In this document: positions 1 through 64,000 of the stretch, in pieces
Layout of the letters: every line of letters begins with the position of its first letter
Numbering within the stretch: the first letter of the stretch is position 1
IMG/VR virus record: IMGVR_UViG_3300008108_000033
Location: 1-64,000 of that record
DNA length: 64,000 nucleotides
From: a virus
Reading direction: 5' to 3' (one strand)
Made by a program: the position numbers and the translations under genes
Notes under the pieces: generated by a model
The model's input: only the letters and a program-made list of their open reading frames with translations
Database searches by the model: none
Told to the model about the DNA's origin: nothing

Positions 1-214
1 AGTTTTTAACTACAAAGTCTTTATAAGCAGAAGCGTCTTTAGCTTGTCCTAGGTATTTGTTGAATCTAGGATCTTTTAGTGATGCCAATAAAACTCTTGA
101 CTTGCCCATGGATGAAGGGTCATTGGCGGCGTCTTCTAGATCTTTCGCGGCTCTCAAGACTTCGTCTTTAGAGACTTCTGACAAGAAGTAATTTTTAAAT
201 GAAAGTTTATCCAT
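1..214 (-). CDS. Hypothetical protein, partial (runs off window start); CTS-like N-terminus MDKLSFKNYFLSE
   Basis: Hand-translated open frame from ATG 214 to the edge; ATAAATA box and purine-rich leader upstream. Confidence 0.7.
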   Translation of the reverse strand, partial: MDKLSFKNYFLSEVSKDEVLRAAKDLEDAANDPSSMGKSRVLLASLKDPRFNKYLGQAKDASAYKDFVVKN

Positions 215-236
215 GTAATTCTCTCTGGAATATTTA

Positions 237-500
237 TCAGTTTTCTTCTACTTTTTTGAGCAATGTGTAGTAATTTGGTTTTTCTCTCAGGTGTGCAACC
301 GCTATTTTAAGAGCATCTGACTTGCGCTTTACAACATCGGTATCTTTATCTTTGTCATGTTCAGTTTCAACGTTAACGCCTTTTACCAGCTGATGTTTTT
401 TGAATTTAGAAATATCAATTCCTGTATCTTTGGCCATTTTCAATACATCTTGAAAATCCAATTTTGATTCTTTTAAAAGCCAGTCGGTGAAAGAAAGCAT
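237..500 (-). CDS. DUF5661-like protein, putative internal head protein
   Basis: GVNVETEH...KIAVAHLREKPNYYTLL resembles DUF5661; N-terminus MLSFTDWLLKE. Confidence 0.7.
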   Translation of the reverse strand: MLSFTDWLLKESKLDFQDVLKMAKDTGIDISKFKKHQLVKGVNVETEHDKDKDTDVVKRKSDALKIAVAHLREKPNYYTLLKKVEEN

Positions 501-504
501 GAAT

Positions 505-516
505 TATTTATAAATA
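505..516. promoter_or_regulatory. Palindromic bidirectional T4-like late promoter (TATTTATAAATA)
   Basis: TATAAATA on both strands, each 4 nt before an ATG (500- and 521+). Confidence 0.7.
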
Positions 517-520
517 TGAT

Positions 521-919
521 ATGGAATTCTTGCAATGGTTTTTTGAAAACGATGAAATGCCCGTAGACCTTCCTGCGGAACTGCAAGAGTTCGTTTATGA
601 AATGGCTCCTTATGGCCATGCTATAAGGTTTAGTTTTCCTGCGAATAAGAAACGAGCGCCGGGACAATTTGTAATGACTGGCAAGGATATAGTGCAGTTA
701 TTACAGAAGTTTTATAATGATGCCAAGGCAGTTTTGAGGAATCCGCGCTTGGACGTTCAATACAGAGAACAGCTTTACGATTACATAAAGCATTATCAAG
801 AAATGTTTAACGATTTCTTTTCTGACAGGTTGAATTTGGAAAAGTCATTTGTGGTACACACCAGTCCGCCGGGAAGTAGATTTGCCGAGCAATCAAATAA
901 GATGTCTCCAATTACTTGA
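521..919 (+). CDS. Hypothetical protein, CTS-like N-terminus MEFLQWFFE
   Basis: 132-aa ORF directly after TATAAATA. Confidence 0.75.
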   Translation: MEFLQWFFENDEMPVDLPAELQEFVYEMAPYGHAIRFSFPANKKRAPGQFVMTGKDIVQLLQKFYNDAKAVLRNPRLDVQYREQLYDYIKHYQEMFNDFFSDRLNLEKSFVVHTSPPGSRFAEQSNKMSPIT

Positions 920-1141
920 TTTCTTTTTTAAAGTTAAGATTCCGCAGCAAGTAGTATTATTGAATGCAGTTGAGAAAACTGATCGACGGCGCGTTACAAA
1001 CATAGATGACCAGCTAGTTGGGCTCATCATAGGAGTGTTATTGATAAATGGGGCATTGAATATTCCTCTGATTCCCAAAGAAAAGCTTTGGGAATTTTTG
1101 AAAAGTCTCACGTCGCTGAATGTGCTTGTTCTAATAATCAT
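893..1141 (-). CDS. Small basic Ser/Thr-rich hypothetical protein
   Basis: Perfect SD AGGAGG 5 nt before ATG and a sigma70-like promoter upstream. Confidence 0.55.
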   Translation of the reverse strand: MIIRTSTFSDVRLFKNSQSFSLGIRGIFNAPFINNTPMMSPTSWSSMFVTRRRSVFSTAFNNTTCCGILTLKKKSSNWRHLI

Positions 1142-1156
1142 TTTTGCCTCCTAGCT

Positions 1157-1184
1157 ACTTTAGGATGCAATTTTATCTGGTCAA
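1157..1184 (-). promoter_or_regulatory. Sigma70-like (early) promoter TTGACC-N16-TAAAGT
   Basis: Consensus match immediately upstream of AGGAGG/ATG 1141. Confidence 0.45.
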
Positions 1185-1185
1185 G

Positions 1186-1473
1186 TTAAACTCTGCCAGC
1201 ATCTTCGATTCTTTTTATTATTTTAGCAGGCTTAGCAGGTTTAAGGGGAGGGAGGCCCGGTTTAAGTTTTTGTTCTGGCTCATCGTGTACAGGAACCGAA
1301 GAGAACATTTGATCAAGCATGCCTTTTTTTGCTAATTCAGCAGTTCCTAGTGCTCCCGCGCCAGCTAGTGATGCGCCAATTGTTAGAGGGAACTTTCTGA
1401 CAATCATTTTGGTTTTATCCAAGATATTTTCATTTTTTTGCTGAATGAAATCTTTAAACTTGTAGCTTTTCAT
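1186..1473 (-). CDS. Hypothetical protein, CTS-like N-terminus MKSYKFKDFIQQKNE
   Basis: Start moved from TTG 1494 to ATG 1473, which lies 5 nt after TATATA (1479-1484). Confidence 0.7.
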   Translation of the reverse strand: MKSYKFKDFIQQKNENILDKTKMIVRKFPLTIGASLAGAGALGTAELAKKGMLDQMFSSVPVHDEPEQKLKPGLPPLKPAKPAKIIKRIEDAGRV

Positions 1474-1533
1474 AAAATTATATATTGTTTGCAAGTTTAT
1501 ATATTTCGTGCGTAATAGTAATGGAGGTGAATC

Positions 1534-2292
1534 ATGGCAAGATTTTTAATATTATTAGTTTGTTTAGTTGGCGTAACTGGGGCATTTGGTCAATTCAGGC
1601 CTTACATGCCTCCAAGGCCTCCGGTGCCGCCCGCGACGGTAATTCCTGTAACGCCTAATGGACAAAATGGCTTTAATGGAATGCAAGGGGGCATTAATGG
1701 TGGTATGATGGGAATAAGTGGTGGCATGACGGGCATGGGAGGAATTCAAGGTGGCAATTTTGGTATGTCTGGTGGGAATATGGGGTTTGGTGGATTTATG
1801 GGCCAGCTTGGCGGAATGGCAGGAGGAATGTCTGGGATGGGCATGGGTGGCTTTGGGATGGGCGGTATGGGTCTCGGTGGCGGCATGGGTGGTATTTCTG
1901 GTGGCATGTCTGGTGGCATGATGGGCGGATCAAATAATAATCCATACGGAGCTTACACTCCCGGCACTATAGTGAGGCCTACTGGGCAAAGCGGTCCTTA
2001 CAGCGTAATTCCTATTCAAGGTGGTTACATGTTGGGGATGGGCGGCGGCAGCATGTCTGGAATGGGGATGGGTGGCATGATTGGCATGGGCGGATTTGGA
2101 GGCGGTCAATTTGGATTTAGTGGAGGACAGTTAGGTGGTAACAATATTGGTAATGGTGGTTTTGGTGGCAACTTTGGCAATTTTGGCGCTATGGGTGGGG
2201 GACAGTTCGGCGGGGGATTAGGTGGACAGTTAGGATTCGGTGGTGGTTTTGGCGGAGGAAAGATGGGATTTAATGGTGGATCTGGCATTTGA
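1534..2292 (+). CDS. Signal-peptide-bearing Gly/Met/Phe-rich low-complexity protein
   Basis: SD GGAGG; MARFLILLVCLVGVTGAFG signal-like; GGM/GGF/GGQ repeats. Confidence 0.8.
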   Translation: MARFLILLVCLVGVTGAFGQFRPYMPPRPPVPPATVIPVTPNGQNGFNGMQGGINGGMMGISGGMTGMGGIQGGNFGMSGGNMGFGGFMGQLGGMAGGMSGMGMGGFGMGGMGLGGGMGGISGGMSGGMMGGSNNNPYGAYTPGTIVRPTGQSGPYSVIPIQGGYMLGMGGGSMSGMGMGGMIGMGGFGGGQFGFSGGQLGGNNIGNGGFGGNFGNFGAMGGGQFGGGLGGQLGFGGGFGGGKMGFNGGSGI

Positions 2293-2302
2293 AAATTTAT
2301 TC

Positions 2303-2330
2303 TTGACTTTTTGAACCCCTGTCCTACTGT
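2303..2330 (+). promoter_or_regulatory. Sigma70-like (early) promoter TTGACT-N16-TACTGT
   Basis: Consensus match upstream of the small membrane-protein cluster. Confidence 0.45.
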
Positions 2331-2354
2331 TGATAGCAAGAAGTGGGGGTCATT

Positions 2355-2633
2355 ATGTTTTCAGACACTTTGTCGTCGGCAATTTATATTGTGGGCATAA
2401 CTGTATGCTCACTAATGTTTTTATTTGGGATTTTATTCATAATTGGCGTATCAATGGATTTGTATGCCCGTTATGTTACAAATCCTAGGATAGAGCGACG
2501 TAGGAGAAGAAATATTGAGCGACTTGGAGGCAGATCTTTCGAGGAATCATTCGAGCGCCTGAAAAACCATCATGAAAATATTGACACGGATGACAATGCG
2601 CAGAAGTTAGGTCTCAAAGTTTACACTGATTGA
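2355..2633 (+). CDS. Small single-pass membrane protein, C-terminal LGLKVYTD
   Basis: N-terminal hydrophobic helix; GGGGG before ATG 2355 (alternative GTG 2343). Confidence 0.75.
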   Translation: MFSDTLSSAIYIVGITVCSLMFLFGILFIIGVSMDLYARYVTNPRIERRRRRNIERLGGRSFEESFERLKNHHENIDTDDNAQKLGLKVYTD

Positions 2634-2643
2634 GGGAATTAAC

Positions 2644-2958
2644 ATGATTTTTGCAATCGCGTCATGGATTTATTGGGCTATTATAATGCTGGCCACATGC
2701 ATTATGGCGGTAATCTTATTGGTCATAGCAGTTGCTGTTGTGGTCGGGGTTCCTGCAGGAATGTATTACCACTTTGTTGAAAAGCCTAAAACGGACGCAA
2801 TGTGGGCTAGGTTAGACAAAGCTATTGCAGAGAGAGACCCAGACGCGGATTATTCAGCAGAAGGTATGATTGCAAGAATAAAGGCTGCTGGTGAAGGGTC
2901 TGGTGTGACAGTTCAGGAAAGAGCTGAGGAACTTGGTTTAAAAGTGAGGTGGGAGTGA
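2644..2958 (+). CDS. Small membrane protein, C-terminal LGLKVRWE
   Basis: Long N-terminal hydrophobic segment; SD GAGG. Confidence 0.8.
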   Translation: MIFAIASWIYWAIIMLATCIMAVILLVIAVAVVVGVPAGMYYHFVEKPKTDAMWARLDKAIAERDPDADYSAEGMIARIKAAGEGSGVTVQERAEELGLKVRWE

Positions 2959-2960
2959 AC

Positions 2961-3140
2961 ATGGAAGCCATAGTTTATGTGGAATACGCACCGCTTAATA
3001 GCTATTTGGTAATTTTTACCCTCAAGGGAAAAAGAACTGAGGAGGTTGTGCGTGCGAATTCTGTCAGTCAGGCCAAAGAGATAATTATCAGTCGGTACAA
3101 AGGGTCCGTCGTTAAAATTATCAGTGTGAGCAAGGAGTAA
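2961..3140 (+). CDS. Hypothetical protein
   Basis: ATG 2961 after GGGAG; in operon. Confidence 0.6.
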   Translation: MEAIVYVEYAPLNSYLVIFTLKGKRTEEVVRANSVSQAKEIIISRYKGSVVKIISVSKE

Positions 3141-3146
3141 TTTGCG

Positions 3147-3410
3147 ATGGAAGCTTTTGTTGTATTCGTATGGAATTGTGCTTTGTTCACTGGAGCGATT
3201 TTATTCATAGCTTTTGTAATATTTTGTGTTTCGGCAATGGTTTCAGGATTTATGATGAAGCCAGATGTCAAAATAGGACGGGTTGATTCTACAGCTAAAG
3301 CAGTTACGTCCGAAGAAGTGACGGTCACAAAAAGAAAGAGGGCGAAAGAATTCGCCCCCATTCGTAAACTTAATGAAAATCAGGCCGGTCTGAAAATATT
3401 CAGTAATTAG
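3147..3410 (+). CDS. Small membrane protein, C-terminal AGLKIFSN
   Basis: N-terminal hydrophobic segment; SD AAGGAG. Confidence 0.75.
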   Translation: MEAFVVFVWNCALFTGAILFIAFVIFCVSAMVSGFMMKPDVKIGRVDSTAKAVTSEEVTVTKRKRAKEFAPIRKLNENQAGLKIFSN

Positions 3411-4108
3411 ATTCCGCCAGCGTCCTTGATTCGGCCCATCATTTTAGGTGCCATGCCGTATATCCCTTTATCCATAGCTCCAGCTGGCGACTCTAGTCCG
3501 GGCAATCTTCCTCCATATACAGGGGTGGATTTTGCCTGTGCTTTGCCATATTTCATCTGCGCTCCCAAATTGGCGCTAACAGATTGTAGAATTCTTGCTA
3601 TTTCCTTGTCTTCCTCTTGTGTCTGCACAAGCATGTCTTTCATTTCTTTGCCAACTTTATTCAGATGGCCCATTTTATTGTTTAGATATTTACTTACGGC
3701 CCTATTGATTGTAGAAATTGCCGACATGTCTTGTGGATCCATCATAGACTTTCCACCAATTTCAAGATTCTTCATAGCTTCTTCTAATTTTTGTCTTTCG
3801 ACCTTAACTTCTGCGACGGCTTCCTTTGTATTTTTATAGCCATCAACCATAGATTGCCTTACGGCTGTTGTTACATTTTTCATTTTAGATTCAAGATTTG
3901 CTACAATACTGGCTATTTTTGAACGTGTAGCTCGAATGTCGAAATCTCTTTTTACGTCTTTTCCTTTTTGTTTAAGTCCTTGCCATGCGTCACTAGCAAG
4001 TCCTCCTGCAGTTTGAAATCCAGCTTTTATCTGGTCCCAAATGCCTTCATCGAGTGTTTCGTTTTCAGAACGAGCTTCAACGTAGTCATTAAATGATATA
4101 CGATTCAT
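3407..4108 (-). CDS. Helical coiled-coil hypothetical protein, CTS-like N-terminus MNRISFNDYVE
   Basis: 233-aa ORF; SD GGAG; TATATA upstream. Confidence 0.8.
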   Translation of the reverse strand: MNRISFNDYVEARSENETLDEGIWDQIKAGFQTAGGLASDAWQGLKQKGKDVKRDFDIRATRSKIASIVANLESKMKNVTTAVRQSMVDGYKNTKEAVAEVKVERQKLEEAMKNLEIGGKSMMDPQDMSAISTINRAVSKYLNNKMGHLNKVGKEMKDMLVQTQEEDKEIARILQSVSANLGAQMKYGKAQAKSTPVYGGRLPGLESPAGAMDKGIYGMAPKMMGRIKDAGGI

Positions 4109-4204
4109 ATCTTTTCTCCGGAAAGTATAAAACTATATATGAAACATTTTTTTAAAATTTGAATTCTTATGCGTATTATATTTTTTTAAGCACTGGAGAA
4201 AGAA

Positions 4205-4612
4205 ATGGAAAAGTTTCACAAGCACTTGATTTTGAATGCGGTAGTTAAAAACCCAATTATGACTGAAGAAGATTGTAATTGTTGGCTAGCCGAGTTGGTA
4301 AACGTTATCGACATGGATATTTTGATACCCCCGCATTCCAAGTATTGTGATATTGAAGGCAACGAAGGTGTGACTGGAACGTGCGTGATTACCACAAGTC
4401 ATGTGAGCATTCATATTTGGTCTAATGTTGAGAAGCCATACATCCGAATGGATGTTTATAGCTGCAAGGATTTTGACGTGCAGAAGGTAATGGATTACGT
4501 CAACGATACTATGGGTGTAGAAGAGGAAGGTCACATAGTGATAGACAGGAACAAGATCGGACCTAAACTTGTTTGCTGTTCTGATCATAAATGTCAGGCA
4601 GCAGGGGTTTAA
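4205..4612 (+). CDS. speD: S-adenosylmethionine decarboxylase-family pyruvoyl proenzyme
   Basis: HLILNA...GVTGTCVITTSHVSIHIW...RMDVYSCKDFD matches class 1b SpeD. Confidence 0.85.
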   Translation: MEKFHKHLILNAVVKNPIMTEEDCNCWLAELVNVIDMDILIPPHSKYCDIEGNEGVTGTCVITTSHVSIHIWSNVEKPYIRMDVYSCKDFDVQKVMDYVNDTMGVEEEGHIVIDRNKIGPKLVCCSDHKCQAAGV

Positions 4613-5084
4613 TTTTCTTTAAAATTTCCCTAACTTTTGCGTTATCGATGTCTTGGTCTGCAAGAGAAGTTATGTAAAAATATATTGTCGAAACGGCCTT
4701 TAGAGCGCCAAGTATTATTGCTTGTTTGCTGGCTGGCATAGATGATATTACTGGCATTATTGTTGGGAATAGCATTAGAGGATTTGCCAAAGTTAGTTTG
4801 CTGCTTTTTGCTACAGATTTGGCAAGTTTAGCCCAATATTTAGATTTTTTAGGATGTCTGAGTACATCTTTCAGATCGTAAGCAACTTCGATATTAGATT
4901 TTAAAGTTGGTTTAACCATTAAAATCATTTTGCTCGCGCCGATAAGGAAATCTGCTAATTTAACAATTTTCTTGTAATCGGCAACGTCTGATACGGCATC
5001 AAGCGGGGAAGGCCCTTCCAAATCTTGACCTATATGATACGCATAATCAGCGTATGATTCTATAAAATGCTTAAACCCTTGCAT
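4563..5084 (-). CDS. Hypothetical protein, CTS-like N-terminus MQGFKHFIE
   Basis: 173-aa ORF; TATATA (5089-5094) 4 nt before ATG. Confidence 0.75.
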   Translation of the reverse strand: MQGFKHFIESYADYAYHIGQDLEGPSPLDAVSDVADYKKIVKLADFLIGASKMILMVKPTLKSNIEVAYDLKDVLRHPKKSKYWAKLAKSVAKSSKLTLANPLMLFPTIMPVISSMPASKQAIILGALKAVSTIYFYITSLADQDIDNAKVREILKKIKPLLPDIYDQNSKQV

Positions 5085-5099
5085 GAAATATATAGAAAT

Positions 5100-5381
5100 C
5101 TATTCCCAGAATTCTTGGCCGTCTTTCCAGTAGTGTAAAACTAATCTTCCGCTAATTGAGGGGTATTGTTTTTCTATTTTTATTTTGCCATCATGAATTT
5201 CTTGGTGGCATTTTCGGCAAACTACAACTGTGTTTAAGTCTGTGTATGTGCCGCCGTTCTCACCTTCCAATATACGATGAACATCTAGGAATTCATAGAC
5301 ATTGCAGGGGCAAAACTTACATTTACCTGCCAGATGCTTTTTGCATTTCTTATTGATTAATTTTTTAATTCTTTTCGGCAT
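5100..5381 (-). CDS. HNH endonuclease
   Basis: CKFC...LDVHRI..GGTYTDLNTVVVCRKCHQEIH. Confidence 0.85.
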   Translation of the reverse strand: MPKRIKKLINKKCKKHLAGKCKFCPCNVYEFLDVHRILEGENGGTYTDLNTVVVCRKCHQEIHDGKIKIEKQYPSISGRLVLHYWKDGQEFWE

Positions 5382-6052
5382 ATGTTAAAGTTGCTAGCAA
5401 ATTCTTCTACATTATTATAGAAGTGAAAAAAGCTTTCATATGGATAAAACTTGAAAAAAATCTCAGGTGCTGATAGTTTTGTAGTTTCAACTATTCCTAT
5501 TTTTTTTCTTGTTTTGTATTTTTCTGCAACCGATGATAGCAAACTATAATCGAATCCCAAATAACCTATGGCATTCTGCAGTATGCCTATTTTTTCGGTA
5601 ATTGTGTGTTTTGCTTTATCTACGAGAGAGTTTTTAATAGATTTTTTGAAAGATGCTTGATTGTATAGTAAAAAATCGTTTTCTATTGCGCATTTTTCAA
5701 GTGAATTTATGTGGTTATCTCCGTAGTATTCGTCAACGTAAATATACTTTTTGTCCTTAAATTTATCTGGTGCCTCAAAAGTCTGCAAAGAAAGCTTGCA
5801 CTTTGTATATGGCATGCTATATTTTTTGATATGTGCCATTAAGGAATTTTTGTTTACAAGGTTTTCTGTTATGTCGGACTTTTCTATAATTTCTATGTTT
5901 TGAAAAAGCGGAATGTTGAGTTTCAAGTTCACTAGGTCTGCGGTGATAGATGGATCGCAATAAAGCTTCAACTTGTCAAATTCTTGCTTTGAGCAATAGG
6001 CTTGCATGAGAATGAAAAAATTCATATTTTTGCATGTTAGGGTGCGAATCAT
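5357..6052 (-). CDS. Hypothetical protein
   Basis: 231-aa ORF overlapping the HNH start. Confidence 0.7.
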   Translation of the reverse strand: MIRTLTCKNMNFFILMQAYCSKQEFDKLKLYCDPSITADLVNLKLNIPLFQNIEIIEKSDITENLVNKNSLMAHIKKYSMPYTKCKLSLQTFEAPDKFKDKKYIYVDEYYGDNHINSLEKCAIENDFLLYNQASFKKSIKNSLVDKAKHTITEKIGILQNAIGYLGFDYSLLSSVAEKYKTRKKIGIVETTKLSAPEIFFKFYPYESFFHFYNNVEEFASNFNICRKELKN

Positions 6053-6087
6053 AAAAGCCTTTTTGAAAGTTAATAATATATATTGAT

Positions 6088-6780
6088 ATGTATATCGAGA
6101 AATTGAAATTCGGCAAATGGTTAGCCGAGTTTAACTTGGGAACACTTGAAACTGAGCTTGTAGATAGCAAGCCGATTGAGTCCTTATATGCTAAAGCTAA
6201 AAATGCAGTGGATTTGGTCAGAAAATACGATCAAGCAGAGGGTGAGCATAATTGGTTGAAAAAGCGAGTTGGGTGGCAAGGGCCAAGAAATGATTTTGGT
6301 TACTTGTTAAACATAAGCACAATAGCACCTCTGGCTGGCACAATATACGGACTTTTTAATAGCAAAGAAAATCAAAGAGTACTCGACAGAGATGTTCGCA
6401 AGTATCCTGTAACATTCAAATCTAATAGGCCTTTGACTGGAGAAGAGAAGCATCAGGAAGATGTTTTAAAAAACATAGCATTTAATGTTATGAAAAAGCA
6501 ATATCCAGATATAGACCCTAATAAAATACATGATAGTGCAGTTATCCACGTAAATGTTCCTCATATAATCAACACTATGAAACAGCGCGGACTAACAGGA
6601 GAGGAACTTGAACGGGCTATAATAAAAGAAATAGCAAGCACTATAGTTCATGAATCTACACATCAACTTGAAAGAACATGGATGGGTACAACCGACGAGA
6701 GTGGTCCGAGAGAAGCTGAAAAGCGCTTCTTGAATTGGCTAGAAAGAAACCCTGCTTTAATCATGGCGGCGGCGAAATGA
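6088..6780 (+). CDS. Putative zinc metallopeptidase (HExxH) with CTS-like N-terminus
   Basis: TIVHESTHQLE plus downstream Glu; KFGKWLAE; TATATA 5 nt before ATG. Confidence 0.65.
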   Translation: MYIEKLKFGKWLAEFNLGTLETELVDSKPIESLYAKAKNAVDLVRKYDQAEGEHNWLKKRVGWQGPRNDFGYLLNISTIAPLAGTIYGLFNSKENQRVLDRDVRKYPVTFKSNRPLTGEEKHQEDVLKNIAFNVMKKQYPDIDPNKIHDSAVIHVNVPHIINTMKQRGLTGEELERAIIKEIASTIVHESTHQLERTWMGTTDESGPREAEKRFLNWLERNPALIMAAAK

Positions 6781-7058
6781 CACTCGGCGACTTATGCGAA
6801 GTGAAAGTTAATTTTCCCGACGCTGATTTCTGGATTCAGCGAAGAGGTACTCCAGAAAATGTTGGTAAGGTCAGTATGGACTTTGACAAAGAAAAAATAG
6901 GAATCAAGGTAAAGGACCCGACTGTTCTGATGCCAAGATACTTATATTATGTCATGATGAACCTGTATAACAAAGGATTTTATAGAGATAAGATGCAAGG
7001 CGCAACTGCTTTGCAGCATATTAAAAGTTCGGACATTAGAAACATACCTGTTGGATAG
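6777..7058 (+). CDS. Small protein resembling one type I R-M specificity (HsdS TRD-like) domain
   Basis: MTLGDLCEV...PRYLYY...GATALQHIKSSDIRNIPV; ATGA coupling at 6777. Confidence 0.5.
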   Translation: MTLGDLCEVKVNFPDADFWIQRRGTPENVGKVSMDFDKEKIGIKVKDPTVLMPRYLYYVMMNLYNKGFYRDKMQGATALQHIKSSDIRNIPVG

Positions 7059-7066
7059 GAGAAAAA

Positions 7067-7627
7067 ATGGAAGAAGAATTATTGGGATATTACGAAAGTC
7101 AAGAGGGTTCGCGCCCCATGAATCTAATTACAGAAAATGTAGTTTTGTCTGAGAATCTTCAATATCACATGGAAAATCAGATGAGTCTATCTAATTCTGT
7201 ATTTAGGCTTGGTTCTGATGCATGGTGCGAATTAGTTAATGAGATGAGAGGCCTTTGGGAAAAGGGCATGCTTCAGGTGAATGAGAATGACGAGTTTATT
7301 CTTATGACTGAAGCTGGGCGCACTGGTGTTTATCAGGGAAAGACTGTAAAGCTAGATAGCCCTAAAAGACAAACTGGCGGCAGAAAGAAATTCGTGGTAT
7401 TTGTTAATAGTGGCCGCAAGAATGCAGACGGTCGCGTTGTTGCAAAGAAGATTCAGTGGGGAGATCCTAAACTTAGCGTTAAAAATAAAGACCCGAAGAG
7501 AGCTAAAAGTTTTAGGGCACGTCATAAATGTGCGCAGGCACATGACAGAATGACACCAAAATGGTGGGCCTGCAATGTTGGCCGTTATGCCAAGCAGCTT
7601 GGTCTTAGTTCTAGTGCATCTTGGTAA
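7067..7627 (+). CDS. Conserved phage protein with basic C-terminal domain
   Basis: WGDP...KSFRARHKC...WWAC motif; SD AGGAG. Confidence 0.75.
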   Translation: MEEELLGYYESQEGSRPMNLITENVVLSENLQYHMENQMSLSNSVFRLGSDAWCELVNEMRGLWEKGMLQVNENDEFILMTEAGRTGVYQGKTVKLDSPKRQTGGRKKFVVFVNSGRKNADGRVVAKKIQWGDPKLSVKNKDPKRAKSFRARHKCAQAHDRMTPKWWACNVGRYAKQLGLSSSASW

Positions 7628-7638
7628 GGGGGATAAAT

Positions 7639-7767
7639 ATGTTTGATAATTTAGTTTTCTTTTTGGCTGGTTTAGTAGTTGGCTGGAACGTATTGCCTCA
7701 GCCACAGTGGGTAAAAGCCATGTATGATTTTGTTGTTTACAAAATCAAAAGTTGGGCTGCTCCTTAA
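7639..7767 (+). CDS. 42-aa membrane peptide (not in ORF track)
   Basis: MFDNLVFFLAGLVVGWNVLPQPQWVKAMYDFVVYKIKSWAAP; SD AAGGGGG; fills the gap between neighbours. Confidence 0.7.
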   Translation: MFDNLVFFLAGLVVGWNVLPQPQWVKAMYDFVVYKIKSWAAP

Positions 7768-7768
7768 A

Positions 7769-8032
7769 ATGGATAAGCCTTACGTCGAGACTGGCAATGG
7801 TAATGTTGTAGTAAGGGAGTTTAGCCCGGATGTGCCCTTTGAAGACTTAAAGTGGCACAGAGACTACGAAGATAGGAAAGTTCGTGTTTTAGAGCCGAAT
7901 GATTGGCAATATCAAGAAGACAACAAACTCCCTGTGCCTCTGGTCGGGGAGTTATTCATTCCCAGAGGTCTTTGGCATAGAGTTATAAAAGGAACTACCA
8001 AATTAAAAGTTGAGATTACAAAAATTATTTAA
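7769..8032 (+). CDS. Cupin-fold protein
   Basis: WHRDYEDR...FIPRGLWHRVIKG; start MDKPY at 7769. Confidence 0.7.
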   Translation: MDKPYVETGNGNVVVREFSPDVPFEDLKWHRDYEDRKVRVLEPNDWQYQEDNKLPVPLVGELFIPRGLWHRVIKGTTKLKVEITKII

Positions 8033-9082
8033 ATATTCAACTATTTTATCGGCTGCCTTGCCATCTCCATAAGGGTTTTTGTCTAGTGGAAGTTTCATAG
8101 AGCTATAAAGTTTGCTATCATTCCAAAGTTTATTAAATGTAGAACAAATAAGAGTTACGTCTGTACCAACTAATTTCCCTGCGCCCAAAGTTATAACTTC
8201 ATTTCTCTCAGTGGTATTTCTAAGAACCAAAACTGGCTTTTGAAGCGTTACACATTCTTCTTGTATTCCTCCCGAATCAGTAATTACCAGCCAAGACTGA
8301 TTTATTTTCTCAAGCATTTCACCGTAGTCAAGCGGCTCGCACAATGTTATGTTTTTAGATACTATTTCCTGATTTATTGTTTTTTTAAGCTCTGGATTAG
8401 GATGCACTGGAAATATAATCTCGATTTCGGCGTGACTCTCGCCTATCATGTTCAAAGACTTGCAAATATTTTTAATTCCTTCTCCCCAATTTTCTCTCCT
8501 ATGTGCTGTAACGATAACCGTTCTCTTTTTATGTTGCGTCAAGTTAGAAAACTTGGATTTTGCATACAAAGTTGAGTCAACTATAGTGTTGCCAGTAACC
8601 AAGATTTTGTTTGCTGGTATTCCTTCCTTGATGAGGTTATTTTTGGCTACTTCAGTTGGAGCAAAATTCATGCATGTCAATCTTGCAATTAATTCTCTGT
8701 TTTTTTCTTCCGGAAACGGTTCTTCTTGGTAAGTTCTCAGTCCAGATTCTACATGGAAGACATTCTTTTTGTTGTAGTACGCAAACAGTGCGGCACAAAG
8801 AGCGGTAGTTGTATCTCCATGCACTATTATGTTTTTAGAGGATTTGAAAATAGCCGACTCGTCAAATTTTGCCAAGATTGAACTTGTTAATTCGGACAGG
8901 CTGTTAGATTTTCTATCTAATCTCAAAAATTCGTCTGGTGTAATATCAAAAAAGCGGTATGTATCACTATTGTGTTGGCCGGAATGTATCCAACAAGGTT
9001 TCAGATCCTTATTCTTAAGTTCAAAATACACCGGAGCCAGTTTGATAATTTCCGGTCTGGTCCCGGCAACTATTGTGAACAT
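8003..9082 (-). CDS. wecB: UDP-N-acetylglucosamine 2-epimerase (non-hydrolysing)
   Basis: GTRPEIIK, GQH, HGDTTT, HVESGLR, PFPEE, HRREN, TDSGGIQEE, NPYGDG. Confidence 0.95.
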   Translation of the reverse strand: MFTIVAGTRPEIIKLAPVYFELKNKDLKPCWIHSGQHNSDTYRFFDITPDEFLRLDRKSNSLSELTSSILAKFDESAIFKSSKNIIVHGDTTTALCAALFAYYNKKNVFHVESGLRTYQEEPFPEEKNRELIARLTCMNFAPTEVAKNNLIKEGIPANKILVTGNTIVDSTLYAKSKFSNLTQHKKRTVIVTAHRRENWGEGIKNICKSLNMIGESHAEIEIIFPVHPNPELKKTINQEIVSKNITLCEPLDYGEMLEKINQSWLVITDSGGIQEECVTLQKPVLVLRNTTERNEVITLGAGKLVGTDVTLICSTFNKLWNDSKLYSSMKLPLDKNPYGDGKAADKIVEYLNNFCNLNF

Positions 9083-9678
9083 TTTCTGATTACCAAATAT
9101 CCAACATAAAACTCAGTTGGCAGATTTATTACGCGGTCGGGCAATCTCGAATTCCTAGGATTTAGCCTAGTAAGGCAATGTTTGATTTTTTGCCCCAAAT
9201 ACTTCTCTATTTCTGTAAGTTGTAGTCCGGGGTAATCGAAAGTTGCTATAAATACACCATTTTCAGTCAGTTGCTCCAGATGATTTTCAAGAACCTCGAT
9301 ATGGTTATGCCTGACCTCTTCTAAAGTTGAAATATTTAAAACAATATCAAAATGATTCTTCATAGAATCTCTTGGCGGTGTTGTAATATCCCATACTGAG
9401 CAATTATAAAGTGTTGATGGGGTAATATCAGAGTGATATACATTTTTGTATTCTAGGTCTAGGCATGTTTTGAATATTACATGCATATCTCTAAATCCCC
9501 AAGAACAATTATGTATTTTTGGGTTTTTGATACCAGAATTTTTGATTTCATCCAAAACAAAAGGATATTCGTATATGCGGGACCAGCATATTTCATGCTG
9601 AAATAGCATATTTGTTGGATCTTCATTCGAAAAGAACGCGAATTTTTCTATTTTAAAATTTTCTTTTAACTTCTTCAT
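9070..9678 (-). CDS. SAM-dependent methyltransferase-like protein
   Basis: SRIYEYP...FDIVLNISTLEEV...GVFIATFD. Confidence 0.6.
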   Translation of the reverse strand: MKKLKENFKIEKFAFFSNEDPTNMLFQHEICWSRIYEYPFVLDEIKNSGIKNPKIHNCSWGFRDMHVIFKTCLDLEYKNVYHSDITPSTLYNCSVWDITTPPRDSMKNHFDIVLNISTLEEVRHNHIEVLENHLEQLTENGVFIATFDYPGLQLTEIEKYLGQKIKHCLTRLNPRNSRLPDRVINLPTEFYVGYLVIRKCSQ

Positions 9679-10306
9679 TGTTTGGTATCCACAATCCAGA
9701 GAAATGGTGAAAAGCTACCGGATTAACATCGGTTTTTGTAGCGCAGAAAACATTGCTTGGGTATAGAGTTAAATCAAAACCTTCATGGTACTGATATGTG
9801 TTGTTATTAAATATATTATTCGCAAACAGCATATTTGAAATCCATTCGGTGTTTGGAATGTGGCATATTTGTTTTGGGTCTAGCTGTTCGTACGCCGAAA
9901 TTAGCAGTTGAGTAAATTTGTGATTTGGTTGCGCGGCCATGACTGCAGTTATTGGCATAAATCTGCCAAAGAAATTCTCAAAGCCGGAAACCCAGCCGTG
10001 CTTCAGATATTCATCGGGAGCCCTGACAAATTCATTGTCAGTGTCAAAACACCATCCGCCTTCTTTTTCTAAAACCAAGAGTTTGGCCAAGTCGGATAGC
10101 TGCGCATATATTTTGTTGCTTAGTGCGTAATCAACGAATTTGTCTAATGTTGGTCTTTTTGCAACTAGACTCTTGAAATCTTTTTCGTCCCATATTTTGA
10201 ATTGGTAATTATTTAAAACTTTTTTATTTTGTTCTAAACAATATGATTCCTTTGGTGGCATTTGCTTGCCACCAAACCAAAATATATTAGCTTTTTTAGG
10301 AATCAT
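9653..10306 (-). CDS. Glycosyltransferase family 32 (Och1/capsular synthesis-like, DxD)
   Basis: MIPKK..IFWFGG...SDLAKL...EGGWCFDTD...HHFSGLW. Confidence 0.85.
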   Translation of the reverse strand: MIPKKANIFWFGGKQMPPKESYCLEQNKKVLNNYQFKIWDEKDFKSLVAKRPTLDKFVDYALSNKIYAQLSDLAKLLVLEKEGGWCFDTDNEFVRAPDEYLKHGWVSGFENFFGRFMPITAVMAAQPNHKFTQLLISAYEQLDPKQICHIPNTEWISNMLFANNIFNNNTYQYHEGFDLTLYPSNVFCATKTDVNPVAFHHFSGLWIPNNEEVKRKF

Positions 10307-10312
10307 TATTTG

Positions 10313-10336
10313 GCCTCTTGTACAATTATAAGAGGC
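10313..10336 (-). promoter_or_regulatory. Hairpin containing TATAAT (10325-10330) and pairing the SD AGAGG of the GT32 gene
   Basis: Minus strand gcctcttata-attg-tacaagaggc, 9 of 10 pairs. Confidence 0.6.
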
Positions 10337-10343
10337 TTAAAGT

Positions 10344-10943
10344 TTATTTTTTGATTTTGATTTTTAAATCTTCACATCGAAGCATTTCTATCTCTGCGCC
10401 GTAATGGGGATGATATTCGTATATTTTACCAGAAGGGGTTTTGACCTTTATATTGTTGCCACTTCTTTTAATCGATTCAACTAGTATTTTTCTTGTTGTT
10501 CCATTTGCAATCAACTGTCTTTTTTCGTTGATGCTACCAGAACCTAGGAAATAGTTGCTTTCAGCGGCTTGCAGTCCGCCCATAAGCTTGCTCATATCAA
10601 ATCCAGCCGAATGTTTTTGCATAGGTGCAACTATTTCGATGTCAACATTTTCTTCTGGAGAATGTGGTTCTCCGCCGCCGCAACCACAGCCAGCGTGATC
10701 TTGGTCATACATAAGAGCGTCTCTTACGCTGGCCAAGGCATTTTTCGCTGTGCTGATTTTATCTTCGATCCAGCTTTCAATATCGTCATGTTCGTCAATA
10801 AGAGGAATGATTTCATCTAAGGCGTGTTTAATAGCATGTAGGTTTCTGGCAACCATGTAGCTGCCTTCTTTTTCGCCCTCTGTATGACCGCATTCTTTAT
10901 ATTTTTTCATAACTTTACGGCAAAGCCGCCCCATAATATACAA
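10344..10943 (-). CDS. Hypothetical late protein
   Basis: 199-aa ORF; TATATA upstream; start uncertain (TTG 10943 or ATG 10934). Confidence 0.75.
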   Translation of the reverse strand: MYIMGRLCRKVMKKYKECGHTEGEKEGSYMVARNLHAIKHALDEIIPLIDEHDDIESWIEDKISTAKNALASVRDALMYDQDHAGCGCGGGEPHSPEENVDIEIVAPMQKHSAGFDMSKLMGGLQAAESNYFLGSGSINEKRQLIANGTTRKILVESIKRSGNNIKVKTPSGKIYEYHPHYGAEIEMLRCEDLKIKIKK

Positions 10944-10961
10944 AATTATATATCACAAGGT

Positions 10962-11606
10962 TTACTTTTTCTTAACTTCTATTTCCTTGCCGTTGAGAGT
11001 GAAAGACTGGGAAAGTCTAACGCTTGTAATAAGTTGCGGCACACCTATGTGATTACATATGTTGTGTTTTTTAGCTGTTCTTGCATTCATAAAAATATCT
11101 GCATGGTTATGTTTGTGGAGCATTTCTAGGAAATAGTCTTCCTTTTTGCCTATGTTTTTTGCTGCCAGTTTAAAAATCAAATTATTTAATCTGTCTGTTT
11201 CATGCGCGTCTGATTTGATTTCTTCTACTTTTCCAAAGTTAAACGAGCTTACCTCGTGTATCATCAATGTTGCGTGCTCAGACATGAATCTGAGGTTTTC
11301 GTGCCCAAACATGAATAGCATAGCTCCGCAGCTCATTGCTTTGCCGTTGCAAATTGTTGCAATAGGCACCGGACTGCTTTGAAATAACGATATTAGTTCC
11401 AGCAAAGTGTAAACTTCACCGCCATATGAATCGATAACAACAGGAATTACTTTTGGATTAGAACTTAGAGCTTTATTAAATTCTTCATTGAAGTGTTCGA
11501 GCATTTCCGTATCAAATGCCTTGCTTAATCTAATTAAGGGCACTTCAATCCCCAAATCTGAAAGCTTGCAGCGAATATTCTTGTCTATGTCAACATAATT
11601 TTTCAT
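10962..11606 (-). CDS. clpP: ClpP-family serine protease
   Basis: IDSYGGEV, GKAMSCG (catalytic Ser), LMIHE (His). Confidence 0.9.
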   Translation of the reverse strand: MKNYVDIDKNIRCKLSDLGIEVPLIRLSKAFDTEMLEHFNEEFNKALSSNPKVIPVVIDSYGGEVYTLLELISLFQSSPVPIATICNGKAMSCGAMLFMFGHENLRFMSEHATLMIHEVSSFNFGKVEEIKSDAHETDRLNNLIFKLAAKNIGKKEDYFLEMLHKHNHADIFMNARTAKKHNICNHIGVPQLITSVRLSQSFTLNGKEIEVKKK

Positions 11607-11612
11607 GATTTT

Positions 11613-11632
11613 CTCCTATAGAATTATAGGAG
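11613..11632 (-). promoter_or_regulatory. Perfect 8-bp hairpin containing TATAAT (11623-11628) and pairing the SD AGGAG of clpP
   Basis: Minus strand ctcctata-attc-tataggag-aaaatc-ATG. Confidence 0.65.
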
Positions 11633-11642
11633 TTAACATTTA

Positions 11643-12950
11643 TTAAACCATGTTTTTATCAATTACTTGATGAAAAGCATTCGGCGATCCGAGCAAATCT
11701 AAAAATTGTCTAATAATGTTTTTGCCCATGTTAATAGGTTTGCTGAAAAGGTCATCTATTACGTGCTGGTTTTTATTGCCAGACCTTACTAATCTTCCAA
11801 GTCTCAACAAGAATTGTACGTTTTCAGCATCCAAATGTGAAAAGCCAAGTGTCTTCAAAACTTTTTCTACTTCGAATGGGTCGTTGCCCATAAGTGTCAT
11901 GGCTGTGGCTATGATTCTATTATTAGGAACTTTGGTACAGTCTACTTTATCACACATGTCATGAAATTCCATGCGCGGGAATATTTTGCCCAATAACTTA
12001 GCTTTTTTGAGGTTATTTATATATTTTGCAACTGGAACCTCTGGATTTTCAATTGCAGCCACGAACATTTTTTTCAGTATTTTGTCGTCATAGTCGTCGT
12101 GTTGGAATTCCAAAATTTCATCCAATAAATCTTTGCTTAAGTTGCCATTTTTGGCAAATCTGGCTGATACGCTGCAAAGGTTGAATGGCAAGTATGGATT
12201 TCTGCCGAACGCAAGTTGTGGCTTCCTAATAAGTTGCACAATACCTGATTTCAAGTCGTGCATTCCACCTTGTGGATCTATTAGCTCTCCGTTTTCACCA
12301 TCAGCATCTTTCAATTTCAAATACATGGCATTAATAGTAATGTCGCGGGTTGCCGCATCTTGAACGATACTGGTAGTGAACTTTGCCTTGAGTGGAACTA
12401 ATCCTCTATATTTTTCGTGTATGCAAAATGGAGAAATGTAAAGTTTCTGTCCATCTACTACTGCGGTGACTTCTATTTCTATACCAGATTTATCCCATCT
12501 GCTTGCATAAAAATAGTTTTTATTACCAGCGCTTTCTGGTAAATCTTTGTATTTGCCTAATAACTCAAGGTCATGTGTTTTCGGCTTGACTTCTTTGAAA
12601 TGTGCCGGTGAATCTTTGAGTATTTTTTTTGTTTCATCCGGCGAGGCATCTGTTACTAGGTCGTAGTGATGAAAAGGTTGATTTGCTAAATGATCTCTTA
12701 AACTTGCCCCACATAAATAAATCGTTTTCTTTTTCATAGTAGGCTGGACTACGCCTTTGTTTTTTTCAATCGTTGTATATCCAAGGGGTACTTCTGCGGA
12801 ATTTTCAAATGCTTCTATAACTTTTTGTAGTGCTGGATGGGATTTTGCAGAGACCAACAATGGCCCGAATTCGCCATCAGCGTCTCTTTCTTTAAGCCTA
12901 AATTTGGCTATCATAGGGAAATTTTTATCGTCCATTCTTTTATCCACCAA
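11643..12950 (-). CDS. CCA-adding enzyme/poly(A) polymerase-family protein with degenerate active site
   Basis: LCGASLRDHL...HYDLVTDASP, RDITINAMY, IDPQGGMHDL. Confidence 0.85.
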   Translation of the reverse strand: MVDKRMDDKNFPMIAKFRLKERDADGEFGPLLVSAKSHPALQKVIEAFENSAEVPLGYTTIEKNKGVVQPTMKKKTIYLCGASLRDHLANQPFHHYDLVTDASPDETKKILKDSPAHFKEVKPKTHDLELLGKYKDLPESAGNKNYFYASRWDKSGIEIEVTAVVDGQKLYISPFCIHEKYRGLVPLKAKFTTSIVQDAATRDITINAMYLKLKDADGENGELIDPQGGMHDLKSGIVQLIRKPQLAFGRNPYLPFNLCSVSARFAKNGNLSKDLLDEILEFQHDDYDDKILKKMFVAAIENPEVPVAKYINNLKKAKLLGKIFPRMEFHDMCDKVDCTKVPNNRIIATAMTLMGNDPFEVEKVLKTLGFSHLDAENVQFLLRLGRLVRSGNKNQHVIDDLFSKPINMGKNIIRQFLDLLGSPNAFHQVIDKNMV

Positions 12951-13368
12951 TTAACATTTTGGAAATATAAGCAACAAGCAATGGCGCAATAATTGATGCC
13001 ATTACAAAAATTACTATATTTATATAGGTCTGAATCCTTTCTATTTTACTCTCCAATTTTTCAAAATTTGTTTTCATGGTGGCTTGTTCTTCTTGAGAAT
13101 TATCAAATTCCTCTTTGCAAGTATTCATGTCTCTCTCCATGATGATGATTTTTTGCAAAGAATTGTCTATTTTTGTGATAACGCTGTTTATGTCTTTGGC
13201 TTCTACATGAGTGAGCCTTGCGGCAAGCTCTGTATATGCCTTAGAAAGCGCTTCAAAACGTTCAGAGAGCTTGTCTTGCCCATCAGACAGATTGTCTGTG
13301 TGTGAGTCTAGTTTTTCAACTAACTGTTTGAGCAATTCTTCAGTAATATTTGGTTGTCTAGGTGCCAT
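12940..13368 (-). CDS. Coiled-coil protein with C-terminal TM helix (possibly holin-like)
   Basis: Heptad pattern then INIVIFVMASIIAPLLVAYI; TATAAATA 5 nt before ATG. Confidence 0.7.
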   Translation of the reverse strand: MAPRQPNITEELLKQLVEKLDSHTDNLSDGQDKLSERFEALSKAYTELAARLTHVEAKDINSVITKIDNSLQKIIIMERDMNTCKEEFDNSQEEQATMKTNFEKLESKIERIQTYINIVIFVMASIIAPLLVAYISKMLIGG

Positions 13369-13373
13369 CTAAC

Positions 13374-13381
13374 TATTTATA
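13374..13381 (-). promoter_or_regulatory. T4-like late promoter TATAAATA
   Basis: Exact consensus 5 nt before ATG 13368. Confidence 0.65.
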
Positions 13382-13487
13382 TAAAAATATATTATTATTA
13401 ATTGAAAATGTAGTATATTTGGCACGATTATTTTGGCGCAAATTTAATAAATAAAGTAGGATTTTTTTACAGGTGCTAATTTAATAT

Positions 13488-13919
13488 ATGAGTAAAAAAC
13501 CAGTTATACCTGTTCCGGAGATGAACGTAGCTGTTCCTGCGCCCGGGCATTTGACAAGCATCACCGACCAAGACCTTCAGTCAATATACTCTGAAATTTT
13601 GGACGATTTAAGGAGTGATAGGCGGGAAATAGATATTCTACTGAATAATTTCGTTGAAATGGTAATGAACGAGGGCGATGGAAGCAGTTCTTCCAAGGAA
13701 GCAGTAGTTAATTTAGTAAAGATTAAAAACGATGTGGCCGACAAGAAAGCCAAAATAGCGGATTTGATGACCAGCTTGGTTATAAAAGAAAAAAATATCA
13801 ACAAATTGACAGCTAATCAGACTAATCACATACATATTACTGACAAGAGAGCAATTCTTGAGTCCCTTAAAAAAGCAAAAAAGGTGGAAAATGACAAGCA
13901 ATTGGGCGACAATAAATGA
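13488..13919 (+). CDS. Hypothetical helical protein
   Basis: 143-aa ORF heading the + strand block. Confidence 0.8.
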   Translation: MSKKPVIPVPEMNVAVPAPGHLTSITDQDLQSIYSEILDDLRSDRREIDILLNNFVEMVMNEGDGSSSSKEAVVNLVKIKNDVADKKAKIADLMTSLVIKEKNINKLTANQTNHIHITDKRAILESLKKAKKVENDKQLGDNK

Positions 13920-15231
13920 TTGGCTAGTTAAGGAAGATAATGGTGGCGTTGATGTATTGGCGTCCGCACTAGATGGATCAGCTGGAGGCGGTTCAGGCAT
14001 GCCTCCTCAAGATGCTCAGAATCCGGGTCGCGACGGCGCTGGCGCTCCTAGTCCGCCCCTAGAGAAAAACAATCTTGGCAATCCTATGGAAAAGCCAGTG
14101 GAACCGGGTGGAACCGGACCACAAATGGCAGAACCTATTGCGCCTGATATGCCAGAAAAAGAAGAAGTTAAAGACGCAAATTTTGAAATGTGGAAGTCGA
14201 AGTTCTTCAAAGACAGCGTTAAAGGCGACGTTAATCAACTTCTAGAATCATGCATGAGTATCAGAAGCAAGGATTTAGATACCTATCCCCGAAAATTTAT
14301 TGAGGACAATATTCAGATACTTTTCTTGCGCCAAAACGCAAATATAGACAAGGCTTCACAGGCAATACGCAAGTTTATTAGAGAAAACTTAGATCACAAC
14401 AATCCGGCAAGCAGCTTAATACAGGGAACTGTAAGTACAATTCAGCCCATGCCCGAATTGTGCAATATTTTTATCAAGATGATTGGGCTGTATAGCAATA
14501 AATCGGATATGCACAGAAAATACGTTGCTTCATTATTGGGAGCAGTACAAGTTGGCTCTGGTGGTTCTAACGAAGATTTGATTTTTAACCAAAGAGAATA
14601 CAGCATAAGAATTTCTACAAGAATGAATTCCAAGTTTGGCATGCTTGACTTGGGTAAATGGTACATGGACGCGAATGATCCAGAAAAATACTTGTCTGAG
14701 TCTGAAATGGACATGATGGAGAATGGCAGCCCAGAAGAAAAGTCTGTTTTACGCAAAAGAGTTATCCTAGAAAGTATCGCCGATAACTTTAGAATGCGTT
14801 CTTTCTTTATGAACGTAGTCGAACTAAACGGAACTAATTATTTCATTGGCGCTGATTTTGCAAATGCATTGAGAGATGGTTATACAGAGGGAAAACTAGT
14901 AGTTAAAAATTTGGTTAATGATTTTTCCGAAAGCTTTTTTGACAGCGAAGGAAATATGGTAACTCTGCCCGACATAAAGATTATGTATAACACGAATACT
15001 GGCAAAATTAACAACGAGGGAGAGCCAATAATGATCGAAAACGAGTTTATTACTCGTAGGGATGGCATGTTGTTCCTGACTGCTAGTTTAGAAGTATTAA
15101 AAGAGGCCGCAACATCATTTCAGGGTCTTATTGTAAAGGAAATACCTTTTGTGGGCAATCCGACCGATATAAACACTTTGATTCATTGTGTTCCTTCGGC
15201 CCCAGAGATTCTTCTAAGAAATTGTGCATAA
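13891..15231 (+). CDS. Hypothetical, probably virion-associated protein
   Basis: ATG 13891 after AAGGTGG; Pro/Gly-rich N-terminus, INDWLVKE. Confidence 0.8.
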   Translation: MTSNWATINDWLVKEDNGGVDVLASALDGSAGGGSGMPPQDAQNPGRDGAGAPSPPLEKNNLGNPMEKPVEPGGTGPQMAEPIAPDMPEKEEVKDANFEMWKSKFFKDSVKGDVNQLLESCMSIRSKDLDTYPRKFIEDNIQILFLRQNANIDKASQAIRKFIRENLDHNNPASSLIQGTVSTIQPMPELCNIFIKMIGLYSNKSDMHRKYVASLLGAVQVGSGGSNEDLIFNQREYSIRISTRMNSKFGMLDLGKWYMDANDPEKYLSESEMDMMENGSPEEKSVLRKRVILESIADNFRMRSFFMNVVELNGTNYFIGADFANALRDGYTEGKLVVKNLVNDFSESFFDSEGNMVTLPDIKIMYNTNTGKINNEGEPIMIENEFITRRDGMLFLTASLEVLKEAATSFQGLIVKEIPFVGNPTDINTLIHCVPSAPEILLRNCA

Positions 15232-15245
15232 ACGGTAAATAGAGT

Positions 15246-15770
15246 ATGCAGACTTTCCTTGAATACGCGATTCATCGAGTAAAAACTTTTGAGCCAAAGA
15301 GATTGCACAATCTTTATTTGGCTCTCAAGAAAGGCGGTTTGGCTGTAATCAATAGAATTCACCAGCAAAACGACCCACATCTTTGGGTGCAAGCTCATCC
15401 GCAGCCGGAAGAATATAGAGGAGTAAGAGTTTACCTACTGGGAAACATTTGCGCCTTTAGAGTTCAGAAGCTTGAAAATACCGAACCATATGGAAAAGCA
15501 TATCTTCTTAATTTGCAAGAAATGTACGATGACATTTTAGAAAACATGGGCGAAAAAGAAGATGATAAAGATCCTTGCAAGGCTGTGGAAATTCTTATCA
15601 AACAAATGAGCGATACAATAAGGAAATTTTATATAGATTCAATTCAGGACGAAGAGGAATTCCTATCTGCTCAGCTAGACGGTCCTTCGCGACAAGATAT
15701 TGGCGGCGCAGCGTTACTACCAGTTTCTGGTATAGATTACTCAAGTACTGTTTACAGCACCAAGAACTAA
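15246..15770 (+). CDS. Hypothetical protein (MQTFLEY..)
   Basis: TAAATA (15236-15241) 4 nt before ATG. Confidence 0.8.
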   Translation: MQTFLEYAIHRVKTFEPKRLHNLYLALKKGGLAVINRIHQQNDPHLWVQAHPQPEEYRGVRVYLLGNICAFRVQKLENTEPYGKAYLLNLQEMYDDILENMGEKEDDKDPCKAVEILIKQMSDTIRKFYIDSIQDEEEFLSAQLDGPSRQDIGGAALLPVSGIDYSSTVYSTKN

Positions 15771-15791
15771 TAATTTTTCCATAAATAATGC

Positions 15792-16295
15792 ATGGCTAAA
15801 AATAAAACAGAGCTTTTTCTGGAAATGGCATTCAATGGTAATCGCGGTTCCAGAAACCTTAGCGGCATTCAAATTCTTGGAAGCATCAAGACGGGAAGTA
15901 TTGTCCAATTCTCATATGATTTCGCAAAACACGATAGAACTCCGCTTGTTATTTTAACAGAGAACTTAGCTGGCGAAATAAAAGGGCTAAATCTTCACTA
16001 CATTCTTCCTGACCCTATATTGCAAATAATTTCTCCCATGGGAATGAACGCATGTAATAATCCAAGATTCTCTTGGCAAAGTGTGAAATATAACCCCTAT
16101 ATAAAGAAAGCATTTAGGATTTATAAAAAAAATGGAATTAAAAATATAAGACTTCTGGACTGTGATTATCTTAAGAGGGTAATAACAGCCTCTAGAAAAC
16201 TTAATTTGCAAGACTTAACAGCGCTACGGTCAGCAATCGATGCGCAGTTGGGTCAAACAAATCAGAATGTTGGAGACTTAACGAATAGAGCATAA
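15792..16295 (+). CDS. T4 gp2-like DNA end protector
   Basis: FSYDFAKHDRTPLVI...KGLNLHYI...KAFRIY; TAAATA 4 nt before ATG. Confidence 0.7.
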   Translation: MAKNKTELFLEMAFNGNRGSRNLSGIQILGSIKTGSIVQFSYDFAKHDRTPLVILTENLAGEIKGLNLHYILPDPILQIISPMGMNACNNPRFSWQSVKYNPYIKKAFRIYKKNGIKNIRLLDCDYLKRVITASRKLNLQDLTALRSAIDAQLGQTNQNVGDLTNRA

Positions 16296-16297
16296 GT

Positions 16298-19200
16298 ATG
16301 GCAGTAGATTTAACAGGCAATGAATATCAAGGCAGTCTAGACGCTTTAAAAGCCGCTATGCTTGGCCTTACTAATACTGCCGAAAAAATAAATAAGATGG
16401 GCAATGGAAATTCTCCAAATTACAAGGCCATGTCAGATGAGTTGAAGAAATTTCCAGAATTCATAAAAGATTTTCAAAAAGTTGCAAACGAATTAAACGC
16501 TGCCGTCGATCAAATTACCAAAAATACAAAAAAAACTGGGGAGCCGAAGAAAACATGGGCTCAAAAAATATATGAGTGCCTTTGCAAAGAAGAAAATATA
16601 AAGAAAAGAAGCAAAGATGCTGCGCAACAAGTAGGCGAAGAATTAAAAAAAACCACATCAGGTGGTGGCGGAGGCGGAGGCGGTGGTAAGAAAAGAAGAT
16701 TTAGAGGTGGTGAAGATGATGATGATGATGATAAACCTTTGGTAGATGTTATAATAAACGGAGTTAAGGCTTTTTATAAAGGTGTAGAAAAAATACGCAA
16801 CAGTGCCGAGCAGGCATTTTTTGGGTTTGATGAAAAAGCAAACCTTATGTCGAAAACTTTTGGTGATTTATTTATAGCAGAGTCGCAATTCAATTTGAAA
16901 ATAAAAGAGACTGCTTTTGAAGTTGAAGGTATTACTGGCGACTTAATCGATATGCAAAAAGAGTATACTAATGTTGGCAAAAGTGTAGAAGAAACCGGAT
17001 TTAATAGAACAAAATACTTGAAAGAATATACGGAAAACTTCCAAAATGGAATACGAGACGCAAAGCAACTTCAAGTTTTAACTAAGCAAACTTTATCAAC
17101 TGAAAGACAACTAGGGCTTGAGGCTGGCAGCTTGGCGGCCGACTTTAGAGCCATGGCAATGTCGGCCAAACTGAATAATGCACAAACTGGCGCTATTGGA
17201 AGAGGAATGGTTGAAGTTGCAAGGAATACCGGGCTTACTTCTAAAAGTATGCAAGAGGCATACAACTTCAGCAAGCCTTTTGTAGAAAATCTTAAAAAAG
17301 CAGCAACTTACAGCAGCAGTTCTGCAACGAATATATTAGAAATAGCGGCTAACGCAAAAAAACTTGGAGTAGAAGAATCTATAACTCCGCTTTTAAATGC
17401 CGCCACTAGTTCAGTAGACTTAATCACAAAAAGCAGCAATGAAACCAAGGCTTTTCTATATAATGCAGCTGGCGCTGTAGGTAAAATACAGCAATTGCAA
17501 CTGGGCATACTAACAAGAAGCAAAAAAGGCATTAGAGAATTAGCTACTGGGATGGAGAAAGTGCTCCAAGGATTCGGAGTGCGCTCTATGGAGGAAATCG
17601 AAAACCTGCCTGATGAAGTTAAGTTTAGACTAAACTTGCAACTAAAGGGCGCGTTCGGAATGGAATTAGGGGAAGTTACAAGAACTATAGAAGCATTCAA
17701 GGAGGCTGGCAAGGGACTTTCAACCAGACTAGATGAACTAAACAATAAAAGAAACAAAGCTATTACCCTTGAACAAAAATTAGCAATAGAAGAAGAAGAG
17801 AGAAGACTTAAGACTTCCGGCACACTGGCTGTTCTTACGGGACTAAGTGAGGCCACCAAAGGTGCTAAAGACATGGATAAAGCGTTTAGCAACTTTACTC
17901 GAAGGCTGCCGGAATTTCAGGAAGATATCAAGGCTTTGGGCGGAGAAATTACTGACTCTCGGGGTGCGGCAAAGTTCTCTATTGAGGCAGCTGTAAAATC
18001 TCTTAATGATGGTCTTACTAAAATAGGAGAAAAGCCGCTTGAATTAAGCCAACTAGATATAGAAAAAGCCTTGAATGATAAAGACTCGTTCGCTGCTTTG
18101 ATGGATGTATTGAATACCGGGCAAAACAAATTGGCCATAGCCCAGAAAGCACAAACCGATCCGGCGCTAAAAACGTCTTTGGAATTGGAAAAATTAAATG
18201 ATAATTTGAGAAATGATGTAACAGCTCCGCTTTTAAATGTTCTAAAAGAACAACTTGGCATGCAGGGTTTTATGGAAGCTTCTCTTGCCTTCATAGCAGC
18301 GGAGATGACTTTTGGTCTCGCTGGTTTAATTGCTTCCAAAATGACTCCACTAGATGATTTGTCGAAAGCTATATTGGGTTTTAGTCCTAAAGATTGGCTT
18401 AAAGGAATTTTTTATGGCAAAGATGACAAGTCAAAAACAAAAAGTAAAAATTCTACTAGCGGCACACCCGAAATAAAATGTCCAGAAATGAATCTTGATT
18501 GGAAGAGTCTTGGAGGATTTCTTAAAAACGCCGCAATAGGAATCATAGGAATAACAGCATTTGTTGGAATGCTGGCTGCGGCTTTGGTAGCGCTTGGATA
18601 CATAGCTAAGGGAGTTTCTAAAGCAGGCATAGATCCAATAGAAGTGGCCAAGCAAGTATCTGGCATTATTTTGGCTGGCGTAATTATTCTCACTGAAGCC
18701 GGCATAGCCGGTGTGCTTTTGAAGAAAGCCATGGACAAATATGGCAAAGCCATAATGTCGCTGTGGTCTGTGGACACTCTTAAATTTGTTGGAATACTGA
18801 CTTTAATGGCAGTTACCCTCACAGCTCTTTCGGCGGGATTGCTGTATGTTGGCAAAGCTATTGCAGAATCTTCAGGCATGTCTGCGCAAGACGCTATAGA
18901 AACCGGAATCAGGATTGGTGCAATTATAACTGCTGGCACAATTATTTTGGGCGTCGTTGGCGCAGCAACTTTCGGCCTTGTCAAGGTCATACCGCCATTT
19001 GTTGCAGCTGTTAAGGCTTTAAGTTCAGTAGGTTGGCTCGGCGCAGGAATTGTTGCCGGTGCTTTAGTGGCGCTCCCAATCATAGCCGCCGGACTACTAT
19101 ATCTGTCAATTAAGCTGCTTCAATTTTGCGATACAGTGCTTAAATCCAATCCAATAGATACAGCGAGTTTGCAAGAGACCGCTAAAACTGTAGCATTTTT

Positions 19201-22200
19201 GATGGGCGCTTTTGCAAGTATAGCCGCATCACTTGCTGTGGCCGCTGCATCGGTTATTGGAGTTGCGGCATTGTTAAAATACGTGCAAAAATTCAAAGTA
19301 ACTATGACCGACGTTAATAAGGCCGGCTTGTTGATGGGAACTATAGCTCTTGGAATTGGCGGTTTGTTTGCAAGTTTAGCCGGCAGCATTGCAATAATTG
19401 CGGCAATGGATTTGGGGGGCAAAGAAGGTGACTTTGCAAAAGCCGAAAAGAATTTAGAAATAATGGGCGGCGTTCTTAAACAGCTTGCGCCAGCATTTTT
19501 CGTAATTTTAGGAATTACTGCGGCCTTGACTGCTCTGCAAGTGATGCAGCAAAAAGTATCCGACGAGACTAAAAAAGTAGACTTAATGGATATAACAAAA
19601 AATGTTGGTATTGCAGTTGCATTCATGGAAGCAATACTGTTGGCGCTGCCTCCGCTTATTTACGCAGTAGTAGAAGTTGCGAAAAAAACCGGAGGTCTAA
19701 TAGGAGACCCAAAGAAATTTACAAAAGATATGGAAAAATTCCATATTATGATGCAGGAATTTTATAAGGCATCATTAATGCTTTTGCCAATAGCGGCTGT
19801 GGCAGCGGCAATTGGATTTGCCTTAGAAAAAGCACAAATGAGTCTTTCTAGCGCTGCTAAAACTCTAGGCAAAGGAGCTTTGGTAGCAGGTCTTCTTATG
19901 ATAATAGGACTAGCTTTAACCCACATAGCGGCAACAGTGACGAGACTTGTGGGATGGATGACCGAGTACGAAATCTTCACTCCGGAGGGCTCGAAAGTAT
20001 TCGAGGCTCAATTAAAGGCATTTAGTAGCAACATCGGAAGTATAGCTTGGAATATAGCCGCCGCTGGCATCAAGGCTGGGGCCTCATTTGGATCCTTTGT
20101 GATAGGCGCGGCAGGATTCGCACTCTTTGGCGCAGGATTTTTATTAGTAGCTAAGCCGCTGCAAAGCGCTGTTCGTATCATGATGAGACTTACCAATATG
20201 TTTTCTATGCTATCTTTAGAAGAGACCAAGGCTTTGCCAATAAAAATTGCCGAATTGAAAAACACAATAACTGCAGTAAAAGACGCATTCTACTCTCTGC
20301 GAAAATTTTCATTCGATAAGAAAAAAATAGATGAGGCTCTCAATAGATTGCAGGAAGTAGTATTGCCCTTATCTACCATGGCATCTATAATATCGGACAT
20401 AAACATAGCGATTTATCAGGCAACAAACACTGCTGCTGCAGCCGCCGGGGCTGAAGCCGGCAAAGTTATGCTTGATACTATGAAGCAAATAGGAAATTTA
20501 ATTAAGGAAATAAGCACATCGGCATTCCCATCAAAATCCGAGTTTCAAAAAGTTATAAAAGACATGGACGGAATTGGCGGATTGATGAAAAAATTTATGG
20601 CCTCCACTAAAAAAATAGTTGAGGCACCCATGAAAGAAAAATTAACTAAGGGAATGTTAAAGAAAGCGGCCAGCACATACACAGATATTTCGTTAGCCAT
20701 GTCAAAATTTGCCTCAGTAGTTCACGATTATACTAAGTCAGTGGAAAGCTTGCAAAAAATAAACGAAAATAAATCTGCGATGGATAAGGTTACCAAAAAT
20801 GACAACGTAGAAAAACAAGTTGGAGACATGTTGTCATTTTCCAGAAGGCTAATAGAAACTGCGGCTAAGGAAGCAGATGAATTTGACGCTGGAAAACAAA
20901 ATAATGCAATAGCGGTTATACAAAATGCTTCTATGGTACTAAAAGCATTTGTTACTGCCATCGAAGGGTTCCAGAAAACTTTGGAGAGCGCAGAAAAAGT
21001 TGCGACGTCGTATGGCAACGGATTCGCAACACGCGCAAACAAGATCAAGGAAGCTGGACGTGCTGCGGACGGCGAAACTGATGAGTTCATAATAGTAATG
21101 ACAGATATTGCCGGCCAAATGAATAAAATTTTTAACATGCTAGAGAAGTCAATAGGATCGAATAATAATCTAAAGGCAAGCAATGTAAACGCTCTCACCG
21201 ATAAACTTAATCTTTTGGGAATGGCAGTAGAAACATTTGTGCAAGGTTTAGATAATTTTGGCGCTACTCTGCAGTCTTCATTTCAAGATACTAGGTGGTT
21301 TTTCAATTTCTTCGGACAACAAGGCGTAGGATCTTGGCTTGCACAAAATGCAGGTGATATTACTCACGGAATTCAAAATACATTTCAAGCCTTAGATGGC
21401 ATGTTTTATCATTTCACCGACTTAATGTCACGAACTAAATGGGAAAAACAAGTAAAAAACTTTAAGGAATACTCGGATAACTTCAAAAAGATGACCGACG
21501 CTGTAATTAATATGGGGTCTTCATTTTCACAACTGTCAAACGCGATGAAGAATCATTTTGCTGTTTTGATACCAGAAAGAGGGCGAGGCGGCAAATACGA
21601 TAATACTAAATTCGAAAAATATTACAATGATTTAGGAAACATGATAACCAATGTGGGCAAAGTAATTGACCAAATGGTAAATAAATTAGATGAAAATATG
21701 AAATATGATGATGCTGTGTTGGATAAAATTTCCAAAAAGACAACGGCAGTAGAGCCATTTATTAAAACACTTTTGACTATTTCTGAGTCTGTGGCTAAAA
21801 TGGCGGCTTTCATGAGTCCAGACCTTCCTAGCGAACAAGAGTTTGAAGCCTCTGGCAAAAAAATTGCAGGCGCTCTCAAAGGTCTTCTTTCATCTGCAAA
21901 CGTGATGGCCCAAACAGTTGAGGATGTCGATGTTGTGGCAGACGAAGCCGCCCTTGGAAAATTGACCACTGTAAGTAAGTTTTTAGATCCACTTCTTTCA
22001 TTTATAAAAACATTTGCCGAAAAGTCAGATTTGGTTACTAGGGCAAACAAAGAAGCCGGAATTGTTCCTCCTACTGATAAAATTCGTGAAAATGCCCCTA
22101 AACTTGGAGAGGCAATAGGCTCTATCATGGGGCTATATAAAGTTGTCATGGACGCAACTGGTTCCATGCCTTCAGATAGCAAAACCGAAGAAGTTTCTAA

Positions 22201-24091
22201 AAAGCTTGATTCTATAGTTTCTGTTATCAATACAGTAATCACAGTTATCGATAAACTTAAATTGGCATTTGAAAAATTAGATGACGAGTCTGCAGATGCT
22301 GGCGAAATAGCAGGAAAAAAAGACAAAGTGGCGTCTTTGTCAGAAGCAATAAAAGGCATGTTAGGAAAAGGTGGCGACAACCCATTGATGGATGTGTTCA
22401 AGTACATCAAAGAGGGTTTGGTCAAGCCCATGCTGAGAATGAATTTAGATGCAGACGACATTCAAGAAGCAGCTACGATGTTTGAAGGATTAGGCAAAAT
22501 AGCAGTTTCGGTTTCCTCGGCAATAACAAGTTTGGGCACTGCCTTTTCCGGTGTAACTATGGGAAGAGTATCACATTTGGATGTGGCCAGAAAAGTTTTA
22601 TCTAAGCATAAAGACGAAATTATGGATGTTTTGCTGGCGGTAGCCGACTTTGTGGTGCCAATAACCAAGCTTGAGATTGACGGCGATGATGCTGAAGACG
22701 CTGCGAAAGTATTAACTGGTGCCAGCCAAATGCTTCAGGTGCTGGGTGGGAAACAAAGCGGCCCCGAAGCAGATTTCGGTTTAATAGGATATATGAGCAC
22801 AAGACTTTCTCAGTTGGTTGAACAGACAGCCAAAGCGGATGGAAAAGTAGACATGTCTATGGCCAATAAAGCCAGTGCTGCAATCAATGATTTCTCCAAA
22901 GTCTGGAAAACCATGCTGCCTGCTTTAGCAACCCTAATTCAGGGGACTGTCGAATTTGGCGGAAGCGGAGACGACGCAGAAGATGCTGCAAAAATTATCG
23001 TAGGCACTGAGCAAATTATAAAATCTTTGCCACAGTTACTTGAAAATTTACAGAATAATTTGCCTACTTTGGTCAAGCAGGCTGAGGGTATTGCCGCTCA
23101 AGCTGGATTAGGGCAAAAATTAGAGGGCAAAGCCCCTGCTTTCGCCACTCTGCTAACCCAAGTATTCGACTTCTTGCGCGAAGCAGTTATAGACCCAGTA
23201 GGCAACTTGGAAATGAACTATGACATTGAAGATGTCGCAGATATCATGAATGCAGCTCTTAATTTATCAGCAAGTTTGGGCGGGCCATTGGGCGGAATCA
23301 GCCAAAATTTAGCGCAAGTTTGTGAAAAAATGAAGGAGCAAAAGAATCTAGATTGCTTAGAACCGCTCAAAAAATTCTTCTTGGATTTAGGAAACATAGC
23401 TGGGGTTGTTGCCAACCCGCAACTCATGGCTGCTTTGGGAAGTGATGAAACCGTGGAAGCCATAGAAAGGCTACCGGACTTTCTTGAGGCTGTTAAAGGT
23501 ATATTTTCAGTTGATTTATCTACTATAGATCCTGCCACACTCGGAAATGTAGGAAATGTATTCTCATCGCTTGACAAATTTGCCCAAGACCTGCTAAAAG
23601 GCAATTTAGATTCTGTTGCCAAGAATCTGTCAGACGCAGCACGACAAGTTAGTGGAGTTGATGAAGCGCTTAGAAGTTTGGTAGCCAGCTTCTCTGGCAT
23701 CGCAGGAAGTATGTCGGAACTTGGCAAAATTGGCGGCGCAGGTATAAATGTTAACGCAAACGTTAATCAAGCATCAACAGTTCCCGGCGATCCAACTCAG
23801 CAAGCAGCCAAGGCGGTAGATTTAAATCTCGGTGCAGCCGCAATGGAAGCAGCCAATCAGGCTGAAATAACAAAACTTGTGGCAAGCAATGAAGCTATAG
23901 CGGCAAACACAGCTCAAATGGTGGTTTTGCTCGCCAACATGGGACAATCAGAAGGTGGTGGGGGCAAAAAGAAGAGCACCGGACTTGGAACCACTGATCC
24001 CATGTCATATTTGGCTAAAAAGACATTGAGAGATAGCAGTGCAACCAACTCTGCAAACTTCGCTGGCGGAGCAAGCATTCCGAAATTTTAA
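16298..24091 (+). CDS. Tail tape measure protein (2597 aa)
   Basis: Very long, Ala/Lys-rich helical, central multi-TM region, directly upstream of baseplate genes. Confidence 0.85.
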   Translation: MAVDLTGNEYQGSLDALKAAMLGLTNTAEKINKMGNGNSPNYKAMSDELKKFPEFIKDFQKVANELNAAVDQITKNTKKTGEPKKTWAQKIYECLCKEENIKKRSKDAAQQVGEELKKTTSGGGGGGGGGKKRRFRGGEDDDDDDKPLVDVIINGVKAFYKGVEKIRNSAEQAFFGFDEKANLMSKTFGDLFIAESQFNLKIKETAFEVEGITGDLIDMQKEYTNVGKSVEETGFNRTKYLKEYTENFQNGIRDAKQLQVLTKQTLSTERQLGLEAGSLAADFRAMAMSAKLNNAQTGAIGRGMVEVARNTGLTSKSMQEAYNFSKPFVENLKKAATYSSSSATNILEIAANAKKLGVEESITPLLNAATSSVDLITKSSNETKAFLYNAAGAVGKIQQLQLGILTRSKKGIRELATGMEKVLQGFGVRSMEEIENLPDEVKFRLNLQLKGAFGMELGEVTRTIEAFKEAGKGLSTRLDELNNKRNKAITLEQKLAIEEEERRLKTSGTLAVLTGLSEATKGAKDMDKAFSNFTRRLPEFQEDIKALGGEITDSRGAAKFSIEAAVKSLNDGLTKIGEKPLELSQLDIEKALNDKDSFAALMDVLNTGQNKLAIAQKAQTDPALKTSLELEKLNDNLRNDVTAPLLNVLKEQLGMQGFMEASLAFIAAEMTFGLAGLIASKMTPLDDLSKAILGFSPKDWLKGIFYGKDDKSKTKSKNSTSGTPEIKCPEMNLDWKSLGGFLKNAAIGIIGITAFVGMLAAALVALGYIAKGVSKAGIDPIEVAKQVSGIILAGVIILTEAGIAGVLLKKAMDKYGKAIMSLWSVDTLKFVGILTLMAVTLTALSAGLLYVGKAIAESSGMSAQDAIETGIRIGAIITAGTIILGVVGAATFGLVKVIPPFVAAVKALSSVGWLGAGIVAGALVALPIIAAGLLYLSIKLLQFCDTVLKSNPIDTASLQETAKTVAFLMGAFASIAASLAVAAASVIGVAALLKYVQKFKVTMTDVNKAGLLMGTIALGIGGLFASLAGSIAIIAAMDLGGKEGDFAKAEKNLEIMGGVLKQLAPAFFVILGITAALTALQVMQQKVSDETKKVDLMDITKNVGIAVAFMEAILLALPPLIYAVVEVAKKTGGLIGDPKKFTKDMEKFHIMMQEFYKASLMLLPIAAVAAAIGFALEKAQMSLSSAAKTLGKGALVAGLLMIIGLALTHIAATVTRLVGWMTEYEIFTPEGSKVFEAQLKAFSSNIGSIAWNIAAAGIKAGASFGSFVIGAAGFALFGAGFLLVAKPLQSAVRIMMRLTNMFSMLSLEETKALPIKIAELKNTITAVKDAFYSLRKFSFDKKKIDEALNRLQEVVLPLSTMASIISDINIAIYQATNTAAAAAGAEAGKVMLDTMKQIGNLIKEISTSAFPSKSEFQKVIKDMDGIGGLMKKFMASTKKIVEAPMKEKLTKGMLKKAASTYTDISLAMSKFASVVHDYTKSVESLQKINENKSAMDKVTKNDNVEKQVGDMLSFSRRLIETAAKEADEFDAGKQNNAIAVIQNASMVLKAFVTAIEGFQKTLESAEKVATSYGNGFATRANKIKEAGRAADGETDEFIIVMTDIAGQMNKIFNMLEKSIGSNNNLKASNVNALTDKLNLLGMAVETFVQGLDNFGATLQSSFQDTRWFFNFFGQQGVGSWLAQNAGDITHGIQNTFQALDGMFYHFTDLMSRTKWEKQVKNFKEYSDNFKKMTDAVINMGSSFSQLSNAMKNHFAVLIPERGRGGKYDNTKFEKYYNDLGNMITNVGKVIDQMVNKLDENMKYDDAVLDKISKKTTAVEPFIKTLLTISESVAKMAAFMSPDLPSEQEFEASGKKIAGALKGLLSSANVMAQTVEDVDVVADEAALGKLTTVSKFLDPLLSFIKTFAEKSDLVTRANKEAGIVPPTDKIRENAPKLGEAIGSIMGLYKVVMDATGSMPSDSKTEEVSKKLDSIVSVINTVITVIDKLKLAFEKLDDESADAGEIAGKKDKVASLSEAIKGMLGKGGDNPLMDVFKYIKEGLVKPMLRMNLDADDIQEAATMFEGLGKIAVSVSSAITSLGTAFSGVTMGRVSHLDVARKVLSKHKDEIMDVLLAVADFVVPITKLEIDGDDAEDAAKVLTGASQMLQVLGGKQSGPEADFGLIGYMSTRLSQLVEQTAKADGKVDMSMANKASAAINDFSKVWKTMLPALATLIQGTVEFGGSGDDAEDAAKIIVGTEQIIKSLPQLLENLQNNLPTLVKQAEGIAAQAGLGQKLEGKAPAFATLLTQVFDFLREAVIDPVGNLEMNYDIEDVADIMNAALNLSASLGGPLGGISQNLAQVCEKMKEQKNLDCLEPLKKFFLDLGNIAGVVANPQLMAALGSDETVEAIERLPDFLEAVKGIFSVDLSTIDPATLGNVGNVFSSLDKFAQDLLKGNLDSVAKNLSDAARQVSGVDEALRSLVASFSGIAGSMSELGKIGGAGINVNANVNQASTVPGDPTQQAAKAVDLNLGAAAMEAANQAEITKLVASNEAIAANTAQMVVLLANMGQSEGGGGKKKSTGLGTTDPMSYLAKKTLRDSSATNSANFAGGASIPKF

Positions 24092-24132
24092 AAAATAAGA
24101 CTCATATGTAGGTATGGGGTCTAAATAATAAT

Positions 24133-24675
24133 ATGAAAGCTACTACCGATACAGGAATTCTTAGATTTATAGATGATTGCTACATTCAAGTAGGGAGCTT
24201 AGCCCCTATTCAAATGTATATTATGCCAGATATTTCTGATGGACACGATGCTGCTTACAATCAACAAACTGGTATTGGCAGAAGTTTGCCAGCTTATACA
24301 TTTGGAAACGGTGGTCCGCGAAATATTAGCTGGACAATTCACCTTTACGCTGATTATCCAGAAAGATTGCAGCTAAATCTTCAAACACTAAGAATTATAG
24401 AAAGTTGCACATATCCCAGAATTGGAGCAGGCAATCTTCCATTTACTCCGCCTTCTATATGCAAAATCAAATGTGGTCCTATGTTAGGAGATTATCCGCT
24501 GGCCGCAGTTTTGAAAAGTTACAGCGTTAGTTTCCCAACTGACATTATGTGGTCGGAAAGGATAGGCAATTTCGGCCCAATACCTTATAAATTTGACATT
24601 ACTTGTCAATTTGAGGTGGTTTACGACGCCAGCCAGCTGCCCGGTGCTGAAAGAATATTAACGGAAGGAAACTAA
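24133..24675 (+). CDS. Tail tube initiator/baseplate tube-fold protein
   Basis: GRSLPAYTFGNGGPRNISW...YP...PPSICKIKCG...LKSYSVSF; follows TMP. Confidence 0.7.
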   Translation: MKATTDTGILRFIDDCYIQVGSLAPIQMYIMPDISDGHDAAYNQQTGIGRSLPAYTFGNGGPRNISWTIHLYADYPERLQLNLQTLRIIESCTYPRIGAGNLPFTPPSICKIKCGPMLGDYPLAAVLKSYSVSFPTDIMWSERIGNFGPIPYKFDITCQFEVVYDASQLPGAERILTEGN

Positions 24676-24676
24676 A

Positions 24677-25012
24677 ATGGCGAACAAATTTACATTTTCA
24701 GACTCTTTGCTTCCTACCGATTTCGTTGTTACCACAAGCAGATACGTGAATTCTGGCGTGGGCTATTATGGCCCGCAAAATAAAATTACTTTCGACATTT
24801 ATAAAAGAAAAGAAATAACGCAGAGTGTTGATGACAAGTTTATGCTTATTACTCCGGGCTATCAATATAGGCCAGATTTAGTGAGCCAAAAAGCATATGG
24901 CATGCCTGATTATTGGTGGATTATTTTGCAGGCAAATAGGATAAATGATGTATATCAATTTACCACTGGCAAAACTATAAGAATTCCTTTTGACATAACC
25001 ACAACAACTTAG
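24677..25012 (+). CDS. Baseplate wedge gp53-like (LysM-type) protein
   Basis: YRPDLVSQKAYG..DYWWIILQAN...GKTIRIP. Confidence 0.85.
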   Translation: MANKFTFSDSLLPTDFVVTTSRYVNSGVGYYGPQNKITFDIYKRKEITQSVDDKFMLITPGYQYRPDLVSQKAYGMPDYWWIILQANRINDVYQFTTGKTIRIPFDITTTT

Positions 25013-25020
25013 GGGAAGTA

Positions 25021-26637
25021 ATGGCTAGAGCAGGAAGAACTTGTTTATTGCCCGGCGCTGCACAGCAGTTTGCTTGTGGTGTTATTGCAAAACCGCTTAT
25101 CAATAACTTTAATCAGGCTGTAAAAACTGGATTCGTAACAATAATTTTAGTTAACCGCCAAAAAGGTGCTAAAAAAATTACTGTTGGGAATCAATCTTCG
25201 CCTTTTTACCAAAACAAAACATTCGTAAAAAGTTTTTCTTTCGGCGGCAATAATGACGCCAGTGCCCAATTCGTTTTGTACGATGCTTCAGGAAACGACA
25301 TTGGTATATTCTTAGAATCATTATATTTAGACAGTTGTACAGCAGTAAACAATACTGTTCTTATAGAATTTGGATGGATTTTGCAAAACACTGATGGCAC
25401 TGTAACAAAGTACAGCACTGCCGATAAAACATTTGCTCCATACGCCAGATTGGATCCGAAAGCAAAACCAAATCCGGGAGGGTTGCTTGGATTCGTCGTT
25501 GACAGAATAGAAGTAAATCCTGATGCCGGCGGTGGTTGGCTTTATACAGTATTTCTTTCAACTCTTTTAGACAAAAGAAACAAGCGTGCTAAATTAGCAA
25601 CCCCGGCTGGAACAAATAATCATCCTGAAAATTTAAAAAATGCTGCAAAGAAGGCTTTAAAAAAGATTTGTCCTAAAGGAACAAGGCAGTCTTCTGGTGT
25701 TGTGTTATTCGCCAGAGAAGAAGGAAATGGATTTTTGACTGAATTTGGATTTCCAAATAATGAGGGGGGATTTAAGGGTCCGAGAAGTGTTTGGGATCCT
25801 AATCGCCTAAGCTGCGTAGGAGCAGTAAGAAACTGGTTCAATGGCCAAAGAACAGATCGCGGACTGGGCATGACCATATACACCGATCCCGCTATCGATG
25901 CGCCAAATATAGTAGTTTTGGAATCGGATCCAAGTTTTTGTATAAACCCAAGAGTTAAATATTGCCCGCAGAAAAGTGGGCCAAAATACATTTACATAGT
26001 AAACGGTGGAGATTGTAGTCCGGTTCTATCTTTTAATCCAAAAGTAACGTATTTTGCTAATGCTAGGCCTCAGGGCGGTGGCACTGGTGCGATGAGTTCA
26101 AAAGCTGTTCAGGCCGAAGCGAGAAAATTAAATCCATGTCCGCCTAATATAAATGATCCATTTACAGCCGTTGAGAATAGCGCAGAAGGCGTTCAAACGC
26201 TGGTAACTGTGCCTAGTGCTGCTATGAATTACAGGTTTCCGACGAATGCTGTAGAAAAACAGGCAATAGCAATTAATGCAAATATGATTGCAAATGCTGG
26301 AAGAATCATGACATCTAACATCGAGGCAGACTTAACAATACAAGGCAACCCGGAGTTTGTGAATTTGGCAAGATGTCAGGGACTACAAGTGGGAATTATA
26401 TATTTTAATGTGCCTGCCGTAAATGCAGGGCAGCAACCGGGCATACAAGGGCCTCCACAACCGGGCCAAACAGACTGGCTTGCTTCTCCTCCGGTAAACA
26501 ACACCTTTAGCAGACTAGATTATATGATACAGGGTGTTACTCACAACATACAAGAAAATGGAGATTACATAACAACGTTACGCGTTATGGCTATCCCTGA
26601 GTGGGCACAAAAGAAAAAGCGAACCAAGAATAACTAG
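25021..26637 (+). CDS. Baseplate hub protein (gp27/gpD-like)
   Basis: IEFGW, ADLTIQGNP, YMIQGVTHNI...YITTL; synteny. Confidence 0.7.
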   Translation: MARAGRTCLLPGAAQQFACGVIAKPLINNFNQAVKTGFVTIILVNRQKGAKKITVGNQSSPFYQNKTFVKSFSFGGNNDASAQFVLYDASGNDIGIFLESLYLDSCTAVNNTVLIEFGWILQNTDGTVTKYSTADKTFAPYARLDPKAKPNPGGLLGFVVDRIEVNPDAGGGWLYTVFLSTLLDKRNKRAKLATPAGTNNHPENLKNAAKKALKKICPKGTRQSSGVVLFAREEGNGFLTEFGFPNNEGGFKGPRSVWDPNRLSCVGAVRNWFNGQRTDRGLGMTIYTDPAIDAPNIVVLESDPSFCINPRVKYCPQKSGPKYIYIVNGGDCSPVLSFNPKVTYFANARPQGGGTGAMSSKAVQAEARKLNPCPPNINDPFTAVENSAEGVQTLVTVPSAAMNYRFPTNAVEKQAIAINANMIANAGRIMTSNIEADLTIQGNPEFVNLARCQGLQVGIIYFNVPAVNAGQQPGIQGPPQPGQTDWLASPPVNNTFSRLDYMIQGVTHNIQENGDYITTLRVMAIPEWAQKKKRTKNN

Positions 26638-26647
26638 GTGAAAAATT

Positions 26648-28888
26648 ATGGCAGTTGATGTTACGGACATGAATAACGTGCAAGATGAAGATGGCAACGT
26701 AAGCGTGGAGTTTGTTGCGTCTTTGGCTGCTAAATTTCAAGAAGTAAATTCCTTCGTTAATCTTTACAGGCAGAAAGCAGAAGGGGAAATAAGTCCCGAC
26801 CAAGGGTCTTATGGGGTTTATTTGGGATATTGTGTAGACACCTTAGACATTTACAAACAAAACAGAATAAGATTTTTCTGCCCGCTTTTCCACAAGCCAG
26901 ACACTCCTATCGGTTCTTTACCTTTTGCGATGCCAATTACCAGCTTCGGCGGCATAGATGATTGCGGTGCCAACTGGGTTCCTCCTGCGGGTTCTACTGT
27001 GGCCTTGGTTTTTGAAGGTGGCGATAGACTTAGTCCATTTTATCTTGGAACGACTTGGACTAGGCTAAATGGAAGTCTGTTTCAAGGAGAATTTTATAGT
27101 GTTCCCATGGCCGAGTATGACTTGTTGTATCAAGGACAAAGAGGTGGCTACCTTTGTGGTCCCAATAACGGCACACAACTGCTTCCTCCTTGGAACACAG
27201 AAAGTTACAACGGGTTTGACATTACTTCCATAGCTGATATCAACAACACGCCTAATCTTTTGCAAAAGATGACTTTTCCTAACATTTACGGTTTCAAAAC
27301 TCCACAAAAACACATGATGAAGATGGTCGATGGCGATCCAAAGTGTAATCAAAAATGGAAAAGAATAGAAATATTATCTGGTTGTGGTAACTGGTTGATT
27401 ATGAAAGACGACCATTTGCATTATTGCGGCCAGTGGGCGCATCCAGTATGCGGGGCTATACCGGGCGACACCAGTTGCCAAGTAGGAATAGTAAATCCTC
27501 CGCCGCAAACCGCACTCGACGCAAATGGAGTTCTTGTTCCATCAGAACCATCTGGTGGAATAAACGTTTTCAACGACGAAGTAAGCGAAATAGAGGATGC
27601 TTACGCGACAATAAATTTCTTTGGCGAAAAAAAGGAAGATCCACCCGGCGCATCGGTGTGCGGCGGTCGAACGATTGGTGGAGATCCAGATTATCCCGGC
27701 AAAAACACACAGGTTGGCGCGAATCCATTTTTCAAACAGCAAAGCGAATGTCGGCCATATACAGGGCCCCAGACACCGCAAAATAATAAATGTGATTTGC
27801 CGCAAACAGGAATACAGTTGCTAAGCATTTCGGGCCATACTTTTGTCATGGATGATTCAGTTCAGGCTCCCGAAGGTGGCATGGAATGGCAAAGAAGCAC
27901 TCAGCCATTTTCATTTGGATGCACAAATAAGTTTTTAGGAAGAACATACTGGAGGAGCACTACCGGCCATCAAATTATGCTAGATGATAGTGAGCTTTTA
28001 GGATCACCAGAGCAAACTAGGAGTCAAACTAATGGAATACAGTTGCTTTCTGCTTTGGGCAACTCAATAACTCTGTGTGATTCGTCTGCAGGGCCATCAT
28101 GCCCAAGCTTGGCGACAGAACAGCAGGGCATCAGCATGGTCAGCACCAGCGGCCACACTTTTACTATGAGCGATAATAATAATGATAGGCAGATTCCTTG
28201 TAGAAAAGGATATGGGGCCAGCTCGCCAGAAAATAACGCAAAACAAGCTTACGTCAGAATTAGAACCGGATATGGCACGACGATTGAAATGTACGACGGA
28301 GAAACCCAAAAGCACGCTACCGATTCTACATATTTCCAAATAACATCACCTCAAATTGGCAATAGTAGAGGTCCGCATATTATAAGATTACAGGAAAGAG
28401 AAACACAAAATGGATATGTGTACTTGCGCGCGGGCGGAGACTACAGACTAGAAACCTTCGGTGGTGTTTCTGAAATAATTGGCATTCCCGATAATGAAGA
28501 AAGCGTTGGCAATAAAGTCACTCAGGTCAAAAACAACAACTTTGAAATTGTAAATGAAACAAAATATCAGAAAAATAATTTGCATTTGAACATTAGCGAC
28601 ACAAAGGCTTTGGTTTTGGCAGGAAAAGACTACAATCAGAAGCCTACTAAAGAACAACTCGATGCAGAAGAAGCAGCCAGAGCCGCCGGGCTGGAAGTTC
28701 CTCCACGCGAAAAAGTGCCAAACGTATGTCCTGTACTGGTTTTTGATGGTGCAAGAGGTCTTATTGTATTGAGCGACAGGTTTTTTGCTAGCGCAAGTCC
28801 TGAAGCTCCTCCAGCTAGCATATTTAATTTGACCCCGTTGACTCCGTATAAGAACATCCAAGAGTTCAAAAAGGCTCTTAAATCATAA
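26648..28888 (+). CDS. Baseplate central spike (gp5/VgrG/gpV-like)
   Basis: OB-fold VPPAGSTVALVFEGGD..PFYLG; repeated SGHTF.MDD beta-strands. Confidence 0.85.
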   Translation: MAVDVTDMNNVQDEDGNVSVEFVASLAAKFQEVNSFVNLYRQKAEGEISPDQGSYGVYLGYCVDTLDIYKQNRIRFFCPLFHKPDTPIGSLPFAMPITSFGGIDDCGANWVPPAGSTVALVFEGGDRLSPFYLGTTWTRLNGSLFQGEFYSVPMAEYDLLYQGQRGGYLCGPNNGTQLLPPWNTESYNGFDITSIADINNTPNLLQKMTFPNIYGFKTPQKHMMKMVDGDPKCNQKWKRIEILSGCGNWLIMKDDHLHYCGQWAHPVCGAIPGDTSCQVGIVNPPPQTALDANGVLVPSEPSGGINVFNDEVSEIEDAYATINFFGEKKEDPPGASVCGGRTIGGDPDYPGKNTQVGANPFFKQQSECRPYTGPQTPQNNKCDLPQTGIQLLSISGHTFVMDDSVQAPEGGMEWQRSTQPFSFGCTNKFLGRTYWRSTTGHQIMLDDSELLGSPEQTRSQTNGIQLLSALGNSITLCDSSAGPSCPSLATEQQGISMVSTSGHTFTMSDNNNDRQIPCRKGYGASSPENNAKQAYVRIRTGYGTTIEMYDGETQKHATDSTYFQITSPQIGNSRGPHIIRLQERETQNGYVYLRAGGDYRLETFGGVSEIIGIPDNEESVGNKVTQVKNNNFEIVNETKYQKNNLHLNISDTKALVLAGKDYNQKPTKEQLDAEEAARAAGLEVPPREKVPNVCPVLVFDGARGLIVLSDRFFASASPEAPPASIFNLTPLTPYKNIQEFKKALKS

Positions 28889-28956
28889 TACCACCTAAAG
28901 CACTATATAATTTATTAGGCTAAAAACTAATATAATTTAATAGTCTTTGGAGCAAT

Positions 28957-29373
28957 ATGGAACTTTTGGGATGTCCTTATCCTATTCAGAAAACGCCTTT
29001 AGGAACACTTCCGACCGTTTACGACGTGGAAGCTGTAAAGGCGGACATATTGCAGCTCATTTTGACTAATCCCGGTGAAAGAGTGATGATGCCAAATTTC
29101 GGCACACCACTTAGAAACCTTCTTTTTGAACAAAATGATCCATTGATATACGAAAAAATTAGGCAAGTAATTGTGGCATCTGTAACTCAGTGGGAACCGA
29201 GAATAGTTGTTACGGAAATTACTGTGACAGATGAAGCAAATAAATTGTCTGGGGACGCAGCAATAGCCGCAAATATGGACACAAATAGTGTTTACGTAAA
29301 ATTGAGCTTTTATTTGCCTAATAAAATTCAAGCAGTAGAAAGATTGGTAATAAAACTACCAACAGGAGTGTAA
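28957..29373 (+). CDS. gp25/gpW-like baseplate sheath initiator
   Basis: ILTNPGERVMMPNFGT.L..LLFE...WEPRI. Confidence 0.95.
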   Translation: MELLGCPYPIQKTPLGTLPTVYDVEAVKADILQLILTNPGERVMMPNFGTPLRNLLFEQNDPLIYEKIRQVIVASVTQWEPRIVVTEITVTDEANKLSGDAAIAANMDTNSVYVKLSFYLPNKIQAVERLVIKLPTGV

Positions 29374-29374
29374 T

Positions 29375-30964
29375 ATGGCAGATATTTGTCCATTTGAGGT
29401 ATTGCCAAGCAAGTTGACTTCAACGCCGAATAGAACCACTCCAGTAAGTCTTAACTATACAAACCAAGACTTTTGGAGTTTAAAGAACCGATTGGTAGCG
29501 TATTGCAGAGATAATTTTGGATCTCAATTTAATGACTTTATTGAATCTGATTTGGCAATTATGCTCATCGAAAACTGGGCATTTATTGGTGATACATTAA
29601 GTTTCAAGACTGATCAAGTTGCTAATGAAGTTTTTATTGATACTGTATCTGAATTAGACAGTGCGTTCAGACTTGCAAAGTTAGTTGGTTACCAGCCTAC
29701 CCCTCCTATTGCTGGCAAAAGCCTGTGGACAGCAAAAATAAATACTCCGCAGGACATAAACCTAATCATACCCACGCCATTAGAAATAGATTTAGTAAAT
29801 AACAATATTCCAATTACGATAGAACTTTTCCCTGCAGATCAGTACGAAAGGCCATTATTAGATCAGCCTATTATTATTCAGGCCGGAAATCTTCAAAATA
29901 CAAACGTTGTTGGTCTGGAAGGGCAGACTTATACTCAAACTTTTGTTGGCACAGGAGACGTAAACCAAGTTTTAAATTTGGAATTTGCTCCAGTTCTTCT
30001 TGGAAGCATCAGAGTTTATGTAGATGGCCTTCAATGGAAGCAAGTTGAATTCTTCACCGAAAGCGCTCCGTTAGCAGAATATAGAATTGAATATAATTCG
30101 CAATATCAAGTTTTTGTTATTTTTGGAAATAATAGGGCAGGATTAGTGCCGCCAGATGGCGCGAACATAACTGTTGTTTACAGAGTGGGCGGCGGTGTTG
30201 TTGGAAACATAGTAAGTAATTTTATCAACACGGATATTTTGATTCCTCTTGAGGGTAGGGGATATAGTGTTCCTGTCAACTTTAGCAACTACACTAGAGG
30301 CAGATATGGGTACGACGGAGACACTATTGAAGACATTAGACGGAATTTGCCCGCGTGGACTAATGTTCAAAACAGGGCAGTAACAGGAACTGATTACAAA
30401 AATTTAGTAGACTTATTTACAACTGCATACAACGGCAGAACGGGAAAAGGACTTGCTACTTTGAGGCATAGCGGATGTAGCGCAAACCTTATTGTTTTAT
30501 ATGTTTTAGTATCAGAGGGCGTAGATGGGCTTGCTGCGCCATCATCGCAATTTAAAGTGGAACTTCAGGAATATCTGGATGGCAAGAAAATGCTCACAGA
30601 TAGCATTACAATACAAGATGGATCCGTGGTATATGTGCAATTGAATATTGACGTATTCTTAACGCCGCAATATCAACCATTCGAAGAACAAATTACAACG
30701 CAGATTCTTGGCGCACTTACAACCTTTTTCAACGTAAAGAATTGGAACTATGGGCAGGCTCTAAGGCAAATAGACGTTTTGAAGTCTCTTGCCAATATAA
30801 ATGAGCCTTATAAGTACGATATTCAATTTGTGGTTGAGCCGCAAAATTTGGCAAGTCCACTAGTTCCAAATAATCCCAATTTAACAAACTCTATGGAAGT
30901 TGTTCCGCAGTTTAATGCAATAATTAGACCCAGCAATGTTATTTTGAACTATAATTACGAGTAA
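29375..30964 (+). CDS. Baseplate wedge gp6/gpJ-like protein
   Basis: NYTNQDF, FGNNRAGLVP, YRVGGG..GN, RAVTGTDY. Confidence 0.9.
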   Translation: MADICPFEVLPSKLTSTPNRTTPVSLNYTNQDFWSLKNRLVAYCRDNFGSQFNDFIESDLAIMLIENWAFIGDTLSFKTDQVANEVFIDTVSELDSAFRLAKLVGYQPTPPIAGKSLWTAKINTPQDINLIIPTPLEIDLVNNNIPITIELFPADQYERPLLDQPIIIQAGNLQNTNVVGLEGQTYTQTFVGTGDVNQVLNLEFAPVLLGSIRVYVDGLQWKQVEFFTESAPLAEYRIEYNSQYQVFVIFGNNRAGLVPPDGANITVVYRVGGGVVGNIVSNFINTDILIPLEGRGYSVPVNFSNYTRGRYGYDGDTIEDIRRNLPAWTNVQNRAVTGTDYKNLVDLFTTAYNGRTGKGLATLRHSGCSANLIVLYVLVSEGVDGLAAPSSQFKVELQEYLDGKKMLTDSITIQDGSVVYVQLNIDVFLTPQYQPFEEQITTQILGALTTFFNVKNWNYGQALRQIDVLKSLANINEPYKYDIQFVVEPQNLASPLVPNNPNLTNSMEVVPQFNAIIRPSNVILNYNYE

Positions 30965-30973
30965 TGGTGAAAG

Positions 30974-33900
30974 ATGCCTATTGTACCATATGACAAAAAT
31001 CCGCAAACTTCAGACACTATACTGTTTGATTTATTCACGCCCATGTCGGATGGCTGTTTTACTCAACAGCCTGTATCTTTTGACTCAATAAAGATTTTCT
31101 TCATTTCTAGAAGTCCCGTATTAGCAAACGAATTCACAAATCAGCAAATTACTTACGATCCACTTTTGCAACGCGCAGTATATGTTGCAACAGAAGATTA
31201 TTGTGTAGAAACAGACGAACAAATAAAACAGCATTTGCAAATACTAAAAGAACGACTTGAATCTCAGCTTCTAAATAATGCTTTGGTTCCAACTACTGGG
31301 ACAAATGTCGAGCCCGGTGCCGATACAAACACAACTTATTATTACGAATCTGTTAACGTATTTTGTGCTGGAATTGGTTGTGCTGACGGCGGAGCAGAAC
31401 TTTGGATTCAAGGTGAAGATAATTCTACGGCTATAGTACAAAGAGTAGAAGACGATCCGAAACTATCAAATGGACATTTTAGGTTTTTATGGATTCCGGG
31501 CCCAATTAAAGAAGGCGATTTTTTCATCTGTTACAGCTACAAGATGCAGAGTTCCGCTTACACAACCCAGACCATTACAAAATATTTGCACTTTTATGTA
31601 TCTGCTGCTATTCAAACAGAGGTAGCAATACCATCTCACGCGTGCCCTCCTGAAAAATATTTCACTCTTTTGAACAACTATCTTCCAAGAATGTACTTTG
31701 AAAAATACAGTGTAAATGATGACAGTGTTTTTACTCTTGAAGCATTAAATCAATCCATAGGAAAGTCCTTTACTGATATAGATAATCAGGTTTCTAGGCT
31801 TATAGATATTCTTGATGCAAATGTAACTCCTGAGCCTTATTTGACTTTGCTGGCAAATATGTTTGGATTAAAGTTAAGAAGCTTAGACATTACTAGATGG
31901 CGCGGACAAATCATAACGGCTGTTCCGCAATTTAAGAAAAAAGGCACTTTGGAATCTTTGAAGCAAGCGTTTTCACAGGCAGGAATTACCTTAACCGACT
32001 ATTTTCAATATTGGCAAATAGCATGGCCCCAAGTTTACACGCAAACACTGGTTTACACTAATAGCTACGAATTTGTTTTAGATGAATTTACTAGCGATAG
32101 TCTTTTAGATGATTACAGTGCTTTGTTTAAAATTCAACTAGCAGTTGCTGGCACATCTTTGTGGGTTGATGAGAGCTTGTCTGTTGCATCATTTTCGCAG
32201 AATGCACAGGGCCAAACAGTTTTGACTTGGGATGCGTCCGTAAAAACTTTGTCAAATGGCGACCAAATTTTGATAACTTATGTCACAGAAAACATGACAT
32301 CCACGCAGGTTGCATTATACGAATATTGGCGCGATTTCCTTCCTTTGCAAGACTTTAGAGATTATTTTCTCATAACTCCAGATATGCCGCCAAAAAACTG
32401 GAATATGAGACTAATACTACAAGACGATCCTTTGTTCTCAGTTTTTATACCTGTTCTAAATCCATTTTATAATCCAATAGTTTTCGGACAAATTAGAACG
32501 GAATTCCCATACAGCGAAAATGTTTACAACATGGATGAGTACAACGGAAGCTTGCGCGATAGCACAAATCCAGCAGATATGGCACCTAGCTATCTGGAAA
32601 CTTGTTCCGGAGCAATTAGTGCATACTATGGACTAACTTTGTTTGTGTCAAACTTAAGCGATTTCAGAATTTCAGAATGTATAGGAATAGTCAATGACTA
32701 TACACCATTTCATTCTGTTCTAAGAACTCTGAATGTTGTGGGAACATTCGAAGATTTTATCTTGCCGCCAATAGAGAGAATCGAATGGCTTATAAACACA
32801 ACTTACAATGACTACTTTATTGCTGGGGATGCTCAATTTGCATTTAATCGCCGATCTTTGTTTTATAACTATGGAGCATCCATGGCTGCATATACTAATG
32901 CAGAACACCAGATGACATTTTTTAGAACTGATTTTGCAACAGAAAATATAACTCCATTACGCAATGGTGCTTTAAATGTTTACAATAAAAATATTGTAAT
33001 TAAACCACAAAGAAATGTATTAAATTTCAATTCTTTAAATATTCAATTAACAGACAATCTTCTGGAAATTTTAGACGGCCCAAAGCAAGGCAAATATGTA
33101 AATAAAATCCAAGATGTGCAGCCATATAGTTTAGTATTAGACGAGAGTGGAACTCCCAAACCGTTTGCATCTATAACAGTAGGTTCGCCTTTTGGGTGGA
33201 GACTCAGCAATAATCTAACGACCCAAACTTTCACAGCATCTAATTTCTACCAATTTTCTTTAACAGATAAAGATGTTAATTTTTTAAACATAGCTTATGA
33301 AAAAGATAATCAAATATATCACTATGCAGTAAAAACTAAGGTTGAAAACGGGCCCGAGGCAGATTATATTCAAATAAATGGAATAAATTATACGATTTTA
33401 TATCTTAACAATAATGCAGTGTACTTGGAAAACAAAATTGCAAATCCCTTATCAGACGTGGATGCTGACGGAGTTACTTACAAAGTTATAATGTCTAGCA
33501 CTAATGAAACAATTTTAACTAGTCTAACCGGAGAGTATAAGGTTTGCAAAATTGCAAAATTTACTGGAACTTATGATTTCGCTGCCATTTGTTATCCGGT
33601 TCCGGGCCCAGATTTATATTATTACGATAACACTACATCATCATATTACAAATTTTATAGCATCGATCCCAATGATTCTATGACTTTTTATGTCATGGAC
33701 TTTGATGTTGGACTTACGCCAGTTTCAAAAACAGGAACTATTTACAACAGATTGATTGAGACTATAGGATCTTTTGAATATACTGGCTTGGTAGCAGATA
33801 TTTCGCCAACTATAACATTTTACAATCCAGAAACCGTAGTTTTTAGAAATCTTTTAATTCCCGAACGCACAATATTAACATTGGAAGTTGGATCATCATA

Positions 33901-34306
33901 CTACGATTATTCTATATTTGTAAATTTTGTGGATCCTGATAAAACAGTTCATGATGATAGAACTGTGGGGTTAGTTGAAATAAATGGTTATTTTTTAAGC
34001 GTAGGCACACAGATATCTGGCGGAGGGCAAAGTTTCGATTATGCCATAAACGAGTACAATATAATAAAGGAACCTAAAAGTGTTCAAGCAATAAACGGCC
34101 AAACATTGTATTATGTTGATAGAGCTGGCCAAGCTGTCTGGAATTACGAAACAAGTGGTGCTGGGGGTTTTATGTTAAATATGCAGGAAATGCAGCAACA
34201 ACAAGGCACTTCGCAGCCAAATGATGTTGTAAAAACAAACGAATCAATATCTTTCGTTGTGCAAACAAAAGATGGTCAAACTCAAAAAAGTGGAGAAATA
34301 AAATGA
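30974..34306 (+). CDS. Baseplate wedge gp7/gpI-like protein with long extension
   Basis: YLPRMY...LDANVTPEPYLTLLANMFG...FKKKGT; follows gp6-like. Confidence 0.75.
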   Translation: MPIVPYDKNPQTSDTILFDLFTPMSDGCFTQQPVSFDSIKIFFISRSPVLANEFTNQQITYDPLLQRAVYVATEDYCVETDEQIKQHLQILKERLESQLLNNALVPTTGTNVEPGADTNTTYYYESVNVFCAGIGCADGGAELWIQGEDNSTAIVQRVEDDPKLSNGHFRFLWIPGPIKEGDFFICYSYKMQSSAYTTQTITKYLHFYVSAAIQTEVAIPSHACPPEKYFTLLNNYLPRMYFEKYSVNDDSVFTLEALNQSIGKSFTDIDNQVSRLIDILDANVTPEPYLTLLANMFGLKLRSLDITRWRGQIITAVPQFKKKGTLESLKQAFSQAGITLTDYFQYWQIAWPQVYTQTLVYTNSYEFVLDEFTSDSLLDDYSALFKIQLAVAGTSLWVDESLSVASFSQNAQGQTVLTWDASVKTLSNGDQILITYVTENMTSTQVALYEYWRDFLPLQDFRDYFLITPDMPPKNWNMRLILQDDPLFSVFIPVLNPFYNPIVFGQIRTEFPYSENVYNMDEYNGSLRDSTNPADMAPSYLETCSGAISAYYGLTLFVSNLSDFRISECIGIVNDYTPFHSVLRTLNVVGTFEDFILPPIERIEWLINTTYNDYFIAGDAQFAFNRRSLFYNYGASMAAYTNAEHQMTFFRTDFATENITPLRNGALNVYNKNIVIKPQRNVLNFNSLNIQLTDNLLEILDGPKQGKYVNKIQDVQPYSLVLDESGTPKPFASITVGSPFGWRLSNNLTTQTFTASNFYQFSLTDKDVNFLNIAYEKDNQIYHYAVKTKVENGPEADYIQINGINYTILYLNNNAVYLENKIANPLSDVDADGVTYKVIMSSTNETILTSLTGEYKVCKIAKFTGTYDFAAICYPVPGPDLYYYDNTTSSYYKFYSIDPNDSMTFYVMDFDVGLTPVSKTGTIYNRLIETIGSFEYTGLVADISPTITFYNPETVVFRNLLIPERTILTLEVGSSYYDYSIFVNFVDPDKTVHDDRTVGLVEINGYFLSVGTQISGGGQSFDYAINEYNIIKEPKSVQAINGQTLYYVDRAGQAVWNYETSGAGGFMLNMQEMQQQQGTSQPNDVVKTNESISFVVQTKDGQTQKSGEIK

Positions 34307-34815
34307 ACGAGCAAACTGCAATAAGAACAATTGGTGATGTTCATTGTATTATAGAATATAGGAATGGCAAAAGATATGAAATGGGATTCCCAAACACCGT
34401 TTTGCTAGGTGGCCGAGAAGCCCTTGCGCAGGTTTTAACAAACACTTTGGGTACATGCCCCAGTGTGAACTCAAGCGTTGCTACCAATTTAGTGCCAAGT
34501 CTTTACATAAACGCCATGCAGTTTGGCAATAATGGACTTGACGGAGAAACTCCGAAGGTTGTTAGTCCAAAAAGAACTTCACTTTTCGGACCTCCTGTTG
34601 CTACAAAATTAGTAAATAGTTATGTAAGTCAGAATGTTACTACGCAGGCTGTATTCACTACAACTTTGCTTTTTGATGACGCTGTAGATATTTATCTTAG
34701 TGAAATGGCGCTTCAAATGACTAATAATGTTCTTTATAGCATGACTACATTCCCAAAGATTAAAAAGACAGCCGAAACTCAAATCACATTCAACTGGACG
34801 TTGAATTTCATCTAA
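34303..34815 (+). CDS. Tail/baseplate-associated structural protein
   Basis: NTVLLGGREALAQ...EMAL...LYSMTTFPKIKK...FNWTLNF; coupled to gpI-like gene. Confidence 0.65.
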   Translation: MNEQTAIRTIGDVHCIIEYRNGKRYEMGFPNTVLLGGREALAQVLTNTLGTCPSVNSSVATNLVPSLYINAMQFGNNGLDGETPKVVSPKRTSLFGPPVATKLVNSYVSQNVTTQAVFTTTLLFDDAVDIYLSEMALQMTNNVLYSMTTFPKIKKTAETQITFNWTLNFI

Positions 34816-34870
34816 ATTTTGTCTTGAGGAAATAACTATAATAGAACTTTTAATTAATTTAAGGTAAATT

Positions 34871-35701
34871 ATGCCAGAACTTCCAAATAATGTGCCACGT
34901 TATACATCTACGATGCCATACTATTGGACATACGATAATTTGCCAATAGATGGTCTGATTCAACGCGACGATATCATAAACGAACAAGTAGATGCGAATA
35001 CTGCAATTTTAGAACAGGCTGCCGGCGATGCGGGAACTCTGCCAGTGCGTTTAAATCAATCTATGGATTCGCTTGGCAATTTAACTTCCTTGGCTGTTAA
35101 TACTTCTTTGCACAACATTGGTTATCATACAGACGGCAAAGGACCAGATAATGTTTCGTATGTCAGGATGACTCAGGCCGAAAGAGATAAACTGGCAACC
35201 GTAGCAACTGATGCCACAAATTTTTCTGTACAAATACAAACGGCCACGGGAACAGGCGGATCTTTAAATTTAGACTCTATTATTCTGTTTGACCAAAATT
35301 ATTTGACTTTTGAACCCTCACCAACTGTTACTTGGTCCGTTGCAGATGGCCAAAAAGTTACGGCGAATGTAGTAGCCCAACCAGACGGTCACATGCATTA
35401 CGATAGTGTTTTGCCTGTTCCTAGCACTCCGACTCCTGATTACAGAAACTATTTGACTGGCACAAGTGACCCATTTTTAAGCGGAAGTTTAAAAGTATAC
35501 ATCAATGGAATAAGGATTTACGACACAACAACTGTTTACGCCACATCTATGTCGGGTGTTGCATTGGTTGGAACTCCAACATTTCAGTGGGTTCCAAGAA
35601 GCTTTACTCCAACGGTTGACAAGCTTGGATTTAGTTTGAATTCTGGATTATCTAGCCAAGACGTTATTATGATTGATTTCCGCGTTAGCACCACAGCTTG
35701 A
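34871..35701 (+). CDS. Putative virion structural protein
   Basis: Thr/Ser-rich; SLKVYINGIR beta motif; synteny. Confidence 0.65.
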   Translation: MPELPNNVPRYTSTMPYYWTYDNLPIDGLIQRDDIINEQVDANTAILEQAAGDAGTLPVRLNQSMDSLGNLTSLAVNTSLHNIGYHTDGKGPDNVSYVRMTQAERDKLATVATDATNFSVQIQTATGTGGSLNLDSIILFDQNYLTFEPSPTVTWSVADGQKVTANVVAQPDGHMHYDSVLPVPSTPTPDYRNYLTGTSDPFLSGSLKVYINGIRIYDTTTVYATSMSGVALVGTPTFQWVPRSFTPTVDKLGFSLNSGLSSQDVIMIDFRVSTTA

Positions 35702-35745
35702 TTTTTCGGTTAAATCATGTTCTAATTCCTTTAAGGGGGAATGAA

Positions 35746-36267
35746 ATGATTTACTGTGAAAAAGAACTGAGTTTAACTGTGGGAATTTTGGCTGCAAATA
35801 AGTCATTCGAACAAATAAGGACAAGCTACGAATCGGTATTTTCGCTTCGCTACGAAGCTTCTAGATTGGTAGCGATAATGGAATCTGAGGATGATTCAGA
35901 ATTAAAACAAAAGAAAATTAATTACATAAAAAAAGGAATTTGTTTAACAAGCATGATTGATGAACTTTGCAAAGTATCATCTACAGACTGGATTTACATA
36001 GTTTTTGCTGGCAGAAAATTACCAAAAAACATAGACGGCAAGCTTTCTAGATATATACAAAGCTACAAAGATGTCATATTTCCTGTGGTCAACAGGGTTT
36101 GGAATTTCGTGGATGGCAGTTTGGATGGTCTTTTAATTAACAAAAAATTTCATTCAGAAGTAGGCAATTTTGGTTCTGGAGATAATCTCAATTTTACTAA
36201 ATTAGTTTGGGCAGACAAGGCAATGAGCCTTGGAGCCAGATTTAAAGCTATAGTTGGAGCAACATAA
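35746..36267 (+). CDS. Degenerate GT-A-like glycosyltransferase fold protein
   Basis: LTVGIL..., TDWIYIVFAG, GLLINKKFHSEVGNF; DxD absent; ATG 35746 after GGGGG. Confidence 0.45.
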   Translation: MIYCEKELSLTVGILAANKSFEQIRTSYESVFSLRYEASRLVAIMESEDDSELKQKKINYIKKGICLTSMIDELCKVSSTDWIYIVFAGRKLPKNIDGKLSRYIQSYKDVIFPVVNRVWNFVDGSLDGLLINKKFHSEVGNFGSGDNLNFTKLVWADKAMSLGARFKAIVGAT

Positions 36268-36890
36268 TGAGAGTTAAAGAAAAAGCAGACACAATTCTAG
36301 AATCTTGCTGGCTACCTTCTTGCCATTCCAATTTTCAGATTAAAAACTTCATAATTGGAAAAGAATCCAGCAAAATAGGAAAAATGTGGCAGTGTATCAG
36401 GGAAATACAGTCCAGATCTGAGAGTCTTGATAATTTAGCAACAGATGCAGAAGAGTTAAATGACAATATTGAACTGGCAAAATTGGATGTTGAGGAAGAA
36501 AAGTCATTAGTAGCAGAATCCGAAATTGCGAAATCTCGAAAAATTATCAATATCAGAAAAAAAGAAAGGGCTTTAAAAAAGCTTTTTAAAACCAAAAGTT
36601 TATTAGAAACCCAAAAAAGCAATGTAGAAAATGAATTGTCGGTATTCCTAGAAACATTCGAAAGCCTAGGCGGAATTAGTGAATTCAAACAGTATAACGA
36701 AGAAGACGCGCAGCTTGAGTACTGGAATGGTAAATTTGAAACAGAATTCCTTATTGCAAATCTTCTTGGACAGCCGCTAAGCCCAGAATTTGTCAAAAGT
36801 TGCTTGGCAGTGCCCATAAAGTCAAAAATATATGAAAATATCAAGGGCGCTCTCGATATAATTAATCAAAAACTGCTCAATAATAGATAA
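36267..36890 (+). CDS. Coiled-coil hypothetical protein
   Basis: 207-aa, TAATG coupling. Confidence 0.8.
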   Translation: MRVKEKADTILESCWLPSCHSNFQIKNFIIGKESSKIGKMWQCIREIQSRSESLDNLATDAEELNDNIELAKLDVEEEKSLVAESEIAKSRKIINIRKKERALKKLFKTKSLLETQKSNVENELSVFLETFESLGGISEFKQYNEEDAQLEYWNGKFETEFLIANLLGQPLSPEFVKSCLAVPIKSKIYENIKGALDIINQKLLNNR

Positions 36891-36899
36891 CTAAGATAT

Positions 36900-37961
36900 A
36901 TGCCAGTTGATAAAATAGCATCAAATGACTCGGGTTATGAAATTGGAGATTTATCGCTTTACCCAGCGGCAGTAGATTCCTTTAATAACCTGTATGAAGC
37001 CAAAAATAACAGCGTAACAGTGCTCAAAGCAACTTTGTCTGTTACCGGAGACGTTTTGGTTGTTGATACAACAGCAAATTTTCCCTCTGAAGGAATATTG
37101 CGATTATCTTTGCCAAATAAAAAAGGACTTTCTGTAGAGTACATTTACTACGCCAATAAGACTGAAAACACTTTTTACAGTTTAAAAAGAGGTTTCCTTG
37201 GTAATGAAAGAAATTTGATAAGCAAAGTAAACTCTTGGCCAATAAACACAGTTGTAGAGTCTGGAGTTTTTGCCGAGCATCACAACGCTGTAAGAGATGC
37301 CGCGTTAAATATAGAAAACTTTGTCGGGCTAGAAAATCCATACGATTCAACTACTAATTCATTTGCAACAAATACCGTAAACGGGCTCTTAGCTGATTTG
37401 GAATACAAATATTTGGCACCAAACGCAGTATTTAGGGCTTTCCCATTGTTTGGCGCACCTCCATTAACTGTTAATTTCCATTGTTTCACCAACAGGATTG
37501 TAAATCGATTTTTTTGGGACTTTGGCGACGGCGCAGTTTCAATTGAGAAGAATCCAACCCACACTTATTTGAAATCTGGTAATTTTACCGTGCAACTTCG
37601 CGTAATCTCTAGCGTAGGAGGACAAGGAGTTTGCACCAAACTTTCTTACATAAGTGTTAGCAATCAATACGTAGTACCTTTTGGATATGTAATACCTAGC
37701 GCGGGCGTAAGTATAACCACTGCCACGTCATCCTCCACAACACCTACTACATTCACGTTTTATGACCAGACTGAAGGGCCTATTTTGAATAGGCTATGGC
37801 AATTTGGAGATGGAGAGTATTCTTTCCAACAAGACCCAAATGTGCATGTTGTTACACACCAATATAACAAACCCGGAACCTATAGACCATCAGTGCTGAT
37901 AACGATTGAAGACAATGTTACCACTCGAGCTATATTCCAAGAAACTGTAGAGGTGTCTTGA
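36900..37961 (+). CDS. Fibre/appendage protein 1 with two PKD domains
   Basis: APPLTVNF...WDFGDG...NPTHTY..GNFTVQL; WQFGDG...HQYNKPGTY. Confidence 0.8.
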   Translation: MPVDKIASNDSGYEIGDLSLYPAAVDSFNNLYEAKNNSVTVLKATLSVTGDVLVVDTTANFPSEGILRLSLPNKKGLSVEYIYYANKTENTFYSLKRGFLGNERNLISKVNSWPINTVVESGVFAEHHNAVRDAALNIENFVGLENPYDSTTNSFATNTVNGLLADLEYKYLAPNAVFRAFPLFGAPPLTVNFHCFTNRIVNRFFWDFGDGAVSIEKNPTHTYLKSGNFTVQLRVISSVGGQGVCTKLSYISVSNQYVVPFGYVIPSAGVSITTATSSSTTPTTFTFYDQTEGPILNRLWQFGDGEYSFQQDPNVHVVTHQYNKPGTYRPSVLITIEDNVTTRAIFQETVEVS

Positions 37962-40177
37962 TGTCAATACCCTCTAATGTTTATCCAACATCATACGATA
38001 CTTCAACAAATTTATATAACGTTGTAGATGCTTTGACAATACCTTTAGCCAAAGATTACAATCCGGGCGACAAAGTAGTATATGTTTCAGTAGCACCTTA
38101 TATTATGGCAAGATTTCCAGCTTCTGGAATTATCACATTAACAGAAAATTGCAGCGCGCCTAGTCAAAGAGCCGTTTCTATCTATTACAACACCAAAAGC
38201 AATGAAGGATTTTTCTTTACGGACTTAACTGTTCTGCCAGAAACTCCAGATTCATATAAGCCAGCGACCGTTACATCTGTTAGTTTAAATGTTACAGCGC
38301 AACACCACAATGCAATTAAAAATGCAATTATTTCTATAGAAGACTTTGTGGGATTAAAATCAGATACTTCTTTTGTTCCTTTCGAAGGAACAATATCTGC
38401 AAGAACAAAATATCTGTTTGAAACAGTTTTTACACCAAGAGCTTGGTTTGTTGCGGACAACAGAATAGGCAGAGCGCCATTTTTCAATGTATTATTTACC
38501 AGTACAAGCTTGTATTTGGGAGAGCAAGTAAATGGCAATAATATCACCTATAAATGGAATTTTGGAGATGGAACAGAAATAACCACATCTGAAAAAACAA
38601 TCACGCACACTTATGTTCTTCCTAACATTTACACTGTTTCTTTGCAAGTAACCAACATGTTTGGAAGCGATACTGTAGTTTTTGAAAATTTTATTGATGC
38701 TCTATGGTTGGCACCAGATCCTGCAGTAATCGCGTATGATGTCAGAGCAGGTCAGCAAAATTTCGATACAAATGGAAACAATTTTTTAAAGACGCCGACA
38801 AGTGTATATGTTTATGTTGCAACAAGCAATGCTGTGGATCCATTAGATCCAGACAGAACATTAAGCGGCGCTCATATAGTCGGCGGAAATATTATTGACC
38901 CAATAGTAAACTTTACTTGGGACATGGGCGACACACTTACGCATGGTGATAGCCCTGAAACCAAGGCTCTTTATACAATAGGTGGAATCTACAGCGTAGT
39001 TTTAAGATGTGATACAAGATCGACCGCATACAGAATAACAACCGATCCCAAAACAATAAATGTCATAGAAAGACAAAACGCTTGGCTATTTGTAGCGCCA
39101 TCAGACACGGCTTTGCAGACCGTTTACGCTGGCGAAATGGGGTTTCTAAATGAAACATTCAAGCCATTGCAAAATACATCTTATACCTATCAAAGAAATG
39201 CAGAATTCATTACTGGTTCTGCTCATCTTCAAAAAGAAAGAATGTTATTAGAATTCGTAAGGAATACAAACTTAAATGCTAAAAGTACCGTGGGATCAGG
39301 ACTGGGAGGTTTATCAATATTATCTTGGGCTGGCGGCAGAACGGCTGCAGAACTTAGCTCTACAGAACGCGTGTATTTCATAGCCTACAGTGGATTCGAA
39401 GAAACATATAGTTCTCCCGGTTCAACTGGGTGGACCATGTATCGCCCGTGGAACTGGATTGCATTCAACGGCACGGCAATTACTTATTACCTATTGGGAA
39501 ATGCTGTTTCTCAATCCGCAGGCACAAGCCCAACCAATAACCAATTAGTATCTGTAAATTTACTTAGCGGAGAAGTGAAACTAGAGAAAACTTTTTCTAG
39601 TGGCGACTTTCAAGGCGCAGCAAATTATTTAACATATAATGAAGCACAATATGACCAAACTGGTTATAACATTTACGGATCATATAGTGCTTATCGCACA
39701 GCTTTCAGAGGCAGAACAGGTTACATATTGAAAAATAGAACTGTCGGTTCTGAATTTTGCATAAATAGTTTCTATTGCACAACAGAAGATGCCAATGGGT
39801 TAATTAGTGGATTCAAGAAAAAACCAGATATGGGTGGCCCATTAAAAACTCAAGGTGTACTTGTTAATTTAACAACAGGATTATTTTTCTTCAACAATAG
39901 CGGAAGTGTTTTGCAATTTGATGTAACCACAGACGTATGGAAAACTGGAGGGCCGGGGTACAATTCCATAACATTCTCGAATTTGCAAGATAAATCGGTT
40001 GAAGGATACGACAACGAAAATAACAGCCTAGTAGCCACAACAGATTTTGCCGACACTGCTTTCTTATCATTCGACTATAGTAACAGTGCATATATCAAAT
40101 TTAATGATGTTGATTTGTCATTTACAAAACTAAATAGCAGACCAGAAGGTGGACAATGGATATTTGGTTCTTATTAA
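37961..40177 (+). CDS. Fibre/appendage protein 2 with PKD domains and beta-rich C-terminus
   Basis: WNFGDG...THTY..PNIYTVSLQV; WDMGD; shared N-terminal AxHHN domain. Confidence 0.8.
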   Translation: MSIPSNVYPTSYDTSTNLYNVVDALTIPLAKDYNPGDKVVYVSVAPYIMARFPASGIITLTENCSAPSQRAVSIYYNTKSNEGFFFTDLTVLPETPDSYKPATVTSVSLNVTAQHHNAIKNAIISIEDFVGLKSDTSFVPFEGTISARTKYLFETVFTPRAWFVADNRIGRAPFFNVLFTSTSLYLGEQVNGNNITYKWNFGDGTEITTSEKTITHTYVLPNIYTVSLQVTNMFGSDTVVFENFIDALWLAPDPAVIAYDVRAGQQNFDTNGNNFLKTPTSVYVYVATSNAVDPLDPDRTLSGAHIVGGNIIDPIVNFTWDMGDTLTHGDSPETKALYTIGGIYSVVLRCDTRSTAYRITTDPKTINVIERQNAWLFVAPSDTALQTVYAGEMGFLNETFKPLQNTSYTYQRNAEFITGSAHLQKERMLLEFVRNTNLNAKSTVGSGLGGLSILSWAGGRTAAELSSTERVYFIAYSGFEETYSSPGSTGWTMYRPWNWIAFNGTAITYYLLGNAVSQSAGTSPTNNQLVSVNLLSGEVKLEKTFSSGDFQGAANYLTYNEAQYDQTGYNIYGSYSAYRTAFRGRTGYILKNRTVGSEFCINSFYCTTEDANGLISGFKKKPDMGGPLKTQGVLVNLTTGLFFFNNSGSVLQFDVTTDVWKTGGPGYNSITFSNLQDKSVEGYDNENNSLVATTDFADTAFLSFDYSNSAYIKFNDVDLSFTKLNSRPEGGQWIFGSY

Positions 40178-40194
40178 AGGAAGTGGAGATTTAG

Positions 40195-43100
40195 TTGCCA
40201 GACACTATCTTGCCAATATCGGTATATCCAAATAACTATGATACCGACCGAAATCTCTTTCAGGTTTACAATACCTCCGAAACCGTTTTATCTGCTACTT
40301 TAAATTCTTGGGATATAGTAATTCAAATTGTTCCTGAAACTGCCGATTCTCCCGAACTGTGGGCTACTTCTGGCTATGTGACCATAGAAGGCGAGCTCAT
40401 ATACTATGCTTCCGTTCATGTAAATGATGATGGCAAAATTGACACGCTACAAAACTGCATAAGAAGAGTAAATGGTACTCCGCCGAGAAACTTTAATGTC
40501 GGCACCAGTGTGCGAGGATTTGTAATAGCTGAGCATCACAACAACTTGGCTCGCGGATTGGTAAACATAGAAAATTTTGTAGGAACTTTAACCACAACAA
40601 ATCAAGAAACAATCTATTGGAAATTGTTGCAAATTGCTAATTTGGCTCCCTTGACTGATGATGCCGGATGCCCACAAATAGAATTTTATTATAGGATAAT
40701 TAGCACAAGTCCGATAGAAGGCACGGAAATTTCTTATAGCTTGAATATAACCGGAACTATCAATAGCTTTACTATCGATTTTGGAGATGGAACTACTGAA
40801 AGTACACAACAAAATGGTACTCACTTTTATCCGCCAAATAAAAGAATAGACCCAGTAGTGACAGTTGATACGGATGCATGTGAAAGCTTGCAAACTAGCG
40901 CGGAAAGATTAAGAGTTGATGACGTTTCGCAGCAAACTATTGTCGGGCAGCAAACTTTCCCAATTATAGTCCCTCCAATTCCTGATTTCCCTAATTTAGA
41001 TCTTGCTGTAGTAAATGAAGTGCCTAATAATTTCCAGTTCCCGCCGATAGTTTTCCCTTGCTTGGATATAGGACCATTTGGACCAATAGTTGTTCCAAGC
41101 ACTATTAGCATCATCAACCCATACCCGATTCCAAGCGTTATCACTTTTGAAGACGTACCGAATTTCCCAAGCAATATAGTAATTACCAGCTCTGTAAATC
41201 TTCCAAGTGTAATTAGCATCGTCAACACTTTGCCGAGCAACATCAGAGTTTCTGTAATTTCAAATATACCCAGCACTATAAGCGTAATACAGAATATTCC
41301 ATCCATAATAAACGTTAATGTTCCTAGTAACATGTCTATAAGCATAGTAAACAATCTTCCTTCGGTAATTAGCGTTAATAGTAACATACCTAGCATTATA
41401 CAAGTTGAAGATTTATCTGCGTCACTAGATGTGTTTTTAAATAGTGACTACTGCACTAATTGCACCGGAAGCTTTGGTGCTTCTGCAAACGGCGCAACAA
41501 TACAAGTGCCTACGGATAGCGGATGCGACCCATGCGCTGGTGCTAATCCAAAAATTACAAAGGTTACGGCTGTTTTACATGATTTTATAGTAACGACACT
41601 TGATCCGGCTAATCCTGTTTCAACAAGATATGATTTGGTAAAGGTTTTGCTAGTTGCACCTGATGGCACCAATTGTCTTTTGATGGGTGGCGCTCAAGCT
41701 GGAGCCACCAATATACCTCAATTCACTATGAATGAGCCAGTGACTTTAACATTTGCTGACGGTTCTCAAAACGATATTTATGATTTCTCTGTTCCTCTTG
41801 ATACTAAAACTTATGCTCCAAATGCCAATGGCAACAATGCTAGCAGGACCGCCGGACAAGTTGCTTTGAATTTGCCCGCGCCACCACCAACTGGAGCAAC
41901 TGGATACGGCACCAACCTATCTGTTTTTACTGATTCTCCACTTACTAAGGGAAATTGGTATGCATATGTTTCAGTTGGACCAAGCGGAGGAGCATACCCA
42001 AATATATGCAATGTAGGAAAAGCATGTGTCAGGGTAAGTTCGGCCCAAGAATCTCCTTGTGATTTTGCATCGCCAACGCCAACAGCTTCAGGTAAACCGC
42101 CGGCAACACCGGTTGCCACACCAAGAAAAACTCCTTTGCCAACTCCTTTGCCCACAACGGCAAAACCAACTCCCGCTCCTACAACACCACCTCCCACGCC
42201 ATCTCCATCACCGCCAAATCCTTCGGGAATACCTATTATTTTGCCTAGCGCAGGTCCAGATGGCCCTCCCTTCGACCCAGATCCGCCAAATCCGATAACT
42301 CTAACTCCAAGACCGTCATACACACCATATCCGACCCCAACGCCTTCCGCGACATTTACTTGCGGAACCTGTACTTATGTTCCTCAACTTGAGGATTGTG
42401 GTTCTGGTGTGTGTACTTATTATTGGGACGGCACCAGTTGGGGCCGTTGCGCAGAATGCACTTCATGTAATGATGCTGGAGAAAATTGCGGATGCCCAGA
42501 AGCCAGAATTATGCGGGCTTTTAATATACTTCCGCCAAATGGAGAAAATAATCCAGATGTAAACACGCATTGCTACAAAGTAACTTGGACTGATCAAGCC
42601 CTTATAGATTGCAACGGTGGGTTTTGCACATATAGCTTCAATATTAGTACAGGATTATGGGAATATTGCAGCTCGTGTTCTTTCTGCAGCGGACTTGGAG
42701 ATAATTATTGCAAGTGTCAAGACCCAAATACCGTTTTGGTGCCTGCAGGAATCTTACCCGCAAACCCCGGAACTAATGCTACAGAGCACAGAAATTGTTA
42801 TAAACTCAATAATTCTCAAAACAATTGTGTTCCGGGACAATGCGAGTGCCCCCCTGCTCCGACATCTCAGTTCATAACAGGATCTATTCAACAAATTAGA
42901 TTGAATTGCAAAAAAACTTGCGGCGGCTGTTACAGCATGTATTCAATTGACAAGGGGTCTCCTTGTGATCCAGATCCTGCAGACTGGAGTTGCGGATATG
43001 AATTCACTGACGATAACTGGGATTTAACAAATGATTTTTGCCCATGTACAGGAATGGAATGTTTAGAAGGAGAAATAGCAGTTGAATATGGTTTGTTGCC

Positions 43101-45255
43101 TCGTGTGGCAGAACAGGGAGAAATTAAAAGGCTTTCTTGTTACAGAGCGGAATGGGAAAGTTGGGATGATTGTAATCCAGATAATCCTGATTGTAAATGT
43201 CCTCCTACCCCCACACCTGTACTTTCTGGCGCAAATGCCGGACAAATGTATGTCGAAAGCGGATGCCAACTCCCAACACCGACTCCATCACCAACACAAG
43301 GTTGCGGAGCATGCAATTTTAAATTTGATGCATTAGAATGTTCTTTTGGACAATGCGTATACACTTATTACGCCGGAATACAAACATGGCAGTTGACAGA
43401 AAACACATGCGATGAAAATGAAGGCTTTTGCAACTGTTCTTCAGTAGATGAAGCAAAATTAGCCGGATGGTTCCCGGAGTTTCCAACAGATAGAGCAACA
43501 GTAACAAAATCTTGCTACGAAAAAACCGGCAGCGGGACGGGCGCGGCACTAATGGGAAGCTGGATTTCCACAGGCAATAATTGCACAGCAAATGTTTGCA
43601 AATGCCCCGGCACTACACCTACACATGATGGCTATTATGCAGACCAAAAATGGAGCATAGATTGCGTTCCATTGCCAACTCCAACTCCAACTTCTGGGCC
43701 TAGTTGCGGCGGAAACTGCTCTGCAAGTTGGATTAGCAGTTGCTCTGGACAATGCTACTACAAGCAAGTTGACGGGGTATGGTCTTTTGATTCCTCAACA
43801 GCTTCTTCTCCTTGCGTATGTCCGACTGTAGAACAAGTCGCAAGCTCGCTTGCGTACTTTGGGTCGCTCGGCGGGGCACAATTGCCGCCAATTTTTCCTC
43901 TAAATCCAAATTATGGATTTTGGGCATTTGCAGACGGTTGTTTTGAAAAACTAAGATGTCGTTGCTCTACACCTCCTCCTTATCCTCAAAGCGCGTTTAG
44001 GACTATAGTGCCGTGCGAACCAAAGCCATCTGCAACTCCTACTCCAACACCATGTGGAGCAACTCCATCGCCAACCCCTTCTCCTTCTCCTTCTGGAGAT
44101 GGCAGTTGCGTCGGGTCAACTAGTCCTTTAAGAAACGGACCAGATAACGTAAAAGTTTTCGCTCTGCCATATTCGAGGTTTACATATAAATATTCTGGGA
44201 CCTATTCCTCTTGGTCAGACAATTATAATCCGGTCTGCATAGAGGCCATCACAGAAGATGCACCATCTTTTCTTGGAGATCAGTGCGGAACACCATATGC
44301 GGAAAATTTCAGAACAAACTACGTAGGCAGAAACAATACGGCCGTATTTAAAATTTACCCCCCGGTATCAAGAATTGAGCTATTAATCAACGGCCCAAAC
44401 ATACCGCAAGCTATTCCGGGCGAAGCTTATGTAGAGTTTAAGTCATTTCTTGGAGATTTATCAAACCCAGTGAGCACCGTAATGACTATGATGCCTCCCA
44501 ATTGCGGAATTTCTTGGGACATTAATAGAAGAAATCAAGTAAACATTCTTAATCAAGCTGGACCAGTTGGATTCAATTTCATTATAAGATCGGAATCCGG
44601 TAAATTCGATATATTTACAATTGCTCTCATTGGAGATACACCAATAGGCATTAGGTCTGTTATAACAGAGGATATAATACTTGAAAATCCTAAACCTGCG
44701 GCTGCTTTTAGTGTTAGCAATTACGTTCTTGCTGACGAACCAGTTGCTTCTCATGCCCCAATATTGGTTGCCGAGGGAACACAAGTAAGTTTAGTTCCAG
44801 TTAGCAAGGAAAGGGCAAAGCTTTGCAAGTACGCCGGAAAGACGCCTCTGCAAATGGTTAAACAAAATTGTGGTGCGTGCGCAGTCAGAAGTTGCGAAAA
44901 ATTTGGACTTTGCTCTCATAGCGGTGTAGTAGACGGAAGAGATGATATTTATTGCTGCCAGCTTTGCGATGAATATACAACTGAATCAGCCAAGTTGGAA
45001 TCCAAGCAAGTAATTGTCGCGCCAAAATCTGAAAGTGTCACGTCAGAAACCAAGATGTCATCTCAATCTGTCAATTCCGTGGTGCAGGCCCCTTCGCAAG
45101 CGCAGCAGATTCCAAACATTCCAGATTCATTTTCCGCTGCAGACAAACATATGGCAAAGTCAAATATGGTAAAAATTTCGCCAGCCAACTTATCTATTAG
45201 AGTAAACATAAATGAGTTGGTAGAAGGAAAAGATGATCAAGGCGCAAAAGGATAA
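40195..45255 (+). CDS. Giant fibre/adhesin-like protein (PKD, PSxIxV repeats, P-domain, Pro/Thr linkers, Cys-rich modules)
   Basis: 1686 aa; TTG start after GGAG; motifs read from the translation. Confidence 0.8.
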   Translation: MPDTILPISVYPNNYDTDRNLFQVYNTSETVLSATLNSWDIVIQIVPETADSPELWATSGYVTIEGELIYYASVHVNDDGKIDTLQNCIRRVNGTPPRNFNVGTSVRGFVIAEHHNNLARGLVNIENFVGTLTTTNQETIYWKLLQIANLAPLTDDAGCPQIEFYYRIISTSPIEGTEISYSLNITGTINSFTIDFGDGTTESTQQNGTHFYPPNKRIDPVVTVDTDACESLQTSAERLRVDDVSQQTIVGQQTFPIIVPPIPDFPNLDLAVVNEVPNNFQFPPIVFPCLDIGPFGPIVVPSTISIINPYPIPSVITFEDVPNFPSNIVITSSVNLPSVISIVNTLPSNIRVSVISNIPSTISVIQNIPSIINVNVPSNMSISIVNNLPSVISVNSNIPSIIQVEDLSASLDVFLNSDYCTNCTGSFGASANGATIQVPTDSGCDPCAGANPKITKVTAVLHDFIVTTLDPANPVSTRYDLVKVLLVAPDGTNCLLMGGAQAGATNIPQFTMNEPVTLTFADGSQNDIYDFSVPLDTKTYAPNANGNNASRTAGQVALNLPAPPPTGATGYGTNLSVFTDSPLTKGNWYAYVSVGPSGGAYPNICNVGKACVRVSSAQESPCDFASPTPTASGKPPATPVATPRKTPLPTPLPTTAKPTPAPTTPPPTPSPSPPNPSGIPIILPSAGPDGPPFDPDPPNPITLTPRPSYTPYPTPTPSATFTCGTCTYVPQLEDCGSGVCTYYWDGTSWGRCAECTSCNDAGENCGCPEARIMRAFNILPPNGENNPDVNTHCYKVTWTDQALIDCNGGFCTYSFNISTGLWEYCSSCSFCSGLGDNYCKCQDPNTVLVPAGILPANPGTNATEHRNCYKLNNSQNNCVPGQCECPPAPTSQFITGSIQQIRLNCKKTCGGCYSMYSIDKGSPCDPDPADWSCGYEFTDDNWDLTNDFCPCTGMECLEGEIAVEYGLLPRVAEQGEIKRLSCYRAEWESWDDCNPDNPDCKCPPTPTPVLSGANAGQMYVESGCQLPTPTPSPTQGCGACNFKFDALECSFGQCVYTYYAGIQTWQLTENTCDENEGFCNCSSVDEAKLAGWFPEFPTDRATVTKSCYEKTGSGTGAALMGSWISTGNNCTANVCKCPGTTPTHDGYYADQKWSIDCVPLPTPTPTSGPSCGGNCSASWISSCSGQCYYKQVDGVWSFDSSTASSPCVCPTVEQVASSLAYFGSLGGAQLPPIFPLNPNYGFWAFADGCFEKLRCRCSTPPPYPQSAFRTIVPCEPKPSATPTPTPCGATPSPTPSPSPSGDGSCVGSTSPLRNGPDNVKVFALPYSRFTYKYSGTYSSWSDNYNPVCIEAITEDAPSFLGDQCGTPYAENFRTNYVGRNNTAVFKIYPPVSRIELLINGPNIPQAIPGEAYVEFKSFLGDLSNPVSTVMTMMPPNCGISWDINRRNQVNILNQAGPVGFNFIIRSESGKFDIFTIALIGDTPIGIRSVITEDIILENPKPAAAFSVSNYVLADEPVASHAPILVAEGTQVSLVPVSKERAKLCKYAGKTPLQMVKQNCGACAVRSCEKFGLCSHSGVVDGRDDIYCCQLCDEYTTESAKLESKQVIVAPKSESVTSETKMSSQSVNSVVQAPSQAQQIPNIPDSFSAADKHMAKSNMVKISPANLSIRVNINELVEGKDDQGAKG
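41086..41412 (+). repeat. About 10 tandem 9-13 aa PSxI(S/T/N)(V/I) repeats
   Basis: VPSTISII, IPSVITFE, FPSNIVIT, LPSVISIV, LPSNIRVS, IPSTISVI, IPSIINVN, LPSVISVN, IPSIIQVE. Confidence 0.85.
42361..44016 (+). repeat. Cys-rich nested modules separated by PT linkers
   Basis: Repeated C..C-x-(Y/F)...W...C...CxC pattern. Confidence 0.75.
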
Positions 45256-46135
45256 ACTTACTTTCAGAAATGTTAAAGCAGTCACTTCGGAAGGAGAGAC
45301 GGTTACTTTAACATTTAGAAAGCATCCGAATCAGAACGAATATTTAAAGTGTGAAAACTATTGGATAAGAAATTTTGCTGGCACCAATGTAAACCCAGTT
45401 GATGTAAACAAATTTTTTAGACAGGAAGAGGTTTCGTATCTTGTCGATAACGAGGTAAGAAATAGCAACCACAGATATCCAGTCTTGGAGCCAGAACTAT
45501 TTAATCGTTTCAAGGATGTATTAATTGTCGGAGACGGATTAGGTTTTGACCAACACAAGCTGTTTAAGATGGCTAGGCCGAATCTATGTTGCATAACAGT
45601 AAATTCAGCGGCACGGTTTTGGCAGGCGTCTTTGCCTATAGAATTTTTAATAGTAAATAATCCATCTTCTACGGCTATGAATGGATTGCCCATAAGAAAT
45701 CATCCCAAACTCATAGCAAACAGAAAAACTCATTATCCTTTCATAAAAAATTATAAAAACATAATATATCTTTATGATTCTGTAGCCGATGAAGAGTATC
45801 AAACATCTATGTCTAAGAATTCAGATCTGCATATTGACGATTATAGAAATCCAATCTGTGCAGCAATATCTTTGGCACACAAGTATTGCAAGGGCAATTT
45901 GTATCTAGCATTTTGTTCATCCGGGTATCCGGAAGAAAAAGACGGAGCTATTAAGGTAGATGAGAATTTTTATCAGTATCCGGCACAAAAAACAGCAGAC
46001 TCAATAGTTGATGGCAATTTATTTTGGTACAATTTTGCAAACAGAGATTCTAAAATATTTCATACAGGAATAAAAAATACTCTGAAATTTTCTAAATATC
46101 TTGATGTTAATGATTTTATTGAAAGTATTTTATGA
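45233..46135 (+). CDS. Maf/DUF115-like putative glycosyltransferase-related protein
   Basis: DVLIVGDGLG...CITVNSAA...FLIVNNP; AISLA...NLYL. Confidence 0.55.
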   Translation: MIKAQKDKLTFRNVKAVTSEGETVTLTFRKHPNQNEYLKCENYWIRNFAGTNVNPVDVNKFFRQEEVSYLVDNEVRNSNHRYPVLEPELFNRFKDVLIVGDGLGFDQHKLFKMARPNLCCITVNSAARFWQASLPIEFLIVNNPSSTAMNGLPIRNHPKLIANRKTHYPFIKNYKNIIYLYDSVADEEYQTSMSKNSDLHIDDYRNPICAAISLAHKYCKGNLYLAFCSSGYPEEKDGAIKVDENFYQYPAQKTADSIVDGNLFWYNFANRDSKIFHTGIKNTLKFSKYLDVNDFIESIL

Positions 46136-46431
46136 ACCGTAAAAAGTTTTTTTCTCCTAACTTTATGTCGGAGTTTAAGAAATGGATGCACGAAAATGAT
46201 GACTCAAAAGTCGTATTTTCCAAGGGTCAGCGCGTGCAAAGCAATTGCAAATTAAAACAGATTGTTGAAAAAATAGACTGTGTGGACACTGGCGACCACA
46301 CAGTCTTTGAAGTAAGTAAATACTTTTTGAAATACGGCGGTGTTGTAAAAGAATGCAACGGCGATCAAATAACGATTAAAAACAAAAAGGGAACTTTTGT
46401 TTTAAATCAATCTGATATTGTTGCAAGCTAA
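46132..46431 (+). CDS. Hypothetical protein (SEFKKWMHE motif)
   Basis: ATGA coupling. Confidence 0.7.
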   Translation: MNRKKFFSPNFMSEFKKWMHENDDSKVVFSKGQRVQSNCKLKQIVEKIDCVDTGDHTVFEVSKYFLKYGGVVKECNGDQITIKNKKGTFVLNQSDIVAS

Positions 46432-46982
46432 GGCTTTTTCAGGTTCTGCACATCTTTCTTGCTAGGCATTTTTATCGATCCCGTTTCTGGACAAGTAAAA
46501 TCGTCTATAGCAGCGTGATAGCCATTTTCATACTCCTTCTCCAATGTTTCCAAGGCATTCTGTTCACCAGAAATTATGCCTTTGTGATAGGCAGCTTGAC
46601 AAAGCAAGCTCAAAAACTGCGGATTGTTCTCGACATCTTTAACAGAACTTTGTTCTGCTAGTTGAATTATTTTATTGACTGCTTCTTCATCCAATTCAGT
46701 ATTATTTTTGGACATCATTAGAAGTGCTTCAATTTTTCCATCAACTTTTCCTTGGTTGCGGAAAAATTCAATATCTTCTAGTCCAAATATTTCCCATTCC
46801 TTGCGGGGCGAATATTTGGGGCTTTTAGAAGTTTTGATAACTTCTCTAAACTCGCCATTTTCTACGGATTGCGCGGCATATTTTTCAGTTAGCTTTTGGT
46901 TTTGAAACCAAAGAAGCAAACAGAATGCTAAGCTTGCAATCCATCCCGCCAGAAGGGAAATCACAATTGTTATGTTTTTCAT
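46428..46982 (-). CDS. N-anchored membrane protein with YxxG repeats (paralog B)
   Basis: TM helix; QGKVDG, AYHKG, YENGY. Confidence 0.75.
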   Translation of the reverse strand: MKNITIVISLLAGWIASLAFCLLLWFQNQKLTEKYAAQSVENGEFREVIKTSKSPKYSPRKEWEIFGLEDIEFFRNQGKVDGKIEALLMMSKNNTELDEEAVNKIIQLAEQSSVKDVENNPQFLSLLCQAAYHKGIISGEQNALETLEKEYENGYHAAIDDFTCPETGSIKMPSKKDVQNLKKP

Positions 46983-46991
46983 GTTATTTCC

Positions 46992-47513
46992 TTACTTGGA
47001 CATGTCTTGGGGCTTCACATCTTTTTTGTCATTGTTGATGTCAATCTTCTTAGCTTGTTCATCAACAAAGTTTTTGATTGCGGATTGAATGTTGTCTCCG
47101 CTCTTTAGAATTGTTTGAATTGCTTTCATGTTTTCGTTGGTGCCTCTTTGAAATCCCTGAGCATATCCTTGTTCATATTTCATTTCGCCAACGAAATCGG
47201 TTTGTTCAAGTCCGCGTTGATAGCCACTGTGCCAAATAGCACTGATTTCGTTTTCTTGCGGACGGGTGTTATGTATAACGGAAGCTATGCCGTCCACGCG
47301 GCCTTGCATTTTCGCAAATTCAAGTGCAGAAGTATCGTCGGCAAATCCATTTCTGCGACTCAGAATAAATTCTGCAATTTGGTCTTCGTTGATTTGGCTT
47401 CTTTTGGTTTCAACATCGAGTAAAAACTGCGTACGGGTGTTCTGATAATATTGCAGTCCGTTTCCTGCCAAGGAAGCCAACAGGATGCCGCCAATGATCG
47501 CAGCGCTCTTCAT
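46992..47513 (-). CDS. N-anchored membrane protein with YxxG repeats (paralog A)
   Basis: Start MKSAAII after GAGG; QGRVDG, GYQRG, YEQGYAQGFQRG. Confidence 0.75.
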   Translation of the reverse strand: MKSAAIIGGILLASLAGNGLQYYQNTRTQFLLDVETKRSQINEDQIAEFILSRRNGFADDTSALEFAKMQGRVDGIASVIHNTRPQENEISAIWHSGYQRGLEQTDFVGEMKYEQGYAQGFQRGTNENMKAIQTILKSGDNIQSAIKNFVDEQAKKIDINNDKKDVKPQDMSK

Positions 47514-47589
47514 TGTCAAGGTCCTCGTGAGATTCGTAAGAGGGTTTGAACACAATAATCTTTACCAGAACAAAAATAAAAAACAAGTC

Positions 47590-47946
47590 TTATTTTGATT
47601 TTTTCCTAAGCATGGTTTTAGCTGGCTTGTACTCTATTTTCTGGAATTCATTTTGCATACCTGAAATTATTGGCGTAAGGGTGCTCGGTATTCCTTTGTA
47701 GCCTTTTCTTGTTAATCGAAGCACAAAGTCCTGATGATCTTTGAAATTTTCAACGTAAAGCTGCCAATCCATAATCTTTTTGCTTTGCAAAATTTGAACT
47801 TTTTGCAGCACATGCAGAGGCATGCTTCCGTGAATTTGATTTATGTCATCAACCATAATAGCTTCAGAAATTTTTGTTAGCGATGGTGCTACCGCGCACA
47901 CCTCAACAGACTTTTTGTCTCTTCTTGCAAAATAAAGTACCTGCAT
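47590..47946 (-). CDS. Hypothetical protein
   Basis: 118-aa ORF. Confidence 0.75.
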   Translation of the reverse strand: MQVLYFARRDKKSVEVCAVAPSLTKISEAIMVDDINQIHGSMPLHVLQKVQILQSKKIMDWQLYVENFKDHQDFVLRLTRKGYKGIPSTLTPIISGMQNEFQKIEYKPAKTMLRKKSK

Positions 47947-48080
47947 TATTTACCACACAGCATTTTGAATAATTGTTCGAGAACTATGATAGACGTAGGG
48001 TCGTTTAAATCGAATTGTTTGAAAAACTCCTGCAATCCTTCTTCGACCTTGTCCATATTAACATTGGTTGGCTCAGACAT
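47946..48080 (-). CDS. 44-aa hypothetical peptide (not in ORF track)
   Basis: MSEPTNVNMDKVEEGLQEFFKQFDLNDPTSIIVLEQLFKMLCGK; its TAA overlaps the next ATG; TATAAATA at 48126-48133. Confidence 0.6.
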   Translation of the reverse strand: MSEPTNVNMDKVEEGLQEFFKQFDLNDPTSIIVLEQLFKMLCGK

Positions 48081-48150
48081 GTATTTAATTTCCGATCTTT
48101 TGAAAATAAGGAAGTATCTCCCAATTATTTATACTGGGCACAGGGAAATA

Positions 48151-48660
48151 GTGGTTGCTAAATTAATTGTTTTAGTTGCAGGATTACGCAAAAAGCATGA
48201 TATTAATTATTTTTTGGTTGTTAAAAATGAATTTCGCAGAAGTTTTCCATACAACTTTGTAGTAAGCAAAGAAGATTTTGATGTCGCAAGTAGGAGCCTA
48301 CCAAAGGTTTGTGTTTGCAAAGAGTTAGAAGGAGGAGATACGGTTTTTCAATTTGCAAAAGAAAATAAAATTGATTTATTTGTTAAAAATTCTGATTCCG
48401 AACAAAAAGGGGGCGTTTATTTTTATGGCACTCCACAAGACTATAAAGAAGCAACCAAAAAATTTAGTTCTAATTTACTTAGAAATGCTGTAATCACAGA
48501 TTCTCTTGTTGATTGTGCTGATAAAGCTAAAGTTGTAATTGGAAAAGAAAGCGCGGGATTAGTGGCTTGTGGTTATTTGGGCAAAATAATAAGAATAATA
48601 CCAGAAGGAACTATTAATTCCTTCCAAATGATGTTCCCAGACTCAAAATTACTCGAATAG
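48151..48660 (+). CDS. Hypothetical protein, weak GT-B C-terminal similarity
   Basis: GTG 48151 after AGGGA; AKVVIGKESAGLVACGYLGK. Confidence 0.55.
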   Translation: MVAKLIVLVAGLRKKHDINYFLVVKNEFRRSFPYNFVVSKEDFDVASRSLPKVCVCKELEGGDTVFQFAKENKIDLFVKNSDSEQKGGVYFYGTPQDYKEATKKFSSNLLRNAVITDSLVDCADKAKVVIGKESAGLVACGYLGKIIRIIPEGTINSFQMMFPDSKLLE

Positions 48661-48687
48661 CATAATATATAAAATACGCTGGTGTTG

Positions 48688-48695
48688 CATAAATA
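48688..48695 (+). promoter_or_regulatory. Late-promoter-like CATAAATA
   Basis: Precedes SD AAAGGAG and ATG 48716. Confidence 0.5.
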
Positions 48696-48715
48696 TTCTA
48701 GACAAAGGAGATGCC

Positions 48716-49309
48716 ATGAGTGTTTTTCAGGTTAATTTAAACAATCAATATCAGGGCTACTTAGACATAGATCCCCAGACTGGGATTGAATTTGAAGTAG
48801 ACTATAACAACCCCTCTATTCAGAGGAAGATGTATGTAGCTGGACCGAATGGCGAAAATCTTGAATTTAGCGATGGTCAGATATTTACCGATTGCAATTA
48901 TTGGAAGAGATTTGCTTATCCGCAGGTACCTTTAACGCAGGCTTTCATTACAGTTCTTTCAGATGATGGATCTATTTGGAGCAACAACCCAGCGGAAAAC
49001 AACTATCCTGTCGTTTATGCCGACACTTTGGCTGCTGCAGGTTCCTACTCTATCGATTTCACTAACAATGGTGGATTTGCCAGCTTCTGTCAGATTTCCA
49101 ATACTGGTGGTGGTGATTTGACAGTGGAATTGAACGGATTGGCAAGTGCTAGCATAGCGCTATCTGCAGGACAAACACAGATTTTCAACTATGGCGACTT
49201 GTCTCTAACAGCACTTAACTTGACAAGCGTTGCAGGAACAACTTTCCAAGTAATCGCTGGTGTTCAGGTAACTTGCAGCCCGATCGTTACGTCCTTCGTA
49301 AATAACTAA
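48716..49309 (+). CDS. Putative virion structural protein (beta-rich)
   Basis: Late box, strong SD, Thr/Ser/Gly-rich C-terminal half. Confidence 0.75.
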   Translation: MSVFQVNLNNQYQGYLDIDPQTGIEFEVDYNNPSIQRKMYVAGPNGENLEFSDGQIFTDCNYWKRFAYPQVPLTQAFITVLSDDGSIWSNNPAENNYPVVYADTLAAAGSYSIDFTNNGGFASFCQISNTGGGDLTVELNGLASASIALSAGQTQIFNYGDLSLTALNLTSVAGTTFQVIAGVQVTCSPIVTSFVNN

Positions 49310-49329
49310 TACAAAAATAAAACACTATA

Positions 49330-49366
49330 ATAGGGGCAGAGGAATATCTCTGCCCCTATGTTTTTT
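49330..49366 (+). terminator. Intrinsic terminator overlapping the GT9 start codon, with TATAAT at its 5' edge
   Basis: 12-bp perfect stem ataggggcagag/ctctgcccctat then GTTTTTT; TATAAT 49326-49331. Confidence 0.7.
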
Positions 49367-50299
49367 AAGAACAAATCTAAAGAAATTACCCTGCAAAAGT
49401 TCAGGGAAATTCAAAACAAGATATGCATTTATCGCGGCATAGGCGGTCTTGGCGACATTATTGCCATGAGAATGATATTTGAAGATTTGAAAAATCAATA
49501 TCCTGAATTCGAAATTACTTGGGCTGTGCCATTTGCTTTATTTGCCGCTGCTGAACAACATCCATTTGTTGATTCCTTGATACATCTAGATTCATATAAC
49601 AAACATGACTATTTGGAAACATATGATATAACAACTATATGCGGAAAGCAGGAGGCAATAAATAAAAAGGGGCCATGGAAAAACCGGTCTGATATTTGGG
49701 CAGAGTACTTTGGTCTTAAACTAGAAAATCACAATCTACACATGCCAAGATATCCTAATCATCATAAAAATGTATTGCAGAGGATAAAAAAGCTCGGATG
49801 GGACGGAAATAAAAAACTTGTCGCGTTTTGCCCTAGATCTGCAATCTCGCTCAAAAACATGACTTTTGAGCAAATACAAGCAGTAAAAGAAATGACTAAA
49901 GATTTCTTTTTGTTTGGACTGCATCACGCGCCACTATTAGAATTTGACAACTTAAAAATACCGGCTGTTTATAACTTTACGCTTCATGAGTGCCTAGCAT
50001 CCATAGAAATATCTGATTTTGTGATAGCAACTGATACTGGACTTATGCATGTCGCTGCTGGATATAAGAAACCTACTCTGGCAACATTTAGCTTTGTAGA
50101 CGGTGAAACATATTGTAAATACTATGAAACGGTGCAGGTTGTTCAGCTACACATGCATAATATAGAAAATTGGTGCGGGCCGTGCTACGATTATCCTAGA
50201 TGTCCACACTCAAAAATTCCGAATGTAAAACCATGTCAGACAGAAATTACTCCAAAAATGTTGCAAGAAAATTGGGCAAAATTATTAAATAGAGTATAG
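49358..50299 (+). CDS. Glycosyltransferase family 9 (heptosyltransferase-like)
   Basis: GGLGDII, HPFVD, IATDTGLMHVAAGYKKPTL, CGPC. Confidence 0.9.
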   Translation: MFFKNKSKEITLQKFREIQNKICIYRGIGGLGDIIAMRMIFEDLKNQYPEFEITWAVPFALFAAAEQHPFVDSLIHLDSYNKHDYLETYDITTICGKQEAINKKGPWKNRSDIWAEYFGLKLENHNLHMPRYPNHHKNVLQRIKKLGWDGNKKLVAFCPRSAISLKNMTFEQIQAVKEMTKDFFLFGLHHAPLLEFDNLKIPAVYNFTLHECLASIEISDFVIATDTGLMHVAAGYKKPTLATFSFVDGETYCKYYETVQVVQLHMHNIENWCGPCYDYPRCPHSKIPNVKPCQTEITPKMLQENWAKLLNRV

Positions 50300-50317
50300 T
50301 ATTTACTGTAATATCAT

Positions 50318-50557
50318 ATGGCCATACTTATTGATCCTAACAATGTGAAAGTGATTAGTCAAAATGGACAAGTCACATTAGCCCTCCAGATTGAATTAAA
50401 TATCAATCTGAATGGAAATATCACTGCGCAGGAACAATCTTCTAGCTCTAACAATTTTAAAGCTTCTTCTTCGCCAATCAAAAATGCGGCAGATGAAGAA
50501 GCTGCTTGGCTAGTACCAGATTTTAACTCCAAAGAAAAGGTAAAATTTGGGAAATGA
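50318..50557 (+). CDS. Small hypothetical protein
   Basis: 79-aa ORF upstream of the actin-like gene. Confidence 0.7.
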   Translation: MAILIDPNNVKVISQNGQVTLALQIELNINLNGNITAQEQSSSSNNFKASSSPIKNAADEEAAWLVPDFNSKEKVKFGK

Positions 50558-50604
50558 GAGGATCATACGGTAATAACAGTACAAAAAAAGAGAGAGGCAA
50601 AACT

Positions 50605-51618
50605 ATGGCAGTTTCAGTTGACGTAGGTACTTATACTTTAGTCTCTTGCAAAAGAGATGCAGATAAGAACTTTGTATTCAAAAAGGAAATCAACGCCTTT
50701 CTTGAATTACCATTAGAGAATAGATTTGTTTTCAATATGATGAAACAGGCCGGTGTGCCACTAATTGAACGTGAAAAACTAGCATACGCTCTCGGTGAAG
50801 CTGCAGTGAACATGGCGTATACTCTTCCTACTCTAGAGCTCAAAAGGCCCATGAAGGATGGTTGCGTCAATCCCAAAGAAAAAGACGCTTTTCAAATTAT
50901 GTCTATCATGCTTCACTCTTTGATAGACCCAATTTCAAGAGATGGCGAAACACTTTACTACTGCGTACCGGCTAATGCAATAAATCAGGAAACTGACGCG
51001 GATTATCATCAAAAGGTTGTTGAATCCATTTTCCGAAGCTATCAATCCGACGAAGGATATAGGGTCAATCCCAAACCAATTAATGAAGCTTTGGCTTTGG
51101 TATATGCCGAGTTGCAGAACAAGATGTTCACTGGAGTTGGTATTAGTTGCGGGGGCGGCATGGTAAACGTTTGCTACGCTATGTATGGCAACCCAATTTT
51201 TCAATTCGCAATAGTGAATAGCGGAGATTGGATCGATAAACAGGCAGCCAAAGCTACCGGCGAATCACCAACTTTTATAAACAAAGAAAAAATGAAAGTG
51301 GATTTAACAAAAGATCCTAAAACTTTAGTCGAAAGAGCAATCATTACGCAATACCGCCTAATGATAGAAAAAACAATTACCGGAATTAGAGACGGACTTG
51401 CGTCCGCAAAACAGTCCGTTAAATCAGAACACCCAGTTGACTTTGTGGTCGCTGGTGGAACAAGCATGGCCACTGGGTTCGTTGAGATTTTCACTGAAAC
51501 TTTGAAACAGGCCAACTTGAGCATCCCAGTGGGAGACGTAATCAGACCTGCAGAGCCGCTTTATAGCGTTGCAAAAGGGTGTCTGATTGCGGCTGAAGCA
51601 GCGGACGCAGGAACGTAA
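50605..51618 (+). CDS. Actin-like ATPase (MreB/ParM/FtsA superfamily)
   Basis: VDVGT, NEALA, SCGGGMVN, VVAGGTS, VAKG; start MAVSV after AGAGG. Confidence 0.85.
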   Translation: MAVSVDVGTYTLVSCKRDADKNFVFKKEINAFLELPLENRFVFNMMKQAGVPLIEREKLAYALGEAAVNMAYTLPTLELKRPMKDGCVNPKEKDAFQIMSIMLHSLIDPISRDGETLYYCVPANAINQETDADYHQKVVESIFRSYQSDEGYRVNPKPINEALALVYAELQNKMFTGVGISCGGGMVNVCYAMYGNPIFQFAIVNSGDWIDKQAAKATGESPTFINKEKMKVDLTKDPKTLVERAIITQYRLMIEKTITGIRDGLASAKQSVKSEHPVDFVVAGGTSMATGFVEIFTETLKQANLSIPVGDVIRPAEPLYSVAKGCLIAAEAADAGT

Positions 51619-51633
51619 GAAAGCGAGAATTGA

Positions 51634-52089
51634 ATGTCAAATAATAATATTCAAAGGTCGGTCCACGACTTAGGAGTGGCCGCGTTTATACTTATGCAGG
51701 CTTTTCCTTTGGCAGGCAGAAAAGACAAAACATTTATCTTTTCTGTTCCAAAAGACAAGGTTAAAGAGTTCGAGGATAATAAAACCGCATATCTTTTCAG
51801 CGAATTTCATTACTTCGATCATTGCCTTATGGGGCTCAAAAAACTAGAAGAATACCCATTTAGTATAAATTCAAACAAGTTTGTTACTGACTTAGGGGCA
51901 GCTGCCTTTTTGCTTATGCACAAATTTAAGCTTATAGGCAAGAAAGGCCGCGCATACTATTTTGAATGCAATACCAAGGAAGACGAGCAACAATTCGATG
52001 AATTAAATTTGCAATACGCGTCTTCTGTATTCCACGATTTCGATAGTAAACTCATGAGTTTGAAAAAGATTGGTGAATTCAGTAGATAA
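51634..52089 (+). CDS. Tandem DUF5659-like domain protein
   Basis: Two copies: DLGVAAFILM...LMGLKK and DLGAAAFLLM...LMSLKK. Confidence 0.7.
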   Translation: MSNNNIQRSVHDLGVAAFILMQAFPLAGRKDKTFIFSVPKDKVKEFEDNKTAYLFSEFHYFDHCLMGLKKLEEYPFSINSNKFVTDLGAAAFLLMHKFKLIGKKGRAYYFECNTKEDEQQFDELNLQYASSVFHDFDSKLMSLKKIGEFSR

Positions 52090-52121
52090 GTTAATAAATA
52101 CCTGTTGAGGTTTATCAATAA

Positions 52122-53111
52122 ATGCACAGGTCTGAAACTATTACAGAAGCAATAGGCGTATGCGCAAGTCCTAAACAATTTGCTGCTATGGTTTCTAATA
52201 TTGAAAAAATAGTTCACGACAACATAAAAAAACTAGAATTAGAACTCAAGCTTGCCAATCGCACTGTTCCAAAAAGAGGAATATTCGATAGAATGAAAAA
52301 CTGGTGGTATAACATGTTATACGGCCATTCAAACGTAAGCAATCCTTATTACAACCGTAACAAATTGGGATACTGGGGCACGCCTAGCAAAAAGAATGAG
52401 ATGACTCTGCATGAGTACACTTTGCTAAAAAAGAATGCAGACCTATTTGAGCGCTATTTTGATTCTGGCAGGATTGCACTTGATGATATGCTTGATAGTT
52501 GGACTCGCGATTTGATGAGCGATGTAAATAAATATTTACAACAATTTGCTTTAAATCATTTTAGAGAAATGCCTACTAAAATTAAAAATAGGCCAGAAAA
52601 AATAGCAGAACCAGCTGCCACAGTTGGCGAAAGACCAATTAGAAGACGAGTAAAACCTTTAAGAACAGCTGATGTACAGCCAGCGGCTACAGACCAAGAA
52701 GTACCTGACTCATCCGGCGAAGAGGCAGGCGGGTTTGAAAATATATCTGCTGATTCTCCTCAAGTAGCCGCGCCAGTAGCCGAACCAGAAATGGCAGCAG
52801 CAGTTGCCCCTCCTGTGGGAGAAGAACCAGCAGCATCTGGAACTGCTCCTCCTGTCACTGGCGATGTTAGTGGCGCTGAGGCCAGAAGGGCAAGTGCTGC
52901 CGAAAGAAGGAAATTAGAAAAAAGTAAATTCGATCCTCTGAATAATCCAGCCCACGCCGGATTAACACTCGGTGTTACAGATAAAAAGTTAAAAGAATCA
53001 TTCAAAGCGGAATTTGATAAAACAACTTTATATGAAAGAACAATAATTTGTTTAGATAAATTAAGGGAAATCAAAGACCAAACATTTTCTGCAGTTCTTC
53101 AAGGTTCTTAG
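52122..53111 (+). CDS. Hypothetical late protein with Ala/Pro/Glu-rich linker
   Basis: AATAAATA 52093-52100, SD GAGG. Confidence 0.75.
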   Translation: MHRSETITEAIGVCASPKQFAAMVSNIEKIVHDNIKKLELELKLANRTVPKRGIFDRMKNWWYNMLYGHSNVSNPYYNRNKLGYWGTPSKKNEMTLHEYTLLKKNADLFERYFDSGRIALDDMLDSWTRDLMSDVNKYLQQFALNHFREMPTKIKNRPEKIAEPAATVGERPIRRRVKPLRTADVQPAATDQEVPDSSGEEAGGFENISADSPQVAAPVAEPEMAAAVAPPVGEEPAASGTAPPVTGDVSGAEARRASAAERRKLEKSKFDPLNNPAHAGLTLGVTDKKLKESFKAEFDKTTLYERTIICLDKLREIKDQTFSAVLQGS

Positions 53112-53397
53112 GCGATTCAACTTTTTCTTCTTCAACAATTTCTTGTTTTTCTGGGTCCTCCGTTATTACTTGCTCTTCCGCTATAGAAATAATTTTATCG
53201 TGATAGATAAAATTTTTACATCCTGTTTGTATGTGTTTAAACCAAAATCCGAATTCATTTATGGCGCTAACTTTTCCCACGAAATAATCAATCATGTGTG
53301 TTTCATCAAATTTTCTATTGATGGATGGAACAATAAATGTGACAACTTTGTCTAAAAAATAATTCAAAGATTCTATCTGTTCAGCGCTAATTTTCAT
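53071..53397 (-). CDS. Hypothetical protein, possible Sm-like fold
   Basis: FVGKVSAINEFGFW...FIYHDKIISI; coupled to primase. Confidence 0.6.
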   Translation of the reverse strand: MKISAEQIESLNYFLDKVVTFIVPSINRKFDETHMIDYFVGKVSAINEFGFWFKHIQTGCKNFIYHDKIISIAEEQVITEDPEKQEIVEEEKVESPKNLEELQKMFGL

Positions 53398-54383
53398 GCT
53401 AATTCCGCCTTTTTGATATTGTGATGTAAGTAACCTAGTAAAATTTTATCATCATAGGAAGAATAAAGAGCATTCCAGTCTTTAGTAACTTCTGGAGGTC
53501 TAGCTTCCATTAAGTCAGAAGCAAATCTGTTGTATTGCATAAGGCGATTGTATGCCAAATTTCTAGCGGCATCTCCTGCTGCATCTGCGTCGAAGCAAAC
53601 AACTATTCTGTAGTTTGATAAGATTATTGATTGTTTTTCACTTATGTTCTTGCCGCCGCATGCAGCGCCTTTTAATCCACACAAATGCAAACTATATGCG
53701 TCAAACTCACCTTCGCACAAAAATACAGTATCACCATAATCTGGAAATCTTGGGAAATATATCACGTCTTCTTTGCCAACACCGATTTCTTTTTCTGGTC
53801 CTTTGTACTTTGGATGAGCATTCCCCATAAATCTTCCGTTGAAATAAACTAACTTTTTAGATGAGTTGTAATAAGGTATGATTATTCTGTTCTCATACTT
53901 GCCTGCTGTACACACGAAAAAATCGTCTGTCGGTATCTTTCTGGCTTTCAAATAATCTACAGCCCGTTCATGGTAAGATATCGGAGATTTGTTTATTTCG
54001 TATGCGTAAGGCGGAAAAGACAATATTTTTTGTTCTTTTTCGTAATCTAAATCGCTTCTAGAGTCATCGAATTGAATATCAAAGTCAGTTTCTTCCAACA
54101 AAGGCCTATCAGTCTTCTCTATTCCTAATGTTTCCATGGCTTTTGCGCGTGTACATTTATCAACCTCCATGACCAAAGATACAAGAGTGCCTTTTTTTTC
54201 TGTTTTCCAGCAATGATAAACGCCATGCTTTACGCGATTTTTACCACCACTTGGATTACACCAAAGCTTTTTTTTGCCATCTTCAGTAAAAATTGAATTT
54301 ATAAGTATTTCATTGCCTTTTGGTTCTACTGTCGGGAAACGGCTTTGTGCCCAAGCCAGAAAATTTGAATAAAGATCAGACAT
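53394..54383 (-). CDS. DNA primase (DnaG/T4 gp61-like)
   Basis: YHCW, YLKARKI, RIIIPYY...FNGR, PKY, CEGEFDA, FDADAAG (TOPRIM). Confidence 0.9.
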   Translation of the reverse strand: MSDLYSNFLAWAQSRFPTVEPKGNEILINSIFTEDGKKKLWCNPSGGKNRVKHGVYHCWKTEKKGTLVSLVMEVDKCTRAKAMETLGIEKTDRPLLEETDFDIQFDDSRSDLDYEKEQKILSFPPYAYEINKSPISYHERAVDYLKARKIPTDDFFVCTAGKYENRIIIPYYNSSKKLVYFNGRFMGNAHPKYKGPEKEIGVGKEDVIYFPRFPDYGDTVFLCEGEFDAYSLHLCGLKGAACGGKNISEKQSIILSNYRIVVCFDADAAGDAARNLAYNRLMQYNRFASDLMEARPPEVTKDWNALYSSYDDKILLGYLHHNIKKAELA

Positions 54384-54404
54384 GATATGTCCCTATAATA
54401 ATAC

Positions 54405-55172
54405 ATGCACATCGAACATCTTAGCGTTAGTCGCAGCGGTTGCTTTGACCAATGCAAACAACAGTACAAATTCAGATATCACCTAAAAGTGGTTCCGAAT
54501 CGACCTGAGCAATTATATTTTACTTACGGCAAGCTTGTCCATACAGCTGCTGAAATTTTTGTCGAGTCAAAGGGCCAAAAGCCAATACGAGAAATTGTAA
54601 GTGACTTGCTGCAAGGGAGAATTGAATTTGACGGCAGCGATAATGTCTGCCGCTTAGACGAATCATATTTCAAAAAACTTTATGAACATATTGGCTTTAT
54701 CGAAAGATTTACGCAAAAAGTCGGATTTGATGGAGAGATAGAACATGAAATCAAGTACGATCTGGACCCACCTAACAACAAAATATTTTTAGGATACATC
54801 GATAGACTTATAGTAAGAGATAATCAGGCAATAATTATTGATTACAAAACATCAAAAAATAATAAATGGAGAAAAAATAAAGTTTCAATAAAAAAAGATT
54901 TACAACTAAACGCCTACGCGCTGTATGTACATGAAAAATTCAACATCGCCCCAGAAAATATTCAAGCTGCTTTGGTTTACTTGGAAGAACCACAGGTAGT
55001 AAGCACAAATTTCAATAAACAAGGGTTGCAATTGACGAAACAAATACTTAAAAATAGTTATTATGCAATCGAGGAGTTCGATGCTTCCAAAGTCAAAGGA
55101 AACGTCGGATATCATTGCAAGAGGTGCGACTATTCAGATCAGTGCCCGTTTTTTGATGACAGCATGTTTTAG
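54405..55172 (+). CDS. PD-(D/E)xK RecB/Cas4-like nuclease
   Basis: LSVS...C, GKLVH, GYIDRL, IIDYKT, QLNAYA, CKRCDYSDQC. Confidence 0.9.
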   Translation: MHIEHLSVSRSGCFDQCKQQYKFRYHLKVVPNRPEQLYFTYGKLVHTAAEIFVESKGQKPIREIVSDLLQGRIEFDGSDNVCRLDESYFKKLYEHIGFIERFTQKVGFDGEIEHEIKYDLDPPNNKIFLGYIDRLIVRDNQAIIIDYKTSKNNKWRKNKVSIKKDLQLNAYALYVHEKFNIAPENIQAALVYLEEPQVVSTNFNKQGLQLTKQILKNSYYAIEEFDASKVKGNVGYHCKRCDYSDQCPFFDDSMF

Positions 55173-55179
55173 GTGACAC

Positions 55180-55659
55180 ATGTTAAGTAAATACAAGTTT
55201 TTCATTTACAACCATCTTATTTTCTTGAATGAAAATCAAAGGTACGATTTATTTGCATGTGTCCCAGTAACTGCCATGGGCGTAATGATGAAAGCCCAAA
55301 TTAGCCCAAGAGATTTTGAAGCTCAAAGCATTCAAGAGATTTTTTGCGATTACATTATCGATTGTAATGCTGCAGAAAATGCCATAGAAACGCGCAAAAA
55401 TAAGGTTTTAATCCATCTTCCCAATCAATCAAGCATGGATGACTTTCCAATGCCTTTTCAGCCGAAAAACTTGGAAAAATATGATTTGTACGACCTCCTT
55501 AACAGAAGTGAGGGAGGTCGCGAAGAACTTTTCTATGAAACTATAAGCGAAGATTACGACAGAAGAATTAAATCATTTCATAAAGTTGAAATTAAAGACG
55601 AAAAAAGCTTTTACGAAAGTATGGAATTCGTAAAATTTAACATGTCCCAAGTGACATAG
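55180..55659 (+). CDS. Hypothetical protein
   Basis: 159-aa ORF; SD AGGTG. Confidence 0.75.
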   Translation: MLSKYKFFIYNHLIFLNENQRYDLFACVPVTAMGVMMKAQISPRDFEAQSIQEIFCDYIIDCNAAENAIETRKNKVLIHLPNQSSMDDFPMPFQPKNLEKYDLYDLLNRSEGGREELFYETISEDYDRRIKSFHKVEIKDEKSFYESMEFVKFNMSQVT

Positions 55660-56143
55660 CAAATTTCATACTTACAACTGCTCCCGGGCTCACAGTTAAA
55701 GTTGTACCGAATGATAATGTTGAAATCAATACGCCAGAATAACCTGTGCCAACATTGCATAAAAACATATCTGTTGCTGTGTAGCTGGTGCCGGTAGCAG
55801 TAAATGATACAGTACTACTTCTTATTTTTGGCGGTGTTACTTCTGGTACGAATTCAAAATTAGTATTTTTTACTAAAGGTTGCCTAAGATATCCATTTCC
55901 CGAGGGCTCGCCAGATATATCAGCCATGGTTTGCGCGGCAGTTATGGTCGTTCTGCTGTCTAAACCAACGTAATACTCATTAGGAACACTTGTATTTTTA
56001 AACATGCAACTCAAAAACAACGTTTGACCGCCGACGTTGAAAACATTTTTTAAATTTTTGTCTTCATACAAAATTTTGCCAGTTGCTTGCTCGTATACTT
56101 TCAATTCTTCCAAAATAAGCAACCCGTTCCAAGGATTTGACAT
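55637..56143 (-). CDS. Putative tail-associated structural protein
   Basis: YYVGL...EPSGNGYLRQ...VSFTATG; CTAAATA and AAAGG upstream. Confidence 0.65.
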   Translation of the reverse strand: MSNPWNGLLILEELKVYEQATGKILYEDKNLKNVFNVGGQTLFLSCMFKNTSVPNEYYVGLDSRTTITAAQTMADISGEPSGNGYLRQPLVKNTNFEFVPEVTPPKIRSSTVSFTATGTSYTATDMFLCNVGTGYSGVLISTLSFGTTLTVSPGAVVSMKFAMSLGTC

Positions 56144-56189
56144 AATATGCCTTTCTAATATTATTTAGTTGCTTTTACATATATATTTC

Positions 56190-56621
56190 ATGCAATTCAA
56201 AGAATGGCTTCAACAAAATGAGACAGCTGGAGATAGTTGGTTCGATCCAACAGCACAGCCAATACAATGGCTTTTGCGCGCTCAAATAAATGGTGCGCCA
56301 CTACCGGGGGTCATTGATTTGGCAGATTTTCCTCCGGGAAGTATTAAAAATCCATATTTAAATGATTTACTTGCTAAATTAGCACGGTACGCCAAAAAAA
56401 AGGGAAATTACAGCCCAGATAAAATTAATTACAGATATAAAAATGAATCGGCAATACAACAAAAGTTATTGAAATATTATTTAAAGTTTAAACCCAAAAC
56501 GCCAAGACCTCCTGAATTTAAAGACGGCCCTGACACGTATACCAATGCTGGCTGGGATGCCGTTGGAGAACCGGATACGGGTCAGAGGGCCACCTTTAAA
56601 GTCCTACCTCACTACACTTAA
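56190..56621 (+). CDS. Hypothetical protein, CTS-like N-terminus MQFKEWLQQNE
   Basis: TATATA-TTTC-ATG, identical to the context at 5084. Confidence 0.8.
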   Translation: MQFKEWLQQNETAGDSWFDPTAQPIQWLLRAQINGAPLPGVIDLADFPPGSIKNPYLNDLLAKLARYAKKKGNYSPDKINYRYKNESAIQQKLLKYYLKFKPKTPRPPEFKDGPDTYTNAGWDAVGEPDTGQRATFKVLPHYT

Positions 56622-56914
56622 TCGCCTAGACTTTCATCGTCATCGTCTTCGTCGTCCCAGTCTTCGTCGGCGTCGTCGTCGTCGTCTTCCCATTCGTCGT
56701 CGTCTTCATAATCGTCTTCATCTTCGTCGTCGTCGTCTTCATCCTCATCGGGATCTTCCCATTCGTCGTCTTCTTCCTCGTCTAACTCATCTTCATCATC
56801 CTCGTCATCCATCCACTCCTCTTCCCAGTCATCATCTTCATCGTCTTCTGGGTATACAGCAGCATTGATAACGGTATCAAGATAACGATCTTCAATCGAT
56901 TCAATTATGTTCAT
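56618..56914 (-). CDS. Extremely acidic 98-aa protein
   Basis: 67 of 98 residues D/E with spaced Trp/Tyr. Confidence 0.75.
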   Translation of the reverse strand: MNIIESIEDRYLDTVINAAVYPEDDEDDDWEEEWMDDEDDEDELDEEEDDEWEDPDEDEDDDDEDEDDYEDDDEWEDDDDDADEDWDDEDDDDESLGD

Positions 56915-56920
56915 GGCTAT

Positions 56921-56941
56921 GGGGGGAAAATATTTCCCCCC
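56921..56941 (-). promoter_or_regulatory. Hairpin between SD and start codon of the acidic protein
   Basis: Minus strand AAAGGAGA-ggggggaaa-tat-tttcccccc-atagcc-ATG. Confidence 0.6.
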
Positions 56942-56998
56942 TCTCCTTTCTGCTAATTAAAGTATTATATGTAGTTTAATAAAAATTCAAAAGCAAAT

Positions 56999-58675
56999 TT
57001 ATCCTTGAGAATTACATAAATTGCTATTGTATTTAGAAAACCCACAGCTTGCGTTATATCTTGTGCCAGTGCAGCTATTGTATCTGCAAGCACAAGAAGT
57101 ATAAACACGAGGCTTAGGCTTCTGCTCACACCCACAACTACCGTAAGTGCAGCATCCGGTGTTGTTTTTACATTTCCAACACTTGCCAAATTCAGGATTG
57201 CCCGGAACTAAACAATTGTTAGTGTATCCGTTGTCTCCGCAGCAACTTATAAATTTGCGAACCAAATTATTTTCTTCGTCTTTATACCAAGACTTATCTT
57301 CTTCTGGTCCGTACATATCATTTTCTATGATATTTAGTAGAGAACACCTTGCGTCTTCGCAGGCTTGATTGGTTGAAGCGCACATGCTGAGCCATTTTCC
57401 ATCGTCGTTATACAAAGCTTCATCGCATGGAACTGATACTTTAAGTTGCAGTATTTCATCCATGTACTTATTTTCTAGATCCGACGCGAACATCACTCCG
57501 TTTAACAAATCTTTGGCAAACGCTTCTCCCTTGTTTACAATAACCACTGAATCCTCCGTCTTGCTTTCTAATAAATTTTGTTTGACTAAATCAAATTTAT
57601 CTTGACTAAAACTGCTAGATTGCATGCTCATAGGAAGGCCAAGCAAATTACGATTTACTAAAATAAGCCGCATTTGCTCACCAATTGTTGGGCTTTTCAA
57701 TTTCAAAATATCCAGCCAAGTCTTGGAGAATACTTGAAAGAAATTAGACGAAGAAGGTGCCTTTTTGGAAGCATTAATAAATGTTTCCATCAAAAGCTCT
57801 CTGGCTTGGTCAACTCCAGAAACACCTTTGCCAAACATCTCATATGCTTTGACAAATATTTCATAGAAAGCGCCAGTCAAAACTCGACTAAAACTATGAG
57901 ATTCAGCTGCCAACTGATCGTTAGGCGCTCTCTGTGGCAAAGTTGATGGCGAAACATATTTAAAATTGTTCACGCCTTTTCTTAAAGCACCTCCCAGTCC
58001 CAGACTGGATCCAAATTGTTCTGCTAATCCTTCAACAATATTAGGTTTTCTAAGGTCTCCTCCTGTTGTTTCCAACATGTTTTTTACCACAGCAGGCTGT
58101 GCCAAGCTGCTCAAAATTGCACTGACATCGCCGAAGCTTTCATGAAATGCCCATAATTCTAGAGCTGCCATATTGAAAAATTCAGGCCTCATAGCATCGA
58201 GCAAACCATGTCCGAGTTCATGGGTAATTATGTCGGCAGATAAACATGTAAAAACTTTTTGCCCCTTGTTAGTGAAATAGAAAAATTTCAAACCTTGTCG
58301 ATCATAAAAAGCATTAGCCTGAACACCAGCCAATGGATCAACGTTTAATTTGTTAACTACTGCCCATTTTGATAAATCGGCTTTACGGTTCAATACATTG
58401 ATGCTGTGACATAGCACCGCGTATACATTTGCAGCTTGTCCTACGGGACGGTCTAAGGGACCACCGTTGCCAGTAAAATACTTAACAGCAAACTGCAACT
58501 TATAAGTTTGGGGGTTGTTGGCGTATCCCATCAAATTGGGAGTACTTGGGTCATTCAAGTAATATTTAATCTGCGTTCCCGCAGCTTCCATATCTACTTC
58601 GGTTGATTGGGCCTCCATTTTAGGAGTAAACAAATTCTTTACATTCTCATATAATTTTTTAAAGAATTGTAGCAT
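56999..58675 (-). CDS. M4/M36-like gluzincin metallopeptidase with Cys-rich C-terminus
   Basis: NAFYD, ADIITHELGH, FHESFGD, ESHSFSRV; TATAAATA 58694-58701. Confidence 0.85.
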   Translation of the reverse strand: MLQFFKKLYENVKNLFTPKMEAQSTEVDMEAAGTQIKYYLNDPSTPNLMGYANNPQTYKLQFAVKYFTGNGGPLDRPVGQAANVYAVLCHSINVLNRKADLSKWAVVNKLNVDPLAGVQANAFYDRQGLKFFYFTNKGQKVFTCLSADIITHELGHGLLDAMRPEFFNMAALELWAFHESFGDVSAILSSLAQPAVVKNMLETTGGDLRKPNIVEGLAEQFGSSLGLGGALRKGVNNFKYVSPSTLPQRAPNDQLAAESHSFSRVLTGAFYEIFVKAYEMFGKGVSGVDQARELLMETFINASKKAPSSSNFFQVFSKTWLDILKLKSPTIGEQMRLILVNRNLLGLPMSMQSSSFSQDKFDLVKQNLLESKTEDSVVIVNKGEAFAKDLLNGVMFASDLENKYMDEILQLKVSVPCDEALYNDDGKWLSMCASTNQACEDARCSLLNIIENDMYGPEEDKSWYKDEENNLVRKFISCCGDNGYTNNCLVPGNPEFGKCWKCKNNTGCCTYGSCGCEQKPKPRVYTSCACRYNSCTGTRYNASCGFSKYNSNLCNSQG

Positions 58676-58716
58676 AAAAACCCCTTTCTATATTATTTAT
58701 ATAAAAAGGTGAAAAT

Positions 58717-59232
58717 ATGAATGTTGAAGAAAGAATTATCGAGCAGCGAACTCTAGAGGCAATCAGAAAAAATCTGATGGGCCAGCAGGGAAAACTTTAT
58801 TTGATTGCAAAAGTTTTAGGAAATGCCATCACACAGCAATCTGCTGGTGGTAATTTTTTGAACTTTGACATGTTCAATGAAGACCCAGACACAATTCCAA
58901 TATTAGAGGATGATGCAACTAGCCATGACATAGGCTATGTATTCAATGGATTATCACGAGGATTAAATATTGAAATTATTTGCAAAGATTACGAAGGTGT
59001 TATAAAGTTAACTTGGGATGGATTTTGTTATTATCACGAAGAAGCAAATGTTCTTATGAAATACGTGCCAAATGACAAATTGGAAAAAATGGTTGACAGT
59101 TTATTCACAGTAGTAGAAAATAAAGTGCAAGAAGAATATAGAAGACTTAAAAAACAGGAAATAAAAGAAGCCCCCAAGCTCGAACAAGAAGAACTCAGAA
59201 GGCTTCGCGATAAATGGGGCGATATTATTTAA
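58717..59232 (+). CDS. Hypothetical protein
   Basis: 171-aa ORF; SD AAGGTG. Confidence 0.8.
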   Translation: MNVEERIIEQRTLEAIRKNLMGQQGKLYLIAKVLGNAITQQSAGGNFLNFDMFNEDPDTIPILEDDATSHDIGYVFNGLSRGLNIEIICKDYEGVIKLTWDGFCYYHEEANVLMKYVPNDKLEKMVDSLFTVVENKVQEEYRRLKKQEIKEAPKLEQEELRRLRDKWGDII

Positions 59233-59234
59233 TA

Positions 59235-60077
59235 TCAGGGAGGGCTAATCAAATCGCCGCTTTGAAGTGTGTAAGGCGTCTCTAGTTTGGCACACATTGT
59301 AGTACCGCTGTAAAGATAATATGTCTTCTTGGCGAGGTCGCCCGGCACAGCACCGGCATAATAACGGAGTTCCTCAGTCAACTGACCGCTTGTGTTGTAT
59401 ACTGTGTTGTAGAAGAAATAACCGTCGTTAGAACCTCTCAGCAACTGCCAATCCGCAAGAGGATTGTTCGGATCCATTCCTTGCCATTGAATTAATTGCG
59501 CCTCATAAGCGTTAGTTGTCGGATCCAACAGAATAATACGGTCTGGCCCAAGCGTAGGATATTGGAACCTCTCCTGCATATCCCATCGTTCAAAATAAGT
59601 AGGAAGTTCGCGTATGGGAGCCTTCCTGTTAAACTGCAAAACGGTTTCCGCTCCAGTGTTTCCGATATAAGCTCTAATATGGCGACCACCAGCATTCTTG
59701 GTGTACTTAATCAAAACCATTGAAGGAGCAAACTGATAATACTGCGAAGAAAATACAGAGGCCTGAAACATGCCTGCAAAAATTGCATTAGCATTTAGGC
59801 TGTTTACTACTTCTAGGGCAGTAACAGCAGTCATGTCCGCGCCAGTTATGTTAATATTTAACTGACTATACCCAAGAAGACTTGGATCGTAAGCATAAAA
59901 CAGCGTCAAAACATCGTTGCCGGGTGCGGATAGGTCGTAGGTGCCTGTTTGAGCATTCACCATGTAGTCTGAACGATTGGTGTTTGCAGGAATGTTCCAT
60001 GTAGTTTGATACTGGCGATCTGAGCCGAATAACGAACCTCTAAACTCAAAATCGAATACGTTTTGGAAAAATGGCAT
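59235..60077 (-). CDS. Putative virion structural protein
   Basis: TTAAATA plus GAGG upstream; composition. Confidence 0.7.
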   Translation of the reverse strand: MPFFQNVFDFEFRGSLFGSDRQYQTTWNIPANTNRSDYMVNAQTGTYDLSAPGNDVLTLFYAYDPSLLGYSQLNINITGADMTAVTALEVVNSLNANAIFAGMFQASVFSSQYYQFAPSMVLIKYTKNAGGRHIRAYIGNTGAETVLQFNRKAPIRELPTYFERWDMQERFQYPTLGPDRIILLDPTTNAYEAQLIQWQGMDPNNPLADWQLLRGSNDGYFFYNTVYNTSGQLTEELRYYAGAVPGDLAKKTYYLYSGTTMCAKLETPYTLQSGDLISPP

Positions 60078-60096
60078 AAATACCTCTTATATTTAA

Positions 60097-60561
60097 TTAT
60101 CTATCAAAGTTTCTTAAAATCATCTTATAGTTATCCACGTCCTCGCGGCTTTTTTTGATTTGCTCCTCGTAGAATACTTCCATGTACCTTCTGTCCGGCT
60201 CGTCTAATAAAGGTACATGCGTGACAATCCTATCAGCATAATTAGCAACTACTTCTTGCTCCATGGCCAAGGCATACTGCAGCAATTCCTTGACATCATA
60301 TGAGCATACATGAGGCAAATCTTCTATAAAACTTAAAAATTCTTTAAGATCCGCATCTAAACCCAAAAGCGCATTCTGGAACTCTAGAACATGCTTCATT
60401 TCACTTGAAGCTTCTTTTTCAAATAGTTCTTTATATTCTTCTCGGTGCGGGCCAGAAACTAAAGAGGCAGCCGCCAAATAAAAATGCATGTGCTTGCGTT
60501 CATTTCGCAAATCCTGCTGCATGATGTTAACAAATTGTGCATAATTTTCATTTTTCAGCAT
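60097..60561 (-). CDS. Ferritin/bacterioferritin-like diiron protein
   Basis: DLRNERKH...Y, EASSEMKH, ALAMEQEVVANY. Confidence 0.8.
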   Translation of the reverse strand: MLKNENYAQFVNIMQQDLRNERKHMHFYLAAASLVSGPHREEYKELFEKEASSEMKHVLEFQNALLGLDADLKEFLSFIEDLPHVCSYDVKELLQYALAMEQEVVANYADRIVTHVPLLDEPDRRYMEVFYEEQIKKSREDVDNYKMILRNFDR

Positions 60562-60610
60562 TTTTATCTCCTATTATAGATATTATAGTTACTACTCTAG
60601 TGACACACCT

Positions 60611-62398
60611 ATGAAAAGCATTTGGAAAAAAAAATATAAATCACCAGCTGATTATTACAAAAAAAATTATGATCAAGAATTCTATTATTTTGATAAACTA
60701 CAACTACAAATAGATCCAGATGAAACTGTAGACGACATTAATCTTTATGATCCTGTCCAACAAGCCGATGAAATTGAAAAATGCGTAAAGAGCTTTCCCT
60801 ACTTCTGCCACAGATATGTTAAGATTTTACACCCAACCAAAGGCCTCATACCCTTTGTAATGTACAAATATCAGGCTAGAAGTATAGAATTTTACCAAAA
60901 ACACAGATTCAATATCATAAGCAAGTTCCGACAGGGCGGATTGACCACCGTGACGCTGCTTTATGGGCTCTGGAAATGCATGTTTGAATTAGACCAGCAA
61001 ATCATGGCATTGTCTAAAACTGACCGCGAAGCTGTAGGCATTGGCATGATGGTAGACAGGGCCGTCGAACACATGCCAACTTGGATGAAACCAAAAAAGG
61101 ATGGCAAGTGGAATGACCACTTAAAACAATTTCCCGATACAGGCGGATCTATTCAGTTCCATTCGCCTGAAGCTGCTCGCGGTAAATCAGTTACGTTTCT
61201 TATAATAGACGAAGCCGCGTTTATTCCCGACATGGAATCGCACTGGAAAGCTATGTGGCCGGTACTTAGTACTGGTGGAAGTTGCGTGCTAGTTTCCACT
61301 GTTAACGGATTAGGTAACTGGTACGAGGAAACATACACAAACGCCAAAGAAGGCAAAAACATGTTCCACGTAATCGACCTAGATTACTGGGAGCATCCAG
61401 ATTATTCACCAAAAAATAACCCGAATTGGGAAAAAGAACAGAGAAGTCAATTAGGAGAAAAAGGCTTCTTGCAGGAAGTATTGCGTAGCTTCTTAGGCTC
61501 TGGAGATACTTACATACCTTCTGATAAAATAACAGCAATCGAACAGAGTTTAAGAAACAAATATCCATACAAAAGATTATTCCCGCAGTTTTGCAACAAA
61601 GATGTTCCAGAAGAAAACGATAGTGAGTACGAAAAAGGTGCCTTATGGATATGGCAAGAGCCTAAGGATGGCGCGGATTATATTTTGGGAGTTGATTGCG
61701 CAGAAGGAATAGGCTCGCACGGCGATAATTCATGCATACAGCTAATAAATGCAAATACTCTGGAACAAGTTGCAGAATTCTATAGTCATAGCATCCAGCC
61801 ACACGACTTTTCTCATATTGTACACGAGCTAGCAAGCGCTTATAATTCGGCACTTGTGATAGTTGAAGATATGTCTAGCGGCGGCATAGTTTTGGATATG
61901 CTTTTCAGAGAATTGTCTTATGAAAACTTGTTTTATCCGCCTAAGTTTACCAAAAATGTAAAACCCGGCATAAAGATGTCAGTGAATGTAAGACCTATTG
62001 TGTTGCAAGGCTTTCAAAGCAGAATTCTCAATGGTGCCCTGCAAGTAAATAGCCGCAGACTACTGAATGAAATGAAAACATTTGAATACAACAGCTCAAC
62101 CAAAAAAGCCGAAGCAGCCAGAGGAAAACATGATGATGCCATCATAGCCATGGCGCTAGCTTTGTATGCAAGAGATCAAAGCATAAGAGACGTTCCATTA
62201 GGAATGACCGCTGGTGAACAAAATAATAAAACCCAAGCTAATATTTCTGACATTAGGGAAGAACTGAGAAAAGGGTTAAAAGAATCAATTTTTGATAAAG
62301 TTATGAAAAAAGAAAAATCCTTAGAAGATTTGGAAAATGAAAATTTACTTAGAATGTATAGAAAGCAAAACTCTCTTCTAAAAGACTTCGGATGGTAA
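60611..62398 (+). CDS. terL: Terminase large subunit (T4 gp17-like)
   Basis: KFRQGGLTT, LIIDEAAF, VSTVNG, LGVDCAEG, HDDAIIAMAL. Confidence 0.95.
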   Translation: MKSIWKKKYKSPADYYKKNYDQEFYYFDKLQLQIDPDETVDDINLYDPVQQADEIEKCVKSFPYFCHRYVKILHPTKGLIPFVMYKYQARSIEFYQKHRFNIISKFRQGGLTTVTLLYGLWKCMFELDQQIMALSKTDREAVGIGMMVDRAVEHMPTWMKPKKDGKWNDHLKQFPDTGGSIQFHSPEAARGKSVTFLIIDEAAFIPDMESHWKAMWPVLSTGGSCVLVSTVNGLGNWYEETYTNAKEGKNMFHVIDLDYWEHPDYSPKNNPNWEKEQRSQLGEKGFLQEVLRSFLGSGDTYIPSDKITAIEQSLRNKYPYKRLFPQFCNKDVPEENDSEYEKGALWIWQEPKDGADYILGVDCAEGIGSHGDNSCIQLINANTLEQVAEFYSHSIQPHDFSHIVHELASAYNSALVIVEDMSSGGIVLDMLFRELSYENLFYPPKFTKNVKPGIKMSVNVRPIVLQGFQSRILNGALQVNSRRLLNEMKTFEYNSSTKKAEAARGKHDDAIIAMALALYARDQSIRDVPLGMTAGEQNNKTQANISDIREELRKGLKESIFDKVMKKEKSLEDLENENLLRMYRKQNSLLKDFGW

Positions 62399-62425
62399 TA
62401 TAAGGTATTTACTATAGATAGTGTT

Positions 62426-63220
62426 ATGCGGAATCCAGAATTTAAAATTGACCTGTCGCTATACCAAGAGGCTATGAATTTGAGCCTCCATGATGAGGTA
62501 TGGTTTCATAATGCTTTGAGAAACAGAGAAAATTTACGCGAAATTACAAAAAGTCTCACAAAAGAAGATTGCGACATCGCTGTAAACAGATTTACAGCAA
62601 ATAAAGATATTGGAGAATTTTTAAAATTTAAAAAAAATGAAGTTGTAGACGAAGATACTTTAAACATTCTCCTTAATACCAGCAGCAAAGAAAGTAAATC
62701 TAAAATAATTCAAACAATCTCTAAAAAAACAGAAAATCACGCAGCAATAGTTTCAGCTTTGCTAAACGAATATTGCCAACAAACAAGAGACATTTTTGAT
62801 GCAAAAATTCTAGCTTTTCTAGAAAATATAGAAGAAGCATTTGCGCCAATTAAAAAATTCAAAATTGAATTAAATGAATCTAAATTCTTTCTAGTAATGC
62901 TAGATGACAAAGGCATTACTACCACAGAAGAACACCAATCAATAAATGAATATTTCAGCCAGAGAGCAAAAAGTAATAAAATTTGCCGTGGATACGTGAG
63001 CAAAAACATGGTTCCAGAGAAATATATTGAAAATGCAATTAACAAATTGCTATATGTAAAGGAGTGCAAACTGCCAGTACACTTCGTACAGAAAAATTTT
63101 GGGGACTACAAGATTGTATACAAAGAAAATCAAGTATGTCACATGGGAGAATATGATTTCACAATATCTTGTAATGATATAAAGATATTAAATATCAGCA
63201 AAGTGAGAGGCGATAAATGA
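62426..63220 (+). CDS. Hypothetical protein
   Basis: TAGATA 5 nt before ATG. Confidence 0.75.
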   Translation: MRNPEFKIDLSLYQEAMNLSLHDEVWFHNALRNRENLREITKSLTKEDCDIAVNRFTANKDIGEFLKFKKNEVVDEDTLNILLNTSSKESKSKIIQTISKKTENHAAIVSALLNEYCQQTRDIFDAKILAFLENIEEAFAPIKKFKIELNESKFFLVMLDDKGITTTEEHQSINEYFSQRAKSNKICRGYVSKNMVPEKYIENAINKLLYVKECKLPVHFVQKNFGDYKIVYKENQVCHMGEYDFTISCNDIKILNISKVRGDK

Positions 63221-63555
63221 ATTTCAGCGAAGCTAAATTGTTGCAAATACAAAAAAATATTGAAGCATGCGTAAGAGAATTGCCAGATCAATTTGCTCTT
63301 TCTGAAGTTAAATACAACCTAAAACGCGCACTAGAATCAATAAACACTGTAAATGCAAAGCGTAAAAAGCGAAAAATAAATGAAATGCAAAATGAATCGA
63401 AAAACAAAATGGCATTCATGTCCCTTGATGATGCCAAAAGAGCCCTAAAAATTCTTGATGATATGATGGCAAGCGAACAAAAGACCATAGACGCGCTTAA
63501 TAATGCGCCCAAAAACTCAATTCAAGACATGTCAGATGAAATGCTGCTGGGTTAA
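63217..63555 (+). CDS. Hypothetical coiled-coil protein
   Basis: Overlaps the previous stop; SD GAGG. Confidence 0.75.
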   Translation: MNFSEAKLLQIQKNIEACVRELPDQFALSEVKYNLKRALESINTVNAKRKKRKINEMQNESKNKMAFMSLDDAKRALKILDDMMASEQKTIDALNNAPKNSIQDMSDEMLLG

Positions 63556-63999
63556 TTTAAACTCAGGCGGAACATGTACAAAATCAGCTAGAAGTAATAA
63601 AGTTTTATTTATATTGTCAAAATTATCATCAATTATCAAGTGATTCTTGTTTCTTTTTAATAATTGATAAATGAAATCTTTTCGCCTTTTCAAATAATCA
63701 GATGCACAGTTTCTGTGTATTACTCCACCATCGCGTATGTTTTGAAGCGCTTCTGGAGTATCATTCCTTAAATATATTATTTTAGCAGAATCGAGAGTAT
63801 CTTTAAAACCAATTTGCCAGTTATGTACCAAAATGTCAAAAAATCTCGAAAAATTTCTTTTACTGTTCTTTCGGTCAAATTTGATATCCTTGTTATAATA
63901 AACATTGTATTCTTTATATACAAAACTTGAAATTAAAAACTGATTAGATGTAAGCACCTTGTTCCAAGTGTTTACTCTACATCCCAAATGACTCAGAAT
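63532..63999 (-). CDS. Hypothetical protein, 5'-partial
   Basis: Frame stays open from 63987 to the window edge. Confidence 0.6.
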   Translation of the reverse strand: MLSHLGCRVNTWNKVLTSNQFLISSFVYKEYNVYYNKDIKFDRKNSKRNFSRFFDILVHNWQIGFKDTLDSAKIIYLRNDTPEALQNIRDGGVIHRNCASDYLKRRKDFIYQLLKRNKNHLIIDDNFDNINKTLLLLADFVHVPPEFKLTQQHFI

Positions 64000-64000
64000 A

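Follow-up and report, generated by a model that had tools for sequence, protein, structure and literature searches.

This locus raises the question of why otherwise dissimilar proteins of an uncultured phage begin with the same short N-terminal pattern. The window analyzed here, a stretch of 64,000 nucleotides, belongs to an 81-kb fragment whose own gene set comprises 88 predicted proteins; two of the genes carrying the pattern fall beyond the 64-kb window and are given by genome position. The contig is a linear fragment that was rated 16% complete by CheckV, and its source is an uncultured T4 relative with a whole genome of probably about 500 kb, since CheckV gave 16–18% for contigs of 81–92 kb. 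Genes are designated below by start position and strand, as in 500−.

The N-terminal tag, defined as aromatic-x-x-aromatic-hydrophobic-x(0-4)-Glu, was present in 10 of the 88 predicted proteins, compared with approximately 0.7 expected by chance. The motif as first drawn up occurred within the first 20 residues of nine of the 88, whereas 0.59 were expected from random internal 20-residue windows and 0.74 from shuffled N-termini, and none of 5000 shuffles reached nine (maximum, five). The N-terminal tag claimed in the preliminary description thus stood against both backgrounds, and the eleven N-termini quoted there were all confirmed as written. Gene 66978− (F4, Y7, L8, and E10) lies beyond the window and represents an out-of-sample match; the tenth tagged gene, 73589−, was added by an ATG-anchored scan. 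In all ten, the first aromatic residue was at residue 3–8 and the Glu at residue 9–15 (21 for 4108−). The aromatic residues of 500−, 5084−, and 66978− were in the exact 4/7 register, and the other tags showed the same i/i+3 pair shifted by −1 to +4. A strict [LI]-x-Glu was found in six of the ten tags, counting the Leu-Asp-Glu at residue 21 of 4108−; two carried Phe-x-Glu, with an aromatic residue at −2, and two (1473− and 56190+) had neither form.

Table 1 Features bearing on the N-terminal tag. Positions are those of the window unless marked as genome positions.
Feature	Position	Strand	Remarks
Tagged ORF of at least 71 aa, truncated at the contig end	2..214	−	First aromatic at residue 6; Leu-x-Glu ends the tag at 13
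Tagged 87-aa DUF5661 protein	237..500	−	F4, W7, L8, Leu-x-Glu ending at 11
Two overlapping TATAAATA boxes, one per strand	505..516		In the 20-nt gap of the divergent tagged genes 500−/521+; each 4 nt from its ATG
Tagged 132-aa protein	521..919	+	F3, W6, F7, Glu9
Tagged 95-aa protein, ATG at 1473	1186..1473	−	F6, F9-I10; no Leu/Ile-x-Glu
Tagged 233-aa helical, basic protein	3407..4108	−	F6, Y9
Tagged 173-aa basic protein	4563..5084	−	F4, F7, I8, Glu9
Tagged 230-aa protein with HExxH	6088..6780	+	F8, W11, L12, Glu14
Uncertain variant tag, acidic 446-aa protein	13891..15231	+	Asn-Asp-Trp-Leu-x-x-Glu, kept in two orthologues
Possible tagged 174-aa protein	15246..15770	+	F4, Y7; no hydrophobic-x-Glu
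Uncertain 99-aa ORF	46132..46431	+	Strict T4-register tag from an internal Met (46165)
Tagged 143-aa basic protein	56190..56621	+	F3, W6, L7, Glu11; box 4 nt before the ATG
Thermolysin-like HExxH protein, 558 aa, rejected	56999..58675	−	Partial tag F4, L8, E10; no second aromatic
gp21-family protease	genome 69004-69675		
Candidate scaffold, gp22-like	between protease and MCP genes		Acidic, 301 aa, 15 [LI]xE sites

In T4, the capsid targeting sequence (CTS) is MKTYQEFIAE (PMC8442874); in the CTS of IPIII, the aromatic residues 4 and 7 serve targeting and residues 8 and 10 (Ile and Glu) serve processing, and gp21 cleaves after L/I-x-E (PMC9026906). The shared N-terminus described here is probably a CTS of this type, with a predicted propeptide of about 9–21 residues. 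The clade consensus, M-K-[STK]-F-x-[ED]-[WY]-L-x-E, has its first aromatic residue most often at position 4 (69 of 149 cases) and agrees with T4 even at positions left unconstrained by the search pattern. When the pattern was fixed beforehand from T4, it was enriched 36-fold at N-termini over the internal rate in 80 related metagenomic loci, and 30 matches were obtained in the relatives against 1.2 expected. Its DNA version recovered ipII and ipIII in T4 itself and gave 21 matches in five large relatives, compared with one in the reversed control. In G005, a complete 533-kb relative of 52.7% GC, 28 of the 65 ORFs with a box next to the ATG were tagged, where 0.6 were expected; because the pattern persists at this GC content, the tag is not a composition effect. 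The amino-acid pattern was the same at 39% and 53% GC. Orthologues may lose the Glu of the tag, and the aromatic pair is kept even then.

A T4-type head module was encoded on the same contig, including a gp20 portal (3.6e-73) and a prohead protease of the gp21 family (Pfam Peptidase_S77, 2.4e-28; PHROG head maturation protease, 4.6e-51). This protease aligned to T4 gp21 (5JBL, E=6e-16) with a His and a Ser opposite Ala in the PDB chain; these are taken to be the catalytic residues, mutated to Ala in the 5JBL chain. The gp23 major capsid protein (MCP; Pfam, 2e-86) is only about 30–35% identical to the MCPs of cultured T4-like phages, a divergence across which, on the CTS reading, the functional residues of the T4 CTS would have stayed in place. 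Across relatives, the MCP propeptide carries Leu-Asn-Glu at 10 and [IM]-Asn-Glu at 48, both conserved, and the protease and its 620-aa neighbour likewise have a conserved hydrophobic-x-Glu close to their N-termini. Together with the sites in the candidate scaffold, these would fit a T4-like cleavage specificity. The capsid-targeting interpretation of the preliminary description is thus carried by the register, the head module, and the conservation in the clade; a shared DNA cassette was not found, the orthologues of the 558-aa HExxH protein lack the tag, and the Glu varies among orthologues.

In the proposed mechanism, the aromatic pair, spaced three positions apart, would dock the protein onto the scaffolding core during prohead assembly, and the hydrophobic-x-Glu would then be cut by the phage's own gp21-family protease. 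The small, mostly basic mature proteins would remain in the DNA-filled head and most likely exit with the DNA at infection. Most tagged genes appear to be small stand-alone late units with a TATAAATA-like box 4–5 nt before the ATG, so the proteins would be made during head building. Each of these steps, from docking and cleavage to presence in the virion and injection, is inferred, as would be any role against host defences.

The tag persisted in orthologues and homologues of individual members. In 500−, the DUF5661 domain (Pfam, E=7e-14) begins downstream of the tag and TATAAATA lies 4 nt before the ATG; a tag-like N-terminus was kept in ten homologues, down to 46% identity. Orthologues in G001, a 92-kb relative, were available for several members. 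That of 521+ was only 47% identical, its tag residues changed and the tag pattern kept, and the tag was also kept in those of 1473− (71% identity) and 5084− (70%). Gene 1473− encodes a Gly/Ala-rich hydrophobic stretch (pI 9.9) and has its box 5 nt before the ATG; the box of 5084− is TATATA, with its end 4 nt ahead of the start codon. For 4108−, the orthologue in G001 was only 29% identical and had lost the first Glu, with F6, Y9, and Leu-Asp-Glu retained; the conserved Leu-Asp-Glu ending at residue 21 is the likelier predicted cut site of this protein. For 56190+, an orthologue was found in one of five relatives (G001), with 70% identity and identical tag and box spacing. A GATAAATA box lies upstream of the truncated 214−, whose 16-nt leader contains a weak Shine-Dalgarno site and whose mature part has a pI of 9.3. 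The product of 6088+ had 43 homologues; among 28 aligned sequences, the most distant at 32% identity, at least 90% had the tag Phe, and H188, E189, and H192 were invariant. Its AF2 model (mean pLDDT 69) had zincins and YbeY as best structural neighbours, with weak Z scores of 5–6, and this protein is a candidate small zincin-type metallohydrolase.

The preliminary description had also listed weaker cases, of which 15246+ gained support: three orthologues (90%, 35%, and 32% identical) preserve the aromatic pair as Phe-x-Glu-[Tyr/Phe], and the two full-length ones begin M-x-T-F. Family and PDB searches with this protein gave no match, and it may be targeted without cleavage at the tag position. 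The weak cases 13891+ and 46132+ remain uncertain, the former having Ile/Leu instead of an aromatic residue at the first position and no match to any family or PDB entry, and the latter having neither a box nor a Shine-Dalgarno site ahead of the Met at 46165. The 558-aa HExxH protein was rejected as a tagged member, as its orthologues in five relatives have unrelated N-termini; its Pfam Peptidase_M4 match falls below the cut-off.

The tagged proteins are small, mostly basic, mutually unrelated, patchy in distribution, and fast-evolving, and their tags persist. Their lengths were 73–233 aa and their median pI was 9.2, compared with 6.0 for the other proteins (p=8e-4); no similarity between the mature parts was detected by all-against-all BLASTP (every E>0.03). 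The identities of orthologues were 29–71% where that of the MCP was 99%. The genes are clustered at 1–6.8 kb of the window, with others scattered at 56 kb, 67 kb, and 73.6 kb. Such proteins could also be structural core, scaffold, or DNA-condensing parts of a very large capsid to which the tag targets them, rather than injected effectors. We consider this rather unlikely, although it is the strongest of the alternatives. It agrees with the basic character of the proteins, with a genome of probably about 500 kb, and with the large internal protein masses held by the jumbo phages SPN3US and phiKZ (PMC5694885). It also agrees with the presence of one tagged gene at a fixed site within the head module in 43 non-redundant relatives. 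Throughout these relatives, this gene, divergent from that for the 620-aa head protein, retains M-[KQ]-x-F-x-x-[YF]-[LIV], the remainder of the protein measuring 77–258 aa; the gene shows 62%, 45%, and 51% identity where the MCP shows 99%, 99%, and 96%. This persistence of the tag on changing cargo in turn favours the CTS reading. However, the patchy set and its fast turnover would be unusual for essential parts, as 73589− had no orthologue in any of 13 loci and five large relatives and 56190+ had one in only one of five, and the cargo includes enzyme-like proteins.

The earlier statement that enzymes lack the tag was true within this window only; in relatives, FMN-reductase, P-loop kinase-like, and NIF-phosphatase domains occur in proteins that begin with it. 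These enzymes may be cargo or may equally point to another use of the tag, such as a recognition leader for a non-capsid partner, which could be a RiPP-like modifying enzyme, a chaperone, or a system for import or secretion. The contig holds approximately 16% of the genome, so further partners of the tag could be encoded elsewhere. Nevertheless, a non-capsid partner is improbable in our view, because the tag corresponds residue for residue to the T4 CTS as mapped by experiment, its pattern recovers T4 ipII and ipIII, and it is accompanied by a T4-type module of protease, scaffold, and MCP. Furthermore, no radical-SAM gene was found on the contig (~16% of the genome), and the tag lacks a Sec- or Tat-type hydrophobic core.

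A TA[AT]ATA box within 40 nt upstream was found for 9 of 10 tagged and 19 of 78 untagged genes (Fisher p=9.5e-5), which bore out the association between tag and late box made in the preliminary description; a box ending 3–7 nt before the ATG was found for seven of 10 and five of 78, respectively (p=1.3e-5). The tag is thus tightly linked to a TATAAATA-like box, and the arrangement of a divergent tagged pair, as in 500−/521+, recurs in relatives L015, L018, L055, L060, L062, and L080 and in LR756511. The "portable cassette" of that description held as a recurring arrangement only, as no common DNA cassette was found at the starts of the tagged genes: identity was 0.35 upstream (background 0.30) and 0.38 over the first codons (background 0.33). 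The strong linkage of the tag to a box 3–8 nt before the ATG (odds ratio 139 in G005) would also be expected if the tag were a by-product of leaderless expression, its first codons being constrained as initially transcribed sequence or as a leaderless-translation signal. This is very improbable, because the two properties occur apart: 214−, 4108−, and the entire 66978− family are tagged and have a leader with a Shine-Dalgarno site, so 4108− is not leaderless, whereas 13368−, 15792+, and 37 of the 65 genes in G005 are leaderless and untagged. Moreover, the tag codons vary synonymously and the offset from the ATG varies, while the amino-acid pattern holds at both GC contents. Chance or composition, with AT-rich gene starts rich in Phe, Tyr, Ile, Leu, Lys, and Glu, is hardly credible and was rejected for the whole set by the composition-keeping shuffles, the enrichment of the prefixed pattern, its presence at 53% GC, and the agreement with T4 at search-free positions, although the motif is loose, was defined post hoc, and matches ~1% of T4 ATG-anchored ORFs (including dmd, gene 38, e.8, and 61.1, with dmd and gene 38 not being head proteins), which leaves room for one or two chance matches among the ten.

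If the T4-type CTS reading is true, a ten-residue pattern predicts from sequence which proteins of an uncultured huge phage are carried in the head and probably delivered first. This would provide a short list of candidate early effectors lacking other annotation, here ten, including the DUF5661 protein and two small HExxH proteins. A broader proposal, which we regard as possible though still doubtful, concerns the clade of uncultured huge phages with T4-type heads. In these phages, late-promoter box, ATG, and CTS would form a general loading device for a sequence-predictable, fast-evolving set of 30–40 injected proteins per genome; approximately 40% of genes with a box next to the ATG would encode tagged proteins. 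This set, in which small zincin-type proteases would be joined in relatives by enzymes resembling reductases, kinases, and phosphatases, would be far larger and more enzymatic than that of T4. The conservation of the CTS would be useful for protein-delivery engineering and metagenomic phage annotation. The finding carries a mechanism familiar from T4 into a new phage group; it introduces no new mechanism and leaves the principle of CTS loading unchanged.

The closest known system is the CTS of T4 IPII and IPIII, also present in IPI and Alt and removed by gp21, and the use of the CTS by T4-like phages to load varied proteins has already been suggested in T4 reviews (PMC9026906). Both systems have an N-terminal tag of ~10 residues with aromatic residues three apart (typically 4 and 7) and, in most members here, a hydrophobic-x-Glu behind them; they also share a homologous gp21 protease, gp23, an acidic scaffold (here a gp22-like candidate), small, basic, otherwise unrelated cargo, and an upstream box resembling the T4 late promoter. 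In contrast to T4, the first aromatic position is occupied by Phe instead of Tyr and the second by Trp or Tyr instead of Phe, neither the offset from the Met nor the spacing to the Glu is constant, and the box lies mostly 4–5 nt from the ATG without a leader. There are 10 members in 81 kb and roughly 30–40 in the complete 533-kb relative, compared with a handful in T4, and the present system is known from sequence alone.

The hypervariable ip loci of T-even phages, which encode inhibitors of GmrSD-type restriction enzymes, are similar in that non-homologous genes share only a leader, turn over fast between close relatives, and cluster (PMC3012670, PMC12373910); the present genes differ in also being scattered and in having HExxH proteins and DUF5661 as cargo, and no homology of the tagged proteins to Ip1-3 was found. 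The phiKZ-like jumbo phages (phiKZ, 201phi2-1, and SPN3US) likewise load many internal proteins, and a gp21 homologue cuts these behind a Glu (PMC5694885, PMC9026906). However, their propeptides are mostly longer than 100 residues, with S/A-x-E sites and without a shared short tag, whereas the tag described here is of the short T4 type.

The N-termini listed in the preliminary description were all confirmed on re-reading, and in the gene set made here 9 of the 88 proteins carried its motif within their first 20 residues. This was well above chance, as 0.59 matches were expected from random internal windows and 0.74 from composition-preserving shuffles of the N-termini, and none of 5000 shuffles reached nine. 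One of the nine proteins is encoded outside the window (66978-, named by start position and strand) and carries a tag in the exact T4 register (F4, Y7, L8, and E10); a tenth tagged protein (73589-) was also found. The claim that the tagged proteins are mutually unrelated held as well, their mature parts showing no BLASTP similarity to one another. The relaxed motif lacks specificity: six annotated starts of T4 match it, comprising two proteins known to carry the capsid targeting sequence (CTS), two that are clearly non-head (dmd and gene 38), and two others. The strict [LI]-x-Glu was present in only 6 of the 10 tags, and one or two members in this genome may be chance matches.

Features discussed in the text and their positions
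Feature	Position	Strand	Details
Gap between divergent tagged genes	window 501-520		20 nt
UDP-GlcNAc 2-epimerase gene	window 8003-9082	minus	Pfam, 4.9e-89
Gene with poly(A)/CCA-polymerase head domain	window 11643-12950	minus	
2597-aa ORF	window 16298-24091		upstream of baseplate genes
Volactin-family gene	window 50554-51618		full-length Pfam match, 1.3e-65
Portal gene	L001:64-2598; genome 64064-66598		intein (Pfam Intein_splicing, 4.7e-15) before gp20 domain
Tagged gene 66978-	genome 66978	minus	between portal and 620-aa genes
620-aa protein gene	L001:3127-4989; genome 67127-68989		between portal and protease; no family match
Tagged gene 73589-	73589	minus	160 aa; HExxH; promoter box 4 nt before ATG
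T4 gp61.1 (L093)	NC_000866 18966-19130		hypothetical, 54 aa

The CTS of T4 is MKTYQEFIAE (PMC8442874). Suppressor analysis assigned residues 4 and 7 to targeting and residues 8 and 10 to processing, and the prohead protease gp21 cleaves after L/I-x-E (PMC9026906). Since the tag consists of an aromatic residue, two free positions, a second aromatic residue, a hydrophobic residue, and a Glu after zero to four further residues, the same four positions are involved in T4 and in this phage. Because a motif fitted to the window would bias the judgement, a pattern was set from T4 alone (M, x, x, aromatic, x, x, aromatic, [LIVM], x, E). Across 80 related loci and this genome, 30 ATG-anchored ORFs matched it compared with 1.2 expected, and its rate at N-termini was 36 times that at internal positions. 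The DNA form of the pattern recovered ipII, ipIII, and gp61.1 when run on T4, and gave 21 matches in five large relatives (1 in the reversed control) and 12 in LR756511 (2 in the control). The clade consensus, M-K-[STK]-F-x-[ED]-[WY]-L-x-E, matched T4 even at positions left free in the search. In cyanophage S-SSM4, two strict matches, one of them on a cytidyltransferase, compared with one in the control gave no evidence for the tag. A T4 match at 114210, considered as gp67, is placed inside uvsW by the annotation and is thus not a head protein. The gp61.1 start is strictly CTS-like, differing at three positions from the ipII/ipIII tag. A literature search on capsid targeting with huge phages found no papers.

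The tag was conserved where the rest of the protein was not. The divergently oriented neighbour of the 620-aa head gene encodes a protein that kept M-[KQ]-x-F-x-x-[YF]-[LIV] in 43 nonredundant relatives, whereas its remainder varied between 77 and 258 aa and quickly became unalignable; the identity of this protein was 62, 45, and 51% where that of the capsid protein was 99, 99, and 96%, respectively. On the 92-kb sister contig, the syntenic region (1-8 kb) encodes tagged orthologues that are 88, 71, 70, 63, 47, and 29% identical. All of them retain the aromatic pair; one has lost the Glu, and another has in its place a conserved Leu-Asp-Glu located ten residues further downstream. The tag was kept down to 46% identity in the DUF5661 family and to 32% in the 230-aa HExxH family, and three orthologues of the 174-aa protein at 15246 kept the aromatic pair without the Glu. 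A 558-aa thermolysin-like protein is no longer counted as a member, since its partial tag occurs in this phage only and its orthologues lack a tag. The interpretation of ORF 2-214 as spanning the joined ends of a circular genome was withdrawn, as the record is a linear fragment.

The tag is not a composition or mRNA effect. In the complete 533-kb relative (G005), whose GC content is 52.7% compared with about 39% in this genome, a TA-N-ATA box precedes the ATG by 3-8 nt in 65 ORFs; 28 of these bore the tag (0.6 expected), whereas only 37 of 6,833 ORFs outside this set did. About 26 distinct genes there (loci L102-L128) have both the tag and a box adjoining the ATG (e.g., 347012 minus and 347048 plus), including one for a HAD/NIF-type phosphatase-like protein. 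The tag and leaderless starts do not always go together: leaders with Shine-Dalgarno sites precede 214-, 4108-, and the whole 66978- family, and leaderless genes without the tag occur. In this genome, a box lay within 40 nt upstream of 9 of the 10 tagged and 19 of the 78 untagged genes, and abutted the ATG in 7 and 5 of them, respectively. Of the portable promoter-plus-tag cassette proposed earlier, the box association is real, but a recently copied DNA cassette was not found. Codons and offset from the ATG varied among the tagged genes, and DNA identity among their starts was 0.35 and 0.38 against a background of 0.30 and 0.33. The gap at window 501-520 contains two TATAAATA boxes that overlap, one on each strand and each 4 nt from its ATG, implying leaderless or near-leaderless divergent transcripts; the same divergent arrangement was seen in LR756511 and in six or more related loci.

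The window comprises the first 64 kb of a linear viral contig of 80,753 bp with a CheckV completeness of 16%; the sister contig (18% complete) encodes a 99% identical capsid protein. Relatives' capsid proteins with 79-87% identity come from contigs 181 to 533 kb in length, the nearest GenBank record (LR756511, uncultured phage, 595 kb) shows 74% capsid identity, and cultured T4-like phages show only 30-35%. The contig is therefore a fragment of a deeply branching phage of the T4 superfamily whose genome is probably about 500 kb. No radical-SAM gene was found on the contig, which is weak evidence at 16% completeness.

A T4-type head module lies on the contig directly outside the window, comprising the intein-bearing gp20 portal, the 620-aa protein, a Peptidase_S77 gp21-like protease, an acidic 301-aa protein that is a candidate scaffold, and the gp23 capsid protein. 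The protease aligned with T4 gp21 (5JBL) at E=6e-16, and its His and Ser align with Ala in the PDB chain, positions taken to be mutated catalytic residues. Conserved Leu-Asn-Glu and [IM]-Asn-Glu occur at residues 10 and 48 of the capsid protein, respectively, and both precede the gp23 domain. The candidate scaffold contains 15 [LI]xE sites; a conserved Leu-Asn-Glu is found around residue 21 of the protease, and a conserved Leu-x-Glu-Ala follows a variant aromatic pair near residue 28 of the 620-aa protein. These sites fit a gp21-like hydrophobic-x-Glu specificity. The 620-aa protein is possibly a large protein of the head interior that carries a variant tag. Its N-terminus is conserved in 55 relatives, with an aromatic pair three residues apart, Ile/Leu-Glu, and then the Leu-x-Glu-Ala.

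The window encodes a large terminase of the T4 type together with baseplate components (a gp25-like wedge, a hub bearing an OB domain of the gp5 type, and a weak P2-I-like match). The 2597-aa ORF, for which no Pfam family was found, comes after three small genes, two with tag-like N-termini, and from this position is a possible tape measure or giant protein of the virion interior. The epimerase and poly(A)/CCA-polymerase-head genes lie between the tag cluster and the structural block. The phage also encodes a member of Volactin, an actin-fold protein family named for a haloarchaeal protein.

The tagged proteins are 73-233 aa long, with a median pI of 9.2 compared with 6.0 for other proteins, and 7 of the 10 exceed 9; T4 internal proteins are highly basic (PMC8442874). 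Two cargo proteins contain HExxH, which is invariant in the 230-aa family. For the model of the 230-aa protein, Foldseek against the PDB returned nothing at E<=0.001, and a broad structural search yielded only zincins and YbeY as weak neighbours (Z 5-6), so that a zincin-like fold is predicted only tentatively. The 160-aa HExxH protein gave sub-threshold SprT-like matches and had no orthologue in any relative examined. PHROGs held no family for any tagged protein, Pfam gave DUF5661 and sub-threshold matches only, an IMG/VR scan found no relatives of the 233-aa protein, PDB sequence searches with the 446-aa and 174-aa proteins returned nothing useful, and a literature search on DUF5661 found no papers. 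Among the relatives, tagged proteins include FMN-reductase, AAA_33, and NIF-phosphatase domains.

The CTS principle is already established for T-even phages (PMC3012670, PMC12373910, PMC9026906). The tag described here likely represents a CTS system of the T4 type, found in a new and distant lineage; this system differs from that of T4 in having many more members and a characteristic layout in which the promoter abuts the gene.
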